In this document: piece by piece, positions 1-64,000 of the stretch
Layout of the letters: every line of letters starts with the position of its first letter
Position numbering within the stretch: position 1 is the stretch's first letter
Assembly: GCA_000004985.1 (NCBI GenBank)
Contig: GG738925.1
Origin: Naegleria gruberi
Taxonomy: Eukaryota
Reading direction: 5' to 3' (one strand)
Length of the DNA stretch: 64,000 nucleotides
Translations under genes and position numbers: made by a program
The notes under the pieces: generated by a model
Seen by the model: only the letters and a program-made list of their open reading frames with translations
Told to the model about the DNA's origin: nothing
Databases searched by the model: none

Positions 1-308
1 TTTTGGGTGATTTTGTAATTCAAGGAAAGAGTGGTTTGGTAACTTGTGCAGCTTGTGGTTTGTTTGGACTTGTGAAGGCCTTTAGAAAGGAAGTGGAAGA
101 AAGAGAGTGGAAAGTCTTATTGAACGAGTTGAGAATTGCTGCCTATATAAAGAAACCAAGTGAAGTGGATGCAAATAACCCAATGGAATTCTCGAGTGAT
201 ATAATAGGAGATTACATTGTAAAAATTTTACAATCCAACAGAGGAGGAATTATTTATACATTCAGAGATGAAAGTGATTGCATTGAAATGACAAACAATC
301 ATGTGTAA
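1..308 (+). CDS. 3' end of an unidentified protein-coding gene (partial; reading frame open at window start)
   Basis: ORF open from base 3 to TAA at 306..308. No recognisable domain. Its stop lies 3 nt from the stop of the convergent FolD gene. Confidence 0.35.
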   Translation, partial: LGDFVIQGKSGLVTCAACGLFGLVKAFRKEVEEREWKVLLNELRIAAYIKKPSEVDANNPMEFSSDIIGDYIVKILQSNRGGIIYTFRDESDCIEMTNNHV

Positions 309-311
309 TAT

Positions 312-1589
312 TTACAAGTGTAAATCTGGGTTTTTGCTTAAGAAACTGTGATAGGTATTCTTCATCAGTGATGCAATAGTGACTGGTCCTACGCCTCCAG
401 GAACTGAATATGAAATATATCAACAAATGCGTAAATAAAACTTACCTGGTGTAGCAGCACTTGCTCTCTTTTTGAGATTATCATCAAAGAGAACATCACC
501 TACCAATCTGAATCCTCGTTCTTGTGTCTTGTCTTCAACTGGTGTCAATCCTACATCAATTACAATAGCTCCCTTTTTGATCCATTCAGGTTTAATGATT
601 TCAGCACATCCACAACATACTACCAGAATGTCAGCCTTGGAAATCTTTTCTGGAATGTTTTGTGATTTGATGTGAAGCAGCTGTACAGAGGTCTGAAGTT
701 GATTCAATAGTACCAAAGCTGTTGGAATACCAACAATATTCGAAGCTCCAACAACCACAGAATCTAACCCTTCCAAATTCATGTTCAATTTTTGGGCAGT
801 TCTTCTAATCATTTCCATTATTCCAAGTGGTGTGCAAGGAACAAAATTGATACCATCAACTAATTTTCTTCCCTTCATTGAAATTAATCCAAAACTAAAT
901 TGTGTCAAACCATCTACATCTTTAGCTGGAGAAATACTTTCCAAAATCTTTTCCTCATTCAAATGTGATGGAAGTGGTAATTGCACAAGTATTCCGTGCA
1001 CTCTATCATCAGCATTGTACTGTTGAATAGTTTTAATCACATCCTCATCAGTAACTGATTGATCATCTTCAAAATGTGTTTTAAAACTTTCAATTCCCAG
1101 CTCGGCACACGCTTCCTGCTTTCTCTGTACATAGGTCAATGAATCCTTTCTCGATCCCACCATAACCACGGCCAATCCTGGTCTTCTCACTTGTCCACCT
1201 TTTTGTTTTTCAACAATTCTTTCAATATCTCTTTTAATTTCCTCTTTAATTTCCGCAGCAATTTCCAATCCATTAATTAATACAAATTTATGAGGCTGAT
1301 TTTCTTCATCCATAACAATACTTTCCTCAAGTCCTCTCTCGCTATATCGTTGGTGACGTTCTTCGTGATGATGATTCATCAAACTGTGCGAATATTCGGC
1401 ACTCATTTTTCTTATTGTTGAGGAAATTAATTCCAAAGCCTTGCTCGAGTTGATGTAATTGATGCTATTAATATTATTATTTGATGAGGTTGTTTTGAAG
1501 GATGAGGATGACAGACCCGACATTTTCATGAAAGAAAAAGTGCGGAATAAGCTTTTTCTTTGTATTAATCTTTGCATTTTTTTTATCAT
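312..1589 (-). CDS. Bifunctional methylenetetrahydrofolate dehydrogenase/cyclohydrolase (FolD/MTHFD-like), with N-terminal presequence-like extension. Exons complement(join(312..403,446..1589)).
   Basis: Conserved FolD motifs GLAVVMVG, YVQRK, VHGILVQLPLP, KDVDG. The ORF breaks after ...AATPG at a GTAAGT donor. The 42-nt intron ends TTCAG, and the second exon restores the canonical FolD C-terminus TPVPGGVGPVTIASLMKNT and ends at TAA 312..314. The N-terminal 90 aa are R/S/F-rich (possible mitochondrial targeting). Confidence 0.85.
404..445 (-). other. intron (42 nt) of the FolD-like gene
   Basis: GTAAGT...TTCAG. Splicing restores the conserved C-terminal FolD motif in frame. Confidence 0.8.
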
Positions 1590-1855
1590 GTGAATAAGTA
1601 TCTAAGTATTTAATTATTTATTCTTGTACTATTATTATTTAATATGAAATTTGGATGTCTCCGAGTTGATGAAGAATGAATAACCACTAAAGATTAAAAT
1701 TGTTTCATTGTTTATTAAGTTAATTTCCAAAGTAAAATAACAACTACCTTAACCTTACATGAAGATGAGGACCATCTCTAATTGAGAACTTCAGAGAGAC
1801 ATTGAAGAAGGATCCTGAACTAGAACCTTTGTTTTGTAACACAACAACATAAAAA

Positions 1856-3904
1856 ATGAATGGAAATGGTCTTGGTGGCAGGGGTTTCTCTCAGAAAAAA
1901 CGAAAGTTTTTGGATCATTATTCATCAAACTTTATTAAACCGAGTAAATATTTAATTCTCTCTCAAGAAAATCTTTGCTCTGATAAACAGCAGGATGACA
2001 AAAATTCACACTTTCGAGAAACAAGAATTATTCCAGAGAGAAATAATTACAATATTCATTCCCATAGCCAAATAGTTGATGATTGTTGGCAGATTATTTT
2101 TGATTTTGTGGAAAAGATTGAAGATAGGAAGAGTATGATTCTTGTGTGTAAACATTGGGCCAACATGTTTATGCAACCATTTATTGGATATTGTTATGAG
2201 ATTTATGATGAAAATAGACATTTGAATGGATTGACAGAATATGTCGAAGAGAATGGAGAAGATGGATTTGTTTGTGAGGGAGGAATGTTTTTTACTGAAA
2301 TGGCAACTTGGAAGGAACCTCTTTGCTATGATAGTCTGGAAGAGGAGGAATACTCTGGATTTAATTGGGATAGAATTCCAGAAAATCAAGTGGAATTTGA
2401 AGGATCTTCTTATAGACAACGAATTCTTCCATTTGGGGTTCCTCTATGTAAGGAAACAATATCAGATCAATATGAATTGGTTTCTAGTGAAATTGATTCA
2501 AGTACTTATAGGAATATGGTAGAAAAATTTATGGGAATTCCAAAATCTGAACAGGGAGCATTATCTCTAAAACCTTTCGAATTGTACGAACAAATTGAAC
2601 ATGAAAAACAAATGGTTTACTCATACATTCATGAAATTCAAAAATCCCTAGATTTTGATGCTGGCAATGCAATTTATGCAGAAGGTAAGGTGATGTATAA
2701 TGATGATGATTTTTATGATTCTTCACAGAATGATCCAGAGTTTATATTTTACGCACTTCGATCTGGAATTCAAAGATTGGCCAGAAAAGCAGGTGTCAAA
2801 TACTTTGAACCTGCTGTGATTGAGGATTATCTTTATGAATTGAAGAGGGTAATTCATTTGGTGCTTGAGAATGCATACGAGAGAAAGTTTTCAAGAAAGA
2901 CTGCGAATTTGGTATTTGAGGAGTCATCTGAACAATATGAACAGTGTTATATCGATCCATGTGATGCCTATCTGCCAACATGTGATGACAATCTTGATAC
3001 AGATCTAAAATTGGATCATACGGAAATATTGGAATCATTTGAGAGAATTACTGGAATGAAAATGTTTTATCAACCAATCAAAGATCCTTATAACTTGAAC
3101 GATACAGATCTCAAGCAATACTTTGCATTAGAGAATGGTACTGAAACAGTTTCTGAATTGCAACCAAAAGAAGAGTTTAAATTTAAAGAGCCAACCATTT
3201 TCAGCAATGAATCTATCCCCGATATTCTGAATGAATCTCAAATAGATGAAGATCTCACTTCAGAGGAGAGTGAAGATGATTCAACTTTACAAACAATTGC
3301 AAATGACAACTTTATAGATGACAGCGAACTATACCATGTCGATTTGGATAATTTAGGAGATTCCCTTCAAGATCAATTACTGAAAGTGTCAATTCGTGTC
3401 CATGAAGAAGTCTACGGAAAGGAAAGAGCTCACAAAGAAAAGCTCTATCTCAAAAATTGGTACGGCTGTAGTGAATTGTTTTACGAGAATTGTTCCAAGG
3501 AATTGGATAATCCACCTTCCATGCAATTCACCCCAATTGAAGAAGATGCAATTTCTGAATCAAATGAAGATGGTATTGATGAAGAGGAAGAGGAAGAGAA
3601 ACGAACACGAGGAATACAAACTAAATTTTCTTCATTGGATTTTGAAGAGGAATCTGAAGTTTCTATTGATGGAGAGTTTGATGTTAAAGAACAAGATACT
3701 ATTGAAAGAGTTAATGAGGAAGATTTGGAATATTTTGGCTATGCTCTCTATGAAGATGATTTCGATGAATTTCCAATATTCAGTGACCAAGATGATTCAG
3801 AAGAAACTTTGGAACAGTCCTCTGAGGAGGAATCTCTTCGATATCATTTAAGAAGAATGCTAAGGGAACAATCTTATGAATGCATTGTTAATTATAACCA
3901 ATGA
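1856..3904 (+). CDS. F-box domain protein with long acidic C-terminal region
   Basis: 682-aa ORF with an A-rich ATG context. F-box-like segment IVDDCWQIIFDFVEKIEDRKSMILVCKHWANMF. D/E-rich C-terminus. Antisense ORFs inside it are short and low-complexity. Confidence 0.6.
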   Translation: MNGNGLGGRGFSQKKRKFLDHYSSNFIKPSKYLILSQENLCSDKQQDDKNSHFRETRIIPERNNYNIHSHSQIVDDCWQIIFDFVEKIEDRKSMILVCKHWANMFMQPFIGYCYEIYDENRHLNGLTEYVEENGEDGFVCEGGMFFTEMATWKEPLCYDSLEEEEYSGFNWDRIPENQVEFEGSSYRQRILPFGVPLCKETISDQYELVSSEIDSSTYRNMVEKFMGIPKSEQGALSLKPFELYEQIEHEKQMVYSYIHEIQKSLDFDAGNAIYAEGKVMYNDDDFYDSSQNDPEFIFYALRSGIQRLARKAGVKYFEPAVIEDYLYELKRVIHLVLENAYERKFSRKTANLVFEESSEQYEQCYIDPCDAYLPTCDDNLDTDLKLDHTEILESFERITGMKMFYQPIKDPYNLNDTDLKQYFALENGTETVSELQPKEEFKFKEPTIFSNESIPDILNESQIDEDLTSEESEDDSTLQTIANDNFIDDSELYHVDLDNLGDSLQDQLLKVSIRVHEEVYGKERAHKEKLYLKNWYGCSELFYENCSKELDNPPSMQFTPIEEDAISESNEDGIDEEEEEEKRTRGIQTKFSSLDFEEESEVSIDGEFDVKEQDTIERVNEEDLEYFGYALYEDDFDEFPIFSDQDDSEETLEQSSEEESLRYHLRRMLREQSYECIVNYNQ

Positions 3905-4089
3905 TTCCGTTTCAGATCTGAAATTTGATTAATCTCCATATTTAAAACTGGAGCACAAATTTAGCAACTTTTTAGCTCCAAACCAATAAATCACTTCTCA
4001 CAACACTTTACAAGTGCACTCTGGAATACAACACTGTTCACTAACACCATTCATCAGGTTCATCAACAAAAAAAAACAAGGCTAAAACA

Positions 4090-5508
4090 ATGACCCTTAC
4101 TACCACTTCATGTCTCTACATTGATTCCGAAGGGAATTGGGTAGATAATAATCATCCAAAGAGAACAGCTCCCAAGGTTGGAGATTACATCACTCACAGA
4201 GTTAGACTTTCGTTTTTCGATCTCTGCTTGTACTATGCAAATATTGTTGATTATTTGCGAATTGTGATGGTTGTGGTGGCATTGATAGCACTCATTGTGA
4301 ATGATGAGATGAATTTGGGATGTAATTGGTCTTCGATTAGTATTTCTGTTTTGGTATTTGGAAGTGTTTTATTGGATTGGGTGGATGGTCCATTGGCAAG
4401 AAATTTTGGTCAATCTTCAGTGATGGGATGTGGATGGGATTGGTTGGCTGATATTCTTACTCAATTGTGTTTGGCTATTTGGTGTATGTCATTAAGTAGT
4501 GATTACAAGATTTTCAAGTTGTTTACCGTCTTATTGACAGCTGTTGAGATTAGTACAGGAATTTTCGATTTTGCTGTGAGTGCACAAGGAGTTTATCCAT
4601 CAATGCACAATACTGAGAACCTACCTTGGTATGCTATTGTTGAGCATTGGCTTACTCCTAATCATAGCTATAACAATTTGGGAATTATTTGTTGGTTGGT
4701 GAATACCTTGTATCCAATTACTGTATTTTTGCAACTTCCTTCCATTGTTTCTAATTCCCTAATTCCTTTTGCAATTCTCTATGCTTGGCATGAATGTACA
4801 CAATGTGTTTTTATTGTGGTTAATTGGAAGGAAACTGCAGTAACACTTCATCAAGAAGGAATCGAACATGTTAGAAAGTGTAATGATACTGAAATTGAAA
4901 TGCTGAAAACAGCTCACGAAGCAACCCTTAATACTCCAGTGGAACTTGATGACGAAGCTACAAAAATTAATGAAATCACATGGGTGAACTTGTACAATAA
5001 TGGGAAAATTTCACCAGTATTCGAAAATCATCCACTGCAAAAGGAATTCCACGATTGGGTTAAGAGTTTGGTTAAATCAAATTGGTTAGACGAACAGGAT
5101 CGTATTATTCTCTCATATGGCTTCATCACTGCACCAAAGAATGGAAATGTCACTCAAGATTGGCACTTTGATTATGGTGAAAATGTCAGCAATTTATTCA
5201 TTCCTCTCTGTGATGTGACAGAAAAGAATGGAACTCAATTTATTCGTGGACCTCTCAGACAAGATATGCCACCAGGTGAATATTTCCCTAGACCATTTGA
5301 AATTATGACTGAAGAAAAGTCAGAATGTCTACAAGTTTGTCAAGTGGTTTGTAAGGCATTTAATTTATTGAAATTGCACCCAGGTGTATGCCATAGAGGA
5401 ATAGCTAATGGCGAAAATTATGACCGAGTAATGTTCTTCTTGAGCACTAATCCAACTCCTTTAGATATTGGAGAAGAAGGATATTTGAATAAGGCAACCT
5501 ATGATTAA
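4090..5508 (+). CDS. CDP-alcohol phosphatidyltransferase (membrane domain) fused to a C-terminal PhyH-like (phytanoyl-CoA dioxygenase family) 2OG-Fe(II) oxygenase-like domain
   Basis: Exact PROSITE-type motif DGPLARNFGQSSVMGCGWDWLAD (DG-x2-AR-x8-G-x3-D-x3-D) followed by several hydrophobic helices. The C-terminal roughly 230 aa carry WHFDYGEN (HxD) and LCDVTEKNGTQFIRGP, which resemble the PhyH WHQD...LDDATEENG...PGSH block, plus a later His (LHPGVCHRG). A-rich ATG context. Confidence 0.75.
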   Translation: MTLTTTSCLYIDSEGNWVDNNHPKRTAPKVGDYITHRVRLSFFDLCLYYANIVDYLRIVMVVVALIALIVNDEMNLGCNWSSISISVLVFGSVLLDWVDGPLARNFGQSSVMGCGWDWLADILTQLCLAIWCMSLSSDYKIFKLFTVLLTAVEISTGIFDFAVSAQGVYPSMHNTENLPWYAIVEHWLTPNHSYNNLGIICWLVNTLYPITVFLQLPSIVSNSLIPFAILYAWHECTQCVFIVVNWKETAVTLHQEGIEHVRKCNDTEIEMLKTAHEATLNTPVELDDEATKINEITWVNLYNNGKISPVFENHPLQKEFHDWVKSLVKSNWLDEQDRIILSYGFITAPKNGNVTQDWHFDYGENVSNLFIPLCDVTEKNGTQFIRGPLRQDMPPGEYFPRPFEIMTEEKSECLQVCQVVCKAFNLLKLHPGVCHRGIANGENYDRVMFFLSTNPTPLDIGEEGYLNKATYD

Positions 5509-5608
5509 ACCAAAATAAATATTATAATTGGAAATAACAAATGGAACGTTGCTTTTAATTAAAATTGCCAAACCCCATTTTATCAAAATTTCATGGCTCG
5601 CCACGTTA

Positions 5609-5679
5609 CCGTCTCGGGAGGAATCGAACCTCCGTCAATGGATTCAAAGTCCACTATGCTACCATTACACCACGAGACG
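5609..5679 (-). tRNA. tRNA-Gln: tRNA-Gln (anticodon UUG)
   Basis: Minus-strand sequence CGTCTCG-TG-GTGTAATGGTAGCAT-A-GTGGA-CTTTGAA-TCCAT-TGAC-GGAGG-TTCGATT-CCTCC-CGAGACG-G folds as a cloverleaf. It has a 7-bp acceptor stem, a TTCGATT T-loop and the anticodon loop CTTTGAA. It closely resembles eukaryotic tRNA-Gln(UUG). Confidence 0.85.
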
Positions 5680-6755
5680 AGCACATTCATGAAAAATGAT
5701 AAATACATAGATTAAGTATAATTAGATTTAAGGTTTTTAACTAACTATCATTAACACTAAGCAATATTACTAGCTTCTTTCCCAACACAAAATGTCAGCA
5801 AACTCGGTAGACCCCTTGGAAAAACAACACATGTAGAACAAGAACAACCCAGTAAAGAACCCAAATTAGATACAACAACAATAGACTCTTTCACGTGGGT
5901 AATGGGAAGTGATTCTTCAGAATTGTTCGATCATTTCGACGCAATAGAAAACGAGTTAATGCATTTGAACTCTTTTTCTTCTGATATTGTTGTAGTTCCC
6001 TATCAATTCTATTTCTTGGAAAGAATGTTTGATATTTCAACAATTCTACCCTAGATCAAACTCTAAATCATTTTTGGCTCTGCTTATATCTAACTTGTGG
6101 TTTCTACTGACAATATAATCAATGTTTTTCCAAAGCAAGCTCTAGTTGTATCATTTGGACTGTGTGTATTAGAAGCTTGAATTTTTTGTAACCTGTAAAT
6201 TCGAGTAATATCAACACCTCCAGTTTCTCCTGCTCCAACGTGGAATGCTCTAAATTTAATCATTCATTCCTTTTATATCAAGAATAGTAACTCTCTTCTT
6301 TTGACACCAATGGGAAAGAAGAGCCAAAATGTTGTCTAAACGAGTCTCTTTTGTCAATAGCGTTGCCTTACTCAACAAATCATAAACAATTCGGAAAATA
6401 ATAATAGTATCTAATGGAGAGATAGGTGCCCTTACATTTAGAATGATTCTTGACCTGCTTAACCCAAAAGTTGACTGTACAATTCTTAATGATTGAAATT
6501 CCTTGAGTACCCAAATCAATATTGTGGAGAGTTTAATAGATTTTATTAAGATCAGATTGATAAAATATTATGATCTTAAAGATTATCAGGAATGGTTGCA
6601 TCATTAACCTTTAGACCTAAATCAAAATTAGCAAGAAATTCATAAAAATTAACATTGTTAGCAATAATCAGATGCAAATTTTAGTTATCTTTACAAATTC
6701 CCAATACCTACTAGAATCGGTAAACCAATTTTTATAATATTTATTTTAAAAAAAA

Positions 6756-7049
6756 ATGAAAAGAGCAAGTTCTTCTTCGGAGCAAGCTTCATCATCACAA
6801 TTAAATCAATATCGGATAGGTTATATTACAGAATTACTTATGGATATTCATCATCAATACAAAGATTCCGATACGCATGGAAAAAAGACAATCATCAATA
6901 CATTTATTAATCCCTTTCGGCAGGAAGAGTTGCAGGAAATATGTAAAGGATTTATGAGCGATATTGCTACATTGAAGAAAATTAGTGATGGAAATAGTAC
7001 ATCAAGTAAAATTGTTGATCCTCCACAAAATAAGAAGGCAAAAAATTAA
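6756..7049 (+). CDS. small hypothetical protein (97 aa)
   Basis: ORF preceded by a poly-A tract directly upstream of the ATG, as at other starts in this window. No known domain. Confidence 0.3.
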   Translation: MKRASSSSEQASSSQLNQYRIGYITELLMDIHHQYKDSDTHGKKTIINTFINPFRQEELQEICKGFMSDIATLKKISDGNSTSSKIVDPPQNKKAKN

Positions 7050-7220
7050 ATTCTCCAAAGGATGATAACCTTGTATTTAATTTAATTAGGATTTGGTATA
7101 AGAGAGACCAGACCATATTTGTAATTTGATTTGATTGGAAATCCGAAAATCTGACATATCTCTACAGAATATTTATATGGAAATATTGCAATAAACAACA
7201 CGTTGCAAATATTCTAATAT

Positions 7221-9654
7221 TTACAAGACGGAATCATTTATTAGAGATACTTTCAATGAGTCATGATGCTCAAATCTATAAATTGAACAGAATTGGTCAT
7301 CAATTTCAACAAAATTATTTTCATCCTTTTTTAGCATGATATTTCCAATCGACATTTCATCTCCAAGTTGGAGCACATTACTTTCCTCTTCTCTATTCTT
7401 TTGCAATCTTTTTTGAATGACATCTTTCAATTGATTCAATCCAATACTTTTTGGAATGGAAAGTCTAGTAGTTGGTGATTGCGTGCCAGTTGTTGTTACA
7501 AATGTCAAGAATACATTCACGGTTGGCTCTATGAATAATTCCTTCAAAATGTTTTTATCCTCTTCCTTAACTTGTTCAAATGTAGCAACAAGCGCTGTAT
7601 TATTCTCGTAATCTGATTTTTCCAAAGTTTCTGTTTCCATTTTAACTTCAAATTTTGGAATAATTTCATTTTCCTCTTTTTTCACAATAGGAGGTGGAAC
7701 ATTCATGTTAGGAAGAGACGTTTTTGCATCCTCTCTACTAGTACTGGTTACCATTGGTGGTGAATATGCTTGAGGAATACCAGATGCTACATGTACATTT
7801 CCAGGCAATGCTGGACCTGTTGCCACAATGGATGCCACACGAATTGGGGAAGGATTTGGAGAGTTTTGCAAATGTTCTTGAGTGTAAATCCTAGGTGAAT
7901 GTATCACATCTTCTCTGCCTGATGAACTAGTTCTATGTACATTACTACCATTACTGCTGTTGCTGTATGGATGATATCTGTGTGAAGAAAGTGGAGGTGC
8001 ACCATTTTCAACTCTTGCTGCGTTTTCATGCTTATTTTGACCATTGTTGAATGCATGCAATGGACTATTAGAATAATTTCTATTAACATTATTTGAAGTA
8101 TTATTTACAGTCTGCATTGCATTATTGGAAGGATTTGATCCAATCGCATAGGATGGAGGTGCAGTTCCCATCATTTCCATAATGGATGGAACAGATGTAT
8201 TAGTACCAGTGCCATTTCTAGGAGATTTTGGAGAAGTGGTTGCATGGGGATGTTGCATTGGTGAAGATCTCACAAATGGGTCATGCAAAGATGGTTGCAC
8301 CATACCTCCCCTGCTAGCAGCTCCTACATTATTACTCCCTCCACTACTTGTACTATTCGGTCCATTTAAATATTGAGAATTTTCATTGGATGCATATGGA
8401 TGGTAGTGATGAGATTTTCTATATGAAGATGATGAAGAATTTACATGTGTTGGTGATACAGGAGGTGAACGAGAATGACTTTGATAATGAGGAGGTGGTG
8501 GAGGTGCATTATGATGTGGAGAATAAGATGATGAATAATGTGCATGCATTGATGATCCATCATGTACAACATATGTATAATGTGGTGATGGTGGAGGAGG
8601 AGGTTGACTTTGCATGTCGTTATGATAGTACTTTACTCTGCCACTACTACCATTACTGTATTCTGCTTCATACTGTTTAGCATGATGCATGTCGACATGA
8701 TGATGATGTGAATGAACATGCATTCTAGATCCATCATGGTGATGGATGTTTCCTGCAGATGATGAAGGATAACCATGATGATGAGATGCATATTGTGCAT
8801 GATGCATGGTGCTGATAGTATTAGTATTACTAGTAGGATTAGTATTGAGTGATGGCAACACCCGAGATGCATGCGACACATGTGTATCACCAACACTACC
8901 TAGATGTCCATGAGGTGAAGGTGGAAGAGGTTGAGAAAGTGGACTATTCTCTTGTGTTGTTGTTGTTGCTCCCTTAGTTGTTGTTACATTATTCTTCCTT
9001 TTAACCTTGTTGATAGATAAACCAGTGACCTGAACATGTTCACATGTAATGAAAATGAAAATAATGAGAGATAGCAAGTTGACATGCAATTAATTTGATG
9101 TGCATTGTTGGAATACTTTTTTAGCAATTAAAACTTACATATTTGTATTTCTATTTAAAATCATGATTAGTTTTTGATATTAAAATTAAAAACTTACCTT
9201 TGCATAACAATTCTTACAAACACCATCTCCAATTCTAATTTCTGGTACATGTCTAAAGCATCCCTTATACTGTTCAATATTTGATTCGTTGATTGTATAG
9301 CTGATGTACTTATTTCCTGTTCACAATGTTCATTAGATCAGTGACACATGTCAAAGTATTAAAAGAGGTGATCCTGTCAGAAAATTAAGCGCTGTAAAAA
9401 CTTACCCGTGTCAGCTTTACCACAAATGATGCATGACTTGTGTTCTACCTGCTTGGCTTGAGTTTTTGCCATATGGTTCTTCATGGGATTTCTTTCTTGT
9501 GGTGTTGAATAAATATTCTGTTCCATAGTATTTTGTTGTGTTTCCATTGTGGGCCTTGAGATGGTATCAACCTCATTCAAATGTCTATGATACGAAGGAA
9601 CTGGACGAGTGGAGTTGGACAAAGTATTAGGATAGGAAGCAACACTGAATGATG
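7221..9654 (-). CDS. Multi-exon gene: Cys-rich zinc-finger-like N-terminal exons, a long His/Pro/Ser/Asn-rich low-complexity region and a C-terminal PB1/ubiquitin-like-looking domain. Exons complement(join(7221..9029,9198..9316,9406..>9654)); the 5' end runs into the assembly gap.
   Basis: Exon ending ...HKSCIICGKADTG|GTAAGT (donor at 9405). An 89-nt intron leads to a 119-nt exon encoding NKYISYTINESNIEQYKGCFRHVPEIRIGDGVCKNCYAK|GTAAGT. A 168-nt intron ending CATGTTCAG then joins in frame to VTGLSINKVKRK... (the body of ORF 7221..9089, whose annotated N-terminus is intronic). Motif C-x2-C-x24-C-x2-H-x10-C-x2-C. Confidence 0.55.
9030..9197 (-). other. intron (168 nt; may contain a micro-exon)
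   Basis: GTAAGT donor after ...CYAK. Acceptor CATGTTCAG|GTCACTGG. Phase 0 on both sides. A second GTAAGT at about 9131..9136 sits inside the interval. Confidence 0.45.
9317..9405 (-). other. intron (89 nt)
   Basis: GTAAGT donor after ACG G. Acceptor ...GTGAACAG. Frame preserved (G|GA = Gly). Confidence 0.55.
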
Positions 9655-9900
9655 NNNNNNNNNNNNNNNNNNNNNNNNNNNNNNNNNNNNNNNNNNNNNN
9701 NNNNNNNNNNNNNNNNNNNNNNNNNNNNNNNNNNNNNNNNNNNNNNNNNNNNNNNNNNNNNNNNNNNNNNNNNNNNNNNNNNNNNNNNNNNNNNNNNNNN
9801 NNNNNNNNNNNNNNNNNNNNNNNNNNNNNNNNNNNNNNNNNNNNNNNNNNNNNNNNNNNNNNNNNNNNNNNNNNNNNNNNNNNNNNNNNNNNNNNNNNNN
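9655..9900. other. assembly gap (246 N)
   Basis: Run of N characters. It interrupts the 5' part of the minus-strand zinc-finger gene and the body of a plus-strand gene. Confidence 0.99.
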
Positions 9901-10023
9901 AAATATGGAATTAATTCTGTAACTTTGACAGCTGTTGGAACAGCTGCATTAATTTATGAAAAGAAATTTGGTTTTGTTGAATGTGGAAGAGTAGTTTATA
10001 TCAATAGACATGAGCAGTTATAA
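9901..10023 (+). CDS. 3' terminal fragment of an unidentified gene downstream of the gap
   Basis: Open frame KYGINSVTLTAVGTAALIYEKKFGFVECGRVVYINRHEQL ending at TAA 10021..10023. It overlaps the last 23 nt of the convergent kinase gene. The X-run in the track ORF is an artifact of translating N. Confidence 0.3.
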   Translation, partial: KYGINSVTLTAVGTAALIYEKKFGFVECGRVVYINRHEQL

Positions 10024-12217
10024 TTTCCAAAGCTTCCTTTGAGGATACTCTCTCTTCTGGGAGAAATTTGAGTGTTCCCTTCAAGAGAGTTTCCAGTTTT
10101 GCCATGGATGGCTTTCCAACTTTATCTGAATATATTCTCTCAATTTCACACTGAATGCATGCAAGTGTTTTTTCCTCTCCTTTTTGTATCATTTCCAAGA
10201 AGATATTCTTCCTCTCATTTCTTGTTAATAATTGATAGAGAACAATACCAGCGGACCATACATCGGCTTTTAGTCCATATCCTTGATTGAGTTGAAGCTC
10301 TGGGCTTTGGAATCCCATTGTTCCACTCACACTAAAAGCTCTACTTTCAACAATATGCTTGGAGAGACCAAAATCACCAACAAGAACATGCACTTTGGAG
10401 ATTTGATTTCTTTCATTCTTTTCAATGGAACCAATGAGAATATTTTGTGGTTTGATATCACGATGAATAACTTTTTTGGAGTGGAGCTCAACTAGAGCTG
10501 AGAATATTTGTTGCATGATTGAAATTATTGTTTTGAGTGGTAATATTGCAGCATCGGAAGTTCTAATGAGAGAGGACAAATCACCATATGGATAGTAGTG
10601 CATGACAATACACAGTACTGCACAGTCACTATTCGTATCGCTCTCCAAAGAAATTGGGTTGTAGTAATGTTGAAAGACATCTAAAACTTTAACAATATTT
10701 GGGTGATTGAACATAAGCATTTGGAGTGCCTCCTTCATAGCATCATTGAATGATTGATTAGAATTACTATGATCCATATCAACTGGGAGTAATTTGAGAG
10801 CTACTTGCTTTGTCTGTGAGGAAGATCCAAAATGATCTTCACACAAATAGACTGAGGAAAATCCACCACTTTGAATTTTTCTAAGAGGCAAGTATCTTTC
10901 ATTCCATAGTTGACTCTTTGGTTCTTGTGGAGAGGGAATAGATAAAGAAGATGCTGTATATGAAATATTGAAGGAGCTAAAACTCAATTTGGTGGAAGGA
11001 TTGGAAATTGGAGTAACTGGAGGAGAGTTGGTGGAAATTCTAATTTGATTAACATGTGGAGATTCCACAAGAAGGTCCAAATCATCCAACTCTATATAGT
11101 CATCACACTCTCTATCAAGGATTTCAATAAAGGAAATTCTTTGATTGCCCCTCAATATGGTTTCACACTTGTCCTTGATGAACTCTTCCACTGAATGAAT
11201 TGAAGGGAAAGGACTCTTTTGAGTGAGTTTCTTCTTTCTTGAACCGTGTTGAATCATCATGATATACCTGGGTTTATCATTCTTTTGAGAATTGTTTACA
11301 GTTGTTGTGGTCAAGTTTGGATTCACAGTATTTTCAACATGTTTCATTATCCAAGGATGATGAGTGAGATTCTTAATCAAAGATCGGGTGTAGGAATGAT
11401 TCTTGAAACACAGATTGAGGAAATCAATTACTGACTCTGAACATGACTCAGATTTAGGATAGTACTTTCTAATCATTTCTTCCATATTCTTTCCACTCGA
11501 TAACAGCTCAAATAAGGAATTCCAATCATAATCATAGAAGGGTCTTCTCTCAGTCATGAGCTCAATAACCAAACATCCAACACTCCAAATATCTGCCAAT
11601 GCTTGTTTTGTCCACTCACAACTCTTATTACATTTGAACAATGAAGGTGAGCTATAATTGATACATGGTTGATATTTAATATACTCATCTCTGGATAACA
11701 CAAATCCAATATCACACAATTTGATTTGTCCATTCCTGGATAACATGGTATTATTGGGAGTCAAATTCAGGTGTGCCATTTTGAGTTTCTGATGCATGAA
11801 CATAATACCCTGCAATACCTGATCAATATACTTGGCAATTACCTTCTCACTTGGTTTATATCCTTTCTGGGAGAGCATGGATAAGGAACCATTTTCTAGG
11901 AATTCCTCAACAACCACATAGAATTCCTCACCCTCCAAAATATTACCACTATCATTCATGATTGGAAGGGTGACACTGGCAAAGGTATGAGCCAGATATG
12001 GACTATATTCATTACTCAATTGTTTTGCTTTGAGGGTTTCAATTCGTTCTCTCAATTTTGGAACTACATCTTGATTGTAAACATGCTTGATTACTACAAA
12101 GTTTCCAGTTTGGATGTGATAGCCTTTGTAGATTTTATAGTACCAATTCTTTCCTAAACAATCAGATTCTCTATTTACTTGCTGTTCCTTCTTTGAGTAT
12201 TTTGAACTTTCTAACAA
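10001..12217 (-). CDS. Tandem protein kinase: N-terminal degenerate (pseudo)kinase domain plus C-terminal active Ser/Thr kinase domain. N-terminal extent unresolved (possibly continues to 12486).
   Basis: Domain 1 has VVIK and MAHLNLTPNNTML/CDIGF in place of HRD/DFG. Domain 2 has VALK, HRDIKPQNIL, DFGLSK and a SPE motif. The ORF has no ATG near its 5' end; its annotated M is a TTG. Confidence 0.8.
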   Translation of the reverse strand: MLESSKYSKKEQQVNRESDCLGKNWYYKIYKGYHIQTGNFVVIKHVYNQDVVPKLRERIETLKAKQLSNEYSPYLAHTFASVTLPIMNDSGNILEGEEFYVVVEEFLENGSLSMLSQKGYKPSEKVIAKYIDQVLQGIMFMHQKLKMAHLNLTPNNTMLSRNGQIKLCDIGFVLSRDEYIKYQPCINYSSPSLFKCNKSCEWTKQALADIWSVGCLVIELMTERRPFYDYDWNSLFELLSSGKNMEEMIRKYYPKSESCSESVIDFLNLCFKNHSYTRSLIKNLTHHPWIMKHVENTVNPNLTTTTVNNSQKNDKPRYIMMIQHGSRKKKLTQKSPFPSIHSVEEFIKDKCETILRGNQRISFIEILDRECDDYIELDDLDLLVESPHVNQIRISTNSPPVTPISNPSTKLSFSSFNISYTASSLSIPSPQEPKSQLWNERYLPLRKIQSGGFSSVYLCEDHFGSSSQTKQVALKLLPVDMDHSNSNQSFNDAMKEALQMLMFNHPNIVKVLDVFQHYYNPISLESDTNSDCAVLCIVMHYYPYGDLSSLIRTSDAAILPLKTIISIMQQIFSALVELHSKKVIHRDIKPQNILIGSIEKNERNQISKVHVLVGDFGLSKHIVESRAFSVSGTMGFQSPELQLNQGYGLKADVWSAGIVLYQLLTRNERKNIFLEMIQKGEEKTLACIQCEIERIYSDKVGKPSMAKLETLLKGTLKFLPEERVSSKEALEIITAHVY

Positions 12218-12486
12218 CTTACATAGTTTCCAATATTTAACAAGGAATTTCCTGGATTGATTGCATGGCTTTCACTCGAAATACTACAACGTCTAAAGTT
12301 TTGATCATAGAATAGGAGAGGTCGTTTCCAATTCTCTTCCTCATCATCCACCAACAGATTATTTCCCAGCAATTGATTATTGTCATTAATTATTTGACAC
12401 GTAGCAGGTTCTAAATTTTCAGGATTTGCTGCTGCTTGTTCAAAACCTCGATCAGAGGAGTTTTTAGGAGAAGCAACTTGTTGCAT
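12211..12486 (-). CDS. possible first coding exon of the tandem-kinase gene (91-aa ORF with ATG in A-rich context)
   Basis: ATAAAAATGCAACAAG start context. The ORF ends ...NIGNY then GTAAGT. A 32-nt GTAAGT..CAAAG interval (12191..12222) would join in frame to KEQQVNRESDCLGKNWYYKIYKG of the kinase ORF. That intron would be unusually short, so this is tentative. Confidence 0.3.
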   Translation of the reverse strand: MQQVASPKNSSDRGFEQAAANPENLEPATCQIINDNNQLLGNNLLVDDEEENWKRPLLFYDQNFRRCSISSESHAINPGNSLLNIGNYVSC

Positions 12487-12933
12487 TTTTATTTGTATTG
12501 CAATTGGTAATTTCCCAACTATGTACTACCATATTTGGAAATTTGTGATATCTATATCACAAGAGAATCTTTGAAGGATATCTATCTCTATTATCCTTAA
12601 ATCTGTTGTTGACTGTGCAACAAATCTTCAAGAACTTGTTACATGTTTGCCTTAATATTTAACAGAATGCTACAAAGATGTTATTGTGGACCAAATTTTC
12701 CTCAATCCCAAGCAATATTACTACTTCATGAACAACGTTCCATATTAAACTGCTCCACCGAGCATGTGCTGGTATAGGAAAAACTCAGGTCATGAAACCT
12801 GAAAACAATTCGCTCAATATTAACATCACCTCGATTTATTTGGAACGGTGAGAGAAGAACTTTGGACTAGAAGAAGAACAAGGAGAGAAAAAATTGTCCA
12901 CACACACATTTCAATAGAACCGCATACACACAC

Positions 12934-15082
12934 GTGATGACCATGAGTGAAGAAAATCAACCTCAATCATCATCACGCTGCTCTTCCCCGACTTGTTCCC
13001 TTAATGATTCAGCATCCTCCTCAATAACAATGGCAACAGTATCATCGGTGGTGACTAAGAGTGATCTGATTTTGAATATTGCTGTTGGGAATAATTTTGG
13101 AGAAGAAGAAGAAGAGCGAGCAAGTGTTGTACAGAATAACTATTATTCAACTCCCTTACATACACATCGAGAAAGTGGGTTGATATCGAGTGCAGTTCCC
13201 TTCACTACTTCACCTCAACATTGTTCATCATCAACATCGATTAAGAGAATGGTTCAGATCAATATTAGTTCGGAGGTTACATTGGGACAAATGAAGAGGT
13301 GTCTCACGAATGTTATGGCTTGTGATATTCATGCTGTATTTGTGAGAGTCCTGTGTTCGAGATGTGAAAATTCATATACACTTCTTGGTGAGACCAATAA
13401 GCTCTATCTTACTGATCAATATTCGGAAAAAACAAAACTCTCATTCAGTAAGGGAGTTGAAATTGAATATAATTTTGAAATGTTGAATTCTATAAGATTG
13501 GAGTTGTATGGTTTTGCAGCAGTTACTTTGAGATCATCCATTGATTATAGTGCATCATATAGTGAGGACGCCAAGTTTATTGGTTTTTCAAGAGATATTG
13601 AACTGATTCATATTGTGAATGGTAAACAATCAAAAATTGAACTGTACTCTGGGAGAGAGACACTGATATCGAGTTTAAATTTACAAAGCGATCTCTACTA
13701 TGAGATTGGTAACAATCAAGAATTGAGAGATTTGATAGAATCAACCAAACGATGTGACCTTGCCGAGTTGGAGACATTATTGACAGAAGTGCCACCAACC
13801 ATTTTCACGGAAACAAACATGATCACTTTCAAATGTAGAGCTATGGGATTGGATAGGAAAGATATATTCGCTCTCAGTGACCCTTTTATTGTGATTTTGA
13901 ATGATGAAAAGGAAATTTTCAGGAGTGAAGTTATTAAGGTAAGTTATTTCTAAAGTTTATTATGTGAAATAATTTCTATTTTTTAAAATTTATAATATTT
14001 AGAATATGCTCGATCCTGAATGGAATAGTTTTTCGATATCTTCATCCAAGCTTTGTGAAAATGACTATAACAAACAATTGAAAGTGAGATGCTATGATTG
14101 GGATTTAATATCTAGTAATGACCTCATTGGAGAGTTTTACTTTACTATTCTCCAAGTACTCAATGGAAATAAGCTCTATGAAATTATAGAGCCAAACCTT
14201 GCCAGAAAGAAAAAGGGATACAAACACTCTGGCATCTTTCAATTTTTACATGTGACAGAGTTTATGGGCAATGAGGAGAGTAAAAATCCAGAAAGAATAA
14301 TCTATGAAAAGATGATATGTTTAAAGAAGAATAAGGAGCTACTCTTCATGGATTATATAGAAGATGGATTCAATCTCTCTCTACACTTTGCAATTAGTTT
14401 CAGTAAGGAAAATTCTTCATTACATTTTCAAGGTAACAAGAATACCTATGAAAGAGTTTTGAAAACCTTTGGAAGAGTATGCGAGTGTTATTGTGATACT
14501 GAATTTTCCATGTATGGATATTCAGCAATCCAAAGAACAGCAAGTTCTCCTCAACAACAGCCATTCTTTACCTTAGACGACATGTATATAAATTCAATGA
14601 AATTTACAGGATACGAGAGAGCAATTAATACCTACCGAACAGGTTTGCAAAATATTGATTTTGATGAATTATCAAATGTGAGAAATCCAAAAACTAATCT
14701 CAATTTTAGAAATGATGATTTCTATCACTTGATTAATCATGTTTCGAACAATGTGGAAGAAAATGAGAAAACCTACAAGGTTCTTGTTATCATGATTAAT
14801 GGAGATGATATTGAGCTACAAAGAACTGTTGATGCACTTGTCGATTGCAGTTCTAAACCCATATCAATAATAATACTAGGAGTTGGATCCTGTTCCTTCT
14901 CCTCCTGTAAAATTCTATTCAGCAATAACCAATTTCAACATGGCTCAACTGGAAAGAAACCAATTCGGTGCAATGTTAAATTTGTTAGACTTCAAGATGT
15001 AAATGAGAATGCCTATTCGAAAATACTTGCAGATATTCCAAAGCAATTTGTAGAATATTATCAAATTAATAAAGTTTTCTGA
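12934..15082 (+). CDS. Copine-like protein (C2 domain(s) plus vWA-like domain). Exons join(12934..13938,14003..15082).
   Basis: C2B-like segment LSDPFIVILNDEKEIFRSEVIK|NMLDPEWNSF...LKVRCYDWDLISSNDLIGEF spans the junction. Donor AAG|GTAAGT at 13939 and acceptor ...ATATTTAG at 14002 give a 64-nt, phase-0 intron. The C-terminal vWA-like region is KVLVIMINGDDIELQRTVDALVDCSSKPISIIILGVG. Confidence 0.8.
13939..14002 (+). other. intron (64 nt) of copine-like gene
   Basis: GTAAGT...TTTAG. Joins two long ORFs in frame within a C2 domain. Confidence 0.8.
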
Positions 15083-15166
15083 AAGGCTCGATTGCTTATT
15101 CGAAACATTTCACTCTCACATCCAATAAAGGCTTTGCTAATTGGCGCCAAAATAACGATTAAAAAA

Positions 15167-18096
15167 ATGTCGCAAGAACAAACTCTCGAACAACAAGAAA
15201 CAGTGGAGGAAGATTCTCATCTTGTGGTCGATTTGGATTCGATAGAGCATACTGTCATTGGTTTGGCATTGGAAGGTAGAGAGGAACATCCACTTGCTAA
15301 ATTCCAAACACTCTCTGTTGAGGAATTATATAAACAACACTTTCAATTGAATGGAAGTAATACAACATCAATGAAGGCTATTTTCGACAATGGTCTCGAT
15401 GATGAACAAGTTAAACAACAACGACAAAAATTCGGGGAGAATGATATTTATACAAAATTAGTGGAAAAGTCTAGTTCGAAAATTTCATTCTGGAAGGTTT
15501 TCATTTCCGAAGTGAGAGAACCAATGATTTTAATGTTGTTTGTGGTTGGAATATTATATTTCATTTGGGATTCATTGTGGAATGCTATTGTTGTGTTTTC
15601 CTGCATTATCTTGATGGTTTTGGTCGAGGTTGGAAATGAATACAGATCAAAGAGAGGCGTGATGGAGCTCAAGTCTTCTTATTTCATGTCAAAGACTTGT
15701 ACTGTAAGGAGAAATGGTATTCTTTCTAATATTTCAGTTTCTGATCTTGTTCCAGGAGATGTTATTAACTTTAATGGAGGACAAATTCTTCCAGCTGATG
15801 TGAGACTTTATAATTATGAAAATAGACAGATTAGTGTTCAAGTGGATGAATCTATTTTGACTGGTGAATCAATGGTTTGCAATAAGCATGGTAACAACAT
15901 CTCTTCGAATGAAGACATGTCAAAGTGTGAAAACATTCTACTGACAGGAACCTCAATCAAGAAAGGAAAAGGTTTCGGTATAGTAGTTAATGTTGGTTGT
16001 GAAAATACTGGACTCGGTAATATTCTCAAGCTATTAGGTAAAAGTATGGAAAAGGATAAGAAAACTGAACTCCAAAAAACTATGAAAGAACTTGCCAAGT
16101 ATTTGACAATCATATCTATTGTGATGGCTTCCATTATTGTCATTGTAGGTTGGATTAGAGGATTTGACTGGAAAAAGATGCTACTTTCAGGACTCAGTAT
16201 TATGTTTGCCACTATTCCTGAGGAATTACCAATCATCATTAAGAGCGTTCTTGCTTTGGGCTCTCTTAATCTCTCAAAAAGAGTCTTCTCATTAAGAAAC
16301 TTCATGTTCCAGAATCTTTGGCCAATATTACACATATAATAACAGATAAGACAGGTACAATTACTAAAAATTGTCTCCAACTCATTCAAGTCAATCAGGT
16401 TGATAAGGATGGAAATGTAGATCTTGTCTACGATACAAAGAAACAAATGGAAAAGAATAATTGGATTATAGAATGGTTGCTTTCTGGTTATACTGAAGTT
16501 GGTGCGGATTTAGCTGATCCATTTGAAAAGAGTGTTTCTGAAGAGTTAGAAAGATGTTCTAACCAATCGTGGAAAGGATTTTTGAAAAACAGAACTGAAA
16601 ACTCTTACAGCATTGTAGATGAGATGCCATTCGATCATACCAAAGGGTTTGCTACCCTTATTCTTTCTTCTGGAGAATCTAAGTTTGTTACTCATAAGGG
16701 AATTCCAGAGAGAATGATCACTAATTGTTTGTTCTACCAAGTATCTAATGAATCAGAACAAGTACCAATGACTGAAGAGGTAAGAGAACGTATCCTATCG
16801 TTTTTGGAGGTTGAAACAACGAAAGGAATGAGAGTAATTTGTCTATGCAAAGACAATGAACAATCACAGATGGTTTTTGTGTCATTGCTTTCATTCACAG
16901 ACCCTCTTAGAAGTGGTGTCAAGGAAGCAATTTCTGATTGCAAAAATGCAGGAATTAAGGTAATAATTGTGAGTGGTGATCACACAAACACAGTAATATC
17001 AGCAGCTAGGGAATGTGGACTATTGAGCAGTGTAAAACAAGATTTATTAGTTGAAGAGCATGAGCATTCAGAAGATGAAGACATTGAATTAGAAGCTTCC
17101 CTTCTCTCCAATAGACAATCTGTATGTATTGAAGGAAAGGATGTCAACGATAAAATGGATGTTGACTCTGTTTGTGCCATTTCGAGAGCAACACCTCAAA
17201 ATAAGTACGACTTGGTTGAAATGTTAAAAGAACAGAAGGGATATAAGGTTCTCGTCTCAGGTGATGGTATGAATGATGTTCCAGCAATTTCCAATGCAAC
17301 TGTTGGAATTGCTATGAGATCTGGAGTTGATTTGGCGAAAGAGGCAGCTGAAATCATCATAATGGATGATAATTTTGCTACCATTGTGGCTGGCATTAGA
17401 GAAGGAAGAAGATTGTATGCAAATTTGAGAAAATCTTTGCAATTCTACTTGTCATGCAAAGTCACCCTTGTTGTATTGTTTGTTACAAACATGATTGTTG
17501 GTGGTTCGAGTGCTATTCCATTTATTCCTCTCGAGCCAATGCAAATTATTCTTCTAGAACTATTTAGTGATATTGGAGCAGCCACTACCTTTGTGTTGGA
17601 AGAGGAAGAGGAAACCTTAATGAAAAATCCACCAAGGACCGAGAAGAATTTTGTTGACAAATCCTTTATTTATCACATAATAATTGGCTCCATATCTCTC
17701 TTTGCTACAGTATTCTCATCTTACATGTTAGGAGTGTTTGTGCTATCTCCAATGTATGGTCTTGAAGGTTCCTCTCACCAAGAATATGCTCAAAGTATGA
17801 CAATGATTGCTTGGCTGATTGGTCACGTCTTTTTAGGTTACAATTTCAGAACTATATCTACCCCTCTAACGATTCACGGTATTTTCTCAAACACTATGAT
17901 GAATGTTTGGTTTGCTGTTGTGTTGATTTCAGTTTTGCTACTCCAATTTGTTCCAATCCTCTACACTGCTCTGAGGTTGCAACCTTTGGGATTTATTGGG
18001 CATATTTCTATTTGGCTCCTCATTCTCATATTTATTGGATGGCAGGAAGCACTGAAATGGATAACAAGGTTATTGAAAATTAAACAAACTCTTTAA
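15167..18096 (+). CDS. P-type cation-transporting ATPase (type II, Ca-ATPase-like). The reading frame is broken by an apparent 1-nt deletion in an A5 run at 16276..16280.
   Basis: N-terminal cation-ATPase region, TGES, PADVRL, DKTGTIT, DPLR, VSGDGMNDVPA and a C-terminal TM bundle. The frame-1 ORF (to 16339) and the frame-2 ORF (from 16270) together read LALGSLNLSK / KSLLIKKLHVPESLANITHIITDKTGT. This aligns gap-free to SERCA [37 protein letters not shown] if one extra A is present. ATG at 15167 in an A-rich context. Confidence 0.8.
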
Positions 18097-18488
18097 ACCG
18101 AATATATCTATTTAAGGAAGCCTAGTTATGCAAAATAATCCAATCACCACAGCTTTTCGATATTCAGTCACAGATTCTGAAACGGTCCTAATAAGAGAAC
18201 AATATTAATTATTTGTGTTAATGAAGACGATTACTGTAAAGTTGGGAGATACTGATATAATGCAGCCTTAAAACCACACGAACAAAAATGTCAGCAACTG
18301 GGCCCTATTATTCATCTACAACGGATGAAGGCACTAATATTAATTTTCCTCACCTTCATAGTTGCTCTTTTCTTTCACATTATGAGGTAGAAGTGTTTTC
18401 AAACACAAAATTACTCAAATGAACTCTCATGCATTTTAAATATTTAACAATAATTGAATATTGAATATTGTAAACACTAAAAAAATTC

Positions 18489-19052
18489 ATGATGAGGAAA
18501 TCAACAATCAAAACATCCACACCATCAGCTCTGAAACGTAATAATCTCTCCTCGCTCACACTCTCCTCTCTATATATTTGTTTCAACATTCGTCTATTAG
18601 ATTGGTTTGGTATGCATGGAATTGTCTTGTATCCTTTTGTATTATTTGCTCTCCCAAAGGATTGTCTGTACAAGGAATTAATTCAACACGAATTGATCCA
18701 TGCAAGGCAGATTAAACGAGAAGGCTTCTTCTCCTTCTACTTTTCCTATGCGAAGGAATTGATGATGAATATTGGAAGGGAATTATTGAAAGCCTTTGCA
18801 AAACAAGAACCAAAGAAGAGAAAGTCATCAAGATCAACAGCTGTTAGTATTGAAAGTAGTGGTGGTGGATTTTCTCTTGGGAAGATGATGAGAAATATTT
18901 CCTATGAAGATGAAGCCTACGGCTTGGAACATGTATCATTGTATGATGAAGAGAAGAAATATTTGAAGGATAGATTTGATATTGATATGGATGATTTGAT
19001 GACAGAGGAGGAATATAATTCGGGCGATGTTTATAGTAGTTGTGATGAATAA
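18489..19052 (+). CDS. Small protein with HExxH zinc-metallopeptidase-like motif resembling bacterial DUF4157 (the real start is probably at an internal Met)
   Basis: GMHGIVLYPFVLFALPKDCLYKELIQHELIHARQ. A hydrophobic stretch followed by HELxHxxQ matches the DUF4157 signature (LLAHELTHVVQQ). Acidic C-terminal tail. Confidence 0.45.
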   Translation: MMRKSTIKTSTPSALKRNNLSSLTLSSLYICFNIRLLDWFGMHGIVLYPFVLFALPKDCLYKELIQHELIHARQIKREGFFSFYFSYAKELMMNIGRELLKAFAKQEPKKRKSSRSTAVSIESSGGGFSLGKMMRNISYEDEAYGLEHVSLYDEEKKYLKDRFDIDMDDLMTEEEYNSGDVYSSCDE

Positions 19053-19310
19053 TTTTCGATTTTGTGAGATTATGAAATTAATTTTGAAATTTAATATTGT
19101 TTGGTTGATGATAAGACTACTCAACTACAACAAAAGTTGATAATCTTCATCAGTAGACTAGATTGAAAGCAAGAAATCCATTGCTTGCCAAATTGCCGCA
19201 GATATTTAAACTTATTACCGTTACACTTTTATAAATTAATAAATTAATTCAATAAAATTCATTTATTATTAATAGCCTAAACCACAACCTCTCCCAACTA
19301 ACTATTATCT

Positions 19311-20030
19311 ATGATATGCCATCAAAACCTTTCAAAAGATGAAAATATAAATACTGGAAAATCAACCAACAAAAAAACCATAGAAATGGACCATCATACA
19401 AATCATCATCATTATTCGGGACAAGGCTTTAATCATAATGAAGGGAATAATCATCCCTACTATCAACCTAGAAATCCAATGAATAGAGCTAAAAGTCATG
19501 AAGATGTTTGTTTGCAGAGAATGGTTGGATTGAGAGAACAACATTCCAAGTCAACTCAACAATTAATGACTCAACTCAATTTGGCTAAGGAATTGGTTAA
19601 GGAAAGAGTGGTTATAAAAGAAAGTGCTAAGAGAAGAGAATCATCATCAGATGAGAATGTCACCCAAAACTATTCAGCCTCAGCTGATGAAGTTCAGCAA
19701 ATGAGAAGACAAAATCGATTGGGAAAAACATCATTGACAGCTATGAAATATCTCAGTAGTGTCGATCACAGGAGAAGCAGTAGTTTATTGGGAGTGAATA
19801 CAATTATTCACAAAAAGAAACCAGTCAACTGCTCTGAAAATATCCAATATTGTCAAAATGTTGAAGAGGACATCCATGGAGTGCCATTAGAAGATGAATC
19901 TAGTCAACCACCCACACAAAAAACAATTGTGGTAAACATTAATGAAAAGCTAAAAACTGGAGCAAAAAGAAGTGCAACTCAATCCAATCTCCTACACCAA
20001 CATTCATCGTCTGAATTGAAAAAGATTTAA
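19311..20030 (+). CDS. hypothetical basic/His-rich protein (239 aa)
   Basis: ORF with ATG start. No recognised domain. Confidence 0.35.
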   Translation: MICHQNLSKDENINTGKSTNKKTIEMDHHTNHHHYSGQGFNHNEGNNHPYYQPRNPMNRAKSHEDVCLQRMVGLREQHSKSTQQLMTQLNLAKELVKERVVIKESAKRRESSSDENVTQNYSASADEVQQMRRQNRLGKTSLTAMKYLSSVDHRRSSSLLGVNTIIHKKKPVNCSENIQYCQNVEEDIHGVPLEDESSQPPTQKTIVVNINEKLKTGAKRSATQSNLLHQHSSSELKKI

Positions 20031-20509
20031 TCTCAATTTTTCATAATTAGAACACAATTGTACTAATTTGCTCACAAATTCTGTAAATATTCGCAATAAC
20101 ACATCATTGACAATTACTATTTATTAATTTAGAGTTCTCTACATATTATACAACAAACAAGATTAATTTAGGTTTACAAAAATACAATTTTGAAATCCAA
20201 TTGCCTTCACTCAAGGAAAGATAAATTATAAAGAGTAGTCAACCACGAAATGTTGCATTCAATAATACTTTCAATTTCCGTGAAAGTTAAACACATCCCA
20301 CAATCAGCGTACTCATTCTCCTTTTCGAGCGTAAAATTCCACATTAACTTTCAACTAAGCCCAAGTTTAAAATGATTCTGAAAACATGAGCGGGAAGCTG
20401 CTCGAAAACTCCCAGCTGGCATCATCGATAGAAAAAATCACACAAAGAGCCCTTGTTGTATTTCGTCTCTTTTCGAATAGTTTCAGATTTTCGCAAAAGC
20501 TTCTTGAAA

Positions 20510-21886
20510 ATGAAGAGACAGTTCGAGAGCATTGAAGATTCCAGCAGTGATTCTTCTTCATATGAATCCTCTACTACTCCTACAACAAATGCTTCATCAT
20601 CCTCCACAACTATTCGAAACAATTCTAATAACAGATCGAGAAGATATATCGATAATATTGTGCATCCCCAACCATCCTCTACTACAACACCAAGTCCTCA
20701 ACTCCATAATAACAATTCCAATAGAAACAACATAACAATTACTTCACAACAAGATTCGTATCCTTTCGTCACCTCTTCTACAAAAGTTCCAACCAACAGA
20801 AGGCATTTAAAGTTGAGAAAACAATTGAAAACATGTTCTAACTTTTCATCAAGCTACTTTGTATTGGACGTGAATGCTCCTGCTGCTAATACCATAGGAT
20901 TTATGGGATCAACGAGAGGTAATGATATTCCAGTGCTGTTGACTGATACAGTTTCGAATAGTAATCAAAGCGTAAATCATTTTCTGCCATCCTCCTCCAA
21001 TACTCCAAATACTCCATGTAAGAAGAAAACCAAAAGAGCACAAACTGGTTCAATTAACTTTGTTTCGAATAATAAGAAGGGAACTAATAAGAAATGGATT
21101 GCTTCTGTGAATACTACTGTCAGCAGTTCATCTTCAAGCCCAACCAATCCTCTTAATACCACAACTACTACAACAACTACTACTACTAACTCTACTCAAC
21201 CAACAGCTGAACAATCTTTCCTCCAACAATTAATCAATCCAATGAGTTCAATGATTCGTCCAAACACAAATAATGTACTTGTTCAAAATGTTCTTCCAAT
21301 TGGTCAAATTCAACCAACACAAAATAATCATTCACATAATCACCTTGTATCATCCATGAATCCATTCCAACATCAACAACACAATATGAATACTATCCAA
21401 TCGATGCTTCATCCACTTTCTAATAATATTTATCAATCAAATGTACAAAATACAGCTCCACAAAATCATATTTTCCCATCACTTGATACTATACTGAACT
21501 GTTATGCCAATCCTCTCTTGAATTCTCCTCCACTTGGTCAAATGACAAACTATTCCAATAACAGTCTTGATTCAAGTCCAATCACAACAACTCCATCTAC
21601 TCCTTCCAATACCACTAATAATAATGGTATTGCTTCTCCTATTTTTGGATCCTTGATCAATATGCCACAAGTTAATTCATTGACAAGTGGTAGTTCAACA
21701 GGTAATTCTTTTGGAATGCCAAATCAAAACTATAACATGGTCAATTACAATTCAGCTGCTTCAAATTCTGAAATGGTCAACCACAATCAACAAATTACTT
21801 TGGAAGATCTGCTCACTCACGATGAAGCTAGAATTTTGCTTAATACAGTTAGTTCTTACTTTAATCAACAAAACAACCAATTCTAG
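20510..21886 (+). CDS. hypothetical Ser/Thr/Asn-rich low-complexity protein
   Basis: ORF 20453..21886. First ATG (MKRQF) at 20510 in context TTGAAAATGAAG. Poly-T/N/S tracts. Confidence 0.4.
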   Translation: MKRQFESIEDSSSDSSSYESSTTPTTNASSSSTTIRNNSNNRSRRYIDNIVHPQPSSTTTPSPQLHNNNSNRNNITITSQQDSYPFVTSSTKVPTNRRHLKLRKQLKTCSNFSSSYFVLDVNAPAANTIGFMGSTRGNDIPVLLTDTVSNSNQSVNHFLPSSSNTPNTPCKKKTKRAQTGSINFVSNNKKGTNKKWIASVNTTVSSSSSSPTNPLNTTTTTTTTTTNSTQPTAEQSFLQQLINPMSSMIRPNTNNVLVQNVLPIGQIQPTQNNHSHNHLVSSMNPFQHQQHNMNTIQSMLHPLSNNIYQSNVQNTAPQNHIFPSLDTILNCYANPLLNSPPLGQMTNYSNNSLDSSPITTTPSTPSNTTNNNGIASPIFGSLINMPQVNSLTSGSSTGNSFGMPNQNYNMVNYNSAASNSEMVNHNQQITLEDLLTHDEARILLNTVSSYFNQQNNQF

Positions 21887-21963
21887 AACACTATATTAAA
21901 CAATATATAGAACAACAAAATCACTTACAAATCACATTTTTACAATAAATTACAAAAAACTTG

Positions 21964-22653
21964 TTAATTTGCTACTTGTTCAAGTGAGGAAATCTTTTCA
22001 AAATGAACAAGTCCCAAGCCACTGACAATGAGTTGATATAAACTCTTATTGACAACCATATGAATTGAATATTCGTATTCAGTTTCGAATTGTCTTGTTG
22101 CTCCTTTGGTTGGAGAAGTTATACTTCCTCCACATTCTGAATAACTTGGAGTTGGAATTGCAGATCGACACTCAATTAGATCAATAGCTTCAATCTTGGA
22201 ATGTTGTGGATCCTTATTAACAATCTTAACACCAACCACATACCAACACTGTTCATGGTTGTAATAATAGACAATTATTTGAAAGTTATCGAATTCCTGA
22301 TCACAAAATCTTCCCTCTCCCTTCTTGATTCCCAATTCAAGATTGCTCTTTTCATGACAAGCTCGTTGAGTGATTTCATGTTGCACATCGTGTTCATCTT
22401 TGAATTTGAGTAAGAGTTGTTTGATAACTTCCTTCTCGTGCTGCTCAGTTGTGGGTATAATTGAGAGGAAGGTTGCAGGCATTAACCAAGTAGTTTCATG
22501 ATTGAGAGTGGAAGTTTGATTACTTGGATTAAATACTTTGCAAAATCCTGATGTATTCTCTGTTTCTTGATTACTGACTGTGGGTGGTTGATAAATGTTA
22601 GAGGTTGCAGTTTGTTGTGTTTTTTCTTGAGGTTGGGATAATTGTGTGCTCAT
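21964..22653 (-). CDS. hypothetical protein (about 230 aa)
   Basis: ORF 21964..22674. First ATG (MSTQLSQ) at 22653. The annotated start is TTG. No recognised domain. Confidence 0.4.
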   Translation of the reverse strand: MSTQLSQPQEKTQQTATSNIYQPPTVSNQETENTSGFCKVFNPSNQTSTLNHETTWLMPATFLSIIPTTEQHEKEVIKQLLLKFKDEHDVQHEITQRACHEKSNLELGIKKGEGRFCDQEFDNFQIIVYYYNHEQCWYVVGVKIVNKDPQHSKIEAIDLIECRSAIPTPSYSECGGSITSPTKGATRQFETEYEYSIHMVVNKSLYQLIVSGLGLVHFEKISSLEQVAN

Positions 22654-22910
22654 CTTTAAAACTGTTTTCTTCAATTTTTATTCTTTTTTATTCAGAAAGA
22701 TTTGAATTTGTTGCCCTAATACTTGGAATGGTCAAATCAATAAAAGGATTCTTGGCATTTGGGGATTGTGCGTGATTTTGTAAACTTACCGAAAGAAATG
22801 TGAAATCCAATCTAGTGATCTTGTAGTAGAGCTTACAAAAGAAGAAATTTCTTTGTTGTAAAGATTAGTTGAATTAATTTACAAAAGAGGAAGTCCATGG
22901 ATCTCGTGCC

Positions 22911-24470
22911 CTACCTTAGGCAAATAATGGACACATCTTTGGGGCATTTGACACTTATTTCAAGAGCATTTTGAGAATTGATTTTGTAAAATTTACACCA
23001 ACCCAACCCGAAATGACTCAAATCCAATTGAATAAATCCAAGAATCGTATCAATGAAAAAGCTACTTTCACACAGCAGCGTTTCACCATTCGAAAGGAAT
23101 TGTAAAGTGCCCTCAAAATGTCCAGTAATCACAAGTGGATTCACATAACTTAGTCTGTACATAATTTTTGGCCGTGTTTTAGTGAGCTTCAAAGCATCTC
23201 GACTAAATTCATAAATTTTGGAGAGAAATTTCAATTTCACTTTCTTAACGAGATGGATTTCTTTTTTGTGGAAGGGAGTAATGGCGCCAAATCCTTCAAG
23301 TGGCAGATAATCATTCCTTGGCATTTTCGAATAGGATTCGTAGACAGCTGTTTCAAATCGGTAAATGAATCTTTTTTCATCAAAGATTGATTTCTTTTTC
23401 TTTGCTCTTCCAATCCAAGTATTTTTCTTCACTTCCAATCCAATTGTTGCATTTCCTCTGCAATTAGTTACCATATTGTGATAGTTTAGAGCTAGCGATG
23501 GATGGAATTTGGACACTAGCTGACATGCCGAATAGAATGAAATGTTACTGAGACGTATTCTTTGAGCTTTCAGAGGGGGTTTAAGATAATTGTTGAAATC
23601 CACATAATACCTCATTGCATCAATCTTTTCATAATTCACATTTTCAACATTGTAAATGGCATTTCCAAATATTACTTTGAAAAACATGAATAATATCTTG
23701 GAATTTGATAGAATGGCACCTCTTCCAGTCTTGATTGAGTAGGAAATCTTTTTCTCTTTCCAATATTTAAATAACTTATCAGTTCCACCATAAATTTCAA
23801 AAACTCCATTCAGCAATCCATTAGAAACCTTTTCATCTGAAAATGTAATCAATTCTGTTAGAAATCCTTGCTTAAACCTCGTTGATATGTTATCTGGTTT
23901 GTCATATTTCCACTCAAGTGAACTATTCTCATTCCATCCTTTCAAATCAGATTTACAAATCAATTTCATTCTCAGAACAGCTTGTTTAGAAATCCAAATT
24001 TCCAATCTGTGAATTAACATATTTGTCTTGATTGGTTCCCAACACATTACCTCACATTCCACTGGCATTTGAATTACAAATTCTGCTTCAATAGTCAACC
24101 CCAGAGACTCCTCAATTTTAACTCTTTTCAATTGTGAATCCAAAATTTCATTTCTAAATTCCTTCTTTAATTTGCCGACAAGATTTTCGACATTTTCAAT
24201 TTGTGGTGGATGTCTCTTGATGAATAGCAATATTTCATCCAGTGTTATTAATTTGGATCGGGTGATGCTATTCCACAATGAACCAAGAAAGGAATCTTGA
24301 AATTGTTTCTTTAATTCAATCGTGAATGTGTCATAATCGATAATTTGATTTTTAGCATCTTTGCTAATTGATGATGATGCCTCCGATAGTGCAAATTTGC
24401 TAATAACTGATGTGAATATTATTGTAAACAATTCTACAAGTCTATTGTGATTACAACAGAAGAAACCCAT
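22911..24470 (-). CDS. hypothetical protein (about 520 aa)
   Basis: Long ORF. First ATG (MGFFCC) at 24470; the track start is GTG. No recognised domain. Confidence 0.5.
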   Translation of the reverse strand: MGFFCCNHNRLVELFTIIFTSVISKFALSEASSSISKDAKNQIIDYDTFTIELKKQFQDSFLGSLWNSITRSKLITLDEILLFIKRHPPQIENVENLVGKLKKEFRNEILDSQLKRVKIEESLGLTIEAEFVIQMPVECEVMCWEPIKTNMLIHRLEIWISKQAVLRMKLICKSDLKGWNENSSLEWKYDKPDNISTRFKQGFLTELITFSDEKVSNGLLNGVFEIYGGTDKLFKYWKEKKISYSIKTGRGAILSNSKILFMFFKVIFGNAIYNVENVNYEKIDAMRYYVDFNNYLKPPLKAQRIRLSNISFYSACQLVSKFHPSLALNYHNMVTNCRGNATIGLEVKKNTWIGRAKKKKSIFDEKRFIYRFETAVYESYSKMPRNDYLPLEGFGAITPFHKKEIHLVKKVKLKFLSKIYEFSRDALKLTKTRPKIMYRLSYVNPLVITGHFEGTLQFLSNGETLLCESSFFIDTILGFIQLDLSHFGLGWCKFYKINSQNALEISVKCPKDVSIICLR

Positions 24471-24633
24471 CACTAACGATGAACACTTCGGCACTTATTT
24501 CAGGATGCAACACAAAATGCTGAAACTTCCAGCAATTTCTGGTTTGGCGCCATAATTATGAAAGATGATGAAAATCTCACACGTCCTAACCATATCTTCA
24601 CACAAAACAAAAAAACCACACAACAACCACACA

Positions 24634-25074
24634 ATGGCCACCAATTTTTTAACCATCACCAAGGAACAACTCCAAACTTCACCGAATGGCCGTGAATATT
24701 CAGCACAAGTTTCCGGAAGAGGCATTCCATTCCTCTTGAAAAAGGTTCATATTAACATTGAATTGGAAAATGATGAAGATCCATCCATTGTTGATTCACT
24801 CCTCACTATTGCTAATGACATGTTACAAAAATTGGATGTGTATGCTGCCAAGGCCACTGAAGAATTGTACGAACTTTTCAATGATGAGTGGAATGAGGAA
24901 GGAGAAGAAGTTTCCAAGGAAGATTTTGCAAAGAGATTAAAGTTGGAATCTTTAATCGTCAAAAGTTCATCAAGATTGGTCTATTTTGATGATGGAGAAC
25001 TTTTCTGTGGTCACGTTATTGAAGTCAATATTGATAATGAAGGAAATGTTGAAAGTGCTGACATTGCTGGATAA
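24634..25074 (+). CDS. hypothetical acidic protein (about 146 aa)
   Basis: ORF 24565..25074. The ATG at 24634 (MATNF) is in frame. Confidence 0.4.
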   Translation: MATNFLTITKEQLQTSPNGREYSAQVSGRGIPFLLKKVHINIELENDEDPSIVDSLLTIANDMLQKLDVYAAKATEELYELFNDEWNEEGEEVSKEDFAKRLKLESLIVKSSSRLVYFDDGELFCGHVIEVNIDNEGNVESADIAG

Positions 25075-25175
25075 ATTTCAAGAGATTGATTCCAAAACAC
25101 TTTCAAAGTGCATTACAAAGTACAATATTAAAGAAGATTTCTTATTTTACAAAGTATAAATACATTTGGTTCCAA

Positions 25176-25993
25176 TTATTCTTGTTGTTGTTTCTTGGCC
25201 AAAGCTACGATATTGTACAAATATTGTTCAGGATTCAAACTCATATAATTCTTGACAACCTTGATTGCATCCTTCAATAAATCACCAGAAGAAGCTCCTC
25301 TATTCATTGGGAACTTTCTTCTACCATCCAATTCAAATACATGGCCATTCTTTTCGACGAAACAAACAAAATGCAAATCTGTTACTTCCACAACTTCACT
25401 TTGATTTTGTTCGGAAAGGGCACTACTTTCGTGAGCTTCCTCAACTCTCTTATCACCTTCCAATGATTTGGCAATTTCTTCAGAACTCTTTCCTACATTT
25501 CCATTGATGAAATCTTGCAAAAAGCTTGAACTTGCAACTTGTAATGATTTGATATTGTTGGCCAAGGAGTGAATAATGGCAACAGTACCACATGCATTTC
25601 CTATTCATTGATTCTTAGATTAGACTTCTTCTTCAATAATTACTTACCAATAGTTTGCTTCATAAAGAATAATTCCTTTGGAATGGAGTCTTGATTCTTT
25701 TCCATTTCTTCATCTTCCTTTTGTTGGAGGTTTTGATTTTCCTTGGTCAAAGGAAACAACAACAAGACGGAAATCACAGGCTTTGGAACCATATCCAACA
25801 ATTCATCATCCAACCCGAAAACATCACAATATTCATAATCGCCTCCCAAGCCTAATTTATTAGCATAATTATTCATGAGCTCTGGATTTGACTCCAATGG
25901 AAACCAAGCTTTTAGATTTTAAGCACAAGAAGTAATAATTTAAGATCAAAATAAATAAATTTCATCAAGCCTCTTTGATAACATACTCTTCAT
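25176..25993 (-). CDS. Ubiquitin carboxyl-terminal hydrolase, UCH-L3-like (peptidase C12). Exons complement(join(25176..25600,25648..25908,25987..25993)).
   Basis: Exon 2 encodes WFPLESNPELMNNYANKLGL...FFMKQTIG|. Exon 3 encodes NACGTVAIIHSLAN...HFVCFVEKNGHVFELDGRRKFPMNRG. Together they contain the UCH active-site Cys region QTIGNACGT and the His region. The 47-nt intron is GTAAGT..GAATAG. The upstream region has no in-frame ATG before a TAA. An ATGAAGA|GTATGT micro-exon with A10 immediately upstream of its ATG splices over 78 nt to AAAAG|CTTGG, giving MKTWFPLESNPE, which parallels human MEGQRWLPLEANPE. Confidence 0.75.
25601..25647 (-). other. intron (47 nt) of UCH gene
   Basis: GTAAGT...AATAG. 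Phase 1. Restores the QTIG-NACGT catalytic motif. Confidence 0.75.
25909..25986 (-). other. intron (78 nt) following a 7-nt first coding exon of UCH gene
   Basis: ATGAAGA|GTATGT...CTAAAAG|CTTGG. Inferred because the conserved W-PLE-NPE N-terminus has no in-frame ATG. Confidence 0.45.
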
Positions 25994-26096
25994 TTTTTTT
26001 TTAATGATTTATTTTTAGAATTATTTTCCAGATTTGAATTGAACCAAACAAATTTTTTGTAACAAGTTCATACTGTATTGTAATTAATAATTTATT

Positions 26097-27149
26097 TTAG
26101 TTCAATAATTCACTAAGGGAAAGTCGTGTTCTACCTTTCCTCATGTTTTCTATTTTTTTTGGTTTTTCAATTTTCAATTTCTTGTAAGAGTTTCGTCCAT
26201 AGGTTTGTTTAATATCCGAAATGAGATCTTTCATTAAGGGAACTTGAAAAAAACTGTATTCTAATGTATCAATATCCGTTTTCAATTCATTTTTCACTGA
26301 GGTTGGCAAATAGGTTAAAATCTGTTGAAAGAATTCAACAAGAATAATTTCCAAAATAGAATCGTGATTGAATGTTTCGTCTATTCCACAATATCCAACT
26401 GGTTCATATTTGTAATTGAAAATAGATTCAATTATGTTAAACCGAGAATGGTGGGTCAATGATAGAGAGTATTTTTCCATTTCAAAGAATTGTAAATCAT
26501 TAATATAAATTCCATATTTATCAACTTTCACTAATAATGGATATCCACAAAATGTAAATAAAACAAACTCCCATTCCTTTTGTTCAGATCCAACGTCCTT
26601 GGTATAAACTATTCCTCTACAATTCTTAATCCTAAATAATATATCGTCCATATCTAAGAATGAAATTTCCATCTCTGGAATAATTTGGTTATGGCTATCA
26701 TATATTAAATTAATATCTTTCAATGTATTTTTCACATATTGCTCATTAACAAGCATTCTTTTATCCAAAGAATTTATAATCTTTTGAAATTTGTCAATAT
26801 TCTCATCGAAACCATAATAAACTAAACTCAATATTTCCAACACATGTTTGTACTTATTCACAAGTTTAAATTTCTTCCCAAAAGAACCACTATAATTTTT
26901 TGTAAATATATTAACAATCTCCTCGAATGACACAGGATTAGCAAATAAATATTCCAAATAGCCTTGTCCATACAAATCCAATTTAAAAAACAAGCAAATA
27001 TATTCCTTGCAAAAACTCTCTCGATTCAACACTTGCCTCCATATTTTACAGACTTGAGAGGAGTGAACAAAGGTATCGGGTGTCGTATACAATAGAATAC
27101 TATGCACCAGATCGGCATAGAGGTTATTGCCACTTCTTTGTGCTGACAT
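26097..27149 (-). CDS. F-box-like domain protein
   Basis: ORF 26097..27170. ATG at 27149 (MSAQRSG) in poly-A context. F-box-like segment LYADLVHSILLYTTPDTFVHSSQVCKIWRQVL. Confidence 0.55.
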   Translation of the reverse strand: MSAQRSGNNLYADLVHSILLYTTPDTFVHSSQVCKIWRQVLNRESFCKEYICLFFKLDLYGQGYLEYLFANPVSFEEIVNIFTKNYSGSFGKKFKLVNKYKHVLEILSLVYYGFDENIDKFQKIINSLDKRMLVNEQYVKNTLKDINLIYDSHNQIIPEMEISFLDMDDILFRIKNCRGIVYTKDVGSEQKEWEFVLFTFCGYPLLVKVDKYGIYINDLQFFEMEKYSLSLTHHSRFNIIESIFNYKYEPVGYCGIDETFNHDSILEIILVEFFQQILTYLPTSVKNELKTDIDTLEYSFFQVPLMKDLISDIKQTYGRNSYKKLKIEKPKKIENMRKGRTRLSLSELLN

Positions 27150-27289
27150 TTTTTTTTGTAACAAAGTCAATTAACAACAGGTTGATTCAAGACAACTAAA
27201 GTTATCCATTATGATTCAAATCTTGTTTAGAAACTTTGCCATCAATGTAGTCAACTCGTCAATCATAAATAGAATTTCATTGTAAAAAA

Positions 27290-28624
27290 ATGGCACAACA
27301 TGAAAATGTAATCCTTCTTCTCGATATCAGCATTTCATCATTTCTCTGGGTAGGAAAGTTTGTTATGCATCGGAAAATTCTAAAACTCATTCCAAACTAT
27401 CCGTGTCTAGCGTGTGTCTTTACTCCGAATGAAATTGCACTTCGGAAAGAAGCAATTAGAAGGATGATGGGAAAAGTTCCACCAATGCTCGTTCCCAAGT
27501 GTTTTTCTTTTGGAAAAAATGAAAAGGAAGAGGAAAATATATTAGAAATTATATTGGAAAGGGATATTTCAATATTTGATGGAACATTGATATTTTCATT
27601 AAGAAACAATGAAAGAATTTGTGAGGAAATTGTAAAGAAGGATGGATTGAAATTGGCCATGATGAGTTTGAATTTAAAAAGTAATGAAAATATTGTAAGA
27701 AATGCAGTTCAGCAAAATGGAATGGCTTTACAATTTGCTCATTACAAATTGAGGAGGAATAGAGAAATAGTTTGTTTAGCTCTAGATCAGAATGGAATGG
27801 CTTTACAATATGCTGCCAAAGAATTGAGACAGGAGTTGGAAATTGTATTGAGAGCTGTTTCACAAAATGGTAGTGCTTTTTCATACGCCATGTGTCACAG
27901 GACCAAAAAAACAAGAAGTAGACGAAAGGTTTCTCTTAAACTCGATCCTCAAGTGATTGAAACAGCTGTTAAAAGTGGAGCTGCACTATCAGGATACACC
28001 AAACAAGTCAGAGAGTTGAGAGAAAATCCAAATGTTGCCTTGCAATGCATAAGAAATGGTAATTCAATCTTTTCAGTTAGTGTCAGACTAAGGGAAGACC
28101 CAGAATTTAAAACACTTGCCGATCAAGCTCGTAATGAATTTGTTCAAAAGATTATACTTTCAAAAAGTTCTCAATTTTTGAATCATGTTTCTCCTCCACG
28201 AACTAAAACTCCATACGAATCCTTAAAGGAATTATATATCAATAGTGGATTCGATTACAGGAAAGATCCAGAAATGATTGCTTATGCTTCACGATTTTCA
28301 GGCTCAATAGACAGAGAACGAGTTCTAAAATCAATTAGGAAAATTCCACTGACATTAGTTTTCATGGATTATTATGCAGATGAAGACGAATTTCTTGAAA
28401 CAGCTTTGAAATATTTGGATGGTTCACATGTTTCATTGTTCGAAACGTTTTTTGCTAAAGTTTTTAATTCAAAGTCCAGAATGGATTTACTACTGAGATC
28501 AGTTGAGGAAAATATTGAGATTGTGAAATATCTCAGCACTACAAAGATTGTTGGACAATATGAATTTATGGAAAAGGTTATTCGAATCATACTGAAAAAG
28601 ATGACTAAGAAACCATACCATTGA
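27290..28624 (+). CDS. DUF4116-repeat protein
   Basis: Repeated motif NGMALQFAHYKLRRNREIVCLALDQNGMALQYAAKELRQELEIVLRAVSQNGSAFSYA, typical of DUF4116. A-rich ATG context. Confidence 0.6.
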   Translation: MAQHENVILLLDISISSFLWVGKFVMHRKILKLIPNYPCLACVFTPNEIALRKEAIRRMMGKVPPMLVPKCFSFGKNEKEEENILEIILERDISIFDGTLIFSLRNNERICEEIVKKDGLKLAMMSLNLKSNENIVRNAVQQNGMALQFAHYKLRRNREIVCLALDQNGMALQYAAKELRQELEIVLRAVSQNGSAFSYAMCHRTKKTRSRRKVSLKLDPQVIETAVKSGAALSGYTKQVRELRENPNVALQCIRNGNSIFSVSVRLREDPEFKTLADQARNEFVQKIILSKSSQFLNHVSPPRTKTPYESLKELYINSGFDYRKDPEMIAYASRFSGSIDRERVLKSIRKIPLTLVFMDYYADEDEFLETALKYLDGSHVSLFETFFAKVFNSKSRMDLLLRSVEENIEIVKYLSTTKIVGQYEFMEKVIRIILKKMTKKPYH

Positions 28625-28708
28625 ACAAAAGATATTAGAAAGGCAGTAGATAAAGAATATGAATATTAGTTCAAAGTTCCTGACATTCGAATAAAACACA
28701 TCAAAAAA

Positions 28709-31316
28709 ATGGGCAAAGTATTTGTATGGGGAGGCACCATTCTCACGAAACCAACTCTCGTTTCTTTTCTCTCACACATGAACGTGATTCAAGTGGGAAC
28801 AAATAATAGGGATCACTTTTATGTGTTAACAGATATCGGAGAAGTTTTAACATTTACAATTCATGATGTTTCTCGTGAGAGTAGTAAATTTACAAAGATT
28901 GATTTTGAATTGGGAGTAAAGGAAAAAATCATCATGATTGCACCATCTGATTATGGAGTTTTTGCCTTGACGAATTTTGGGAAAATTGTAACGTATTTGG
29001 CTAAGAATGGAAATTCATTCAATCGTTATGAAAAACAGATTTTCAATCCGATGGTTACATTGGATGCATCTAAAATTGTAAAGATTAGTTCAGGAGGACA
29101 TGATTCATTGATTTTGGAAAGAGGTTAGTTTAGTTTGAATAAGCTTTTAACGAAGAGATATCAGAAAGTGGAATGAAAACAGTTGTTTCAACTCGTAATA
29201 CTACATCCGATGAACCGTATTCCTCTGCACCTTTATTAGAAATGAAAGTTCCTTTTGTAACTTCATCGAATTATGCAACATATTACACAGATGGAAATGA
29301 TGATTCAGTGTTGCATCAGATGACTGATAATCAATATTCACTTTATTATTCGAGTAACAGAACTATAATAGATCATATTGGAATTAATAATTGGGTGGGA
29401 GGTTCTGCCAGACATCATCACTCCCTCTTTATTTCCTGTAAGTTTTAAATTTAGTGAAATTATGGAGTGATTGGAATTTCTGTATAATAGCTGATGGATT
29501 AGTTTATTCTTTGGGAAAAAATTACGAAACCTTACTGTGTGGAGAGACAATGATGGAAGATAAAAAGATTACCAAATTGAGTGTGCTAAGGAATGTGGAA
29601 AATGTCTATCAATGCAAAGACTATTTAGAAATTCATGGAAAGAATAAGCATTACTTTTCACTTGCTAGAACCAAGACAGGGCAATTGTTTTCATGGGGAG
29701 GAAATGCTGAAAAGCAATTAGGGATATCGTCAGATAGGAAATATGCGATATTCCCTTGTTTAATTACAGCTCTATATGGAATGAGTAAGTTTCATTTTTA
29801 TAGCAGACTTTTAATCTTTCGTATAGAAATTGCACAAGCAGACTGTGGATATAGTGTAGCTATTGCTCTGTCAGAGAATTACTCAACTGCCTTTTCAGAA
29901 CTGTTAAATAAGGAAACACTTAGTGATTTGAAAATTGAGCTCTATGCTAACAACACATCAGAAACAAAAGTAATTTATTTACACAAATGTATATTATTGG
30001 CTAGATGCCCTACCTTACTAAGTTTAATTTTGAGCGGTAAACTAAACTATTTCTTGAGGAAACTATTGATAGATTCACAAGCAAATTATGAAAATTACCA
30101 AAACAGAGAGAACCTTAAAAATTCAGAACAAGTCACTTCGAGAATAGATTGTACAGATCCTGAGGACAATGAGGATCATATTGCGAATGTTTACAATTCT
30201 TTTTTAGTTGTGCTACACTACCTATATGTTGATGATTTGGATTTTTTATCAATGGATTTAGATAAGAATAGAGAAAATGTGGCAATGGTACAAGAGCTCA
30301 TTAATTTTTTCTACTTCCTCGAGCTGAATTATTTCAATGATGAAACTTTTGTGAGTTATAGTATGGCACTGAGTTGTAATATTGATCATTCTCTTTTGAA
30401 ATCATTTAAGGAATGGAACTTTTCATCGAGGAAATTGGAAAATATGTCTCAAAACAATAGAATGATGAGAGCATTTGCTTTGGATAGTTCCAATTCAAAT
30501 ATTGATACAAAGTTTGCTGAGCAGAGAATTGGAGCTCACATGCTTTCAATTATGGGAAAAGAGGATACTTGTGATGATTACAAATTATCGCTTCAGAGCA
30601 AAGATGGTTCACTCAATGTTTCCCTACCACTTCACAAGGTCATTCTAACAAATTCCATTGAATTTTTCAAGGGAGTATTCGAATCCAATATGGAAGAGGA
30701 AAAGAGAGGTGAAATGCATTTGACCATGGATTCAAGTGAAGATTTATATCTATTCCAATTAGAAAATGTCATTCCTCTCCTTTATCATGCTTATTGTGGA
30801 TCCAATTCTGAGAATGTGCAATACCTATTCATGGATCAATTCGATGCCAACCTCACATTATCAAATGCATGTGAATGCTTGGCAGTGGCCAATTATTTTG
30901 CATCACGAGAGTTTAAAGCTTCATGTGAAACTTTCATTTCCAAATTTATAGCAGTTGAGAATGCAATTCCTCTTCTCCTTGTCTGTGAAACACACGAAGC
31001 ATACAGTCTCAAAGAGCTTGTCATTGATTTTGCAGCTTCACATTTCGAATCGATTCAATTAATTCAAGAGTTTCATGATGAAATTTCTGAGGAAATTCGA
31101 GAACATGTCAAGAAATTGGCTAGAAAGAGATCCAAGAAGATTTTGGACAGAAATATTTTGGAAAAGTATTGGAGGAATGAAATTAAGGAACAGGAGCTTT
31201 TTTATGAACCGAAACCTGCCACATCAAGTAGCTCATCTACAACTTCTACCACTCAATCCTCGAATAGAACAAGAAAACCTTCGATATTTTCCCGACTTTT
31301 CAAAGCATTCCAATAA
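28709..31316 (+). CDS. RCC1-like repeat plus double BTB/POZ domain protein (RCBTB/IBtk-like). Exons join(28709..29123,29183..29437,29491..31316), with an alternative acceptor at 29164/29165 for intron 1.
   Basis: Three ORFs in different frames are joined by GTTAGT..AG (phase 1) and GTAAGT..ATAATAG (53 nt, phase 1) introns. RCC1-type repeats VFVWGG, HFYVLTDIGEVLTF, GVFALTNFGKIVTY, KISSGGHDSLILE and IADGLVYSLGKN continue across the junctions. The C-terminal half has two BTB domains (LSDLKIELYANNTSETKVIYLHKCILLARCPTLLSLI and CDDYKLSLQSKDGSLNVSLPLHKVILTNSIEFF). Confidence 0.7.
29124..29182 (+). other. intron 1 of RCC1-BTB gene (59 nt; a 41-nt alternative ends at 29164)
   Basis: The GTTAGT donor is followed by two AG acceptors (CAG at 29164, ACAG at 29182). 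Both keep the downstream frame. Confidence 0.5.
29438..29490 (+). other. intron 2 of RCC1-BTB gene (53 nt)
   Basis: TCC T|GTAAGT...TATAATAG|CT. Restores IS-S-DGLVYSLGKN. Confidence 0.7.
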
Positions 31317-31546
31317 TTTTGTCACTTTGGAATTAGAAATAATTCGAAAGGAATCGAATGAGACCTTAGTTGATAATATTAATACTAATCTTCAATTAAC
31401 AAGAAAATTCAAAACTTTTTGAATCAATAATAGGCAAAGTTCTTTCACTTTCTACAGTCTTGAAAAGACTTTTGATTTAATATTTCATTAAAGATTGAAA
31501 ATTATGAAATTTTACTTTTTCAAAATTTTGAAAAATCTAAAAAAAA

Positions 31547-33131
31547 ATGTCAGCATCACAAATAGAAGCAAAAGAGGATCAGAGAGCACAAATCGTGATT
31601 CCTATTAATAAAAACTTGAGTAAACACGTTTGGATTAGAGGCTTTACCAATTACAACATCAGTAGACAGACAACAAATGCAGGAATGATTTTTCTTCCCT
31701 CTCCGATTTCATCAAGAAGGAAAACCAAAGTAGCCTTCGGATCAACAGATTATTTTGAGAAATTAAATGTTGAACGGTTATATTCATTCATGGGATATGA
31801 TACTTGGTATTCTAATATAGTAGAGGTTCCGTTTATTGAATTTTCAAGATTGTCATTGTTTGATGATTCGGAATCTTCAGAAGAAATGAATGATCAAGCA
31901 GTAGAGAATGTAGATAATGTAAAGAATGTAGAGAATGTAATGGTTGATGATCTTGTTGAGGATGAATATTTGAATGATGATGATGAATGGATGGACGATG
32001 ATGTTGATGATGAATCATCTGTAATAGAGATTGTGCCAGTTAATGTTGAAGCAAGTGTGGCTGAACAAGTTAAGGAAATGAGAGCCGAGCAAGAGAAAAT
32101 TAGATTTAGAAAATTAATACAGCCAAAACAATTGCTGTCGACAAATTTCAGTGGTACATATTATCCACCTGGAAGAATATTTCAATCAGTTTGTATTGAT
32201 GAAAGGAATAATAATGTTTATGTTTATGGAGGATTTTCAGGGAATAGATCTCCTTGTTCTCTCATTACAAGATTTTCAATTGAAGGTAACGAATTAAAAG
32301 TTGAGGATTTAACTGATTCTTTCCAATTAGTAGAAGCAACAGAAGCCAAAGACAAGCTTGGTAAAACACCTTTCAGAGAGGGACATACGGCAGTAATAAG
32401 GAAAGGAAAAATGTATGTTTTGGCAGGAAATGCTCAACGAACAGGAACTTTTGAAAAGGAATTGTTGGAATTTGATTTGGAAAAAGGAAATATCAAACCC
32501 TACCAGACAATTTGCCTAGGAAAACCATTCACACCAAGAGCTTATCACTCTGCTACATATATTGAAAAACGAGATGTCATGTGTGGTACGTTTTTTATTC
32601 CTTGTCAAGGTATATTAATTTTAATCTGGACAATATTCATCAATAGTTTATGGAGGTAAGATGAAGCCAGGATTACAGTCAGGGGTTTCGAATGAACTAT
32701 TCTTGTTTCATTTTCAAACTCATACTTGGGAAAATATTGAGCTTAGAGATTTCATTTTCCCACCTCTTTCAGGTCATTACATTTTCAAAATTAATAATGA
32801 TAATATAGGGATCATAGGAGGAGTGTCAAAACCATACTCGGAAGAAAAAGAAGATTTAAATTCAAATCTATTTGTTTACAACTTGGAGTATAATTCATTT
32901 TCGGCCATAGATTTGGGACCTTATGGATTCAATGGGAGATATAGCATGCCAGCAGCTTTCAGTGCATCAAATCAACTATTAGCTATTGGGGCTGGAAACA
33001 CCAGTTACAGAGAGGGTGATTTTACAGTCATTTATTTTGAAACTGTGGAAACCAATAGCGAACATTTTGTCAAACCATTGTTGTTGAATTCCTTTGACGA
33101 TGTATCAATAATTTGTCAAACTATGGAATAA
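31547..33131 (+). CDS. Kelch-repeat protein with acidic N-terminal region. Exons join(31547..32585,32647..33131).
   Basis: Kelch-type repeats NNVYVYGGFSG, HTAVIRKGKMYVLAGN, PRAYHSATYIEKRDVMC|VYGGKMKPG, FHFQTHTWENIEL and NNDNIGIIGG. The 61-nt intron TGT G|GTACGT...CAATAG|TT joins two ORFs within a Kelch blade. Confidence 0.7.
32586..32646 (+). other. intron (61 nt) of Kelch-repeat gene
   Basis: GTACGT...AATAG. Phase 1. Reconstitutes the Kelch motif DVMCVYGG. Confidence 0.7.
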
Positions 33132-33208
33132 ATTCATCTGTACAGTTTGGAATCAGTGACAATTTATGAAGGACAATTTACTTTAGACACTAGTTCATGC
33201 TGTAATTT

Positions 33209-34361
33209 CTAAATATCACTTTCTCCAGCAACGAGTTTAGTTAATTGTTTCATTTCGAGAATGTAATTGAGTCCTTCATCACGAAACTTATTTGCAGAAA
33301 TATCAAGATTCCTTAATTGTTTCATGAGACTAATATACTTAGCTCCCTCATTACCAATAGAATTAAAGGAAATATCAAGTTTTGTTAATTGGTTCATATC
33401 ACTAACATGCTTTGCTCCTTCATCACCAATATAATTATCACAAATGTTGAGATTAGTCAATTGTTTCATTTGTTGACTAATAACTCTTGCTCCTTCATCA
33501 CCAATATCATTCGTGAAACACGAAAGTTTGGTCAACTGTTTCATTCCACAAATGTATTCCATTCCATTCACCAAAATTATTGGCACCGATATTTAGAACA
33601 GTCAATTGTTTCATTTCACTAACGAGTTTCACTCCGTCATCATCAAATATATTTGCAGAAATATTGAGATTGGTCAATTGTTTCATACCACTAAGATGTA
33701 CCACTCCTTGATTACCAATCTTATTGATACAAACATTGAGTTTTGTTAATTGATCCAATTCAGAAATATATTTTGATCCCTTGTCACGAATATTATTTCC
33801 AGAAATATTGAGACTGGTTAATTGTTTCATTGTACTAATATATTCAGCTCCAAAATCATTAATTCTGTTATATGCAATTTTAAGCACTCTCAGTTGTTTC
33901 ATTTCACATATGGATTTAGCTCCCTGATCACATATATCATGATTACTAATATCTAGCATTGTTAATCCTTTCAAATTCTTAATGGAATAAGACAGTTTCT
34001 TATAAACTTTTTCATTATTAATGGAAGACCTTGCAACTTTTAATTTGTAAATATTTTGTAAAAATCTTCCCTCCATTTTCTTGATACAATCACTTTTACA
34101 AATTAATGAAAGTTTCATTCTTTCCAAAATAACAGTCAACCACTGTTTGGAAACGAGTGCACAATTCAACACTAGAAAATTAAAATCATGAAAAGAAAAT
34201 ATTTCACACAAAATATCGGCATAGAAAAGTGGAATATCTTCCTTCAGCTTTTTTGTTTCGGGTGATGATTGATTACAGTTTGATGGATCGAATACTTCTC
34301 TTGTTCGTTTGCTCATTTTTTTTTGATTGTAATTGATCAAACCTTTTTGTAATTGACTCAC
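33209..34361 (-). CDS. F-box plus leucine-rich-repeat (RNase-inhibitor-type LRR) protein. The reading frame is shifted once near 33556..33575.
   Basis: N-terminal F-box-like segment DIPLFYADILCEIFSFHDFNFLVLNCALVSKQW. Roughly 24-aa repeats of the form LxISxNxIGDEGAKYISxMKQLTxL continue across both ORFs (33507..34361 and 33209..33586). The frames switch inside the tandem GAATGGAATGGAATAC. Confidence 0.6.
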
Positions 34362-34817
34362 GAATAATCGTGTTAAATGACTGATGATAAAATTGCAAGA
34401 TCTAATGTTCTGTTCTTTGAGTTAAAGCTTCCGAATAAACAGAATTAACAGAGTATGGGTTGGAGGACCTCTCTAATTATGATGATAGTATTGGGAATTG
34501 TTGTTAGGTATTTAGCTTAGTATGTTGCGGAACTTCTCTTAATTCTTTTGCGACCAAAATCAGTAATTTGTCAATTTGGATTTGATTGGAAGATGCAAAC
34601 AACATTCAAGAAAATTGTGACTATTAATTCAACAATCTAATTGAATCTTAAATATTGTAAAAACAGATTGGATTGTTGAACAAGAAAAACAACATTAAAA
34701 AAATCACACAACTACGATCAAACCCTCTATCTGAACCAAAACTCAAAATCATCGAGTGCATTGTTTATACCATATTTGGAATATTACTATTCTTGCAAGT
34801 TAAAAGTTATTGTAAAA

Positions 34818-36725
34818 ATGTTATCTCATTACTCTAAATTAAGTATCATAACCTTCGTGGTCTTTCTCCGCCTTGTTATGATCACCAATGCTTACTTGCC
34901 TTACACTGAGACTCATCCAATGAAATTTGACACACAATTCTCCATTTCCCTTACTAGCTCAAACACTATACTAAAGCCAGGTCCAATTACTAGATATTCT
35001 GATGCATACGAAAAGGCAATTGCTTTCTTTAGAAATCAGTATGGTCTCGATATTGCTGGAAATGGCACTCGTTTGCCATCTGGTTGTGGGCTATTTACAG
35101 GAACCAATTCTGAATATGTTGTCAATTATGCCAAAGTTCGTGGTTTTCAAATTGTGGCTGGTAGTCAGGATGTTGGAGTCCATGAGGATTCGTTCAGAAT
35201 TGTGGTAAGTGGGCCGATTGTTTCGAATGGAAATTATGGAAAGAATGGCGCCTTAATTGATTCAAATTCAGTTTTACATTTTGGATTTTATACCTTCTTT
35301 TGGAGAAGTAATGGAACAGTTCTATTTCCAAGAGTAATTTACTCTGGAATGATGCCAATCAAGGTCAATTCTAATTCTTCCATGATTAATTTCCAATTGA
35401 CGTCCAGTTTATTTGGTCAAGGATATGCTCGTGGTTCTATTTTACAAAGAACTAATCCACAAAATGGAAAATTGTTTACAACCATTATCAGTTCTCATTC
35501 CTACCAAATGTCAATCACTGATTTCTCTCCAAAATGTTCAGTAATTACCTCTGAAAAGGATATCTTCAATGAGGATATTGTAATCAAGTGGAATAATGTG
35601 CTATTGAGTGTGATTCGTGATTTGAAGGTATCTGCTCCAATAGCTTCAAGACAATTGGCTATTCTTCACTCTGCTATTGATGATTCGCTGGTTGACTGTA
35701 AGAATTTCTCTTCAAATTGCTCTCGTTCCACTTTAGTGTCCATTATTTCACATGCTGCTAGTCGAGTATTGAAAAGTTTATACCCAACTCAAATAGATTG
35801 TTTCAATGCTGCTTTGAAAAGTGCTTTAGAATGCAATGAATGCAAAGAAGTATCCATTCCTTATTTGGAAAATATCGGAAAGCCAGGAATTTTGGCAGCT
35901 GACAGAATATTAAAAGAAAGACAAGATGATGGAAGTTTGGACTTTACAGAATATCATTTCTCTGATGGTTTTATGAATTATCAATCACATGCTCCAAACT
36001 TTGTAAGAATTCCACTACTTCCTCATTGGTCAACTGTAAAACCATTTGTCATTCAAAATGCTTCATTGTATGATCAAGGACCACCTCCACCAATTGACTC
36101 ACCAATATTTGAAAAAGATTACAATGAAACTCTTCATTTTGGAAGAGAAGATTCGAGTGTGAGAACTCAAGATCAAAGAAAAATTGCGTTATTTTGGGCT
36201 GATGGAGCTGGAACGAGTACTTCACTCGGACATTGGCTCATTATTTTACAAAACATTATTCGAAATCAGAATATTAAGGATACCTTTCGAATATCTACCT
36301 TATTTAAAGTATTGACAATTACAATGGCAGATGCTGCAATTGTTTGTTGGAATCACAAGTATAAGTACAATGCCTTTCGTCCAATCACAGTCATAACTGA
36401 AAGAGAAAGCAATGAATGGTCACCACTCTTGTCAACTCCTGCATTTCCTGAATATTCTTCAGGTCACTCAACTCTATCTGCTGCTGCTTCGACAGTATTG
36501 AGCTTATTATTTGGCTCTGACGAAATATCCTTTGAGAGCGTTTCTGAGGGTCTAATTCACACCATTCGAAAGTTCACTAAATTATCAGAGGCAGCCAAAG
36601 AAGCTGGCAAGTCAAGAATTTATGGTGGAATTCACTTTGAATATGCCAATCAAGCAGGGTTCGGTTCTGGCATTGCCATTGCTCAAACCGTCTTTCACAA
36701 ATTATGCAATTTTACCACGTGTTAA
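34818..36725 (+). CDS. Secreted PAP2-superfamily protein, vanadium-haloperoxidase/acid-phosphatase-like
   Basis: Signal-peptide-like MLSHYSKLSIITFVVFLRLVMITNA. C-terminal catalytic signature KYKYNAFRP (KxxxxxxRP), PEYSSGHS (PSGH) and SRIYGGIHFEYAN (SRxxxxxH). ATG in an A-rich context at 34818 within ORF 34761..36725. Confidence 0.7.
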   Translation: MLSHYSKLSIITFVVFLRLVMITNAYLPYTETHPMKFDTQFSISLTSSNTILKPGPITRYSDAYEKAIAFFRNQYGLDIAGNGTRLPSGCGLFTGTNSEYVVNYAKVRGFQIVAGSQDVGVHEDSFRIVVSGPIVSNGNYGKNGALIDSNSVLHFGFYTFFWRSNGTVLFPRVIYSGMMPIKVNSNSSMINFQLTSSLFGQGYARGSILQRTNPQNGKLFTTIISSHSYQMSITDFSPKCSVITSEKDIFNEDIVIKWNNVLLSVIRDLKVSAPIASRQLAILHSAIDDSLVDCKNFSSNCSRSTLVSIISHAASRVLKSLYPTQIDCFNAALKSALECNECKEVSIPYLENIGKPGILAADRILKERQDDGSLDFTEYHFSDGFMNYQSHAPNFVRIPLLPHWSTVKPFVIQNASLYDQGPPPPIDSPIFEKDYNETLHFGREDSSVRTQDQRKIALFWADGAGTSTSLGHWLIILQNIIRNQNIKDTFRISTLFKVLTITMADAAIVCWNHKYKYNAFRPITVITERESNEWSPLLSTPAFPEYSSGHSTLSAAASTVLSLLFGSDEISFESVSEGLIHTIRKFTKLSEAAKEAGKSRIYGGIHFEYANQAGFGSGIAIAQTVFHKLCNFTTC

Positions 36726-36872
36726 AAAAACGCATTGTAAAAACAATAACTCTGTTTTGTAACATTCTATTTTTTTCCAGCATTTTCTAGATTCCCGCCA
36801 AAACGGTGAACTTACAATTTTTTGTTCATCGGTATTGCGTTGTTTCTAACTCTCAACTTCACTTTTTAAAAA

Positions 36873-39800
36873 ATGTCTGCAACATCAGCTGCCTCAACAT
36901 CCGACAATACAAAGAAGAGAAAAACATCATTGATGATGGAAGCCTCGGAGGCTACTGAAATTTTTGAAAATGATCAGAATGAAAAGTTGATTGATGAAAT
37001 TTCTGATGCGTTGCATAGATTGTCCCTCCAGAAGCAAACTGAAGAAATGATCAAGAAATTGGTCGAGCAAAAAGATCAAACAAGTGGTGAGAGTAAGAAA
37101 TCATCCACTTTTGATAAACTTGCAATTCTTCAACAAATGCAACAGGAAGAGATGGTAGTGTTAAAAGTTGGTGGTATGTTGTGTGAAATTGTATTTTTAA
37201 CAATCAATTTATTATGATGATTGACAGGTAAATTCTTTTATACAACAATGAAAACTTTGATGGGTGAAAGAGGTAACTCTAAAGTTCAAACAAAGAAAAT
37301 TATTATTGCTGATAAAGTTGGTAAAGCAACTGCTGGTAAGAAGAGAGGTGAAGATGAAGAAGATGAAGAAATGGATGAAGGTGGCGATGAAGAAGGTGGT
37401 GATGAAATGGATGAAGATGGTGAAAGACCAAAAGAAGACGGTATCTCATCACTTGAATATGTTTGTGCTCAAGATAACTTGTTTAAAGTCATGTTTGATT
37501 CTGGTTTTGGTATTGAAAGAGATGAAGCAAACAAGTCTGCAATTTCATTCCCTGACAGAAATCCAGATTATTTCGAATATATTTTAGAACACTTAAGACA
37601 AGGTGGTAAAGTTAAATCTTTGGGTATTGAAAAGTTGAATGCTGACGAATTAGAAAATATTTTAGAAGAATCAAGATATTTTGCAACTGAAAAGTTATCA
37701 GAATATATCTTATTCTTACTTGACAAGTATCACAAATATGATTCAAATTTATCTAATTATGCTGAAATTGAAGAAATTTTGAATGATTCTGTACAAAATT
37801 TGAAAAAGGTTGAAATTCCACTCGAACAAATTCAACAAAGACTCAAATCATTTGAAGATTCAATCAACGAATCCAAGAAGAGTGTTGGTGAATATTCACG
37901 CAAATTGGTTGAACAATATCAAAACTTTATTTTAGGTACTGATTTAGAAAGTGATTTATCTGTAAAGATTGATGTTTCAGGTCAAATTTTCACAATTCCA
38001 TTCACAAGTTTGAGAAAGTATGAGAATTTCCTCCTTTCAAAATACATCTTATCACCAAACTTTGGTTTAAATGAAAATGGTTGTGTATTTATTGATAGAA
38101 ATCCAAAGTTATTTGCCCTTATTCATGGTTACATTATCAGTGGTGGTAAATTTAATCATTTCCCAAAGAATCTTTCACAAGAAAAGAAACTTCAATTGAA
38201 ACAAGAAGCTGAATTCTATGGTTTGACAACACTTGTTCAAGAATATCTTGATCCACTTCGTTATCCAGTTGAAAAGATTGGTAAAGATAATATTGAATTG
38301 AAAGAAAAGGAAGATAAATTGAGAGAAATCTTTGCAAAGGAAAGAGAATCACCATTATTGAATGATCCATATCTTTTATTATCACCCCTCTTCCAAAATT
38401 TAGAAGAAATTAAGAATCAAGAAAAGTATAGAATTGATATTGGTCACTGTCCAAAATTATTAGATTTAACAGATAAGACTAGATATTCTAGACAAGTTTC
38501 TAAACCAAGACTTGTTAATAATTTGAATGGTTTCAAATTGAATTGGCATAGATTCACTCAAGGTGCTTTGGATGGTCTTGATTGGAATAATGTTTTTGCT
38601 GCAGGTGGCGGTATTCTTGGTTGTTGTTTGAAAGATGATAATTTTGATAATAATACTGCAGTCTCAACAATTTATCCAACTTCTGTTAATGAAAGAACTG
38701 AAACAAATACTTCAAGAGCAGTATCAGTCATTGATGATGAAAATGATGAAAATGAAGCTGCTGATTTTGGTTTTTGGAGAAGATTTTCAAAGAAGGCAAC
38801 AACTAAATCTACAGGTGAAGAAGGAGATGAAGAAGAGGAAGAAGAAACAGAACAAAAACAAGAAGTTATTAGCAAGTATCCAATTGGTAGATTCCACAAT
38901 TTAGATTCTATGGGTAATTCTACTTTATACAGTCAATATAGCAGTCATTCCTATGCAAGTCTTGATCAAAGAAAGGCCCGTTCCTCTGAACTTGCTAAAA
39001 CTATTTCTGAATCCACTACCTCAAACAAGGAAAATGCTCGTTTTATCCCTGATGCCAACATTCCTGCTCCATTTAAAAAATCAGATATCGATCTTTTCTT
39101 ATATGCTTTGAGTGAAGAAGAAGCTGAAGAAAAGATTAAACATATTTATCAAACTATCAAGAAGAATATGAGTAGAAGATTATTAATGAATTATGCTGGA
39201 GATAAGATGGAACATAAGGGCTACTATTCTCATTTGAAGGATGAAGAGAAAGCTAAATGTATTTATCAAGATGGTATTATTAGAACTGAAGAAGGTACTT
39301 TGATCAATGATGACGTTTTGGTTGTTAGAACTAAATTTGCTGTCACATTCTATTGTTACAAACTCAGACCAATTCAAGTTGTTTTGAGAATTTACAAATC
39401 ACCTGCAGAAGTTTTGTTAGGTTTTGATATTGATTGTGCAACTATGGGTTTTGATGGAAATCAAGTTTGGTCAAGTGCAAGAGCAAGAAGAGCTTTAATG
39501 TATCATACTAATCTTGTTGATGTTGATAGACAATCTACAACTTATGAATATAGATTGTACAAGTATAGTAAGAGAGGTTTCTCTGTTTCAATTCCAGGTT
39601 ATGATACTGCTAAAGTTCAAAATCAATTGTTACAATATCCACGTAGATTCCCATTCACTTCAACTGAATATTTGTTGCACGGTTTAGCAAGACTTATTGC
39701 TTTTGATAATTCTTGTCGTGCTAAGAATCCAAAACATATTTTAGGTGTTTATGATGATCGTGATCCAAATGCAGCTCAATTAAGAGAAGAAAATAAGGCT

Positions 39801-40787
39801 CTCATCCTTTCTGGTGAATTGAATGTAAAGTCAGACTATCTTGATTTGAATATTATCAAATCATATAAGTATCCTCCAAGCTTTATCTTTACTACTTTAG
39901 AAAAGACTCGTCAGATTGTATCACTTATTAATTTGAAACCTGAAGAACAAAGAGACATTAAGAATTGGCGTGATAGAGAAAAGATTAGAAGAACTTTCAG
40001 AAAAGGAGAAAGTGTTAAATTTGATAGTAGATTGAAAAATAATACTAATATCAAAATGGAAAGAGATCCAGATTGGAAACCTCACTTTATTTATTCTTTG
40101 AATGATATTGATACTGTTCTCAATAGTGAAAAGTTTGATGCAAGAATCTCCAACAAGATTCAATTCCTTACCGTTGATCCAGGAACTCAGAAAATTGGTT
40201 CCTTCCATCCAAAGGATATTAACTTTTATAGAGATGCCTATCAACCAGTTCCATTCTCTAAATTACCAATTTTGAAGGAAGCCAAGATGAGAACTGTTTG
40301 GTTCAAGGCAATGACTGAACTCCCTCCTCAACATGTTATCGACGAAAGAGAAAAACATGTTAAGGAAAATACAAACCAATACGGTTTTTATAATGATAAT
40401 AAGGATTACACCAAGGATCCATTCGAAGAAAGATATCAAAAATTCTCAATGTCCAGACCAAATCCAAATTCACAAAACATCTATGACAAGTGGGTTCAAG
40501 AAGAAATTTGGTTTGAAGCATTCACACCAGAAGAAAGCAACAAGATTGAACAAGAGTTTAGAAAGTTTATTGTTTATGGAAATCCTGAAAGCTTTGCAAT
40601 TTCAGGATCTGAACTTATTGACTTCTCCTATTGGAGACTCTTCCTTGATAGTAACCATCCAACTCATCCAAACACTGCTGCTGCCTTGCATAGAAAGAAT
40701 TTCTGTGAATCTGGTCATTACTTTGGAGGAATTGATGAAGATCAAGTTGGTACTGTTACAACCCTCTCTTACAGATCTTTCTATTAA
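36873..40787 (+). CDS. Large protein with two T1/BTB (K-channel-tetramerisation-type) domains. Exons join(36873..37173,37228..40787).
   Basis: A 54-nt intron GGT G|GTATGT...TGACAG|GT joins ORFs 36873..37217 and 37221..40787 (the second starts at TTG in the track). T1/BTB-like segments FKVMFDSGFGIERDEANKSAISFPDRNPDYFEYILEHLRQGG and VKIDVSGQIFTIPFTSLRKYENFLLSKYIL...GCVFIDRNPKLFALIHGYIISGG. Acidic D/E tracts. The remaining roughly 800 aa are unassigned. Confidence 0.65.
37174..37227 (+). other. intron (54 nt)
   Basis: GTATGT...GACAG. Phase 1. Both sides encode Gly. Confidence 0.65.
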
Positions 40788-40879
40788 ACAACTCAATAAA
40801 TATTGATATTATCCAATATTATATAAATTATTTAAATATTAAATATTGTGCAGTCCAATTTTGATTGATTTATGTTAAA

Positions 40880-41518
40880 TTAGTCTAAAATATGGAACAC
40901 TTCAATTTCCTTAACCATAAAATCATCTCCGCTGAAATATCTCTGCTTCTTACCAGGTAATCTATTCTGAGGAAGAATGTGCAACTCAACATCCTCTTGA
41001 CTCGATGAATATTTCACATCTGACTGATCAGAAATCCAAAAACAATAAGCATATGAAAGTAACAATGTACTATCATAGGTAACAAGTGGACATTCTGCCT
41101 TATCCTCTTCTAAATGAAAGATATAACACTTGTCATTCTCTAATCTGAAAGTAAACGATTAATCATCCCTTATAAGAATTCCCTTCTCAAAATCATCACA
41201 ATTCGAAGCCAAATCTCTTGTAGCATAAAAACCAAATAAATCATCCTGGTCTGATTTGATGATTGTAACAGTTTTCAATTTTCCATCACAATGTCTATGA
41301 AAATCAGCACTTCGGAAACCATCTCTAGTGGCTCTGAAAAGAAGCTTTGGCATTAACATTGTACAATTATTTAATTCTGCAGACATGCGAAATAATTGTA
41401 AATATTGAGAATGAGTGATGATTTGACTATCTAGTTTTGTTTTTAAATGATCTTTCAAAAGGCTTGATTTAAAATTTGCGTCGAGAGAAAGGGAAACACT
41501 GCTGTCATTTAATTCCAT
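40880..41518 (-). pseudogene. TLDc-domain gene interrupted by a single in-frame TAA (stop codon 41159..41161). Either a pseudogene or a base-call error.
   Basis: ORF 41159..41518 (…LLFRATRDGFRSADFHRHCDGKLKTVTIIKSDQDDLFGFYATRD…GILIRDD*) and ORF 40880..41065 are in the same frame. The 93 nt between them are open and encode SFTFRLENDKCYIFHLEEDKAECPLVTYDST, which continues the TLDc fold. No GT donor is available for an intron spanning the stop. Confidence 0.45.
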
Positions 41519-41814
41519 TTTTTTTTAAAATTCCAATTGTTGAACTACAGTCTTCACCACCCCTTGAGAGATACTAAAGAAATGAGATAAAAAATTAGTG
41601 TGAAATATGTGCGAAAAGCTAAAGAGAATCATTTCCAAAAATCCTTGCTTAAGGTACAACAATTGGGATATATTAATAAATATGACTTCTCTAGTTTTTC
41701 ACCACACTAATCGCTTTCATACCTACCTAATTCGTACTGTTAGCACAATATTCGGTTGATTAAATCACCTGTGCACTTTTCTAAAATATCATTAACTGGC
41801 TCCAAAAGTCAACA

Positions 41815-43917
41815 ATGAAAGAAATACCTATTTCAAACGACAGGATGTCACTTCAAAAAAAAATGGTCAACAAGGTTTGCCTATTAATTCTGCTTGCTGT
41901 GTCTCTGTTGCTCTTTGCTTCAGTCACTTGTGAGAATATTGTCTATTCTACTACAACCTACATGGATGGAACGCTCGTTCCTTCATTCGAAACTAATGTT
42001 GAAACTAACCTATTCAACTCTACCAATCCAAACTCCAGATCCCTCCAAGAAGATTGTACATTGTGTCCAGTTGGTGGTGATTGCACATGTGCAGGTACTT
42101 GTCCAGTTTCTTCATATGATTACAAGGACTTTTTCATCAAGACAACTTGTCCAAATGGTTTCTACTTGACTTCCTTGAGTCTTCAATGTAGAACAAGTGT
42201 TATTGGTGATTCAAAAGTTTTTATTCTTTCTCCAAGTGAATTTGATATTTACAAGGCAGATGATACGAAACTTCCAGCTATTCGATTCAACACTAATAAT
42301 TGTATTGATTATCGTTTTAACATTACAGAAGATCAAACTCTTGTTTACTATTGGTTAGATTTAAGACCTGCTGTGTATACAGCAAAGTGGTGGTTTAAAT
42401 TTGTTGGAACTTGCAACAAAATTCAAGCTGGTCAACCTGTCAGAATGGATGTTCAGCCGTCAGTTGTTACCTTAACAAACACAACATTTTTTGACATTTC
42501 AACAACTCTATACGATAGAAACAATATCATCGCTGGTAATGCAGAAGGAGAAATGCGTCTTGTTGTTGATCCAGCTCAAAATCAAGGTTTCCAATTAACA
42601 AGTAGCTCACCAGTTTTGTGGGGAAACTCAACTTTTAAATTAATGAAATTCAAAACAGCTCTTCCACAAGTTGTGTACCAAGTGTTCTATACGAATGGTA
42701 ACTATTCCATTAACGAAACAAGAACCATGAATATGACAGGAGATCAAGTTACATTCATTTGTAACATTCCAAAATATATGATTATTAATCAAGTAGTGAA
42801 TGTTGATTTCGCTCTTGTGGATAGTCAAAATCAAGTAGTCCAATCTGTGAGTTCTAATTTTGCTAAACTTGGTTCTCCACAACTTGGTTCAGATTGCATG
42901 TATTATTTAACAACTGAAGGTATCTTTCGATATGTTTCACCAGCAGAAAGAGATATTCCATTAACAAGAGGAAGAGGCTCAATGACTTTGAGAGCTCCAA
43001 TGACTGTAAGAAGTAATAGTTTTTACATTGATCTCTATTACATGCTACGTACGAAAACTTATTTCACATTCGAAACAACTGGACCTCCATATGATGCACA
43101 AATCACTATTATTGATGGAGAGTTTGGAAGTGGAACAGATACTGCATTCTCAGTTTCAATTTATGATGGAAAAATGGAATATAGTCCCTCACTTGTTAAG
43201 GCATGTTCAGATGTTGTGAAAATTGTTTCAGATCCTCCATTAGAAGGGTTTCCAGTGGAAAGTAAGGCAGTGGAGGGAGTTGCTTTGTTTAATACCATGT
43301 TAATTAGTGATCCTAGAAATATCAAGTTGCAAATACTTGTCAATAATCAAGCATTGACAAGTAAGAATGTTAGAGTTGGAGATAATGTCAAGTTAGCTCT
43401 TTCAGTTGACAAGTATTTGATATCACCAGGTGATTCATTCTATGGAAATATCTCAATTTATGACATGTTTGATAACTTTTTAAACATGTCTACTGGAAAT
43501 GCATTCCTTAACATTACCTATAATGGAAATCAATTCATGAAAATTAATTCCAAAGTTGTTAATGGATTTTGCATGTTTTCACCAAGTTCAATTCCAAAAA
43601 TTTACACTTCTCGAGTTTACATTCAAGCTGGATTCTACAGTCAATTCAACCAATTATTCCTATCAGAAACATTTGAAATGCAAGTTTACAATTTGTCACC
43701 TTACCCTACTCCAAAACCAACCATTAGTCCAATGATGAGTAAAAAGGCAGAACACTCAAGTGGTGGTAATAATCCAACAAATCCATCTAAACCTTTGAAT
43801 TCTGTTCAAATTCCAGCCATCAAATCCAATAATCAAAGAATTAACAATGCCAATTCTGTTAACATTGGTTCTGTAATTCTTCTTGTGTTCTTCCTCTTTT
43901 TGATAAGCATGCATTAA
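41815..43917 (+). CDS. Ser/Thr/Asn-rich surface/secreted protein with N-terminal signal peptide, Cys-rich module and C-terminal hydrophobic anchor
   Basis: MVNKVCLLILLAVSLLLFASVTC signal-like segment. CTLCPVGGDCTCAGTCPVSSYDY Cys cluster. Many N-x-S/T sites. C-terminal IGSVILLVFFLFLISMH (GPI-like or TM). Confidence 0.55.
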   Translation: MKEIPISNDRMSLQKKMVNKVCLLILLAVSLLLFASVTCENIVYSTTTYMDGTLVPSFETNVETNLFNSTNPNSRSLQEDCTLCPVGGDCTCAGTCPVSSYDYKDFFIKTTCPNGFYLTSLSLQCRTSVIGDSKVFILSPSEFDIYKADDTKLPAIRFNTNNCIDYRFNITEDQTLVYYWLDLRPAVYTAKWWFKFVGTCNKIQAGQPVRMDVQPSVVTLTNTTFFDISTTLYDRNNIIAGNAEGEMRLVVDPAQNQGFQLTSSSPVLWGNSTFKLMKFKTALPQVVYQVFYTNGNYSINETRTMNMTGDQVTFICNIPKYMIINQVVNVDFALVDSQNQVVQSVSSNFAKLGSPQLGSDCMYYLTTEGIFRYVSPAERDIPLTRGRGSMTLRAPMTVRSNSFYIDLYYMLRTKTYFTFETTGPPYDAQITIIDGEFGSGTDTAFSVSIYDGKMEYSPSLVKACSDVVKIVSDPPLEGFPVESKAVEGVALFNTMLISDPRNIKLQILVNNQALTSKNVRVGDNVKLALSVDKYLISPGDSFYGNISIYDMFDNFLNMSTGNAFLNITYNGNQFMKINSKVVNGFCMFSPSSIPKIYTSRVYIQAGFYSQFNQLFLSETFEMQVYNLSPYPTPKPTISPMMSKKAEHSSGGNNPTNPSKPLNSVQIPAIKSNNQRINNANSVNIGSVILLVFFLFLISMH

Positions 43918-44055
43918 TAAACTTTATGAATTCGAATAATATTTCAATAGTTGCATTGTAATCATTTTCATTTTCCTTCGAATTAACGAAACTTTCTGTT
44001 TTTGGGATTATTGTTAATCACTAAAATACAAATTTACTAGAAATATATCAATAAA

Positions 44056-45233
44056 TTAAGGAGAAAGTAAATACTTGAGTAAGGCACAATACCAAATAAT
44101 ATTTTTAGGTTCTTCCAATTTAGTATTAGTAATATCCAAATGTAAACTTTCAAAATTATCATAGGCAAATTTATCAGCTTGCTTATTTGAAATTATTCTC
44201 TTTTCTTTCTTATCTTTCTTGGTTGAGATTAGAATAACTTCTGCCTTTGAAGCATGCTTCTTGATTGTTTCTGCTTTTTCTTTCATTGATTCAGATGCAA
44301 AATTATTAGAAGGATCGATCAGTAATAGAACAACTGATGCATTTCTGTAAAATGACAAAGAAACTCGACTATAACGCTCTGGTCCAGATTGATCCCACAA
44401 TTGCTATAATTGACTTGATTGATTTAAGAGCTAATGTTACTTACCATCTTGATTTTGGTAGTATCTCCAAATTGGAAATTCTTGATTCCAAAATCAACTC
44501 CAATTGTTGGGATGTGATGATTTCTTGAAGCATTCACTGGTATTTCATTCATTGCACAATTAAACAATGAAGTCTTTCCACTTGCATAATCACCATCCAA
44601 AACTACCTTTGTCAGAAAATCATACTCTGGTCTGGGTTTAGATTCAGCAGTTACCTTGGTCTCAGGAATACTATTAGTACTATTAGATATAGTAGTACTT
44701 GAACTACTTGCAGGATTCTTTGCAAACATTGATCCAATAAATGATAAGGCACCACTGAAAAATCCTCTTGATGATGAATTGCTCTCATCAACTTTCTGGA
44801 CTGGTTTTGGAGGTGGAATCATTGGTTGATCTGTCAAATCAGAGAATCTTTTAAAACATTCCTTCAAAACACTCAATTCCACATCAACCCACTTTTCTTT
44901 GATTGAACATGATCGAATATCTTCAGAAACTGATGAAATCTTTGCCAATTTACAAGCAAAATCATAAACCCCTTTACGTAATAAATATCTAATAAATTTC
45001 CTTCCTTGTTTTGAATGTAAAAATTGATCCAAATCAGCAAATTGTAATTTCGGATTTAAATTCGTTAATTGTAAAATTGATTTTTCATAATAATCCCAAA
45101 TTAATTCATAGCAAATTCGTTGCCAATATTTACAAACTCGAGAGAAGGTAACAAGCAATTCTACATGACTGATATGAGAGAGAATTTCTCCGATCAAATC
45201 GTTGGGTAAAACTTCAAAGATGTTTTGTGCCAT
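44056..45233 (-). CDS. F-box domain fused to a divergent Rab-like small GTPase domain (catalytic Gln replaced). Exons complement(join(44056..44403,44445..45233)).
   Basis: N-terminus MAQNIFEVLPNDLIGEILSHISHVELLVTFSRVCKYWQRI is a canonical F-box. The C-terminus aligns along its length with Rab: EYDFLTKVVLDGDYASGKTSLF (P-loop GxxxxGKT), TIGVDF (switch I), IKM|QLWDQSGPERY (DTAGQE has become DQSGPE) and ILISTKKD (NKxD has become TKKD). There are no C-terminal Cys prenylation motifs. A 41-nt intron ATG|GTAAGT...ATTATAG|CAA restores the switch II region. Confidence 0.7.
44404..44444 (-). other. intron (41 nt) of F-box/Rab-like gene
   Basis: GTAAGT...TTATAG. Phase 0. Joins ...TKIKM to QLWDQSGPERY. 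Confidence 0.7.
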
Positions 45234-45538
45234 TTTTTTTTTTTAGAAACTTTTTTGTAAAGTTTTATTAGGTCTTGATCGTTGAATATTCAAATAGTTG
45301 ACAATATTCAATACACAGTTGGGAAAAAACACAAAAACCTATAAAATAAAAATTGGTTTCCAGTGGAAACAAATGAGATTTGATTTTTGGAAATCGAACC
45401 GAACACCAAATAATGGAAGGAACATTTAAGAACATTTAAGCAATTGAAGAAATTGAATCAAAACAATGAAACATTTCAAAAAATCAATAAATTTGATAAG
45501 GCTGAGTTGCTCTCAATTTCACAATTTACAAAAAAAAA

Positions 45539-47497
45539 ATGCCGTGTGATACCAATAATGACGCCTCTGACACCGTTGCCTCCGCACCAGCATCATTCAT
45601 GTACGAAGAAATAACATGTAATGAGCTTCTACTGCTTCATTCATATAATTCACAAATTAAAAAGTGGATAAAAACTGACGCTCATGAAAATACTCATGAA
45701 TTTTATATGGAACGGGAAGATTCCGATGATGATGATGATGATGAAGATGATGAAGATTATGTAGAGGATAATCAAGTTGATGATGAAGAAAAGGTTGATA
45801 ATGAAAAGAATTTATTCGAAAGAAGAATGATATTTAATTCTGTGAGGGGTAGAACTACAGAACTTGGATATTTGGATCCGTGTGATGATTATCACATCAG
45901 AGAATATAATGATGATTGGGGACGTGTGGAGGAAGTTGAGGAAATTAATATTGGACTATTTTATAATCACCTTTCGAATGAAAATTTTGTAGAGGAGAGG
46001 GAAAAGTTTACCTATGAATGGAAAGATAACATTCTCTGTTTTAGAATAATGCCATATGATTTTGACTCTTTGGGAAAATATGACATGATGAAAGTTATTG
46101 GTGAGATTGAGAATGAAAATTATGCGAAACAATTTGTTGAGGAACAGATTGAATATACGAAATCACCAGAAACAAAGGTCAATTATATGGAATTTGTGAA
46201 TAATCATGCCATTGTTTCAGTATTTGATTATCTTGATACATGTTTCTTGTTGAAAACATGCTCAAAAGTTTCTTCGGAATGGCACAAAATGTTGTTTTAC
46301 AATTCACATATTCAAAATCATATTTTCAAAGGTAGATTACTGGATTTATTCGATGGACAATTTGACCATTTGAGTCGCTTGAATGAGTTTTATAATTTGA
46401 ATTGGTTGGAAACTTATCTGATGAGTGGTGCGTTCGTTTTTGAAATGTTTCAAGAGGGATTGTTAGGTCAATTGGAACACTTTGCTCATTTAAATGCAGT
46501 TGAAGTAGAGCAATTCTTTTACATTGTTCTCAAATTAGATCCTCTTCCTCATCTGGTTGATGATTTGAAGGATGATCATCCACTGATTAATAGATTGAAA
46601 CTCTTACCCCCAAAGAGAGTACTGTTCAGTGTTAATACTCTACCAGAGGTAAAGAGAATGGTATTCAAAAGAGGATTTTTAACACATCTTTTGAGTGTGG
46701 AAGATAATTGTGATCCTGAAGTAGTGATGGAAAAAATTCTTATGGCCAAATGTGTAATTCCAATTCAAGATTGCGAATTTTCAGTAGATTTCAAGAAGGG
46801 AATTTCTTTATATGACGAATTTTTGAAAGAACTTTCTTCAAAATTATTATCATTTAGAATACCATCAAAAAAGACAGATTCAGAATTGGATTGGGCTGCC
46901 AATTGTCTCTGTGAAATGAGAGAAAAGGCTAGCTATTTCATTCACAATATTATTCCCGCCCATCCATTTACCAAGCTTTGTGTGGATGATGATATTCTCA
47001 TTGGACTCCATCTACTCTTACTCGATAACATTTATTCTAAAATTGACTTTCTAACAAACATTCCAATCCTCAACTTTTTGGAATTATTGGAAAATAGAAA
47101 GAGGAATGAATTGACCAATATCAAATCCCTCCTTCCTGAAAAATTCCAATCCAACCTATTTGAAATGATGTTACAAGAACCATCACCATATCAATTTACA
47201 TCTGATTCTCTCACTCCATTTAATCAACCATCAAATTTATTAGAATTTTTAACAGAACATGTTATTGAACCGAGTGAAATTTATCAAGAAAATAGAAAAT
47301 TCTCTGAATGGATTGATAGGGATATTGAGGAATATTTGAAATTCATTAAAACATTCCACACCAAGTCAATTACACCACCTAAACATGTTGACATGTTATT
47401 TCACTTTCACATGTTACATCCAAACAATTACATGCCAGATTGTTTGAGAATTGCAAGATCAATCAAGAATCACAAATTTAACTTTATTAAAAATTAA
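45539..47497 (+). CDS. F-box-like domain protein with poly-Asp/Glu tract (652 aa)
   Basis: Poly-A ATG context. Internal F-box-like segment HAIVSVFDYLDTCFLLKTCSKVSSEWHKML. DDDDDDEDDED tract. Confidence 0.5.
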   Translation: MPCDTNNDASDTVASAPASFMYEEITCNELLLLHSYNSQIKKWIKTDAHENTHEFYMEREDSDDDDDDEDDEDYVEDNQVDDEEKVDNEKNLFERRMIFNSVRGRTTELGYLDPCDDYHIREYNDDWGRVEEVEEINIGLFYNHLSNENFVEEREKFTYEWKDNILCFRIMPYDFDSLGKYDMMKVIGEIENENYAKQFVEEQIEYTKSPETKVNYMEFVNNHAIVSVFDYLDTCFLLKTCSKVSSEWHKMLFYNSHIQNHIFKGRLLDLFDGQFDHLSRLNEFYNLNWLETYLMSGAFVFEMFQEGLLGQLEHFAHLNAVEVEQFFYIVLKLDPLPHLVDDLKDDHPLINRLKLLPPKRVLFSVNTLPEVKRMVFKRGFLTHLLSVEDNCDPEVVMEKILMAKCVIPIQDCEFSVDFKKGISLYDEFLKELSSKLLSFRIPSKKTDSELDWAANCLCEMREKASYFIHNIIPAHPFTKLCVDDDILIGLHLLLLDNIYSKIDFLTNIPILNFLELLENRKRNELTNIKSLLPEKFQSNLFEMMLQEPSPYQFTSDSLTPFNQPSNLLEFLTEHVIEPSEIYQENRKFSEWIDRDIEEYLKFIKTFHTKSITPPKHVDMLFHFHMLHPNNYMPDCLRIARSIKNHKFNFIKN

Positions 47498-47564
47498 ACT
47501 TACAATTATTGTAAAATGACGTTTACAAAAAAGTGCAAATTCAAAATTTCTCAAATTAAAAAAA

Positions 47565-48467
47565 ATGCCACAACAAGAACTCACCATTCCTTTGCCACTC
47601 ATTGCATTATACTTAGGCAGCGCCTCGGAAGTGAGTAAATTAATGTTCCTCTGTAGAAATTCTCGTAAAATTTTACAAGAATCGGAACAAGTTGATCTTG
47701 AAATCTTTCATCCAATCGTTGAAGATTTAATTATTCGAAAATTGGGAGGAAACAGCAAAGAATTACTCGAACACTCGCCAACTAAGAGTTGGTATGAAAT
47801 ATTGATGGAATTTTACAATTTTCCATTTAAATACTCGGAAGAAATTGATCTATTTAATCATGATGAATATTTAACATTTAAGAATTGTGGAGGAGTTACA
47901 ATGATTTTCATATACGAACCATGTGAATTGATGGAAATTGTGTTGAGAAAGGTGAATGAAAGTAAAATGATGGAATTTCACAAAATTCTATTCGCACTCT
48001 CAGTATTACAACAAGAAGACATTCCTGAACTAGCTCCATTGAGTGTGAAATTGAGTAGTAATGATTCGAATCAGCCAATTTCGTATGGAAAATTATTCCT
48101 CTTAATGATGAATGACAAATTGAAATATTGTGAAATTTCCAATACTTTTGAAACTATTCGATTTGATTCGTTTCCAAAATTCAAACCTCAAAAAACTAAA
48201 CTCTCTCCAGCCAATGATATTTTCAAATTATGTGAAAATCCTCCATACGGAATCAAAAATAAGAATTCACTCAATTTGACAAAAATAAGAAGTGACATTT
48301 ATGGAGATTACAAAAGTTTGGAATCGTATAATTGGGAATCTCATTTGGAAACTGAATGGAGTTCATTTTGGGAAGCAGGTAAAGAATGGTGGGGAACCTA
48401 TGCACATTCTTCCTACTTTCCTATTCGAAACCTTTTCATTATTGCATTTGCCTCAACCACTGACTAA
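47565..48467 (+). CDS. hypothetical protein (300 aa), possible degenerate F-box at N-terminus
   Basis: Poly-A ATG context. LPLIALYLGSASEVSKLMFLCRNSRKIL resembles an F-box. Confidence 0.45.
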   Translation: MPQQELTIPLPLIALYLGSASEVSKLMFLCRNSRKILQESEQVDLEIFHPIVEDLIIRKLGGNSKELLEHSPTKSWYEILMEFYNFPFKYSEEIDLFNHDEYLTFKNCGGVTMIFIYEPCELMEIVLRKVNESKMMEFHKILFALSVLQQEDIPELAPLSVKLSSNDSNQPISYGKLFLLMMNDKLKYCEISNTFETIRFDSFPKFKPQKTKLSPANDIFKLCENPPYGIKNKNSLNLTKIRSDIYGDYKSLESYNWESHLETEWSSFWEAGKEWWGTYAHSSYFPIRNLFIIAFASTTD

Positions 48468-48529
48468 ATTTTCACACACAGACTTTCAAACACAAATTAG
48501 AGAAGAAACTATTTAATATTTACAATTTT

Positions 48530-49886
48530 TTAACTTCTCTTTGGATTAAAATGAAAGAAAACCAAATTTTCTGATTGATTTCTCTTTCCCTCGCTATAAG
48601 TGTGAAATTGCCATGGAGATTCTTTTGAGAATGAATTTGAATTCGAAACATGACCTCTATAAATGGAAGTATTTGTGGAGTTTGATGAAGTGGTCTTTTT
48701 GGTTGGTGAATCTGAAACTGAATTGTTTCGATCTCTCTTTTTGGAAACCTTTTTGGTGTTTATGGGAGGTGGACCAAGTACTTTCGAATAATTATTATTG
48801 TGATTGGATTGTTGATGAGATGAAGTATTATTTTGCATCGTCATCATTGGTGTGGAATCTACAGAGGTGGACATAAGTGGTCGTTTCTTCCTTTTTGGTA
48901 GACGTGCTTGTTTTGGAAGGTGGAATGAGTTATTCGAAACAGCCGAAGATTCTTGAGATTTGCTTGGAGAGTTCCAGCACAGTGTTTGGTGGTTCATTGT
49001 TTGCACAGGTAACAAGTTATTAGAAACTTGACTTGATTGCATCTCGAGCTTTGGTTGGTTTCGAATAGAATTTCCCACAGCAGTAGCATGATCATCTGCT
49101 GCTGTTGAAGAATTAGCAGAAACTTTCTGATAAATTTGTTGTTGCTGGTCAACCTTCTCTTGTTTAATGTTCTGAGCAAGTTTCGAATAGAGTCCATTCA
49201 TAAATCTTTGTTCAATCATTTCCATTTCGTTCTCAGTGAACGACAACATTAAATTACATTCACTTTCGTCTAGATTAGTTTTCACACAATTCACACAACC
49301 ATCTTTCATTTCGAATAAATGTTGTAGCTGAGAAAGTGGTAACATTTGGCAATAATCGTCTTGGTTCTGTTTTTTCTGTGTGAAAATTAAATCTTCAGGG
49401 TCCTTTCGTACGGTTTCTTCCCCACAAATTTGGAAATTGTGTGAAGTTGACAAGGGCAAACTATGAGGGTGAATTGGAGTTGAGCAATGTTGTGATCTAT
49501 TCTCACCAATTGCTTCTTCTTCTTGTGATGGTAGTGATGGTGAGGAAGAAGAACTTTGCATTTGGTAGAAACTAGTTGGGTTTCCAATAGTATTATTCGA
49601 AAGTTGATGATTGGATTCTTGATGGCTTAACATTGATGCAAGAAACTCGTGGATTTTGTTATTAATCATGTATGAAATTTGGTCTTTGTAAAATTTCAGA
49701 TCGATATTATTCGAAACTTGATTACTTACCTTGTTGATGATCATCAGATTGAATATTAAACAATGTTGGTAGTGGTGGTGATGAATAATCCTGTTGTTGA
49801 TATTGTTGTTGATTATTTCTGTCAATTAATTCTGTCAAATGTTGTTGATAATTTTCCATGTCATCTTTGGGTAAGATTAGGTTCAT
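48530..49886 (-). CDS. Hypothetical Gln/Asn/Ser-rich nuclear-type protein with basic NLS-like C-terminus. Exons complement(join(48530..49683,49730..49886)).
   Basis: ORF 49722..49931 ends ...SDDHQQG at a GTAAGT donor. A 46-nt intron ...TTTACAAAG|AC joins in frame to ORF 48530..49825 (DQISYMINNKIHEF...). Start ATG uncertain (49886 or 49860). The Cys-containing segment GCVNCVKTNLDESECNL is unassigned. KRKKRP and KKVSKKRDR are basic clusters. Confidence 0.5.
49684..49729 (-). other. intron (46 nt)
   Basis: CAA CAA G|GTAAGT...ACAAAG|AC. Phase 1. Confidence 0.55.
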
Positions 49887-51398
49887 TGATTTGAAGAGTT
49901 TTTTTATGATTCTCCACAACGCAAACTCCAAATATTAAACAGTATTGAAGGTTAAATTATTGCAACAGTTACAAACGGTTGGTATTTACCTCAGTTTCGT
50001 ACAAGTTTCGTATAACAATTTTCACATGCTTGGAAGAGATTCTTTCCATTTCTTATCCACCTGTACCGAAATAACTCCTGCCACCGGCATTAGAATGATG
50101 ACATGTGGTGGACAACTAAACAATTCTGTTCAAAGTTTTCTATTTTTAATGTTCATGATTTGCCGAAACTAGAAACCAAAAGAAAACTTTGCCGAATTCT
50201 TCTAGAAATCATCATAAATGTCAAGTCAAGAGAATTTCATGACTGTTTGATTGCGGAGAGCTTGTTCTTTAAATGTTATTAGAACCTGCTGTCGATGTGT
50301 TTGAAACATTTCAAGAAAGTATTTGAAACGAATCATATTTCGAATAAAGAAGAAATAAAGTTACTTGTCTTTTTTATCGAGATTGAGTGGTTTTTTGATC
50401 AATCTACAATTAATTTGCAATATGTCTGGTTTCTTTCTTTTACAATTATTCCAAGAGATGAGAAAAAGATTGAGTGCACACTGCTACTACTGAAAATCTT
50501 ATTCGAAACCATTCTAACAAATCAAGATTGTTAATTATCTTAATTCTATTGGCAACCAAAGCACTAAAACAACAATCCATGAACACTTCACTGACTATTC
50601 TTCATTTCAAATATTTGCACTATCCAAATATATTAATTATAAAAGGAAAGTCAAAAACAAATCAGTTGAATTAGTTGAAAATCTCAAAGACCCTGGTTAC
50701 CTCTAAAATAAAGCTCAATGCTAAAATGAAGGAAAGCGATGAAGAGGGGTAAATTTAATCCTCATGGATGCAGAACTTTCGAATAAAAAAGATGTATGAG
50801 TTTCATCGCAAATTGTTCGTCATATTGGAAATTCAATATTGATTTAAGAAATTGATGATGAATGTGGAATAATTGACCAATTTTAAATGTTATAGTTGTT
50901 TATCCATTTGATTAGTTATTTTGGTTGTCCTTGAAAATTATTCTAAACGAAACTGATTTACTGTTTCAACTACAGCTTCTCAATTTTACAAGAAATTGAT
51001 AACGAGAAGGGAGGTTTATTCAATTTTCAAATAGGAAATAAAAAAATTAACAAATTGCAAATTTTTAAATATTTAAATAACTTTTCAAATATATTTATAA
51101 TTCTATATTGAAAATTCCTATTATTATTAATAGATGATAGATTATTTTTTACATGATTGAAATTTATTTGATTTGAATAAAATAAATTAAACAAAATTCA
51201 AACTTGTCAAATTAAAATATTTAACATAATTTTATCTGATTAAAAGTTTTTCAATTTACTACATTGGTCTCTTTTGAGTAGAGTAGTAAGAAAGAAAACA
51301 AATCAAATGGAAAGTGATGATTCTTTACAAGCTTCTATTTTCCAGTCAGTTGTCATCAATCTGTCAAACTGATTTTTCATCAACTTTAAAAAAAATAA

Positions 51399-53015
51399 AT
51401 GAATATTTTCAAATGTTCAATCTCCTCCGATAAATCAAACAATAACCAACAACAAGAACATTTAGCAAGAGAAGATCCTGTCACTCATCAATTAATTGTA
51501 AATCAAAAGAAAAAAAAGAAAAATCAAACTTTACCGCCAAACAGTTTTACTTTAATTGGAACGAATAATAAGAATTACATTTACAAACCATTAAAAAAAT
51601 TAAGTAGTGGAGCATCAAATACAAGTGACGTTTGGCAGATTGAATTAATTGAACCACATGATATAAAAGGAATTTATGCCTTAAAAAGAATTAAATTAGA
51701 TGATATAGATAATTATGATTATGGATCAAATTTATTACTAAAACAGACAATTGACATGAATATTGATAAGAATTGTGTCAATTCAACAACTCTTTCAGAT
51801 TTGGAACATTTAAATATTGTAAAATATTTTGATTCTTTCATTTCTCAAAATATTGGCGGGAAATATTTAAATATTTTACAAGAATTTTGCATTACTTCAT
51901 TACAAAAACTTTTTGATTTGAAACAGGACATTCCAATAAGTTATCAGATTCAATGGTCACTTCATATTGCACAAGCTTTGAAATATATTCATGACGAATG
52001 TAAAATAATTCACAGAGATGTTAAACCTGATAATATTTTATTGAAAAAAGTTATTTCTAATAATTTACCTAATTTGGCAAATTTAAATAATAATAATTTG
52101 AATAATAATTCGAATAATAATAGTGCGAATAATGATGGTGGTGCAAATAATGAGAAACAGAATAATTTATCAATTAATACAACAATTCAAGTGAATAATG
52201 GAAATTCCAATCAGAATTTTACAAATATTAATAATGAAAAGAGTCCTGCCTCTCCACAATCCAAACTCATTATCAAACTTGCTGATTTTGATTATGCAAA
52301 GAAGGTTGATTTGAGTAATGCCAAAACATTTGTTGGAAGTCAGGAATATTTTGCACCAGAAATTATTAACAGTTTAAATAATTACAATCTCTCAAAGAGT
52401 AATGGAATGTATCAGTCATGTGGTAATAATGGAGTTGGCAGTAGTAGTACTACTACTAGTAGTAATGGTTCTAATCATACAAATGATAGATATTACTATA
52501 CTCATAAGGTAGATATTTGGTCATTTGGAATTGTTGCCTTCCAGCTCATTAAACCAATTTATCGATTGAACATTCCCAAATTTAGAGAAGAATTGCAAAA
52601 GAATCCAAATTATGTGAAGGAATTATTGAAAGATCACTTGAATATTTCCTCTTCAAATTTTGAAACTCAAAGAAAACCTCAATCTCTTCCCAACTCTAAT
52701 AATCATCTCTATTTACAATGCCTGGCTCAGATCATTGTTGATTGTTTACAATTGGATCCAACAGCAAGACCAGAAGCTAAAGATATTGTAAGAAATATTG
52801 AAATTATATATTATAGTACCTATACCAAATTCAATTCCCCTGTAAAACCACCAAATCAACAACAACAAACTACTTTAGGTAGTTCAACAATTAATGAACC
52901 ACCTCCAAATAGTGTTCTGACTCGAACGAGTCTGAGCAGTGATAAATCCTCCTCATCAACACAAGAAGGAATCAATCATGATACAGCTTGTCTACTTAAT
53001 AAATCATTGATGTGA
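51399..53015 (+). CDS. Ser/Thr protein kinase with Asn-rich low-complexity insert
   Basis: IYALKRIK (VAIK-like), HRDVKPDNILL, LADFDYAKK (DFG variant DFD), GSQEYFAPE. About 70 aa of N/S-rich insert between subdomains VIb and VII. A-rich ATG context. Confidence 0.75.
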   Translation: MNIFKCSISSDKSNNNQQQEHLAREDPVTHQLIVNQKKKKKNQTLPPNSFTLIGTNNKNYIYKPLKKLSSGASNTSDVWQIELIEPHDIKGIYALKRIKLDDIDNYDYGSNLLLKQTIDMNIDKNCVNSTTLSDLEHLNIVKYFDSFISQNIGGKYLNILQEFCITSLQKLFDLKQDIPISYQIQWSLHIAQALKYIHDECKIIHRDVKPDNILLKKVISNNLPNLANLNNNNLNNNSNNNSANNDGGANNEKQNNLSINTTIQVNNGNSNQNFTNINNEKSPASPQSKLIIKLADFDYAKKVDLSNAKTFVGSQEYFAPEIINSLNNYNLSKSNGMYQSCGNNGVGSSSTTTSSNGSNHTNDRYYYTHKVDIWSFGIVAFQLIKPIYRLNIPKFREELQKNPNYVKELLKDHLNISSSNFETQRKPQSLPNSNNHLYLQCLAQIIVDCLQLDPTARPEAKDIVRNIEIIYYSTYTKFNSPVKPPNQQQQTTLGSSTINEPPPNSVLTRTSLSSDKSSSSTQEGINHDTACLLNKSLM

Positions 53016-53030
53016 ATAGTGTGTAAATTA

Positions 53031-53696
53031 TTATTTATTCATCTTTAATTTCAATTCATTCACTTGTTTAATCAGAGTTTCCTTAACACTTTGTGAACTT
53101 TCCAATTCAATTGCCTTTTCATAATTTCTAATTGCTTCTTCATATTTGTTAAGAGTTTCTTTCACTTTTGCCATTCTGGAATAAGCTTTGGAATAATTTG
53201 GATCTAACATGATTGCAAATGAACAAGCTTGTTCACTTTCTTCCACTCTCTTACAAAAGAACAATGCCGAAGCTAAATTACTATAATAAACAGCTTGTTC
53301 AGGAGCAATTAAACAAGCAGAAATATAAAGATCAACAGCTGTTGCAAATTTCTTATTCTTCAAATATTTGTTTCCTTCTTCCTTGTATAAATTAGCTAAT
53401 TGCTTATTAAATAATTCAACAGCTTGTCCTTGTTCCTTCTTTTTATATCCAGCTTGTTCCAATTTTTCCAAATATCTATAGACTTGATATTGAATATCCT
53501 GCTGACTCAGCAAGACTGTATGTCCAGTTAATTTAGAATTATATTCATATAATGAATAAATATAACGGGATGCTTGTGCCACTATAAATTCATTGGGTTT
53601 GTTTTTTTGAGTTGTTGTCGGTGTTGTTGGTGTTGTTGGAGTATTGCTGATGGCTTCTTGAATGGTTGGAGTTGATGGTTCTTGTTGTTGTTGCAT
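53031..53696 (-). CDS. TPR-repeat protein (Sgt/Hop-like TPR triplet)
   Basis: TPR-like helices GNKYLKNKKFATAVDLYISACLIAPEQAVYYSNLASALFFCKRVEESEQACSFAIMLDPNYSKAYSRMAKVKETLNKYEEAIRNYEKAIELE. Pro/Thr-rich N-terminus. ATG in an A-rich context. Confidence 0.7.
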   Translation of the reverse strand: MQQQQEPSTPTIQEAISNTPTTPTTPTTTQKNKPNEFIVAQASRYIYSLYEYNSKLTGHTVLLSQQDIQYQVYRYLEKLEQAGYKKKEQGQAVELFNKQLANLYKEEGNKYLKNKKFATAVDLYISACLIAPEQAVYYSNLASALFFCKRVEESEQACSFAIMLDPNYSKAYSRMAKVKETLNKYEEAIRNYEKAIELESSQSVKETLIKQVNELKLKMNK

Positions 53697-53931
53697 TTTT
53701 CTTATATTAAATTGTTATCTTCACAATCAATAATATTTTGATTGAATTAATTATTCGGATGGTAACATGAGGTAATTTAATATTATATTTAATATTATAT
53801 TTAATTGTTTTTCATCATGAATAGGATGAGGAAATTTAGATTTTATTATTCAAGCCTAATTAAAATGTTTTTATACATGTGTGTTGTTTGTTGATAAGAT
53901 GTGTAAATGTTATTGTTGGTAAGTTCAAAAT

Positions 53932-54504
53932 TTACTTTTGGAGAGCTTCTTCGTTTTGCTTCATGGCACTTTCCAGTATCCAATTATTGTATTCGGATTC
54001 AATTCTTTTAGTTTCATATTGTTCGAGTTGAACTTCAGAAATACCCTTCCACAAATCCTTCTTCAAAGCTCCGTGAATCTTTTCTGGTGTTTCCTTGGTT
54101 GGTTTTCCATTATAATAAAAGAGACCCCAAACTGAACCGTGTTTACCATCCTATTAGTATTATTAAATTATTATTATGAAGATGATGACATCCGCAATCA
54201 TTGTCCAAATATTAAATTCCAATATTAATTTTGTTAGTATAATTTCATCCACCATTAAATATAATATTCCAGTCAGCAATTCCTAAAAACTTTCGGAAAG
54301 AATACGTACAGCTGAGAGGTTAACTTTAGAAATTCTATAGTATGAATCAAACTTCCACGTCTTTCTCTTAAAGCACAAATCAATACCATTTCTAGGGGAT
54401 CTTGAGAGTAAATCATACAAGTTAGTACCCTTCTTGTTCAACTTTTCTGTTGTTTGAAGAGCGGCTTTGATATATTCAGTGGCTGGTTTAAGACTCTTGC
54501 TCAT
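53932..54504 (-). CDS. Small two-exon protein (137 aa), conserved-looking but unassigned. Exons complement(join(53932..54150,54310..54504)).
   Basis: Exon 1 MSKSLKPATEYIKAALQTTEKLNKKGTNLYDLLSRSPRNGIDLCFKRKTWKFDSYYRISKVNLSA|GTACGT. A 159-nt AT-rich intron ends TAATACTAATAG. Exon 2 DGKHGSVWGLFYYNGKPTKETPEKIHGALKKDLWKGISEVQLEQYETKRIESEYNNWILESAMKQNEEALQK*. Phase 0. Confidence 0.5.
54151..54309 (-). other. intron (159 nt)
   Basis: GCT|GTACGT...ACTAATAG|GAT. One of the two long introns supported here. Confidence 0.5.
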
Positions 54505-54816
54505 TTTTTATTAATTCATTTCTTTTCTTCATCATGATGAAAGAAGTGCTCTAGCGAAAATTTATCATTGCATAGAAAACAATTATTAGTAATAAGGATT
54601 CTAAACATGATGCCATTCAATAAATTAATTTATTCTTCAACATTTTCAAACCTTCCGATCACAGCATGAAAGATGTGAAGAATATTTAATTTTAGCCTTG
54701 TATTTTGCAAAAATTCAATCAATTTAAAAAATAAGACCTTGACTTGATTGGAAAATCATCATCAGCCTTTGAAGATTTATTAATCATTTTGAAAACAACA
54801 CAAACACAAACGGAAA

Positions 54817-55737
54817 ATGCAAGACTTTGATGCACAAAAATTTGCTAAACAAATAACACAATATATGAATAATAGAGGAAGTGGTGGAAGTGGAGGTAGA
54901 GCTTCAAAAGGATTCGGATTACTTGCATCAGGATTGGCCCTCATGGGTATTGCTGGTTTTTCTCTTTATAATTCAGTATTTGTTGTTGAAGGAGGTTTTA
55001 AAGCAATTAAATTTAATAGATTTACAGGAGTTGGTGATAGAGTTTATGGAGAAGGTTATCACTTACTTATTCCTGGTATTGAAAGACCAATTATTTATGA
55101 TCAAAGAGCAACACCAAAGGTTATTTCTTCAAATACTGGTTCTAAAGATTTGCAAACAGTCAATTTGAGTATTCGTGTTCTTTTTAAACCTGATGTTAAT
55201 AGATTGGATCAAATATATAGAAGTTTGGGAATGAATTATTCTGATAGAGTTATGCCAAGTATTGTCACTGAAGTTTTAAAGAGTGTTGTAGCTCAATTTA
55301 CTGCTGCTGAATTGCTTACAAAACGTCCAGATGTCAGTGCCAGAATTAGAGATTCATTAGTTGCTCGTGCCAGAGATTTCAATATTATCATTGATGATGT
55401 TGCTATTACTCATTTAAGATTTGGTGATGAATACAGTGCTGCTGTTGAAAGAAAACAAGTTGCTCAACAAGAAGCTGAACGTGCCAAGTTTATTGTTGAA
55501 AAGGCAAAGGAAGAAAAGAAATCAATGGTTTTGAAAGCTGAAGGTGAAAGTGAAGCTATTAGATTGGTTGGTGATGCTACCAAAAACAATACTGCCTTCT
55601 TGGATTTGAGAAAAATTGAAGCTGCTCAACAAATTGCTGACACAATTAGTCAATCACAAAACAGAATTTTCCTCTCATCTGACACTTTGCTCTTGAACTT
55701 GCAAAGTTTGGCTCAAACAACCAACATTGATAAATAA
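54817..55737 (+). CDS. PHB2: Prohibitin-2 (SPFH/band-7 family)
   Basis: 306-aa ORF. N-terminal TM segment GFGLLASGLALMGIAGFSLY, an SPFH domain and a coiled-coil match prohibitin-2 throughout, including QVAQQEAERAKFIVEKAKEEKKSMVLKAEGESEAIRLVGDA. Confidence 0.9.
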   Translation: MQDFDAQKFAKQITQYMNNRGSGGSGGRASKGFGLLASGLALMGIAGFSLYNSVFVVEGGFKAIKFNRFTGVGDRVYGEGYHLLIPGIERPIIYDQRATPKVISSNTGSKDLQTVNLSIRVLFKPDVNRLDQIYRSLGMNYSDRVMPSIVTEVLKSVVAQFTAAELLTKRPDVSARIRDSLVARARDFNIIIDDVAITHLRFGDEYSAAVERKQVAQQEAERAKFIVEKAKEEKKSMVLKAEGESEAIRLVGDATKNNTAFLDLRKIEAAQQIADTISQSQNRIFLSSDTLLLNLQSLAQTTNIDK

Positions 55738-55989
55738 ATTATTTCATTGACTCTCACTATTAAATCTTAATCCATTCAATCTATATACGATAGAATCCCT
55801 TAATTAGAGATGGAATTGCATTGGAGATTAAACTTTTAATCTTCGATCGCAGTAAAATGGCTAGTCCGCCAAAATCGGACAGGAACTTGCTTTTATTTTA
55901 AAATAAAAAAAAATTATCATCACAAGATTATAAATTGATTCCAATTTCATCATCTAACTAAATTCATAGTAAAATAATAATTAAATAGG

Positions 55990-56994
55990 ATGGTTGAATT
56001 TGCCACTCATACACCAGAAGCAGCGCTTCTCCATTTTTTGGAACCTTTTGATCGTGTATTATTCTCATGGTTGGAAAATTATGTTGATAATTTGGAGTTT
56101 GTGAAGGCTAATTTTCACTATTGCTACATGCATAATTATCCAAACGGAATTGTTGATGATGTTAATCATGGAAGACAACCATTCCCATTCCTTGTTGCTG
56201 GATTGTCATTATTCTCTTGTTTCCTTCTCTTTGTTTTATCTAAAGTGTTATCTCCACTCCTTTTTAAAGCCTACAGAAATTTAAGAGATGATTCCGATAG
56301 AGAAAAGTGGAATGTTAAATTTGTTAGTGCTCTTCATGCAGCATTTGTTTTCCAAGGAGCTTTTCGTTGTTTATTATATGGAGGAGGTTTATTCTTTAAT
56401 TCTGATCCCATCGATGATGGTTTGGTTGGTTTCCAAAAATTTTCTTGTGGATATTATACTGATTTGAGTAGATTTTACATGGCAATTACTTTTGGATATA
56501 TGTTTTATGATTTCTGGGTTTGTATTAGAGCTTACGGATTAACATTGGAAGGTATTTTCCCATCTCTTGTGATTCACCATTTCAATATTATCATTTCCTT
56601 CTTGTTGGCTCTCAAACTTGGAATGGGTCACTATTATTCTTTAAGTTTCATGACTAATGAAATCAGTCAACCATTCTTGCATTTGAGTTGGTTCTTAATT
56701 AAGAGTAAGGTTCCACAATTGCATCCTGTTTCAATTGTGAATGGTTTAATGTTGGTTCTCACATTCCTGGGAAGTAGATTCTTCTTTAATGCTTACATTT
56801 TCTATCACTTTATTGAAAAGACTTTTTCATTCCAACTTACTAACTGTTTGGGAATTGGTACATGGACTTGTTTGATCCATGTTGCTTGTAACTGGGATTG
56901 GTGTTGGTTGATGGTTAAGCAAATTAAGGGAATGATTGGAAAGAAGAAGGCACCACCAGCCAAAACTGAAGACGCAAAGGTTAAATCCGAATAA
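55990..56994 (+). CDS. Multi-pass membrane protein, TLC (TRAM/LAG1/CLN8)-domain-like
   Basis: Six to seven predicted TM helices. Conserved-looking His pair in FPSLVIHHFNIIISFLLAL. Lys-rich C-terminal tail. Confidence 0.5.
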   Translation: MVEFATHTPEAALLHFLEPFDRVLFSWLENYVDNLEFVKANFHYCYMHNYPNGIVDDVNHGRQPFPFLVAGLSLFSCFLLFVLSKVLSPLLFKAYRNLRDDSDREKWNVKFVSALHAAFVFQGAFRCLLYGGGLFFNSDPIDDGLVGFQKFSCGYYTDLSRFYMAITFGYMFYDFWVCIRAYGLTLEGIFPSLVIHHFNIIISFLLALKLGMGHYYSLSFMTNEISQPFLHLSWFLIKSKVPQLHPVSIVNGLMLVLTFLGSRFFFNAYIFYHFIEKTFSFQLTNCLGIGTWTCLIHVACNWDWCWLMVKQIKGMIGKKKAPPAKTEDAKVKSE

Positions 56995-57054
56995 ATTTAT
57001 GGCCATCTAAGTAAACAATCTTTTATTGCAGGGAGAATCAGTAATTTTCACTCA

Positions 57055-60000
57055 CTACTCGTTTAGTATTCTGTAGGAGAGCTTTGGGAAGAGAACAGTT
57101 TCCAAAAACCATGAGCTCAAAACAATTTCAATGAAAAGAATGGAGAAGAGAGAGAATGAAAGTAGAATGAGGGTTCCACACAGCAACGTTCCTACCATAC
57201 CAAAGATGTCTGAACCTCTGATAACTACCGATTTGAATTCACTCCTAGGGCACAAAATAACAGCATTATTAATACCTTTGGAAGGTTTGTCAAGGATTGG
57301 AATAACAAAGAAAGGTTTTGGAGCAGGAGTGATACGTTTGTTAGATTGTTGCACTTGTGAAATGTCATAATAATTTGAGGAAATGAAACATTTTGTTGAG
57401 GCGGATCCTAAGGCATAAAGACCATACTTATCAAATTCAGCTGAATATTCTGATGTTTGAGGATAATAATTGTTTTGATTGAATTGATAGATAACATCAC
57501 CTGCCTGTGAGCAACAAACCAAGTGATCACTATAACTCAATGCCAACACAAGGAAAGTTACAACCGATACAACAGCAATAAAGAGTAAAATTAGAGCTGG
57601 TATAAGAATTTGAAGTTGTCTTGCTCTTCTACTCTTGGTTCTGGATCCAAACAAGCTGAACCAAAATGTAAGTCCAAAACAAAATGGATCATTGTCTCGA
57701 AGTGTTTCAAATGTTGTGAGTTTCCTCTTCTTAATCTTTTCATAAAACTTGCAAGAAAATCCAATCATTAGAATGATGGCAACAAAACAAACCAAAGCAG
57801 TTATTGAAATAAGAGCATAGGTAGTAAATGGAAGGAATGTAAGCTCATTTGAAATTTTACCATCAGCCACAATAAAAGATATAATTTCGTGATGATAACT
57901 CTCATCTTGATTCCACACAGCCAAATACAAAGAGCTATTGACTGACTTTTGGTTTGCTGCCAATCCTGAAATATTGTTATAAGAAGAATAGTTATGAATA
58001 GAATTCAATGGGAATGTTAAGGAGTATTTGATCATAAAGAGTGAGGCAGACTCTGTGGCTGATTTAGAGTATTTGTATACTTCCTTTTCTAATTTTGAAT
58101 CTTTTGGTAGTATTTCATCAACATTCTCCACAGATAATTTTTCGAAAGCACATGTCAAAGAGAGATGGTCAAAGTTTGTTAAATTAGTTATATCCCAAAA
58201 GGTAAGTTCAATACGGAAGTTAGTTGTGGCCAAGTAATCATTTGGATTCAAAGTTGTTTCCTTAATTAAGCCTTCATTTTCTGCGGCTTTTTCACTAAAG
58301 TTCTTATAAAAAGCTCTCAAAATTTCATCAAGGTCAAAAGAGAAAAAGAATGGAATTCCTCTCTTTCTCTTTTTGGTTGAGCTTAAGGACTTGGAGATTT
58401 GTAATATTGAATCAGTAGTACCATTAACTCCTGTAGAATTATCGTTACCAACTAGCAAAACCGGATTTAATCCATCATAACGTTTGGTTAGACTAACTAC
58501 TGATGGGAAGGAGTTATATGAAACAACTGTGAGATCAATGTATGTTGAATTACATGTATTCCTGGTATTATTCCCTTCATAAATCGACTGATAAATAATT
58601 CTATCCAATGAACTAGTATAATAGTTATATTGAGGTACAGTGATAAGTAGATTGGAAAATGCATCGGCAACCAAATTACCTTCCTCAATGAAATTAATAG
58701 CTGTTTCATTGTATCCTACTATATTTGGAATAACATAAGGTTCCCTTCTATAAATTATGTGAGTTCCTCCATTATTCGTGCTGGCTACATAATTCAATGT
58801 AAGAAGCATGTCTGTATAGAATGTTGAATTGGGAAAATTGAAGGAATTGTCAAAGGATGTATCGTAGTCATCAGTATAGGGAGCTTCTCCAACTTTTGAA
58901 TAAAATAATAATGGATTATCTGAGGTGTTTCTAATCAAAACTACAGAAGTATGGATGACATGATATGGAAGAATATAATCTGAGCTTGATATTTTGGCTC
59001 CTGTGCTCAATAAATCAAAATCAGAAGAGTACATCTTTGAATTCAAGGTGTCAGTGTAGATTTGAGGGGTATCTATCCAGAAATCAACTTTGACACTTGA
59101 TGTATATTCTACATCATCTTTTTCAACTTTGTAAATAAATCCAAAATACCACTCATACTCATATATTGTGTTGACAAGCTCAATATGGCCACTAATCTCA
59201 TAACAGTCTCCTGTTTGCTTGAAATCATAGAGCTGGGTACTTGGAAATAAGCTCTTTCTAATATATACTTCCATGGAAGTAATTGGGACATGGTCGAGTA
59301 ATTTAAAGGAGTATCTTAAAAGATTGCCCAAAAATTTTGTACTATTGGAAGCTCTTTCAATTTTGAGTTTTGTTGAATAATGAATAGTGTTTGGCTCCTT
59401 CTTAACATATGTGACTGAATACTGTGTATTTCCATAACTTAAGAGAATTCTTTCATCATCAGTCAAATAGGATCTGACCTTGTAGTAACACTTAAATGGA
59501 CAAGCCTTTCCGTAGACAGCTATGTAGTAAGCTTGTTTTGTGTTCGACACATCCTTGTACAACCAAGCATTCTTCTTTTCTGTATCCAATTTAAAGGATG
59601 TAGGAAGTGTAAAATAGGATGAAGATGGTAATTTTGTCATTTGCCAATCATAAGGATAATTTGGTGTTTGAGAAGAGCTACTTTGGGCAGATGAAATCAA
59701 AATGTTGACAGAGTTTGCGTAAATGTCTGTAGTTTCAAATAAAACATTCAGAATGGCACTATCAGAATATGAAGTAACGTAATAATAACGCCATTGATAG
59801 AGCTGCAAATCTGAATCCACAATTTGGTCACTGTTAATGGCAGTGTTAATCATATTGGTAATCTTTGAATATACTGTGTAGGATATACTATCACTTGTCT
59901 GGGAAAAGGAGGTAAACACAATTGAGAATGTGTTAGATATACTCGATTCAAATTTAGAGGAGAAATATGGGATTGAAAGAGTATATTGGTATTGAGCTGA

Positions 60001-61518
60001 AACTACAATCAACTCCTCAGGTAATACCTTTCTACTATATAAATCTTGACCATTGTTTGATATCTTGATATTAAATCCTATCTTGTCTGAAAATAGATAG
60101 TTTATCATTACTATAGGATTTGAAAAAGTATCTACATCAGATGGTGATATTGTTATTTTGAACTTGTAACTATCTAGAGAGTAGTGGGATATTCTATCGG
60201 CAAGATTAGAACCAAGTGTTAATACTCTAGTAATAGCATTTGAAAAAATATTTAGAGAAACTGATCCAGATAATGAAGTAGAAGTATCAATAGACTGAGA
60301 AGCAGTGTGAGGGCTCAGTGAATAACTCAAAGTTGTTGAGGAAACAGTGGTATTATCAATTGTGAAATACATCCTCAAGTAAAGGTAACTCAAATATGAA
60401 GGAGAAACAGTAACATTAATAGTTCTATTATTATTATCGTCGTAATAAGAATCTATTATAATATTATCAAATGTGCATGAATAAACTAAATTGCTTTTAA
60501 TGCAATAAGTAGGATAAACAGGACATTTTAAAAACCCATTGTTATATGTACATGAGCTATTTGACAAAAATGTATATTCATAAGGAAATATAATTGAAAG
60601 ATTTTGTAATGTCAAATGAGATAATGAAGAAAATTGAAAATTAAAAGTAAAACTAGACGTAGAATCTGGTCCATTATTTGCTACTAGTAAATCAAAGAAA
60701 TATATATCCTTTGTGGCAAGTGTTACATCAATATTCCAATTACTACCATTTCTTGAAGATATGGCATAATTTGTTATATTTACATTATTACTAACATAAC
60801 AGTAATTCAATAATATTTCTGTTATACAAATATTACCTCCAGCACTAATGTAATTTGGTTTAAATATTGTTGTTGATGATTTTGTAAGTTGATTCAAAAT
60901 ATCATACTTTCTCGATAAAAATGAAAATTGTGAACATCCTCCACAAGAACATCCTCCTGATACAACGTTTGTGTCTGTCATATCGTAATTATTCAAACTA
61001 ATTGTCATATTTCCAGTTTGGGAAACATCATTCAGTTTGCATTTATCATACTGATAATAAACTACTCCATGCATGGAATAAAGCTTATTTGATGATTGAA
61101 TTGGATTTGAAAATGTAATTTCTCCATCATTCCAATTATTGCTGCCTGAACATGTGTATAAACTTTGATCACAAATCTTACAAGTTGATGGAAGTGCATT
61201 TGTATTAGAGTATGAAAGAAGAACGTAATATTGAGAAAATCCATTTGGGCATCTATATGTACTACCTTCAACACCATATGGGAATATAACACCACAAAGA
61301 AGGAAAATCAAACAAATCATAATACAATTTTTTAAATCCAATTTAGACTTTTTAAATATTTCCACACCATCAAAAAGAAATTCTGTAATATAATCAAACT
61401 CTCGCACCACTAAACTATTGTCAAATAATAATAAATGTTTGTTTTGAAGTCGGTGCTCCATTTCCGTTCGTTTTGTTAATGGTTGTAGTTGTGAGGCAAC
61501 AACACCATTCTCATGCAT
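57055..61518 (-). CDS. Giant (1487-aa) Ser/Thr/Asn/Tyr-rich membrane glycoprotein: N-terminal signal-anchor, very large extracellular region and three C-terminal TM helices
   Basis: ATG in a poly-A context. Hydrophobic IMICLIFLLCGVIFPYGV near the N-terminus. Dozens of N-x-S/T sites. C-terminal TM segments (YALISITALVCFVAIILMIGF, ILIPALILLFIAVVSVVTFLVLAL, MVGTLLCGTLILLSFSLFSILFIEIVL). No recognised domain. Confidence 0.55.
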   Translation of the reverse strand: MHENGVVASQLQPLTKRTEMEHRLQNKHLLLFDNSLVVREFDYITEFLFDGVEIFKKSKLDLKNCIMICLIFLLCGVIFPYGVEGSTYRCPNGFSQYYVLLSYSNTNALPSTCKICDQSLYTCSGSNNWNDGEITFSNPIQSSNKLYSMHGVVYYQYDKCKLNDVSQTGNMTISLNNYDMTDTNVVSGGCSCGGCSQFSFLSRKYDILNQLTKSSTTIFKPNYISAGGNICITEILLNYCYVSNNVNITNYAISSRNGSNWNIDVTLATKDIYFFDLLVANNGPDSTSSFTFNFQFSSLSHLTLQNLSIIFPYEYTFLSNSSCTYNNGFLKCPVYPTYCIKSNLVYSCTFDNIIIDSYYDDNNNRTINVTVSPSYLSYLYLRMYFTIDNTTVSSTTLSYSLSPHTASQSIDTSTSLSGSVSLNIFSNAITRVLTLGSNLADRISHYSLDSYKFKITISPSDVDTFSNPIVMINYLFSDKIGFNIKISNNGQDLYSRKVLPEELIVVSAQYQYTLSIPYFSSKFESSISNTFSIVFTSFSQTSDSISYTVYSKITNMINTAINSDQIVDSDLQLYQWRYYYVTSYSDSAILNVLFETTDIYANSVNILISSAQSSSSQTPNYPYDWQMTKLPSSSYFTLPTSFKLDTEKKNAWLYKDVSNTKQAYYIAVYGKACPFKCYYKVRSYLTDDERILLSYGNTQYSVTYVKKEPNTIHYSTKLKIERASNSTKFLGNLLRYSFKLLDHVPITSMEVYIRKSLFPSTQLYDFKQTGDCYEISGHIELVNTIYEYEWYFGFIYKVEKDDVEYTSSVKVDFWIDTPQIYTDTLNSKMYSSDFDLLSTGAKISSSDYILPYHVIHTSVVLIRNTSDNPLLFYSKVGEAPYTDDYDTSFDNSFNFPNSTFYTDMLLTLNYVASTNNGGTHIIYRREPYVIPNIVGYNETAINFIEEGNLVADAFSNLLITVPQYNYYTSSLDRIIYQSIYEGNNTRNTCNSTYIDLTVVSYNSFPSVVSLTKRYDGLNPVLLVGNDNSTGVNGTTDSILQISKSLSSTKKRKRGIPFFFSFDLDEILRAFYKNFSEKAAENEGLIKETTLNPNDYLATTNFRIELTFWDITNLTNFDHLSLTCAFEKLSVENVDEILPKDSKLEKEVYKYSKSATESASLFMIKYSLTFPLNSIHNYSSYNNISGLAANQKSVNSSLYLAVWNQDESYHHEIISFIVADGKISNELTFLPFTTYALISITALVCFVAIILMIGFSCKFYEKIKKRKLTTFETLRDNDPFCFGLTFWFSLFGSRTKSRRARQLQILIPALILLFIAVVSVVTFLVLALSYSDHLVCCSQAGDVIYQFNQNNYYPQTSEYSAEFDKYGLYALGSASTKCFISSNYYDISQVQQSNKRITPAPKPFFVIPILDKPSKGINNAVILCPRSEFKSVVIRGSDIFGMVGTLLCGTLILLSFSLFSILFIEIVLSSWFLETVLFPKLSYRILNE

Positions 61519-61758
61519 TTTTTTTTATTGTAGCAGCAAGGCTTGTTTTTAGTCCTACAGAATTGGAGCGAGGGTGATACGAACATCGTACAAAGGAGTC
61601 GTTGTTAGAAGTGAGTTCGGGGGAGAGAATTGTTTTCTAATTATTAATAGTCTATCTCTCAAATGTAAGATATGAACAATTTGATAAGGGTTTTTTATTT
61701 GTAATAATTTTATTCAATACCAAGATATTTTCATTTTACAATTTAAATATTTAAAAAA

Positions 61759-61947
61759 ATGGAAGGATGTTGTGGAGGTGGAATATTTAAAGAAGATATT
61801 ATTTTAAAGATGAAACAATTTGCTGCCTCGTCATCGGGATCGGAAAGTATGAGCATTATGGATATGATGCATTTTGTAGCATCTGTTATTTTCCCAGTTC
61901 TATTATTTGTGTTTTGTTTGTACATTGTTTTAAAGAGAAAAGATTAA
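61759..61947 (+). CDS. possible small tail-anchored membrane protein (62 aa)
   Basis: ATG after A7. Ends with the hydrophobic segment VASVIFPVLLFVFCLYIVL followed by KRKD. It overlaps the 3' end of the convergent gene by 4 nt. Weak support. Confidence 0.25.
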   Translation: MEGCCGGGIFKEDIILKMKQFAASSSGSESMSIMDMMHFVASVIFPVLLFVFCLYIVLKRKD

Positions 61948-64000
61948 TTGGCCTTCTCAACATCTTCTTGGATTCTTTTGTAGGCATTCATCCACTTAAT
62001 TTCAGCAAATATATATCCAATTGTTTTGCTTGAAAGACCTAACCCTGCCCTAGTCAAGTTGGTGATGAGTGTGAGAGTACTACTATTGTGTGGATTATTA
62101 GCTTCTTTAACTTCCGATTCCTTGAATCTCTTTTTCCAAATATCCTTATTTGAGTTTGGATCAATTTCTAGCATAAATGGAACAAATTCTTCTAATTGTA
62201 GTCTATCTTTCTCGAATTTAACGAGAACTTTACTTTCTCCCATTTCTGTCCAATATTCTGTTACATCTCTGAATGCAATAATGAAGAAAGTGTTCAATTT
62301 GGAAAGGAAATATTGATTGCTCTCAAAACAAACAGGATCGGCCATAATAATGTCATTAATAAGAGTTTCTCTTTCTTCTGTTGGAACTTCTTGATAGATA
62401 GATCCTAAAATTTCAATAACAGCTTCTCTCTTCAGAGGTGATTTGGAGTCCTTAGCATAATTGTTCCATTTTGCTCTTAATGCATGTAAGGCAAGTGAAA
62501 CACTTGCACCGAATGCTGGATCATTAAGACCCTCCATAGATTTACAAAATTCCAGAATATCCTTAGCATTGTTAGTAAACTTGTTTGAATGGAATTAAAT
62601 ACTTACAGCGTACTTGGCTCTAAACTCTTCGCAAGCAGTCAAAAACTCAAAGCTGACCTTATGTACAATCTCAGGTAATACAAACAATTGATCCAAAACA
62701 TCATACAGCAGATAATCAATGCTTTTTACCTCCTTTTGAGGCTGTCTATAATCTTTGTAGTGTTGTACATATGTATCTAAAATAATCTCTCTCACTTCCT
62801 TTAAGGTCATCTTTCTTGTTGTCACATCTGTAATAATCTTATTTCCATATCTCGATTTATAAACATCCCATATTTTGCTCATTGCTTGAGTATTTGGTGA
62901 AATACCAATTCTGCTTAGGGTTGGTTTGAGGAAAGTGAACTTCTCATCTTCTTCAAGAGGGTCTACAACTTCACATTCAAGAGGAAGAATAGGATCGAAA
63001 TTAGGATTGTTAATGGCGTCCTGCATATTTGGATGGTTTTTGTAATAATGCAATTGAGAGTGAATAAGTTTCATATGAGTAACACCATGGGGTACTTCAA
63101 CCACTTCTGGAGTGTACTGAGGTGTGATTGTTGAACGATGAGCAAGTTTGAATTTACCATCACTTTTAGAAAAGAATACTTCTATTGAAGATCTCAAACT
63201 CAAAGCATCCAGGCCCATCATTGGTGAAGTTGTATCATTACTCACACAAAATGCAAGTTTTGGCTTTTTCTTTTGTTGATCTTCGGCTTTTGTTTTGATT
63301 CTAAGAGTGTTTTCGTCCAACTTATTCACTTTTTCGTGAATTATCATCATTTCATTATTCAGTAACTGAGCATCAGAAACAAATTCTGTCTTTATGGTCG
63401 ATTTCTGTAAAATGGATTAGTTAGAATGGCCACACATTTCAACTTACATCTACTTGCTTAGCTTGATGGATTTCAAATGAGTAGTCTTCAATCCTTCTAT
63501 TTTCAAGCATTTCCAATTGCTCGTGTAACTTTGTGAGTACTGATAGATCTTCTTGTATATCATGCATATCTTTCTTATCTTTCATCTGGAAACGTTTCAT
63601 TACAAAGTATCTCTTCTTCTTTGTTTCGTTGTCTTCCTTATAGGATCTTAAAAACTTAATTTCAGTTCTTAATTTAGTATTGTTCTTTTCAGTTTCGTCG
63701 AGTTTTGCTCTTAATTCCTTATAGGATTGCTCAGTACTCTTTTTAAGATTTGAACACTCCTCTTTCAGTTTCTCATGAGCTGCAGTAAGCTTTTTTAATT
63801 CTTCTCTACAGTCGCTGTGTACTCGTTTTTCATTAGACAATTCTTTTACAAGCTTTCCCTTTTCAAGCTCACTCTCTGAAATGAGTTCATAATCTGCTGC
63901 AGCTTTTTTCATTTCATCCAGCAGTCCAATATCTCTGTCGTTCACTACTAACGAATAAAAAGGTACTTTAAATCTATCATCCACCTCTGATTTAACAAAT
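61944..64000 (-). CDS. Hypothetical protein with N-terminal coiled-coil. Exons complement(join(61944..62561,62608..63404,63448..>64000)). The 5' end lies beyond the window.
   Basis: Three ORFs are joined in frame. GAT|GTAAGT...TTTTACAG (43 nt) joins ...HQAKQVD to KSTIKTEFVSD... and GCT|GTAAGT..TTTACTAACAATGCTAAG (45 nt, with a TACTAAC branch site) joins ...EEFRAKYA to DILEFCKSMEGLNDPAF.... The frame is open to base 64000 upstream of the annotated GTG start. Confidence 0.6.
62562..62606 (-). other. intron (45 nt) with canonical TACTAAC branch-point
   Basis: GTAAGTATTTAATTCCATTCAAACAAGTTTACTAACAATGCTAAG. The alternative 27-nt AG (..AAACAAG) is too close to the donor. Confidence 0.6.
63405..63447 (-). 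other. intron (43 nt)
   Basis: GTAAGTTGAAATGTGTGGCCATTCTAACTAATCCATTTTACAG. Phase 0. Joins the coiled-coil exon to the downstream ORF. Confidence 0.6.

What the first reader, a model, noticed from the sequence alone, without database searches (positions are those of the whole stretch)
1856..48467. Local concentration of F-box and BTB substrate-adaptor genes plus a deubiquitinase
Within about 46 kb at least six genes carry F-box-like N-terminal segments, each with a different C-terminal module: 1856..3904 (acidic), 26097..27149, 33209..34361 (LRR), 44056..45233 (Rab-like), 45539..47497 (acidic) and 47565..48467 (weak). Two BTB proteins (28709..31316 RCC1-BTB and 36873..40787 T1/BTB) and a Kelch protein are interleaved, and a UCH deubiquitinase sits at 25176..25993. 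This looks like a lineage-specific, possibly tandemly expanding family of cullin-RING adaptors.
Basis: inference. Interest (0 to 1): 0.55.

Follow-up and report, generated by a model that had tools for sequence, protein, structure and literature searches.

The report
Unrelated F-box genes sitting close together
A 47-kb stretch of the Naegleria gruberi genome does hold five or six F-box-type genes, two BTB genes and a deubiquitinase, but they belong to unrelated, genome-wide dispersed families in an organism already known to be rich in such genes, so this is a loose neighbourhood and not a tandemly expanding family.

Summary
The window is Naegleria gruberi NEG-M, from a 182,562-bp scaffold.

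**F-box support by gene**
- Two genes pass Pfam's own threshold: 26097-27149 and 44056-45233.
- Three are sub-threshold: 1856-3904, 33209-34361 and 45539-47497. A profile built from Naegleria F-boxes outside the window still ranks these five genes as the top five of 61 ORFs (P 9e-14 to 7e-4). The next best ORF is at P 0.03.
- The sixth gene (47565-48467) is supported only through its family.
- The F-box of 45539-47497 is internal (aa 225-254), not N-terminal.
- The BTB, Kelch and UCH calls are correct.

**Tandem duplication is not supported**
- No pair among the six is similar (BLASTP E at least 0.4).
- There are no inter-gene DNA repeats.
- The nearest relatives of four genes lie on other scaffolds.

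**Prior knowledge**
- The Rab-like gene is XP_002669579.1, already catalogued as an F-box Rab-like GTPase (Herman et al. 2021).
- F-box and BTB diversification in N. gruberi is already published (Grau-Bové et al. 2015).

**Open point**
I could not test whether six such genes among about 25 exceeds the genome-wide density. Depending on the assumed genome total, my estimate gives 0.03 to 1.5 such clusters per genome by chance.

Verdict: real genes, an ordinary kind, modest interest.

The parts
1856..3904 (+). g1 (EFC36786, 682 aa). It carries a TIR1-like F-box motif at 2072-2170 (aa 73-105), acidic C-terminal regions and a histone-H4-like stretch at 2756-2902.
   Evidence: Pfam F-box_5 scores 19.5 bits, E 7e-4, below the cut-off. 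The PDB profile's top hit is the TIR1 F-box, E 0.086. hhalign of g1 plus its paralogue against the Naegleria F-box profile gives 92.6%, P 4e-7. The paralogue P0157 is 58% identical and lies on another scaffold.
25176..25993 (-). UCH-L3-type deubiquitinase with three exons (25987-25993, 25648-25908, 25176-25600), 230 aa.
   Evidence: Peptidase_C12 scores 81 bits on the last exon. The spliced model gives QTIGNACGT and HF...ELDGR catalytic motifs.
26097..27149 (-). g2, a 350-aa ORF with an N-terminal F-box (27018-27122). No annotated protein and no homologue was found.
   Evidence: Pfam F-box scores 21.3 bits, above the 20.5 cut-off. hhalign gives P 2.4e-4, rank 4 of 61. The exact sequence is not in the protein collection, and a search that included it returned nothing.
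28709..31316 (+). RCC1-repeat plus BTB protein. The best BTB stretch is at 30591-30944.
   Evidence: Pfam BTB scores 27.2 bits (cut-off 20.5, two stretches), with RCC1 at 26.1 bits and RCC1-like domain hits on both exons.
31547..33131 (+). Kelch-repeat protein with no F-box and no BTB.
   Evidence: Kelch_3 scores 42 bits, with Kelch_4 and KLHDC2-type hits on both exons. There is no F-box signal.
33209..34361 (-). g3 (EFC36834), combining an F-box-like motif (34119-34229) with 24-residue RNI-type LRRs. The reading frame is broken by a 2-nt deficit near 33554-33581.
   Evidence: LRR_6 and LRR_8 hits are strong, while F-box-like scores 17.3 bits, below the cut-off. The motif is conserved in at least 11 N. 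gruberi paralogues on other scaffolds. The profile scores 54 bits. The 72-nt repeat period drops to 70 nt between the repeat copies at 33498 and 33568. The NCBI model stops there at 269 aa.
36873..40787 (+). Protein with two T1-type BTB_2 domains (the second at 37962-38237) and a long C-terminal region of unknown function.
   Evidence: BTB_2 scores 62 bits with two stretches. The first domain spans the exon junction ...KVGG|KFFYTT....
44056..45233 (-). g4 (XP_002669579.1 / EFC36835, 378 aa), with an F-box (45096-45212) and a divergent Rab-like GTPase. It has one 41-nt intron (44404-44444).
   Evidence: F-box-like scores 31.0 bits and F-box 29.3 bits, both above their cut-offs; Ras scores 45 bits. 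The spliced model equals the NCBI protein exactly. It is listed as 'Rab ... F-box' in Herman et al. 2021 Table S8. It is 70% identical to XP_002670359.1.
45539..47497 (+). g5 (EFC36799, 652 aa), made of an acidic N-terminus, an internal F-box-like motif (46211-46297, aa 225-253) and a roughly 400-aa helical C-terminal region. It is an orphan.
   Evidence: Pfam F-box-like scores only 13.3 bits, E 0.075. The Naegleria F-box HMM scores 20.5 bits, E 4e-6 among 316 ORFs. hhalign gives P 4.7e-5. No homologues were found.
47565..48467 (+). g6 (EFC36800; the NCBI model is truncated to 188 aa). It has a degenerate F-box-like N-terminus (47580-47678) and a conserved C-terminal PPYG...EWWG...ASTTD domain (48240-48464).
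   Evidence: There is no Pfam hit. 31 homologue clusters were found, including N. gruberi, N. lovaniensis and Willaertia proteins, several named F-box domain-containing. 4 of 23 members hit Pfam F-box. The family N-terminus against the F-box profile gives 95.7%. A 300-aa ENA protein supports the long ORF.

Best explanation
The region is a neighbourhood of independent genes, not one family or one system.

Each F-box-type gene most likely encodes a substrate receptor that docks through its F-box onto Skp1-Cul1-Rbx1 and presents whatever its C-terminal module binds:
- g3: LRR array.
- g4: Rab-like GTPase.
- g5: helical orphan domain.
- g6: PPYG/EWWG domain.
- g1: acidic, H4-like region.

The two BTB proteins would likewise serve Cul3. 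The UCH is a general deubiquitinase.

The genes arrived here separately. They belong to at least six different families, most of them dispersed over many scaffolds. Their proximity reflects the very high number of F-box and BTB genes in N. gruberi. A tendency of fast-evolving, lineage-specific genes to share regions may add to it.

Shown: the domain content, the lack of paralogy, and the dispersal of the relatives. Inferred: Skp1 or Cul3 binding, and the cause of the co-location.
For: -
- There is no pairwise similarity among the six genes: the best BLASTP E is 0.41, and the alignments are short.
- F-box segments are 18-36% identical within the cluster. The nearest outside relatives are 93% (g4), 68% (g3) and 69% (g1) identical.
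- No inter-gene DNA repeats exist. Only the intragenic LRR period and GAT/GAA acidic runs were found.
- Relatives lie on other scaffolds.
- g4 is already catalogued among at least 26 N. gruberi F-box Rab-like genes. Herman et al. state that F-box is the most frequent extra domain on Naegleria GTPases and describe birth-and-death evolution.
- Grau-Bové et al. name N. gruberi as a lineage with BTB and F-box diversification.
- The genes lie on both strands. They are interleaved with a kinase, a copine, a P-type ATPase, a PAP2 protein and a TLDc protein.
Against: - Six F-box-type genes among about 25, three of them adjacent within 44.0-48.5 kb, plus two BTB genes, is a high density.
- My own Poisson scan estimate gives about 0.03 chance clusters per genome if N. 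gruberi has about 300 such genes, and about 1.5 if it has about 600. Chance alone is therefore not established.
- The genome total under the same lenient definition is unknown.
- Skp1 binding has not been tested for any of the six.
- The motifs of g1, g5 and g6 are weak.
Confidence: 0.55

Rival explanations
1. The enrichment is real and regional. This part of the scaffold is a fast-evolving compartment where lineage-specific, birth-and-death gene families (F-box, BTB, orphans) accumulate by dispersed duplication or retention. This would resemble the F-box-rich chromosome arms of C. elegans or the F-box-rich regions of Arabidopsis, but without local tandem copies.
For: - Density is high: 6 of about 25 genes, with three adjacent.
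- There are signs of gene turnover. g3 is frameshifted. g2 is unannotated and has no homologues. g5 is an orphan. The F-box of g6 is degenerate.
- Many neighbouring ORFs have no Pfam domain.
- Herman et al. report birth-and-death evolution for the F-box Rab-like clades.
Against: - No genome-wide baseline is available.
- The homologue searches relied on shared 5-residue words, so 'orphan' status is weak evidence.
- Conserved housekeeping genes (UCH, THF dehydrogenase, prohibitin, P-type ATPase) lie in the same window.
Confidence: 0.3
2. This is an ancient tandem array. One F-box gene duplicated locally, and the copies then diverged beyond recognition and swapped their C-terminal modules.
For: All six share a weak F-box-type motif, and three of them are adjacent.
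Against: - No pair is significantly similar.
- For g1, g3 and g4 the closest F-box lies on another scaffold, at 69-93% identity, against at most 36% within the cluster.
- No DNA-level repeats link the genes.
Confidence: 0.08
3. This is a functional ubiquitin module. The adaptors and the UCH are co-regulated and act on common targets.
For: The only support is co-location, plus the divergent g4/g5 pair separated by 305 bp.
Against: - The genes are on both strands and interleaved with unrelated genes.
- The UCH is a standard UCH-L3-type enzyme.
- No shared sequence elements were found.
- Functional clustering of non-paralogous genes is rare in eukaryotes (general knowledge).
Confidence: 0.04

Closest known systems
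Naegleria F-box Rab-like GTPases (Herman et al. 2021, BMC Biol 19:142, Additional files 4 and 10)
   Same: g4 is XP_002669579.1, which that table lists as 'Rab, F-box'. It is 70% identical over its full length to XP_002670359.1 of the same clade.
   Different: Nothing differs; it is a catalogued member. The paper does not discuss its genomic neighbours.
FBXL-type F-box/LRR proteins (Skp2, FBXL family; RNI-like LRR_6 repeats)
   Same: g3 has an N-terminal F-box-type motif followed by 24-residue RNI-type LRRs.
   Different: The F-box falls below the Pfam threshold. The family is a Naegleria-specific expansion. The g3 reading frame is broken by a 2-nt deficit.
TIR1/COI1-type F-box (Pfam F-box_5)
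   Same: The g1 motif aligns with TIR1 residues 14-56, including the stretch after the F-box.
   Different: The scores are marginal (E 7e-4 and 0.086). g1 has no LRR domain. The rest of the protein is acidic and has an H4-like segment.
Tandem F-box and BTB gene arrays of C. elegans and Arabidopsis
   Same: The local density of cullin-RING adaptor genes is high, in a lineage with an expanded repertoire.
   Different: Those arrays consist of recognisable paralogues made by tandem duplication. Here no two neighbours are paralogous.
RCBTB (RCC1+BTB) and KCTD (T1-type BTB) proteins
   Same: The domain combinations match: RCC1 repeats with BTB, and BTB_2 domains.
   Different: The T1-type protein has two BTB_2 domains and a roughly 800-aa C-terminal region with no known domain. 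Cul3 binding was not tested.
UCH-L3/UCH-L1 deubiquitinases (Peptidase C12)
   Same: It has the full catalytic core, with Cys, His and Asp motifs.
   Different: No differences were noted.

Membership tests
F-box protein (SCF substrate receptor) | An F-box domain recognised by the curated models (PF00646, PF12937, PF18511) at the gathering threshold. | tested here: inconclusive
   Met for g2 (21.3 against 20.5) and g4 (31.0 against 24.3). Below threshold for g1 (19.5 against 25.5), g3 (17.3 against 24.3) and g5 (13.3). No hit for g6.
F-box protein (SCF substrate receptor) | An F-box motif recognised by a lineage-specific profile and separated from background. | tested here: met
   g4, g3, g5, g2 and g1 are the top five of 61 ORFs (P 9e-14 to 7e-4; the next ORF is at 0.03). 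g6 qualifies only through its family profile (95.7%; 4 of 23 members hit Pfam F-box).
F-box protein (SCF substrate receptor) | A three-helix F-box fold. | tested here: inconclusive
   The AlphaFold2 models of g1 (2-sequence alignment) and g5 (single sequence) had mean pLDDT of 31 and 37 and are unusable.
F-box protein (SCF substrate receptor) | Binding to Skp1. | not testable with these tools
   This needs pull-down, yeast two-hybrid or co-fold modelling with N. gruberi Skp1.
Tandemly duplicated gene family | Neighbouring members are each other's paralogues, detectable at protein or DNA level. | tested here: not met
   All-against-all BLASTP gave E of at least 0.4. No inter-gene repeats were found. 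The nearest F-boxes lie outside the cluster.
Naegleria F-box Rab-like GTPase clade | An N-terminal F-box plus a divergent Rab-like GTPase, and listing in Herman 2021 Table S8. | tested here: met
   g4 is XP_002669579.1, listed as 'Rab ... F-box', and is 70% identical to clade member XP_002670359.1.
BTB-domain Cul3 adaptor | A BTB/POZ or T1 BTB_2 domain above the Pfam threshold. | tested here: met
   BTB scores 27.2 bits (29454-31316). BTB_2 scores 62 bits with two stretches (37221-40787).
BTB-domain Cul3 adaptor | A Cul3-binding surface (3-box) or a demonstrated Cul3 interaction. | not tested
   Many BTB and T1 proteins do not bind Cul3, so the adaptor role is an inference.
UCH deubiquitinase (Peptidase C12) | The Peptidase_C12 domain with the catalytic Cys, His and Asp. 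| tested here: met
   The domain scores 81 bits. The spliced protein contains QTIGNACGT, DLHF and ELDGR.
Statistically significant gene cluster | A local density above the genome-wide density after correction for scanning. | not testable with these tools
   N. gruberi contigs could not be retrieved, and no published count was found.

The most novel reading that the evidence does not exclude
The block, and especially the three adjacent non-paralogous F-box-type genes at 44.0-48.5 kb, is a genuine non-random island of cullin-RING substrate receptors that assembled without tandem duplication. That would mean selection or a genome compartment gathers functionally similar but unrelated adaptor genes in Naegleria. 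Within it, g1 (F-box plus H4-like histone-fold segment) and the g6 family (F-box plus an undescribed PPYG/EWWG domain that also occurs alone in metagenomic proteins) would be new adaptor architectures.
Probability: 0.12. Interest if true: 0.55.

Novelty: new member of a known kind. Interest (0 to 1): 0.25.

Why it matters
If the co-location proved non-random, it would show that cullin-RING adaptor genes in a free-living excavate gather in particular genome regions without tandem duplication. That would bear on how large adaptor repertoires grow and turn over.

As it stands, the value is mostly in annotation:
- an unannotated F-box ORF (g2);
- a truncated NCBI model (g6);
- a frameshifted F-box/LRR gene (g3);
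- an internal F-box in an orphan protein (g5);
- two adaptor architectures worth a closer look (g1 and the g6 family).

Tried and rejected
- I tried to fetch N. gruberi DNA around window genes and paralogues, to sample control regions. No gene positions are on record.
- A full-length g5 homologue search was swamped by acidic low-complexity words: 8000 candidates and no hit.
- A chimeric query (g1 aa 55-440, g5 aa 190-652 and g2) returned only g1 and its paralogue.
- AlphaFold2 on g1 (2 sequences) and on g5 aa 188-652 (single sequence) gave pLDDT of 31 and 37, so no fold search was run.
- A PDB profile search with the g6 family gave only marginal importin-alpha and FBXW11 hits.
- Literature searches for a published N. 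gruberi F-box count found only the qualitative statement of Grau-Bové et al. and the GTPase table of Herman et al..
- The Grau-Bové spreadsheet supplement holds BLAST tables, not counts.
- The bacterial promoter/terminator scan is irrelevant for a eukaryote.
- I rejected a GT-AG intron as the explanation for the g3 frame break. The only candidate is 36 nt, which preserves the frame, and the LRR period shows a 2-nt deficit.
Full report
**Source and layout**

The window is from Naegleria gruberi NEG-M. Exact translations match EFC36786, EFC36793, EFC36799 and EFC36802 on a 182,562-bp scaffold, and EFC36834, EFC36835 and EFC36800. G+C is about 33% and genes are tightly packed on both strands. UniProt accessions run in positional order from D2W299 (g1) to D2W2C0 (g6), which gives 22 annotated genes. 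Counting unannotated ORFs, I find about 25 genes between 1856 and 48467.

**Check of the observation with general models**

Pfam results for the six candidates:
- g2 (26097-27149, minus strand) passes the gathering threshold: F-box 21.3 bits against a cut-off of 20.5.
- g4 (44056-45233, minus strand) passes it: F-box-like 31.0 bits against 24.3, and F-box 29.3 bits.
- g1 (1856-3904) is below threshold: F-box_5 19.5 bits, E 7e-4.
- g3 (33209-34361, minus strand) is below threshold: 17.3 bits, E 4e-3.
- g5 (45539-47497) is below threshold: 13.3 bits, E 0.075.
- g6 (47565-48467) has no hit.

Thirty other window ORFs gave no F-box or BTB hit at E <= 0.1.

- RCC1 plus BTB (BTB 27.2 bits).
- A protein with two T1-type BTB_2 domains (62 bits).
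- A Kelch protein.
- A three-exon UCH-L3-type deubiquitinase with intact QTIGNACGT, His and Asp motifs.

**Check with a lineage-specific profile**

I built an F-box profile from 25 Naegleria sequences, none of them from the window. Eleven are F-box Rab-like proteins printed in Herman et al. 2021 Table S8. Fourteen are paralogues of g3.

With hmmsearch over all 316 six-frame ORFs of at least 50 aa:
- g4 scored 60.8 bits.
- g3 scored 54.3 bits.
- g5 scored 20.5 bits (E 4e-6).
- g2 scored 8.9 bits.
- g1 scored 8.3 bits.
- Noise began at 7.6 bits.

With hhalign over the 61 ORFs of at least 100 aa, the top five were exactly g4, g3, g5, g2 and g1 (P 9e-14, 8e-12, 4.7e-5, 2.4e-4, 7e-4). There was then a clear gap to P 0.03 and worse.

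Further support for g1:
- Its profile with paralogue P0157 reaches 92.6% probability (P 4e-7).
- The best PDB match of that profile is the TIR1 F-box (E 0.086), which fits the Pfam F-box_5 hit.

g6 alone is not detected, but its family supports it:
- The family has 31 homologue clusters, from N. gruberi, N. lovaniensis and Willaertia magna. Several are named F-box domain-containing protein.
- Its N-terminal profile matches the F-box profile at 95.7% (P 1e-8).
- 4 of 23 members hit Pfam F-box (best E 1.3e-6).

So five genes carry a credible F-box-type motif, and the sixth is a degenerate member of an F-box family.

**Test of the tandem-duplication idea**

- All-against-all BLASTP among the candidate proteins found no significant pair. 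The best E is 0.41 on a 24-residue stretch.
- F-box segments aligned to the profile are 18-36% identical within the cluster.
- The nearest F-boxes of g4, g3 and g1 are 93%, 68% and 69% identical and are encoded elsewhere.
- A repeat search over the whole window found only the intragenic 72-nt LRR period of g3 and GAT/GAA acidic runs. Nothing links the genes.

Nearest relatives of each gene:
- g1: its paralogue (58% identity) is on a 189,881-bp scaffold.
- g3: its paralogues are on more than ten other scaffolds.
- g6: its N. gruberi relatives are on three other scaffolds.
- g2 and g5: no detectable relatives.

The array is therefore not a product of recent local duplication.

**What is already known**

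- g4 is XP_002669579.1. Herman et al. 2021 list it as a Rab with an F-box.
- Their supplementary text describes three divergent Rab-like clades with an N-terminal F-box. It calls F-box the most frequent accessory domain on Naegleria Ras-superfamily GTPases and notes birth-and-death evolution.
- I counted 26 F-box-flagged Rab-like entries for N. gruberi in the first two parts of that table.
- Grau-Bové et al. 2015 name N. gruberi as a lineage with BTB and F-box diversification.

**Is the density more than chance?**

I could not test this:
- N. gruberi contigs are not retrievable with the locus tools.
- No paper in the library gives a genome-wide count.

My own arithmetic takes about 15,700 genes, a figure recalled from the 2010 genome paper, which could not be opened here. 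The expected number of runs with six F-box-type genes in 25 is:
- about 0.03 per genome if the lenient-definition total is about 300;
- about 1.5 per genome if the total is about 600.

Only two of the six pass Pfam's threshold, so the lenient total may be several times the Pfam count. With Pfam-passing genes alone (2 of 25) the region is unremarkable. I therefore treat a real enrichment as possible but unproven.

**Mechanism**

The best-supported reading is that each gene acts alone as a substrate receptor:
- The F-box docks on Skp1-Cul1.
- The variable C-terminal module selects the targets: LRRs in g3, a Rab-like GTPase in g4, a helical orphan region in g5, the PPYG/EWWG domain in g6, and the acidic, H4-like region in g1.
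- The BTB proteins would serve Cul3.

Domain content is shown. Skp1 or Cul3 binding is inferred from what is established for these families. The UCH is a general enzyme, and nothing ties it to its neighbours.

**Verdict**

Two of the six genes are solid by general models, three by lineage profile, and one by family only.
- The tandem-expansion interpretation is not supported.
- The kind of thing is already known for this organism.
- The possible regional enrichment and a few annotation corrections are the only new elements.

Noticed in passing
window 2756-2902 (g1 aa 301-349): The segment LRSGIQRLARKAGVKYFEPAVIEDYLYELKRVIHLVLENAYE aligns with histone H4 residues about 28-80. Many H4 PDB entries match in the same register, at E 0.19-2. 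The paralogue P0157 reads IKRLARRGGIKYF, which is closer still to H4. This may be a histone-fold segment inside an F-box-type protein. Pfam reports nothing there.
   Followed up: partly
window 33554-33581, within 33209-34361 (minus strand): The g3 reading frame shifts inside an LRR (NNFG|VNGMEY). The 72-nt repeat spacing drops to 70 nt at this point, and the NCBI model ends there at 269 aa. This is either a sequencing error or a recently truncated gene. Four to five further LRRs follow in another frame.
   Followed up: yes
window 26097-27170 (minus strand): A 350-aa ORF with a Pfam-passing F-box has no matching protein in the public collection, and no homologue was found. It appears to be unannotated in N. 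gruberi.
   Followed up: partly
window 47565-48467; C-terminal domain 48240-48464: The NCBI model EFC36800 covers only the last 188 aa, whereas a 300-aa ENA protein (about 97% identical) supports the full ORF. The C-terminal PPYG...W..W...EWWG...ASTTD domain has no Pfam family. It also occurs as short stand-alone proteins of 180-240 aa in metagenomes, possibly bacterial.
   Followed up: partly
window 44056-44403 and 44445-45233 (g4): The Rab-like GTPase reads WDQSGPE where Rabs have WDTAGQE, so the catalytic glutamine is replaced by proline. The P-loop reads GDYASGKT. The protein is probably GTPase-deficient or locked, like its paralogue XP_002670359.1 (WDQCGPE).
   Followed up: no
window 24565-25074 (+): A 169-aa protein matches DUF2262, 'uncharacterized protein conserved in bacteria' (72 bits). 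It may be a bacterial-type gene in the amoeba, located next to the UCH gene.
   Followed up: no
window 4090-5508 (+): A single ORF combines a CDP-alcohol phosphatidyltransferase domain (46 bits) with a weak PhyH-like dioxygenase region (19.4 bits, below the cut-off).
   Followed up: no
window 27290-28624 (+): A protein made of DUF4116 repeats (113 bits). Herman et al. list what appears to be the same repeat (printed there as 'DUF41') fused to a Rab5 paralogue in N. gruberi.
   Followed up: no
window 38240-40787 (+): The double BTB_2 protein has a roughly 800-aa C-terminal region with no recognisable domain.
   Followed up: no
window 9655-9900 and 5608-5680: There is an assembly gap of 246 N, and a tRNA-Gln(TTG) gene on the minus strand.
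   Followed up: no

Follow-up and report, generated by a model that had tools for sequence, protein, structure and literature searches.

Phospholipid head-group routes are regarded as largely mapped. Among those closest to the locus described here are the Kennedy/lic-type pathways, a set that takes in LicC, LicD, and LicB, the eukaryotic CPT/EPT enzymes, and the phosphoethanolamine N-methylation of plants and Plasmodium; we know of no route in which an oxygenase is built into the head-group transferase. Here we analyzed a stretch of 64,000 nucleotides of Naegleria gruberi DNA (contig GG738925.1, hereafter the window) carrying a gene that encodes a CDP-alcohol phosphotransferase and, in the same polypeptide, a predicted PhyH-type Fe(II)/2-oxoglutarate (2OG) oxygenase. 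It is a new architecture assembled from two known enzyme kinds, and it defines a small, conserved, uncharacterized family of protists and bacteria.

The gene and its locus

The gene is a single unbroken ORF of 472 aa (Table 1), matching N. gruberi XP_002669531.1 (NAEGRDRAFT_59916; UniProt D2W2A0) with 100% identity and full coverage. The database entry is annotated merely as "predicted protein", and the gene lies on a 182.6-kb scaffold. The initial annotation had held that the product is one polypeptide and not an annotation merge, and we agree: the domain boundary is free of stop codons, and relatives aligned over their full length keep both domains. The GC content of the gene region (0.36) is the same as that of its surroundings, and the neighboring genes are ordinary eukaryotic ones, so the gene is not a contaminant.

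Table 1. Positions within the window of the fusion gene, its domains, and key residues
Feature	Coordinates	Strand	Remarks
Complete single-exon fusion ORF, NAEGRDRAFT_59916	4090..5508	+	472 aa plus stop; end-to-end homologue alignment
N-terminal cytosolic segment, residues 1-48	4090..4233	+	Alignment of 28 homologues and structure model
Six-helix CDP-alcohol phosphotransferase domain, residues 49-244	4234..4821	+	
Catalytic signature D96-x2-D99-G-x2-A103-R104-x8-G113-x3-D117-x3-D121, helices 2-3	4375..4452	+	Regex, residues 96-121
Predicted PhyH-type Fe(II)/2-oxoglutarate dioxygenase, double-stranded beta-helix, residues 254-465	4849..5484	+	
H359-x-D361, first two predicted iron ligands of the facial triad	5164..5172	+	Invariant in three alignments
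H435, predicted distal iron ligand	5392..5394	+	Invariant in three alignments
R446 (His+11), expected 2-oxoglutarate C5-carboxylate-binding arginine	5425..5427	+	Invariant in three alignments

The two catalytic domains

Motif, HMM, and fold all identify the N-terminal domain as a true CDP-alcohol phosphotransferase. The transferase signature reported in the initial annotation, DGPLARNFGQSSVMGCGWDWLAD, is present and, together with the DWV preceding it, forms an exact D-x2-D-G-x2-A-R-x8-G-x3-D-x3-D that recurs in 40 of the 45 family members; D96, A103, G113, and D121 are invariant in an alignment of 28 homologues. The Pfam model CDP-OH_P_transf (PF01066, gathering cut-off 22 bits) matches residues 49-172 of the Naegleria protein (46.3 bits, E = 7e-12) and 27 of 28 family members at E <= 0.1. 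The domain folds into six transmembrane helices, of which helices 2 and 3 carry the signature; in solved members of the CDP-alcohol phosphotransferase family these two face the cytoplasm. The oxygenase is joined on after helix 6, and the six helices bring the C-terminus back to the side of the transferase active site (cytosolic). The segment ahead of the transferase domain contains a conserved short beta-hairpin (LYxxxxGKW; strands at 7-11 and 17-19 in the structure model), followed by YYANxIDYxR leading into TM1, with Y49, N51, and R57 invariant among the 28 homologues. The nearest characterized transferases by both sequence and structure are PgsA, PssA, and ClsA, all CDP-diacylglycerol users, and no likeness of the transferase domain to CHPT1/CEPT1 was detected by either approach.

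In the C-terminal half, the WHFD motif previously pointed out lies at residues 358-361 and supplies the sole HxD in the protein, the PhyH-like block LCDVTEKNGTQFIRGP occupies residues 373-388, and the "later His" is H435. R446 follows it with a His+11 spacing that we take to be that of H264/R275 in human PhyH. H359, D361, N380, Q383, H435, and R446 are invariant among the 28 aligned homologues, the pattern HxD...H-x10-R is found in 44 of 45 family members, and a set of pocket-like residues is invariant in the aligned sets (W358, Y362, N380, Q383, Q418, N440, F449). Profile similarity of residues 240-472 to PhyH, which the initial annotation had expected, was found at a borderline level: Pfam PhyH (PF05721) scored 19.4 bits on the whole protein and 21.9 bits on the C-terminal half against a gathering cut-off of 22, and it reached E <= 0.1 in just two of 28 family members; a family profile searched against PDB sequences matched EasH alone (E = 0.29). 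We let the fold evidence override these scores, the predicted fold being a double-stranded beta-helix closest to PhyH-family structures. The nearest structural neighbors act on sugars, amino acids, and alkaloids, not on acyl chains. On conserved residues and the structure model, we regard the C-terminal domain as a true Fe(II)/2OG oxygenase of the PhyH type, its predicted His-Asp-His triad and 2OG-binding Arg being intact; both catalytic domains of the fusion appear competent.

Distribution of the fusion

A search for the same fusion elsewhere, which the initial annotation had proposed, returned 38 relatives with 28-61% identity to the Naegleria protein, and those aligned over the full length keep both domains. 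Among them are MMETSP and EukProt transcript ORFs, some flagged 'type:complete', as well as single bacterial ORFs, and eukaryotic contigs with the fusion also carry Snf7, PIF1, or the KDEL receptor. The bacterial members (Mycobacterium MAG, Terriglobia, Acidobacteriia, Verrucomicrobiota, and Turneriella) are 28-45% identical to the Naegleria protein. A natural split form exists at one bacterial locus (L045), where a transferase of 238 aa and an oxygenase of 232 aa are encoded by adjacent genes with an intervening ribosome-binding site; the fused form is absent from IMG/VR. Insertion-sequence transposases lie next to the Mycobacterium copy, which, together with the patchy spread over eukaryotes and bacteria, suggests gene transfer between domains of life in the history of the family.

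The oxygenase domain sits in a separate, sharply delimited clade that counts 286 representatives among 1.84 billion proteins, including stand-alone soluble forms of 205-250 aa. In precomputed Pfam annotation, fused members carry PF01066 only and stand-alone oxygenases carry nothing. Because the PhyH score is at or below the cut-off and precomputed PhyH annotation is missing, domain-based surveys are blind to the fusion architecture. The initial impression that the architecture is unfamiliar holds within the sources searched: neither the fusion nor the operon nor NAEGRDRAFT_59916 was found described in the literature, the two domain names were never paired there, and precomputed Pfam shows no transferase-PhyH pairing.

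Gene neighborhoods of bacterial members

We took a census of neighboring genes at the high-GC (bacterial) loci of the fusion family. Class-I methyltransferases occur in 24 loci, MsbA-like ABC exporters (ABC_membrane plus ABC_tran) in about 20, SET-domain methyltransferases in 14, and a cytidylyltransferase (CT) together with a CobD-like decarboxylase, either fused or as separate genes, in 11. None of these four partner types was found at low-GC, eukaryote-like loci; no partner gene is linked to the fusion in Naegleria or the other eukaryotic contigs examined, and tblastn and Pfam scans of the neighbors found none in the Naegleria window. Two loci (L033 and L037) are tight co-directional operons in the order SET > CT-CobD > methyltransferase > fusion > LicD-family gene > ABC. 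At L015 the fusion adjoins genes for a cytidylyltransferase, a methyltransferase, and a CobD-like protein, and two SET genes. The two bacterial loci of the Naegleria clade with DNA and enough flank, L006 and L015, both carry cytidylyltransferase and CobD-like decarboxylase. LicD is limited to L033, L037, and a few fragments, and the fusion is therefore the sole nearby consumer of CDP-alcohol in the remaining CT-containing loci. At L009, L012, L036, and L045, about half of the well-covered bacterial loci, no cytidylyltransferase was found within 8-10 kb.

The CT-CobD partner matches the CTP:phosphocholine cytidylyltransferase LicC (1jyk) and CobD threonine-phosphate decarboxylases (3fkd, 1lc5, 6oux). 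Its CobD-like part scores 155 bits on NCBIfam TIGR01140, well under the 290-bit cut-off, and could accordingly be a transaminase instead; the cytidylyltransferase scores 63 bits on the IPCT-DIPPS model. The class-I methyltransferase finds its best match in a methyltransferase that forms part of a non-ribosomal peptide synthetase, and no similarity to phosphoethanolamine methyltransferases was found. The split-form operon (L045) encodes a methyltransferase, the transferase, the oxygenase, SET, an ODC-SET fusion, SET, and ABC, with no cytidylyltransferase. Oxygenase also occurs apart from the transferase: one operon (L021) reads SET > ODC-like > EamA-oxygenase, in which the oxygenase is fused to an EamA transporter, and at L017 and L018 a stand-alone oxygenase adjoins an ODC-like gene. 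This company of decarboxylase and SET in the absence of the transferase links the oxygenase to a methylated amine.

Several candidate assignments were rejected. The plain CDP-alcohol transferase usually found beside CT-CobD is not the closest relative of the N-terminal domain (hhalign probability 1%). A kinase and nucleotidyltransferase at L009, considered as a LicA/LicC analogue, match AmgK/MurU of cell-wall recycling instead; an unrelated gene separates the pair from the fusion, and we left the pair out of the count. Phosphonolipid synthesis with a PhnY-like hydroxylase and CMP-aminoethylphosphonate was dropped, with neither PEP mutase nor phosphonopyruvate decarboxylase seen in the loci examined. 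So was PntC-AEPT phosphonate tailoring: the fused PLP domain resembles CobD (class I/II), not a class-V AEP transaminase, and PntC-AEPT 6pd1 matches the nucleotidyltransferase part of the partner alone. The phosphonate paper (PMC6697681) mentions none of the operon partners of the fusion.

A proposed pathway and its alternatives

We tentatively favor, as a reading with a substantial chance of being right, that the fusion is the lipid-forming enzyme for a phospholipid whose N-methylated, choline-like amino-alcohol head group is hydroxylated by the dioxygenase. In bacteria only, a PLP decarboxylase (CobD-like of the threonine/serine-phosphate type, or ODC-like) would make an amine or amino-alcohol phosphate, N-methylation of that product would fall to SET and class-I methyltransferases, and the LicC-like cytidylyltransferase would turn the methylated precursor into a CDP-alcohol. 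The transferase domain would put the phospho-head group on a membrane lipid alcohol, in the simplest case diacylglycerol; the fused dioxygenase, with O2 and 2-oxoglutarate, would add a hydroxyl group to the N-methylated amine part, either shortly before transfer or shortly after it, and the MsbA-like ABC exporter may flip or export the product. In Naegleria, where the fused enzyme is the only pathway component identified, the precursor would be supplied by partner genes at other sites in the genome or drawn from the ordinary Kennedy-pathway pool.

The initial annotation had suggested that synthesis of a lipid or head group is coupled to its oxidative modification, a hypothesis with which the operon data are consistent. 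Since the operons make, N-methylate, and CTP-activate an amine or amino alcohol, they point to the head group, not to the acyl chains. A C-hydroxylated two-carbon (ethanolamine or choline) head group would be an unstable hemiacetal or hemiaminal, so that a stable product implies at least three carbons; the canonical CobD product, threonine-phosphate-derived aminopropanol, would fit this constraint. Several observations weigh against the favored pathway. Its head group is borrowed, for Naegleria, from bacterial relatives as distant as described above; the closest transferases use CDP-diacylglycerol and are not CDP-choline/ethanolamine enzymes; the cytidylyltransferase partner is not universal among well-covered loci; CT-CobD elsewhere pairs with a different, plain CDP-alcohol transferase; and in the CT-CobD route each gene has a role save the oxygenase, which that route does not strictly require.

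The strongest of the alternatives, though on the unlikely side, makes the same kind of lipid with a different donor and order of steps: in a scheme like that of phosphatidylcholine synthase (Pcs), the dioxygenase would act first to make an alcohol from a soluble N-methylated alkylamine, as gamma-butyrobetaine hydroxylase does by analogy, and the transferase would condense this alcohol with CDP-diacylglycerol. Such a scheme accommodates the CDP-diacylglycerol use of all the nearest characterized relatives of the N-terminal domain, gives every gene of the CT-less split-form operon a role, and suits the several well-covered loci that lack CT-CobD. The oxygenases found with decarboxylase and SET apart from the transferase, once fused to EamA, imply a soluble substrate, and fused domains usually do consecutive steps, the transferase needing exactly an alcohol. 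However, a cytidylyltransferase shares the operon at 11 loci (including L006 and L015 of clade I), usually with no other consumer; serine or threonine, as the substrate of an ODC-like enzyme, would yield an amino alcohol with no need of a hydroxylase; and no Pcs-specific similarity was found.

Improbable, in our view, is that the dioxygenase modifies the hydrophobic portion of the lipid (for example by hydroxylating an acyl or isoprenoid chain at position 2 or 3) or makes a lipid acceptor alcohol. PhyH, LpxO, and OlsC are chain-hydroxylating precedents, the fold matches that of PhyH, which hydroxylates a lipid acyl-CoA, and the membrane tether would set the oxygenase beside lipid substrates. 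These points are countered by the conserved partners of the oxygenase, which remain decarboxylases and SET methyltransferases at loci lacking any lipid enzyme, by its soluble stand-alone forms, and by the substrates of its nearest structural neighbors. A product other than a membrane lipid, that is, a soluble or exported phosphodiester or a phospho-amino-alcohol on a glycan carrier exported by the ABC transporter, seems to us no more probable. The CDP-alcohol transferase family can make soluble phosphodiesters (di-myo-inositol phosphate by IPCT-DIPPS, against whose model the cytidylyltransferase partner scores), LicD, a phosphocholine decorator of glycans, is present in two operons, and exporters of the MsbA-like type also carry non-lipids; nevertheless, LicD is rare among the loci, the exporter is MsbA-like, and characterized members of the transferase family mostly make lipids.

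We give little credence to a regulatory or non-catalytic oxygenase that would control the transferase by sensing O2 or 2OG or by hydroxylating protein: PHD and FIH are 2OG-oxygenase oxygen sensors, and prolyl hydroxylases are among the weaker fold matches, but the metal and 2OG ligands and further pocket-like residues are invariant in the aligned sets, and the steady small-molecule operon context favors a metabolic enzyme. A mis-assembly or annotation error that merged two adjacent genes, or bacterial contamination, is negligible in probability, its sole support being the split form in one bacterial lineage, against a boundary without a stop codon, the same fusion in dozens of independent assemblies and transcriptomes, and Naegleria-typical base composition and neighbor genes.

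Significance

It is a more doubtful proposition, if a conceivable one, that the family makes an undescribed class of phospholipid, with a hydroxylated N-methylated amino-alcohol head group and O2-requiring synthesis, in free-living protists and peat and soil bacteria. A conserved fusion with its own decarboxylase/SET/cytidylyltransferase/exporter operon implies a lipid that lipidomics has overlooked or misassigned in the host organisms concerned, namely Naegleria, other protists, Acidobacteria (which are dominant in peat), and a Mycobacterium MAG. If this is true, membrane composition would depend directly on O2 and 2-oxoglutarate, and SET-domain enzymes would gain a role in the methylation of small-molecule or lipid amines. 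In the strongest version, the oxygenase would make the head-group alcohol from a methylated alkylamine and pass it straight to the transferase, so that choline-type lipids would be reached by a new route that depends on oxygen. Decarboxylase, SET methyltransferase, and oxygenase would then constitute a reusable small-molecule module, one that also occurs in a transporter-fused form and on giant-virus-like contigs.

Comparison with known systems

The CDP-diacylglycerol-dependent PgsA and PssA (PDB 7drj, 7b1k) share about 17% identity with the Naegleria transferase domain and lack the oxygenase domain; their subfamily models score the Naegleria protein far below cut-offs (pgsA: 32.5 bits vs. 109), and the Trp-rich signature variant LLDWVDGP...GCGWDWLAD is specific to the fusion family. 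AviO1, EvdO2, EasH, MysH, GriE, PHYHD1, EctD, and human PhyH have the fold, the HxD...H triad, and the His+11 Arg in common with the Naegleria C-terminal domain, with sequence similarity at or under the Pfam threshold. The gamma-butyrobetaine and trimethyllysine hydroxylases serve as a working analogy: both are 2OG oxygenases, and both hydroxylate the carbon chain of a substrate whose trimethylammonium group comes from SET-type methylation. These carnitine-pathway enzymes belong to another 2OG-oxygenase subfamily (TauD/BBOX type), and we claim no homology to the fusion.

Kennedy/lic-type pathways match the operon logic, from decarboxylation through N-methylation and CTP activation (LicC-like) to CDP-alcohol transfer, with LicD in some. 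They have no oxygenase, however, and CHPT1/CEPT1 likeness was not detected for the fusion, whose operons differ in having a CobD-like or ODC-like decarboxylase and methyltransferases that include SET-domain proteins and show no resemblance to the known phosphoethanolamine methyltransferases. IPCT-DIPPS of hyperthermophiles, a bifunctional inositol-1-phosphate cytidylyltransferase/CDP-inositol transferase, likewise joins a six-helix CDP-alcohol phosphotransferase to a catalytic domain that is soluble and cytosolic. There the added domain, a nucleotidyltransferase, is N-terminal and supplies the CDP-alcohol, whereas that of the fusion family is a C-terminal predicted Fe/2OG oxygenase, with the cytidylyltransferase encoded by a gene of its own in the bacterial operons; in placing two steps of one head-group pathway in a single polypeptide, IPCT-DIPPS may be likened to the Naegleria fusion.

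The window protein and its two domains

The initial annotation described a CDP-alcohol phosphotransferase joined to a PhyH-like oxygenase in one uninterrupted 472-aa ORF. The 472 codons do occupy a single frame (Table), and the encoded protein shows full-length identity to XP_002669531.1 (NAEGRDRAFT_59916, UniProt D2W2A0), an N. gruberi "predicted protein" encoded on a 182.6-kb scaffold. GC content at the gene is 0.36, the same as in the remainder of the window, and the flanking genes are eukaryotic and unrelated to the fusion. A tRNA-Gln gene (anticodon UUG), the sole tRNA within the 64-kb window, lies on the opposite strand 100 nt past the fusion stop codon, and an assembly gap fills part of the ORF at 9649-10023 with X residues.

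Features of the Naegleria window and of homologue loci (L handles; P handles are proteins; CT-CobD, LicC-like cytidylyltransferase (CT) joined to a CobD-like PLP decarboxylase; MT, class-I methyltransferase; SET, SET-domain methyltransferase; > and <, gene direction)
Locus	Feature or gene order	Position	Strand	Remark
Window	Methylene-THF dehydrogenase/cyclohydrolase	420-1589	-	neighbour gene
Window	F-box-like protein, acidic	1856-3904	+	neighbour gene
Window	Fusion ORF	4090-5508	+	single frame, 472 codons
Window	tRNA-Gln	5608-5680	-	
Window	Low-complexity protein	7221-9089	-	neighbour gene
Window	Assembly gap (N run)	about 9655-9900		
Window	Protein kinase	10001-12217	-	neighbour gene
L006	Fusion, Mycobacterium MAG	1027-2081		
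L008	GMC oxidoreductase	2906-4471	+	adjoins CT-CobD
L008	MsbA-like exporter	7057-9198	-	
L015	Fusion beside CT, MT, CobD-like gene, SET, SET (tight)			clade I
L019	Stand-alone oxygenase P0330	8001-8618		205 aa
L020	Weaker oxygenase relative	3008-3388		giant-virus MAG, IMG/VR
L021	SET > Orn/DAP/Arg-type decarboxylase > EamA-oxygenase (P0325)	671-4004		operon
L033, L037	SET > CT-CobD > MT > fusion > LicD-family gene > ABC			co-directional, tight
L034, L041, L042	CT-CobD >, < ABC, < MT, fusion >, < SET (tight)			
L045	Transferase (PF01066)	7908-8624		238 aa, separate gene
L045	Oxygenase	8641-9339		232 aa, separate gene adjoining transferase
L045	ODC-like (Orn/DAP/Arg-type) decarboxylase-SET fusion protein	9819-11516		one polypeptide, downstream of oxygenase

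All sequence strings quoted in the initial annotation were located in the protein. DGPLARNFGQSSVMGCGWDWLAD falls in an exact D-x2-D-G-x2-A-R-x8-G-x3-D-x3-D signature at residues 96-121, which is present in 40 of 45 family members, and the N-terminal half matched Pfam CDP-OH_P_transf well above its cut-off (46.3 bits, E = 7e-12, cut-off 22). The NCBIfam models for pgsA, ClsA, pssA and PIP synthase matched weakly and far under their cut-offs. The N-domain therefore lies outside every named subfamily, yet falls within the CDP-alcohol phosphotransferase superfamily: the protein has each of the three defining features that could be tested. In our alignment of 28 full-length fused homologues, invariant Trp, Gln and Phe are unusually frequent around the signature (residues 94-131: LLDW..., GCGWDW..., Q125, W131), and FDFA at 159-162 joins this conserved set; the region might act as an aromatic pocket that binds the cation of a quaternary amine. 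One relative on the Naegleria branch, P0006 (483 aa, 46% identical, 3.5-kb ENA metagenome contig), has a degenerate signature (LLDWIACNVASYFGE...) and an intact HxD...H...R, and may be a pseudo-transferase that has kept its oxygenase.

In the C-terminal half, the single HxD of the protein is WHFD at residues 358-361, the PhyH-like block LCDVTEKNGTQFIRGP spans residues 373-388, and the later His is H435. H359, D361, H435 and R446 do not vary in any of the three alignments (fused proteins, C-domains alone, stand-alone relatives), and HxD...H-x10-R occurs in 44 of 45 members. R446 lies 11 residues beyond H435, just as the 2OG-binding Arg of PhyH follows its distal His, and the Asp of HxD indicates a hydroxylase-type, not halogenase-type, enzyme. 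The refutation test set in the initial annotation, detection of PhyH similarity by HMM, was borderline by sequence (19.4 bits for the whole protein; 21.9 bits, E = 2.4e-4, for the C-half alone; cut-off 22; E <= 0.1 in just 2 of 28 homologues), and EasH, aligned over the QxWHxD block, was the sole match of the family profile among PDB sequences. The fold, however, is of PhyH type: in the AlphaFold2 model built from the 28-sequence alignment (mean pLDDT 87.2, pTM 0.70), residues 49-244 form six long helices and residues 258-465 a beta-rich domain, and Foldseek against PDB returned the PhyH-type Fe/2OG oxygenases GriE, MysH, FtmOx1, PHYHD1, KanJ and EasH (E = 9e-8 to 2e-6, probability 1.0). With fold and ligands that fit and a Pfam score at or below threshold, the C-domain is best described as a new clade inside the PhyH-type oxygenase superfamily. 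The active site of solved CDP-alcohol transferases faces the cytoplasm; since six helices bring the chain back to that side, the oxygenase should adjoin the transferase site on the cytosolic face.

Distribution of the fusion

The fusion recurs in other genomes. Among 5.8 billion proteins we found 38 relatives, eukaryotic and bacterial, most with 440-530 aa, 92-99% query coverage and 40-61% identity, and a metagenome scan added 36 loci. Eukaryotic contigs carry the gene together with Snf7, PIF1 and a nucleoside transporter (L004/L005) or a KDEL receptor (L016); the bacterial hosts are a Mycobacterium MAG, Terriglobia, Acidobacteriia, Verrucomicrobiota and Turneriella. Some members in the MMETSP and EukProt transcriptomes are flagged as complete ORFs, which indirectly answers, for those species, the objection that two mRNAs might be involved. 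In a neighbour-joining tree the family forms two clades: clade I unites Naegleria with several groups of eukaryotes and two small groups of bacteria, and clade II contains Acidobacteria, Verrucomicrobiota, Turneriella and sequences without assigned origin. The Mycobacterium copy, at the end of an 18.8-kb contig, adjoins ISL3-type transposase genes; these insertion-sequence transposases suggest mobility, and the copy is consistent with recent horizontal acquisition.

A C-domain profile run against 1.84 billion representatives retrieved only 286 proteins at E <= 1e-3, 68 of them also passing E <= 1e-30; the oxygenase clade is small and sharply bounded. It comprises the fusions and stand-alone proteins of 205-250 aa, some with an N-terminal membrane anchor or presequence-like extension; two members (P0325, 528 aa, and the similar P0332) join the oxygenase to an EamA/DMT transporter. 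Precomputed Pfam domains were absent from the stand-alone proteins and limited to PF01066 in the fused ones, and the architecture thus escapes domain-based surveys. The 206-kb contig of the stand-alone P0330 resembles a giant virus in its gene content (dense short ORFs without Pfam match; eIF2-alpha, ankyrin and F-box genes), and a weaker relative lies in a giant-virus MAG.

Gene context in bacteria

In gene contexts and in a tblastn census of all loci, the bacterial fusion had a consistent set of partners: enzymes for making an amine or amino-alcohol phosphate, for its N-methylation and, in many cases, for its CTP activation, plus an exporter of lipid type. Of the high-GC (bacterial) loci, 24 had a class-I SAM methyltransferase, about 20 an MsbA-like ABC exporter (ABC_membrane + ABC_tran), 14 between one and three SET-domain proteins, and 11 a nucleotidyltransferase with an Aminotran_1_2 enzyme, either fused (~600 aa) or split (L015). 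None of these partners was found by the census at the low-GC, eukaryote-like loci, nor were partner genes found in the Naegleria window by tblastn and a scan of neighbours. The SET partner matched, among other PDB entries, the bacterial SET-domain protein BurB (9l4t), which methylates a small molecule.

The N-terminal part of the ~600-aa partner (CT-CobD) matches S. pneumoniae LicC (CTP:phosphocholine cytidylyltransferase, 1jyk), and the C-terminal part the CobD-type threonine-phosphate decarboxylases 3fkd, 1lc5 and 6oux (NCBIfam TIGR01140: 155 bits, under the cut-off of 290). Outside L033/L037 and a few fragments LicD is absent, which leaves the fusion as the sole nearby candidate consumer of a CDP-activated product at the other CT-containing loci. 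CT-CobD is a large bacterial family (at least 1645 matches at E <= 1e-20), and outside the fusion loci (L013, L014 and two further contigs) it usually adjoins a plain CDP-alcohol transferase of 290-330 aa and a LysE-family protein; this arrangement resembles an uncharacterised Kennedy-like pathway that would lead from phospho-serine or phospho-threonine to a phospholipid. These plain transferases, considered as near kin of the fusion N-domain, are not close to it in sequence. In the Terriglobia locus L008 the exporter has a C-terminal cyclic-nucleotide-binding domain, and CT-CobD adjoins a GMC oxidoreductase, the family to which choline dehydrogenases belong.

The oxygenase also occurs split from or without the transferase. 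In L045 the two genes are separated by a stop codon, an AGGA ribosome-binding site and an ATG, and the oxygenase is 67% identical to the independent 232-aa P0181; this is therefore a natural split form, which is classic evidence that both activities belong together. Two further SET proteins, a class-I methyltransferase and an ABC exporter complete the operon, in which no cytidylyltransferase was found. A stand-alone oxygenase in L017/L018 adjoins a decarboxylase (54% identical) and a CobD-like remnant, and L021 pairs decarboxylase and SET with an oxygenase fused to EamA, the superfamily of the choline permease LicB. These contexts define a recurring module of PLP decarboxylase, SET methyltransferase(s) and fusion-type oxygenase.

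Possible product and order of reactions

Fused and split forms show a conserved architecture, and in the single polypeptide both the CDP-alcohol transferase and the Fe/2OG oxygenase are intact. The architecture described in the initial annotation is confirmed and its reading supported: coupled synthesis and oxidation of a lipid or head group would fit operons that make and N-methylate an amine or amino alcohol. The product is probably a phospholipid whose head group is a choline-like, N-methylated amino alcohol, a moiety that the oxygenase would hydroxylate.

We tentatively favour a Kennedy-type order because both clade I bacterial loci with available DNA and sufficient flank have a cytidylyltransferase. 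The decarboxylase would yield an amino-alcohol phosphate, methyltransferases would N-methylate it, the LicC-like enzyme would convert it to a CDP-alcohol, the N-domain would move the head group onto diacylglycerol and the C-domain would hydroxylate that head group. In the reverse order, less likely yet the strongest competitor, the oxygenase would first install the hydroxyl group on a methylated alkylamine, and the transferase would couple the resulting alcohol to CDP-diacylglycerol, much as phosphatidylcholine synthase uses choline. In its favour, the closest characterised relatives of the N-domain use CDP-diacylglycerol, the operons of L045, L036, L012 and L009 lack a cytidylyltransferase, and the oxygenase is the one enzyme without a necessary job in the Kennedy-type scheme. 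Less likely still are hydroxylation of an acyl chain, a non-lipid phosphodiester as product, a regulatory oxygenase domain, or an artefactual fusion. A phosphonolipid reading, entertained first, was tested and rejected.

Hydroxylation of either carbon of a two-carbon head group would give an unstable hemiacetal or hemiaminal, so that stable hydroxylation needs at least three carbons in both orders. This constraint fits aminopropanol phosphate (from threonine phosphate), the canonical product of CobD; phosphatidylisopropanolamine is a lipid name present in the Entamoeba literature. For Naegleria, the putative head-group identity is extrapolated from the bacterial relatives.

Comparison with known systems

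Both catalytic domains are individually of familiar types, and an oxygenase inside a head-group transferase would surprise a lipid biochemist. The fusion is a previously unrecorded architecture built from known kinds of enzymes, with a coherent uncharacterised pathway around it, and the hypothesis is open to direct testing by expression and lipidomics. Full-text searches of an incompletely covered literature found nothing on fusion, operon or gene, which is absence of evidence only. In architecture the nearest known case is IPCT-DIPPS, where a soluble enzyme is likewise joined to a CDP-alcohol transferase; there, however, the extra domain is a cytidylyltransferase. The bacterial operon is similar to the lic and Kennedy phosphocholine systems, whereas its CobD-like or ODC-like decarboxylases, SET methyltransferases and oxygenase are all foreign to them.

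What the first reader, a model, noticed from the sequence alone, without database searches (positions are those of the whole stretch)
16270..16285. P-type ATPase reading frame broken by a 1-nt deficit in an A5 homopolymer just upstream of the DKTGT phosphorylation site
Frame 1 (LALGSLNLSKR...) and frame 2 (SLKKSLLIKKLHVPESLANITHIITDKTGT) overlap around CTCAAAAAGAG. Inserting one A gives LALGSLNLSKKSLLIKKLHVPESLA, which aligns gap-free with the SERCA segment [25 protein letters not shown]. Every other conserved motif of the pump is intact. This is therefore either a homopolymer base-call or assembly error, or a very recent inactivating mutation, rather than an old pseudogene.
Basis: seen in the sequence. 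Interest (0 to 1): 0.5.

Follow-up and report, generated by a model that had tools for sequence, protein, structure and literature searches.

The report
One-base frame break in Naegleria pump gene
A cation-pump gene in the Naegleria gruberi reference genome is split into two reading frames because one base is missing at a run of five A's; this is an ordinary sequencing error or a very young mutation, and the public gene model hides it behind a false intron.

Summary
Two long ORFs, 15092..16339 and 16270..18096, overlap in different frames at the A5 run 16276..16280. Adding one A gives a 976-aa P-type ATPase. It aligns without gaps across the site with human SPCA1 and four prokaryotic homologues. 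It also matches the single-exon orthologues of N. fowleri, N. lovaniensis and an uncultured relative, which all read LSKKNLLIKKLHVPES.

The window is the N. gruberi NEG-M draft assembly. The public model NAEGRDRAFT_54145 (XP_002669533.1) can be rebuilt exactly from it. That model bridges the break with a false 137-nt intron (16145..16281) that deletes TM4. A second false 806-nt intron fuses the gene to the next ORF.

Neither half carries any other lesion. The downstream frame has 0 stops in 605 codons, against 45-49 in the other frames. There is no excess of changes at conserved sites, so this is not an old pseudogene. A real intron and programmed frameshifting are both rejected.

These tools cannot separate a consensus error (about 0.55) from a very young or allelic frameshift (about 0.38). 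No independent N. gruberi sequence was found. The finding is ordinary and of low interest, apart from the annotation fix.

The parts
15167..16279 (+). Upstream part of the ATPase coding sequence: Met1 to Lys371, covering the N-terminal domain, TM1-2, the A domain with TGES, and TM3-4. Frame congruent to 2 mod 3.
   Evidence: Pfam Cation_ATPase_N, E1-E2_ATPase. tblastn of the N. fowleri orthologue, residues 204-518, maps to 15350..16282. Taking the first ATG at 15167 as the start is an inference.
16214..16231 (+). TM4 ion-site motif IPEELP (in place of PEGLP of Ca pumps). Invariant in the Naegleria orthologues and the prokaryotic homologues.
16276..16280 (+). A5 run. The 1-nt deficit lies within 16274..16281. 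A6 would read TCA AAA AAG AGT = S K K S.
16280..16339 (+). Out-of-frame tail of the upstream ORF (RVFSLRNFMFQNLWPILHI, stop at 16337..16339). It has no similarity to the orthologues.
16279..18096 (+). Downstream part of the coding sequence: Lys372 to Leu976 plus the stop. It holds the P and N domains and TM5-10. Frame congruent to 1 mod 3. No stops in 605 codons.
16345..16359 (+). DKTGT phosphorylation motif, 22 codons downstream of the break.
16145..16281 (+). Spurious 137-nt 'intron 1' of public model NAEGRDRAFT_54145 (GTAGGT...AAAAAG). It ends at the G that follows the A run and removes 45 codons that encode TM4, including PEELP.
   Evidence: Exact reconstruction of P0001 from the window. 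By my count from the sequences, the removed peptide matches N. fowleri at 39 of 45 residues, against 56% for the whole protein.
17795..18600 (+). Spurious 806-nt 'intron 2' of the public model. It removes TM8-10 and the true stop, and fuses the pump to the next ORF.
   Evidence: The removed segment is collinear with the C-termini of the orthologues.
18489..19052 (+). Separate downstream ORF (187 aa, HELIH motif, no family hit). Positions 18601..19052 are wrongly used as exon 3 of the public ATPase model.

Best explanation
The locus is a single-exon gene for a 976-aa P2-like cation-pumping P-type ATPase of Naegleria gruberi. It belongs to a subfamily with PEELP in TM4 and YLSCK in TM5. In the reference draft assembly, one base is missing in or just before an A run (A6 read as A5, 16276..16280), 22 codons upstream of the catalytic DKTGT.

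My preferred reading is that this is an error of the consensus sequence. That includes the case where the assembly picked a minor or faulty read at a thinly covered spot. On this reading the amoeba makes the intact pump.

Shown:
- the break and its exact position;
- the perfect one-base repair;
- the intact state in the orthologues;
- the absence of any other lesion;
- the false introns of the public model.

Inferred: that the deficit arose in sequencing or assembly rather than in the cell.
For: - The repair is gap-free against SPCA1 and seven homologues.
- Orthologue DNA reads AGT/AGC AAG AAG AAC in single-exon genes.
- There are 0 stops in 371 + 605 codons, against 20-49 in the other frames.
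- N. gruberi has 13 private changes at otherwise invariant columns, nearly all conservative, against 12 for P0004. Purifying selection therefore acted essentially up to the present.
- If the lesion is real, it is younger than about 1-2% neutral divergence.
- The window is a draft scaffold with a 246-N gap at 9655..9900.
- A second gene in the same 64 kb (F-box/LRR, minus strand, about 33572..33580) also has a frame break at a short run. That fits a draft-level indel error rate of about 1e-5 to 1e-4 per base; this rate is my estimate from general knowledge of roughly 8x Sanger drafts, not measured here.
- The deposited model XP_002669533.1 is identical to the window, so the deficit is in the reference itself.
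Against: - Sanger consensus errors at a run of only five A's are not common.
- Naegleria is described as mainly a heterozygous diploid (PMC9928731), and NEG-M is a long-cultured axenic strain. A real heterozygous or strain-specific frameshift allele would look identical.
- Replication slippage produces the same homopolymer signature as a base-call error.
- No read-level or independent sequence of the locus was available.
Confidence: 0.55

Rival explanations
1. This is a real, very young frameshift mutation: replication slippage turned A6 into A5, or a single base was lost. It is either one allele of a heterozygous locus that the mosaic assembly happened to pick, or it is fixed in the laboratory strain NEG-M. 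That allele would yield a truncated 371-aa product plus a 19-aa nonsense tail, with no P or N domain, and so would be null.
For: The sequence evidence is the same as for the error reading, because the two are indistinguishable at this level. Naegleria is reported as a heterozygous diploid with ploidy variation and culture-associated change (PMC9928731). A second broken gene lies in the window. The age bound of about 1-2% neutral divergence or less is compatible with allelic variation.
Against: The gene is conserved as an intact single-exon gene in N. fowleri, N. lovaniensis and an uncultured relative. It shows no relaxation in N. gruberi. My rough prior, from general knowledge, is that draft-assembly indels outnumber genuine loss-of-function alleles per gene by about 2-3 to 1.
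Confidence: 0.38
2. This is recoding. The ribosome slips -1 on A_AAA_A (tRNA-Lys re-pairs from 16277-79 to 16276-78), or RNA polymerase adds an A in the run. The full-length pump would then be made from the A5 template by design.
For: A -1 slip on A AAA would give exactly LSKKSLL (what the sequence shows). The downstream frame is perfectly preserved.
Against: There is no X XXY YYZ heptamer; the zero-frame context is C UCA AAA AGA. The 121 nt from the site show no downstream structure, with a folding z-score of 0.09. A5 is far shorter than the runs known to support transcriptional slippage (general knowledge). All three orthologues encode the protein in one frame, with AAG AAG codons and no run, so nothing is conserved.
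Confidence: 0.03
3. The frame change is bridged by a real spliceosomal intron, as in the public model (16145..16281), or by another GT-AG pair.
For: A GT...AG pair of the right phase exists and was used by the annotators.
Against: The 'intron' encodes TM4, with IPEELPIIIKSVLALGSL identical in all orthologues and IPEELPIII invariant in the prokaryotic homologues too. The orthologous genes have no intron.

I enumerated 109 frame-restoring GT-AG pairs of 12-400 nt. Each deletes at least 5 residues, and every one of 35 nt or more deletes at least 12, from a block whose length is invariant. None has a GTAAGT or GTACGT donor.

The four genuine introns seen in the window are 43-64 nt with GTAAGT or GTACGT donors. 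The two read on the minus strand carry CTAAC branch sites.
Confidence: 0.02

Closest known systems
Naegleria orthologues: N. fowleri FDP41_013633 (P0002), N. lovaniensis C9374_013469 (P0003), and an ENA metagenome contig (P0004)
   Same: They are 55-56% identical over the full length and share the same motifs: IPEELPIIIKSVLALGSL, LSKK-LLIKKLHVPES, DKTGT, SGDHTNT, YLSCK. The alignment is gap-free across the break.
   Different: All three are uninterrupted single-exon genes of 1026-1068 codons. They use AAG AAG for the two Lys codons, so they have no A run. Their N-termini are longer.
Prokaryotic 'cation-transporting P-type ATPases' of Bathyarchaeia, Hermodarchaeota and Acidobacteriota (P0005, P0023, P0066, P0089)
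   Same: These are the nearest relatives outside Naegleria, at 36-37% identity. They share the subfamily signatures PEELPIII (TM4), YL(S/A)xK (TM5) and QII(L/V)LELF-D (TM6).
   Different: They are about 870 aa long. They lack the Naegleria N-terminal extension and the acidic insert in the P domain. They keep TGD and DPPR where Naegleria has SGD and DP(L/I/V)R.
SPCA1/PMR1-type and SERCA-type Ca2+-ATPases (PDB 8iww, 7yag, 1iwo) and Listeria LMCA1 (6zhh)
   Same: These are the best solved-structure matches, with E-values from 3e-88 to 2e-69. They have the same domain order and a gap-free TM4-to-DKTGT segment.
   Different: The protein scores far below the curated family cut-offs: TIGR01522 396 against 798, and TIGR01116 319 against 703. 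It has PEELP in place of PEGLP. By my reading of the alignment, a Lys sits in TM5 near where Ca pumps have Asn/Glu. Ion specificity is therefore unknown.
Homopolymer frameshift artefacts, and annotation 'pseudo-introns', in draft eukaryotic genomes
   Same: There is a single-base length difference at a short run. The gene predictor restores the frame with a non-biological GT-AG intron.
   Different: Nothing differs in kind. Whether the deficit is in the DNA of the strain is untested.

Membership tests
P-type (E1-E2, HAD-IC) ATPase | Catalytic DKTGT phosphorylation motif | tested here: met
   DKTGT lies at 16345..16359 in the downstream frame.
P-type (E1-E2, HAD-IC) ATPase | A-domain TGES, hinge GDGxND, and the domain order N-term / E1-E2 / hydrolase / C-term | tested here: met
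   TGES and GDGMND are present. Pfam PF00690, PF00122, PF00702 and PF00689 all score above their cut-offs. TIGR01494 scores 242.7 against a cut-off of 62.3.
P-type (E1-E2, HAD-IC) ATPase | One continuous reading frame encoding all domains | tested here: not met
   The frame is broken at 16276..16281 in the sequence as given. Adding one base restores it.
PMR1/SPCA-type Ca2+-ATPase (TIGR01522) | Score above the curated equivalog cut-off | tested here: not met
   395.9 bits against a cut-off of 798.3.
SERCA-type Ca2+-ATPase (TIGR01116) | Score above the curated cut-off, and the PEGLP TM4 motif | tested here: not met
   319.2 bits against 703.4. The TM4 motif reads PEELP.
Programmed -1 ribosomal frameshift site | Slippery heptamer X XXY YYZ in the zero frame | tested here: not met
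   The context is C UCA AAA AGA.
Programmed -1 ribosomal frameshift site | Stable downstream stimulatory RNA structure | tested here: not met
   MFE is -11.5 kcal/mol against a shuffle mean of -11.7, z = 0.09.
Programmed -1 ribosomal frameshift site | Frameshift conserved in orthologues | tested here: not met
   All three orthologues are in a single frame.
Spliceosomal intron bridging the frames | The removed segment is non-coding and absent from the homologues' proteins | tested here: not met
   The removed segment encodes the conserved TM4. No alternative GT-AG pair spares the conserved block.
Old (unitary) pseudogene | Several disabling lesions and relaxed constraint | tested here: not met
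   There is only one lesion. Both halves have 0 stops. Private changes at invariant columns number 13 against 12 in a sister lineage, and nearly all are conservative.
Assembly or base-call artefact | Underlying reads or independent sequence disagree with the consensus | not testable with these tools
   No reads are available. No independent N. gruberi sequence was found.

The most novel reading that the evidence does not exclude
The genome truly carries A5, and the amoeba still makes the full-length pump by a low-efficiency -1 slip of tRNA-Lys on A_AAA_A, or by transcript slippage. That would be a lineage-specific recoding event in a cellular eukaryotic gene. A less exotic variant, with probability about 0.38, is that NEG-M is a natural null or heterozygous null for a prokaryote-like PEELP-type pump that is conserved in the pathogen N. 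fowleri.
Probability: 0.03. Interest if true: 0.6.

Novelty: already known. Interest (0 to 1): 0.15.

Why it matters
The main value is practical. The public protein XP_002669533.1 / D2W2A3 (NAEGRDRAFT_54145) is a chimera. It lacks TM4 with the ion-binding motif, it lacks TM8-10, and it carries an unrelated C-terminal ORF. Anyone using it for transporter inventories, phylogeny or structure prediction in Naegleria will be misled. The corrected 976-aa sequence given here should replace it.

If the frameshift proves real, NEG-M would be a natural (possibly heterozygous) knockout of a pump that is conserved in N. fowleri. There is no new biology in the frame break itself.

Tried and rejected
1. Looking for independent N. 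gruberi sequence across the site.
- Homologue searches with a 150-aa and a 375-aa query returned no N. gruberi fragment.
- They also failed to return P0001-P0004, so retrieval with shorter queries is evidently incomplete. This absence is weak evidence.
- The full-length search showed no 100%-identical fragment among the 120 hits listed (all 457 bits or more), so short fragments could be hidden below that.
- P0001 is not in the contig index.
- A protein-guided scan and an exact-DNA scan for A5 or A6 in JGI metagenomes found nothing.

2. Literature.
- The N. gruberi genome paper (PMID 20211133) is not held.
- No paper mentions NAEGRDRAFT_54145, XP_002669533, D2W2A3 or EFC36789.
- The supplements of the N. 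gruberi copper proteomics paper do not list the gene.
- A search for 'PEELP' with ATPase found nothing relevant.

3. Intron reading. I enumerated all frame-restoring GT-AG pairs and rejected them.

4. Programmed frameshifting. I checked the heptamer and folded the downstream RNA and rejected it.

5. Old pseudogene. Rejected on stop counts and the conservation test.

6. Split gene making two polypeptides. Rejected by inference: the downstream frame has no ATG before DKTGT, only a TTG at 16318, and the next in-frame Met lies after the catalytic Asp.

7. Other adjacent-ORF pairs in the window that looked like frame breaks turned out to be normal short introns: copine 13939..14002, kelch 32586..32646, and two in the gene at 61947..63999.

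Full report
OBSERVATION

The sequence at 16260..16300 is GCTCTCTTAATCTCTCAAAAAGAGTCTTCTCATTAAGAAAC, and the A5 run occupies 16276..16280.

In the upstream frame the ORF 15092..16339 reads ...ATIPEELPIIIKSVLALGSLNLSK. It then runs into RVFSLRNFMFQNLWPILHI and stops. The frame one base back opens after a TAA at 16267..16269. It reads SLKKSLLIKKLHVPESLANITHIITDKTGT and continues to a stop at 18094..18096. The third frame is closed.

Inserting one A gives a 976-aa protein starting at the ATG at 15167. Pfam finds Cation_ATPase_N, E1-E2_ATPase, Hydrolase and Cation_ATPase_C in the normal order. The best solved-structure match, human SPCA1 (8iww), aligns without any gap from residue 271 to 408, straight through the repaired site.

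ORGANISM AND PUBLIC ANNOTATION

The best database hit is 'predicted protein [Naegleria gruberi]' (P0001, 912 aa). Its accessions are XP_002669533.1, EFC36789.1, NAEGRDRAFT_54145 and UniProt D2W2A3, on a 182,562-bp contig.

I could rebuild P0001 exactly from the window as three exons: 15371..16144, 16282..17794 and 18601..19052. The window is therefore the N. gruberi reference, and the one-base deficit is in the deposited assembly.

The model gets round the frameshift with a 137-nt 'intron' (16145..16281, GTAGGT...AAAAAG) that ends on the G right after the A run. This removes 45 codons, VGWIRGFDWKKMLLSGLSIMFATIPEELPIIIKSVLALGSLNLSK, which form TM4 and its ion-site motif. By my count from the sequences, that peptide matches N. 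fowleri at 39 of 45 residues. The whole protein is only 56% identical.

A second 'intron' of 806 nt (17795..18600) removes TM8-10 and the true stop, and fuses the pump to the next ORF (18489..19052). Both segments are collinear with the orthologues' proteins. Both introns are therefore annotation artefacts.

ORTHOLOGUES

N. fowleri (P0002), N. lovaniensis (P0003) and an uncultured relative on an ENA metagenome contig (P0004) are 55-56% identical to the repaired protein. All three are called as single uninterrupted genes of 1064, 1068 and 1026 codons.

At the site they read LALGSL(Q/N)LSKKNLLIKKLHVPES, encoded by AGT/AGC AAG AAG AAC. N. gruberi has TCA AAA (A)AG AGT. tblastn of the N. fowleri protein against the window switches frame between 16282 and 16303.

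The upstream frame agrees with the orthologues only up to LSK, and the downstream frame only from KK. The two Lys codons overlap by one base. The lesion is therefore a one-base deficit located within 16274..16281.

AGE AND CONSTRAINT

Neither half has another defect:
- The upstream half has 0 stops in 371 codons, against 20 and 37 in the other frames.
- The downstream half has 0 stops in 605 codons, against 45 and 49.

In an eight-sequence alignment, N. gruberi has 13 private changes at columns that are invariant in all the others. Nearly all are conservative, such as I/V, L/I, D/E, K/R and A/S; one is W to H. The comparable single lineage P0004 has 12. There is no sign of relaxed selection.

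The nonsense target size is 142 site-equivalents. Allowing for indels, a neutrally drifting copy would be expected to pick up a second lesion within about 0.3-0.7% divergence. The 95% bound is about 0.8-2.1%. An old pseudogene is excluded.

ALTERNATIVES TESTED

Intron. All 109 GT-AG pairs of 12-400 nt that restore the frame delete at least 5 residues. Every pair of 35 nt or more deletes at least 12 residues, from a TM4-to-DKTGT block whose length is invariant in all homologues. None has a GTAAGT or GTACGT donor. Genuine introns in this window are 43-64 nt with GTAAGT or GTACGT donors: copine 13939..14002, kelch 32586..32646, and two in the minus-strand gene at 61947..63999. The two minus-strand introns carry CTAAC branch sites.

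Programmed -1 frameshifting. The context C UCA AAA AGA is not an X XXY YYZ heptamer. The downstream 121 nt fold no better than shuffles, with z = 0.09. The orthologues have neither the run nor the shift.

Transcript slippage. A run of five A's is not expected to support it (general knowledge).

ERROR OR REAL MUTATION?

These tools cannot decide this.

Points in favour of an error:
- The window is a draft scaffold with a 246-N gap at 9655..9900.
- A second gene in the same 64 kb is also broken at a short run. It is an F-box/LRR protein on the minus strand. At about 33572..33580 its 24-residue repeat register needs two more bases after TTT G, or one T fewer in TTTT.
- My rough prior is that draft Sanger indel errors outnumber genuine loss-of-function alleles by about 2-3 to 1 per gene. 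This comes from general knowledge and is not measured here.

Points in favour of a real allele:
- Naegleria is described as mainly a heterozygous diploid with ploidy changes in culture (PMC9928731).
- A5 is a short run for a Sanger error.
- Replication slippage leaves the same signature as a base-call error.

I found no independent sequence of the locus and no mention of the gene in the literature or in one proteomics supplement. I put the error reading at about 0.55 and a real young or allelic frameshift at about 0.38.

WHAT THE GENE IS

It passes only the generic P-type ATPase model, TIGR01494 (243 bits against a cut-off of 62). It falls far below the curated cut-offs for PMR1, SERCA, PMCA, H+, Mg2+ and ENA types.

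Outside Naegleria, its nearest relatives are uncultured archaeal and bacterial pumps (Bathyarchaeia, Hermodarchaeota, Acidobacteriota) at 36-37% identity. They share PEELPIII in TM4, YL(S/A)xK in TM5 and QII(L/V)LELF-D in TM6. It therefore works like a P2-type cation pump but is not a member of any named subfamily, and its ion is unknown.

VERDICT

The finding is ordinary. What this work adds is the organism, proof from orthologues, exclusion of the intron, recoding and old-pseudogene readings, and the demonstration that the public gene model is a chimera that should be corrected.

Noticed in passing
window 33510..33592 (minus strand), break at about 33572..33580: A second frame-broken gene. 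An F-box/LRR protein (ORFs 33510..34421 and 33212..33592, minus strand) changes frame inside a 24-residue LRR unit: ...MKQLTVLNIGANNFG | VNGMEYICGMKQLTKL. The DNA AAT AAT TTT G GTG AAT needs two more bases, or one T fewer in the T4 run. No plausible intron bridges it. Like the ATPase break, it is either a draft-assembly indel or a family pseudogene.
   Followed up: partly
window 15371..19052: The public model NAEGRDRAFT_54145 (XP_002669533.1, D2W2A3) is a chimera. It starts at an internal Met (15371), has two false introns (16145..16281 and 17795..18600), and is fused to the unrelated ORF 18489..19052.
   Followed up: yes
window 15167..18096; proteins P0005-P0120: Outside Naegleria, the top 120 hits are prokaryotic or unnamed metagenomic proteins (those with names are Bathyarchaeia, Hermodarchaeota and Acidobacteriota), at 32-36% identity in the listing. 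No named eukaryotic hit appears among them. The aligned homologues share the signatures PEELP (TM4) and YLSCK (TM5). This could reflect lateral acquisition by the Naegleria lineage, or an ancient subfamily lost in other eukaryotes. No phylogeny was done.
   Followed up: partly
window 18489..19052: A 187-aa ORF with an HELIH (HExxH-like) motif and an acidic C-terminus. It has no Pfam or NCBIfam match. No hit to the window from the small genes that follow the pump in N. fowleri was detected at E below 1e-6.
   Followed up: partly
window 9655..9900: A run of 246 N, which is a scaffold gap. It shows that the window comes from a draft assembly.
   Followed up: yes
window 13939..14002, 32586..32646, 62562..62606 (-), about 63404..63446 (-): Four genuine short introns of 43-64 nt, with GTAAGT or GTACGT donors. 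The two on the minus strand carry CTAAC branch sites. They provide a local yardstick for real splicing signals.
   Followed up: yes
L003 (ENA ERZ27315067 k141_1203281, 7169 bp): A metagenome contig encodes an intact orthologue (P0004) that is 55-58% identical to all three named Naegleria species. It is presumably from an uncultured heterolobosean relative.
   Followed up: no
window 10004..12271 (-) against L001 2428..5098 (+): The protein kinase gene that lies upstream of the pump in N. fowleri is also nearby in N. gruberi, but on the opposite strand. The other neighbours differ: a copine gene at 12871..15079 in N. gruberi, and ABC transporter genes in N. fowleri. Synteny is only partial.
   Followed up: partly

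What the first reader, a model, noticed from the sequence alone, without database searches (positions are those of the whole stretch)
34818..36725. Secreted vanadium-haloperoxidase/PAP2-like enzyme with a novel roughly 350-aa N-terminal region
The C-terminal third has the complete KxxxxxxRP / PSGH / SRxxxxxH catalytic signature (KYKYNAFRP, PEYSSGHS, SRIYGGIHFEYAN) of the PAP2 haloperoxidase/acid-phosphatase clade. That clade is typical of bacteria, fungi and algae. The protein is preceded by a signal peptide and a large unassigned Cys-containing region. Extracellular halogenating or phosphatase chemistry in this organism would be of ecological interest.
Basis: partly seen in the sequence, partly recalled or inferred. 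Interest (0 to 1): 0.5.

Follow-up and report, generated by a model that had tools for sequence, protein, structure and literature searches.

The report
Naegleria secreted vanadium-haloperoxidase-like fusion enzyme
An intact gene of the amoeba Naegleria gruberi encodes a probably secreted enzyme: its last ~385 residues are a bacterial-type vanadium haloperoxidase with a complete active site, and they are joined to a ~220-residue beta-rich domain with no known relatives; its chemistry is untested.

The parts
34818..36725 (+). Complete intron-less CDS (635 aa + stop) of a Naegleria gruberi gene
   Evidence: ORF list. First ATG after the upstream in-frame stop at 34677. 100% identity and 100% coverage to the N. 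gruberi predicted protein P0001.
34818..34892 (+). Probable cleavable signal peptide, aa 1-25 (MLSHYSKLSIITFVVFLRLVMITNA | YLP)
   Evidence: Highest hydropathy of the protein at aa 8-22; small residues at -3/-1 (T, A). Orthologues have the equivalent ...SHA|Y...TQA|Y...VHA|Q. This is a heuristic; no SignalP run was possible.
34893..35552 (+). N-domain, aa 26-245: a lineage-restricted beta-rich domain with no family assignment; predicted beta-barrel plus one helix
35565..36722 (+). Vanadium-haloperoxidase-type catalytic domain, aa 250-635 (N-terminal helical bundle ~250-370, connecting region, C-terminal PAP2 bundle ~429-629)
   Evidence: Bacterial homologues align from D253/W258 to the end. 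AF2 pLDDT is mostly >90. Foldseek: 4USZ E 2e-17, TM(target) 0.76, 408 columns. Profile vs PDB: 4CIT 1.6e-70.
36357..36383 (+). PAP2 motif 1, K514-x6-R521-P522 (preceded by C510-W511)
   Evidence: Aligns with Zobellia VIPO1 C320-W321...K324...R331-P. K is present in 41/42 and R-P in 42/42 homologues.
36447..36470 (+). PAP2 motif 2, P544-E-Y-S-S548-G549-H550-S (F543 immediately before)
   Evidence: Aligns with Zobellia F353, S358-G359-H360. The R521->S548 spacing is 27, the same as in 4CIT. H is present in 41/42 homologues.
36612..36650 (+). PAP2 motif 3, S599-R600-x5-H606 (putative vanadate-ligating histidine)
   Evidence: Aligns with Zobellia R410 and H416. The H550->R600 spacing is 50, the same as in 4CIT. 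H606 is invariant in 42/42 homologues.

Best explanation
This is a functional nuclear gene of Naegleria gruberi for a secretory-pathway enzyme made of two modules.

Module 2 (aa 250-635) is a vanadium-dependent haloperoxidase (VHPO) domain of the bacterial, Zobellia-VIPO-like type. It was acquired long ago from a bacterium and has since taken on the host's base composition.

Inferred mechanism, by homology:
- Vanadate is bound covalently to His606.
- It is held by hydrogen bonds from Lys514, Arg521, Ser548, Gly549 and Arg600.
- H2O2 forms a peroxovanadate.
- His550 and Lys514 activate it.
- A halide (I-/Br-, possibly Cl-) is oxidised to hypohalous acid next to Trp511 and Phe543.

Module 1 (aa 26-245) lies between the signal peptide and the catalytic domain. 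It is of eukaryotic origin, is a beta-barrel-type domain, and also exists alone as a small secreted protein in other, unidentified eukaryotes. Most likely it binds a small molecule or a target surface and so decides where the oxidant acts.

Shown here: gene integrity, homology, fold, presence of all catalytic residues, domain boundaries, purifying selection on both modules, and restriction of the fusion to Naegleria-type sequences.

Inferred: secretion, vanadate binding, halide oxidation, and the role of the N-domain.
For: - Identity to an N. gruberi protein, with eukaryotic neighbours (RCC1-BTB, Kelch, LRR, BTB_2, F-box). GC3 is 0.27 against 0.21-0.31 for the neighbours.
- PAP2 scores above its Pfam cut-off, with weak VCPO_N and VCPO_2nd hits. 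4CIT E 8.9e-36 for the single sequence. The family profile hits 4CIT at 1.6e-70 and CiVCPO at 5e-39; all 18 hits are VHPOs or NapH-type proteins, and none is an acid phosphatase.
- The high-confidence AF2 model of aa 250-635 matches 4USZ/4CIT over 408 columns (TM 0.76), then NapH1, CiVCPO, XhnO11 and NapH3. Acid phosphatases match only one bundle, at E~1e-3.
- All first-sphere residues are present, with spacing identical to 4CIT, and are conserved in 41-42 of 42 homologues.
- Bacterial relatives carry signal peptides directly before the DVVxxWN start, and often carry extracellular modules (PPC, CARDB, FG-GAP, Big_13, dockerin).
- The Naegleria-type clade is monophyletic in 100/100 NJ bootstraps. 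The best outside identities are 41-38%, all bacterial.
- dN/dS is 0.17 for the VHPO domain and 0.20 for the N-domain.
- The N-domain is absent from bacterial homologues and their flanks. It is present alone in P0043, P0044, P0046 and P0047.
Against: - No biochemical data exist for this protein or for any member of its closest bacterial clade. The nearest characterised enzyme (Zobellia VIPO1) is only ~25% identical over the whole domain.
- VHPOs and PAP2 acid phosphatases share the same active-site residues, so sequence cannot exclude phosphatase activity. NapH3 shows that VHPO-fold proteins can do non-halogenating chemistry (one search hit list).
- The window copy is the most derived of the five fused proteins. 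It has 8 unique substitutions at columns conserved in >=85% of homologues, including S469-L470 in the otherwise near-invariant GTxTPPGHW loop. That loop is modelled at only pLDDT 64.
- The signal peptide rests on heuristics, and R18 sits inside the hydrophobic core.
Confidence: 0.6

Rival explanations
1. The protein works as a secreted or lysosomal acid phosphatase (phosphomonoesterase) that uses His606 as the nucleophile, with no vanadium, like class A non-specific acid phosphatases of the same PAP2 superfamily.
For: The active-site residues are shared between the two enzyme classes. Apo-VCPO can form a phospho-histidine intermediate (PDB 3BB0 is in the hit list). Several database sources name homologues 'membrane-associated phospholipid phosphatase' or 'Phosphatidic acid phosphatase'. 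The Pfam hit above threshold is the general PAP2 model.
Against: The architecture is the two-bundle, ~385-aa VHPO type, not the ~210-230-aa single bundle. The family profile finds no acid phosphatase at E<=1e-3, while VHPOs score down to 1e-70. Foldseek matches to acid phosphatases are about 14 orders of magnitude weaker and cover half the domain. The Asp at His+4 of phosphatase motif 3 (HxxxD) is Ala610 here. From established knowledge, the phosphatase activity of apo-VHPOs is low.
Confidence: 0.2
2. It is a VHPO-fold protein that has been recruited to non-halogenating or vanadium-independent chemistry (as NapH3 was), or to a binding-only role. The window copy would be a diverging paralogue.
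For: NapH3 is among the structural matches. The window copy carries 16 deviations at highly conserved columns, 8 of them unique, against 8-9 in three of the other four fused proteins (15 in the N. gruberi paralogue P0004). In the N-domain it has lost the otherwise conserved VDC cysteine and the PMPM motif. dN/dS of its N-domain against P0002/P0003 is higher (0.30-0.34).
Against: Every first-sphere residue is retained. dN/dS stays well below 1 in both domains.
Confidence: 0.12
3. The gene is bacterial contamination of the assembly, or a decaying pseudogene.
For: The nearest relatives of the catalytic domain are all bacterial.
Against: It lies in a 64-kb stretch of typical eukaryotic genes and has the same GC/GC3 as they do. 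It has a paralogue in N. gruberi, an orthologue in N. lovaniensis and two environmental low-GC relatives. It carries a eukaryote-only N-domain. The reading frame is intact and under purifying selection.
Confidence: 0.02

Closest known systems
Zobellia galactanivorans vanadium iodoperoxidase Zg-VIPO1 (PDB 4CIT/4USZ)
   Same: Best sequence and structure match. It is a ~400-aa two-helical-bundle enzyme. Motif spacing is identical (R->S 27, H->R 50). The same Cys-Trp precedes the Lys, and the same Phe lies 7 residues before the His. Motif 3 has Ala at His+4.
   Different: Only ~25% identity over the full domain (about 40% in the C-terminal half). Zobellia Tyr263 corresponds to Gly465 here (alignment). 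The Naegleria protein has an extra 220-aa N-domain and extra cysteines, and it comes from a eukaryote. Halide specificity is unknown.
Uncharacterised bacterial VHPO-like clade (Cyanobacteria, Acidobacteriota/Thermoanaerobaculia, Planctomycetota, Verrucomicrobiota)
   Same: 35-41% identity over aa ~250-630. Shared signature FWADGAGTxTPPGHW. These are secreted proteins, often fused to extracellular modules.
   Different: None carries the N-domain. Bacterial proteins have a longer loop (NADxDGNPxTxxDPxW) where Naegleria has a ~9-residue deletion. None has been studied biochemically, to my knowledge.
Curvularia inaequalis vanadium chloroperoxidase (PDB 1IDQ/1VNC)
   Same: Same fold and the same first-sphere residues (K353/R360/S402/G403/H404/R490/H496 by established knowledge). 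Same Trp/Phe pair at the halide site. It is a secreted eukaryotic enzyme. Profile E 5e-39.
   Different: 17% identity and TM ~0.5. It has 609 aa with different insertions and no beta-rich N-domain.
Class A non-specific acid phosphatases (E. blattae 1D2T, Salmonella PhoN 2A96)
   Same: Same PAP2 motifs and the same C-terminal bundle.
   Different: A single bundle of ~220 aa. They are matched only weakly (Foldseek E ~1e-3; no profile hit). They have the HxxxD motif, which is absent here.
Dirigent proteins / allene-oxide-cyclase-like beta-barrels, including beta-barrel Diels-Alderases (AtDIR6 5LAL, AOC2 1Z8K, PyrI4 7DVK, AbnU 7DVI, Cyc15 8OF7)
   Different: 6-11% identity. No Pfam or sequence-profile link. 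Foldseek is not significant. The N-domain is ~70 residues longer, with an extra helix. The similarity may reflect generic up-and-down barrel topology only.

Membership tests
Vanadium-dependent haloperoxidase (VHPO; PAP2_haloperoxidase, cd03398 type) | Three PAP2 motifs KxxxxxxRP / (P)SGH / SRxxxxxH, in order and with family-typical spacing | tested here: met
   K514-R521-P522, S548-G549-H550 and S599-R600-H606. Spacing is identical to 4CIT. Pfam PAP2 scores 33.6 bits against a cut-off of 27.2.
Vanadium-dependent haloperoxidase (VHPO; PAP2_haloperoxidase, cd03398 type) | Two helical bundles: a variable N-terminal bundle plus a conserved C-terminal bundle (described in PMC4859513) | tested here: met
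   The AF2 model of aa 250-635 has pLDDT mostly >90. Foldseek covers 408 columns of the 410-415-residue 4CIT/4USZ chains, TM 0.75-0.76. The profile aligns with chain positions 57-448 of 4CIT.
Vanadium-dependent haloperoxidase (VHPO; PAP2_haloperoxidase, cd03398 type) | Axial histidine ligand plus the Lys/Arg/Ser/Gly/Arg hydrogen-bond shell and the catalytic His | tested here: met
   H606, K514, R521, S548, G549, R600 and H550 align with H416, K324, R331, S358, G359, R410 and H360 of Zg-VIPO1. They are conserved in 38-42 of 42 homologues. This is a sequence-level test only; model coordinates could not be inspected.
Vanadium-dependent haloperoxidase (VHPO; PAP2_haloperoxidase, cd03398 type) | Pfam VHPO-specific models (VCPO_N PF17897, VCPO_2nd PF22778) above the gathering score | tested here: inconclusive
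   VCPO_2nd scores 19.1 bits (cut-off 27) and VCPO_N 15.6 bits (cut-off 29.3) in my scan. The database's precomputed list does give PF22778 for this protein and all homologues.
Vanadium-dependent haloperoxidase (VHPO; PAP2_haloperoxidase, cd03398 type) | Binds vanadate and oxidises halide with H2O2 | not testable with these tools
   Requires recombinant protein and enzyme assays.
Class A bacterial non-specific acid phosphatase (PAP2) | Single ~210-230-aa helical bundle; motif 3 extended to SRxxxxxHxxxD | tested here: not met
   The domain has ~385 aa and two bundles. Ala610 lies at His+4. No acid-phosphatase chain is hit at E<=1e-3 with the family profile.
Dirigent / AOC-barrel-like superfamily (for the N-domain) | Eight-stranded antiparallel beta-barrel of AOC/dirigent topology | tested here: inconclusive
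Dirigent / AOC-barrel-like superfamily (for the N-domain) | Sequence membership (Pfam Dirigent, Allene_ox_cyc, AOC_like or related models) | tested here: not met
   No such Pfam hit at E<=10 for any of 9 members. No PDB sequence hit to any such chain at E<=10.

The most novel reading that the evidence does not exclude
The N-domain is a dirigent/pericyclase-type beta-barrel that captures an organic substrate (or a prey-surface molecule) next to the vanadate site. One secreted polypeptide would then couple generation of hypohalous acid with regio- or stereocontrol of what gets halogenated, cyclised or coupled. This would be a single-chain version of the plant 'oxidase + dirigent protein' logic, assembled in a bacterivorous amoeboflagellate from a bacterial enzyme and a eukaryotic barrel. 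It would imply either halogenated specialised metabolites or a targeted, myeloperoxidase-like killing device in Naegleria.
Probability: 0.15. Interest if true: 0.75.

Novelty: new variant of a known kind. Interest (0 to 1): 0.45.

Why it matters
Vanadium haloperoxidases have been studied in algae, fungi and bacteria. I found no paper in the held library that treats one from Naegleria or any other heterotrophic amoeba.

If the enzyme is active, a free-living bacterivore would be making hypohalous acids outside the cell or in its endomembrane system. That bears on predator-prey chemistry, on natural organohalogen formation in soil and fresh water, and on differences between Naegleria species (no N. 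fowleri homologue appeared among the hits).

The N-domain is a new, conserved, very rare protein family. Solving or testing it could show how VHPO oxidant output is directed, which is an open issue for selective VHPOs.

The gene is also a clean example of bacterial gene acquisition followed by domain fusion and duplication in a eukaryote.

Tried and rejected
- NCBIfam scan of the protein: no family.
- Pfam at E<=10 on all nine N-domain sequences: only scattered single-member noise.
- N-domain profile against PDB sequences: noise only (a designed TPR and similar). P0045 from the representative search is the same TPR low-complexity artefact.
- The AFDB50 fold library was not available.
- Full-length AF2 did not model the N-domain (pLDDT <50). 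It had to be remodelled alone with nine sequences.
- Scans for more N-domain loci found nothing: two metagenome-contig scans and one viral-contig scan.
- A third protein-database search with the five-sequence profile returned the same set.
- The Zobellia VIPO paper could not be read. Its residue numbers are therefore from my memory, checked against the 4CIT alignment offset.
- The look-up of encoding contigs had no record for P0001 or P0004, so the apparently missing signal peptide of the N. gruberi paralogue could not be checked.
- The donor lineage could not be resolved. The sister group of the Naegleria clade changes between bootstrap replicates.
- Bacterial contamination was considered and rejected.

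Full report
**1. Observation**

The window is Naegleria gruberi nuclear DNA. GC is ~33% throughout. The translated ORF is 100% identical over 100% of its length to the NCBI/UniProt 'predicted protein [Naegleria gruberi]' (P0001).

The ORF runs from 34818 to 36725 on the + strand. The ATG at 34818 is the only ATG after the in-frame stop at 34677, and the stop codon is at 36723-36725. No intron is needed: the translation aligns without breaks to its relatives.

The neighbours are ordinary eukaryotic genes: RCC1-BTB, Kelch, LRR, BTB_2, F-box and DUF4116. The gene's GC (0.366) and GC3 (0.27) fall within the neighbours' range (GC3 0.21-0.31). It is therefore a resident gene, not contamination.

**2. 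The catalytic domain and its true extent**

- Pfam PAP2 is above its curated cut-off (33.6 vs 27.2 bits, aa 499-627). There are sub-threshold hits to the two VHPO-specific models: VCPO_2nd, and VCPO_N at aa 245-295.
- The best solved relative is the Zobellia galactanivorans vanadium iodoperoxidase, 4CIT (E 8.9e-36, aa 399-629).
- Bacterial homologues of 413-535 aa cover 59-60% of the query at 35-41% identity. In the multiple alignment they start at D253/W258, immediately after their own signal peptides.
- A profile of all 42 homologues hits 4CIT at E 1.6e-70 over chain positions 57-448, and Curvularia VCPO at 5e-39. All 18 hits at E<=1e-3 are VHPOs or NapH proteins; no acid phosphatase appears.
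- The AF2 model is confident for aa 250-635, with most 10-residue blocks above 90.
- Foldseek aligns it over 408 columns with 4USZ/4CIT (E 2e-17, TM 0.76 normalised to the target). NapH1, CiVCPO, XhnO11 and NapH3 follow. Single-bundle acid phosphatases appear only at E~1e-3.

The haloperoxidase-type fold therefore occupies aa ~250-635, not just the 'C-terminal third'. The unassigned region is ~220 aa, not ~350 aa.

**3. Active site**

I used the alignment and the offset of 8 between 4CIT chain index and published numbering. The published numbers are from my memory of Fournier et al. 2014, which I could not read here. The mapping is:

| Naegleria | Zg-VIPO1 |
|---|---|
| W511 | Trp321 |
| K514 | Lys324 |
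| R521 | Arg331 |
| F543 | Phe353 |
| S548 / G549 / H550 | Ser358 / Gly359 / His360 |
| R600 | Arg410 |
| H606 | His416 |
| C510 | Cys320 |

The spacings R->S (27) and H->R (50) are identical in the two proteins. Across the 42 homologues these positions are conserved in 38-42 sequences; R521, P522 and H606 are invariant.

Zobellia Tyr263 corresponds to Gly465, inside a clade-specific FWADGAGTxTPPGHW signature.

The Asp at His+4 typical of phosphatase motif 3 is Ala610 here. This position also varies among true VHPOs, so it does not discriminate.

**4. The N-domain (aa 26-245)**

It has no Pfam or NCBIfam match and no PDB sequence match.

phmmer against 1.84 billion representative proteins found only two real relatives besides the query itself: P0043 (E 2e-18) and P0044 (7e-5). 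P0045 is TPR noise. A profile search added P0046 and P0047.

These four are 214-307-aa proteins with their own signal peptides. They lie on ~1-kb contigs of 41-50% GC with a stop codon after the domain. The domain therefore exists as a stand-alone secreted protein in other, unidentified organisms.

The fusion to a VHPO is seen in only five sequences among 5.8 billion clusters:
- the window gene;
- an N. gruberi paralogue (55% identity; NCBI name 'PAP2_haloperoxidase domain-containing protein');
- an N. lovaniensis orthologue (50%);
- two low-GC environmental sequences (62-63%).

A profile of the N-domain finds nothing in 46 bacterial VHPO homologues, nor in six-frame translations of their ~3-kb flanks, nor elsewhere in the window.

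dN/dS between the two environmental sequences (dS 0.40, unsaturated) is 0.20 for the N-domain and 0.17 for the catalytic domain. Both modules are constrained.

Foldseek gives no significant match; AtDIR6 is at rank 25.

I conclude that it is a beta-barrel-type, probably ligand-binding domain. The resemblance to dirigent or pericyclase barrels is a lead, not an established homology.

**5. Origin**

The closest catalytic-domain relatives in 185,579 prokaryotic species genomes are Cyanobacteria, Acidobacteriota/Thermoanaerobaculia, Planctomycetota and Verrucomicrobiota. They match at 35-41% identity over aa ~250-630; 594 relatives were found. No other eukaryote appears among the protein hits.

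In an NJ analysis of 85 sequences and 392 columns, the five Naegleria-type sequences are monophyletic in 100/100 bootstraps. Their sister group is unstable.

The most economical history has four steps:
- one old transfer of a secreted bacterial VHPO gene into the Naegleria lineage, before the gruberi/lovaniensis split;
- insertion of a eukaryotic barrel domain between signal peptide and enzyme;
- addition of lineage-specific cysteines;
- later duplication.

The donor cannot be named. No viral intermediate was found.

**6. Mechanism**

Shown: the points above.

Inferred from established VHPO chemistry (summarised in PMC11871015 and PMC4859513):
- Vanadate binds to His606 and to the Lys/Arg/Ser/Gly/Arg shell.
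- H2O2 gives a peroxovanadate.
- A halide attacks it to give HOX, which halogenates or oxidises nearby substrates.

The Trp511/Phe543 pair is the VCPO/VIPO-type rather than the VBPO-type pair (own knowledge). Halide preference cannot be read from sequence.

Several features fit a secretory-pathway protein: the signal peptide, eight N-x-S/T sequons, extra cysteines, and the absence of any other hydrophobic segment. Whether it ends up outside the cell or in phagolysosomes is unknown.

Bacterial relatives are commonly fused to extracellular binding modules (PPC, CARDB, FG-GAP/VCBS, Big_13, dockerin). A targeting or substrate-binding role for the Naegleria N-domain would fit that pattern.

**7. 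Rivals**

- Acid phosphatase activity cannot be excluded, because the active site is shared. The architecture and all profile and fold rankings favour VHPO.
- A NapH3-like change of chemistry is possible, especially for this copy. It is the most derived of the five: 16 deviations at >=85%-conserved columns, 8 of them unique (A273, S290, S469, L470, V525, a deletion at 533, A542, L553).
- Contamination or a pseudogene is rejected.

**8. Novelty and verdict**

The protein is already in public databases as an unnamed prediction, and its paralogue carries an automatic PAP2_haloperoxidase label. The VHPO assignment as such is therefore not new.

Three things appear to be unreported in the held literature:
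- a VHPO family in a heterolobosean amoeba;
- its bacterial ancestry;
- its fusion to a very rare, unannotated beta-barrel domain that also exists alone.

I classify it as a new variant of a known kind, of moderate interest (0.45). The interest would rise if the barrel proves to direct the halogenating chemistry.

Noticed in passing
window 34818-36725 (aa 90, 191-193, 240, 469-470): The window copy has lost the cysteine of the otherwise conserved 'VDC' motif in the N-domain (here 'INF') and the 'PMPM' motif (here 'MPIK'). It has a unique Cys90 ('SGCGL'), which may be a relocated disulfide partner for the conserved Cys240. It also replaces the near-invariant Pro-Pro of GTxTPPGHW by Ser-Leu.
   Followed up: partly
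L002 82-939, L003 151-990, L004 112-951 (P0044, P0047; also P0046): Stand-alone N-domain proteins (279-307 aa, signal peptide, contigs of ~41% GC) carry a Met/Gly-rich insert (e.g. MQMMGDDMSMMGSGVGGMPGEGDMGGMM) that resembles Cu(I)-binding 'Mets' motifs. The source organism is unknown.
   Followed up: no
L006 (uncultured cyanobacterium), L029, L036, L017, L031: In several bacteria the homologous VHPO domain sits inside very long ORFs (1167-2063 aa). Oscillatoria and Microcoleus versions have a ~170-aa N-terminal extension that is unrelated to the Naegleria N-domain.
   Followed up: partly
window 33209-34361 (-): The LRR protein upstream, on the opposite strand, is split into two overlapping ORFs (33209-33586 and 33507-34361). 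This suggests a short intron or a frameshift. The repeat unit 'MKQLTxLxIxxNxIGxEGAK' is repeated many times.
   Followed up: no
window 31547-33131 (+): The Kelch-repeat protein is encoded by two abutting ORFs in different frames (31547-32659 and 32661-33131). Probably one gene with an intron or a frameshift.
   Followed up: no
window 36873-40787 (+): Downstream are a 114-aa ORF and a 1188-aa ORF that almost abut. The long one has two BTB_2 (T1-type) domains, acidic low-complexity stretches, and a large C-terminal region with no Pfam match.
   Followed up: partly
window 41815-43917, 45539-47497, 22911-24494: Three long ORFs (700, 652 and 527 aa) have no Pfam family at E<=0.001.
   Followed up: no
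protein hits: No Naegleria fowleri protein appears among the homologues, although N. gruberi (two copies) and N. lovaniensis do. This may be a lineage difference between the pathogenic and non-pathogenic species. It was not verified against N. fowleri genomes.
   Followed up: no
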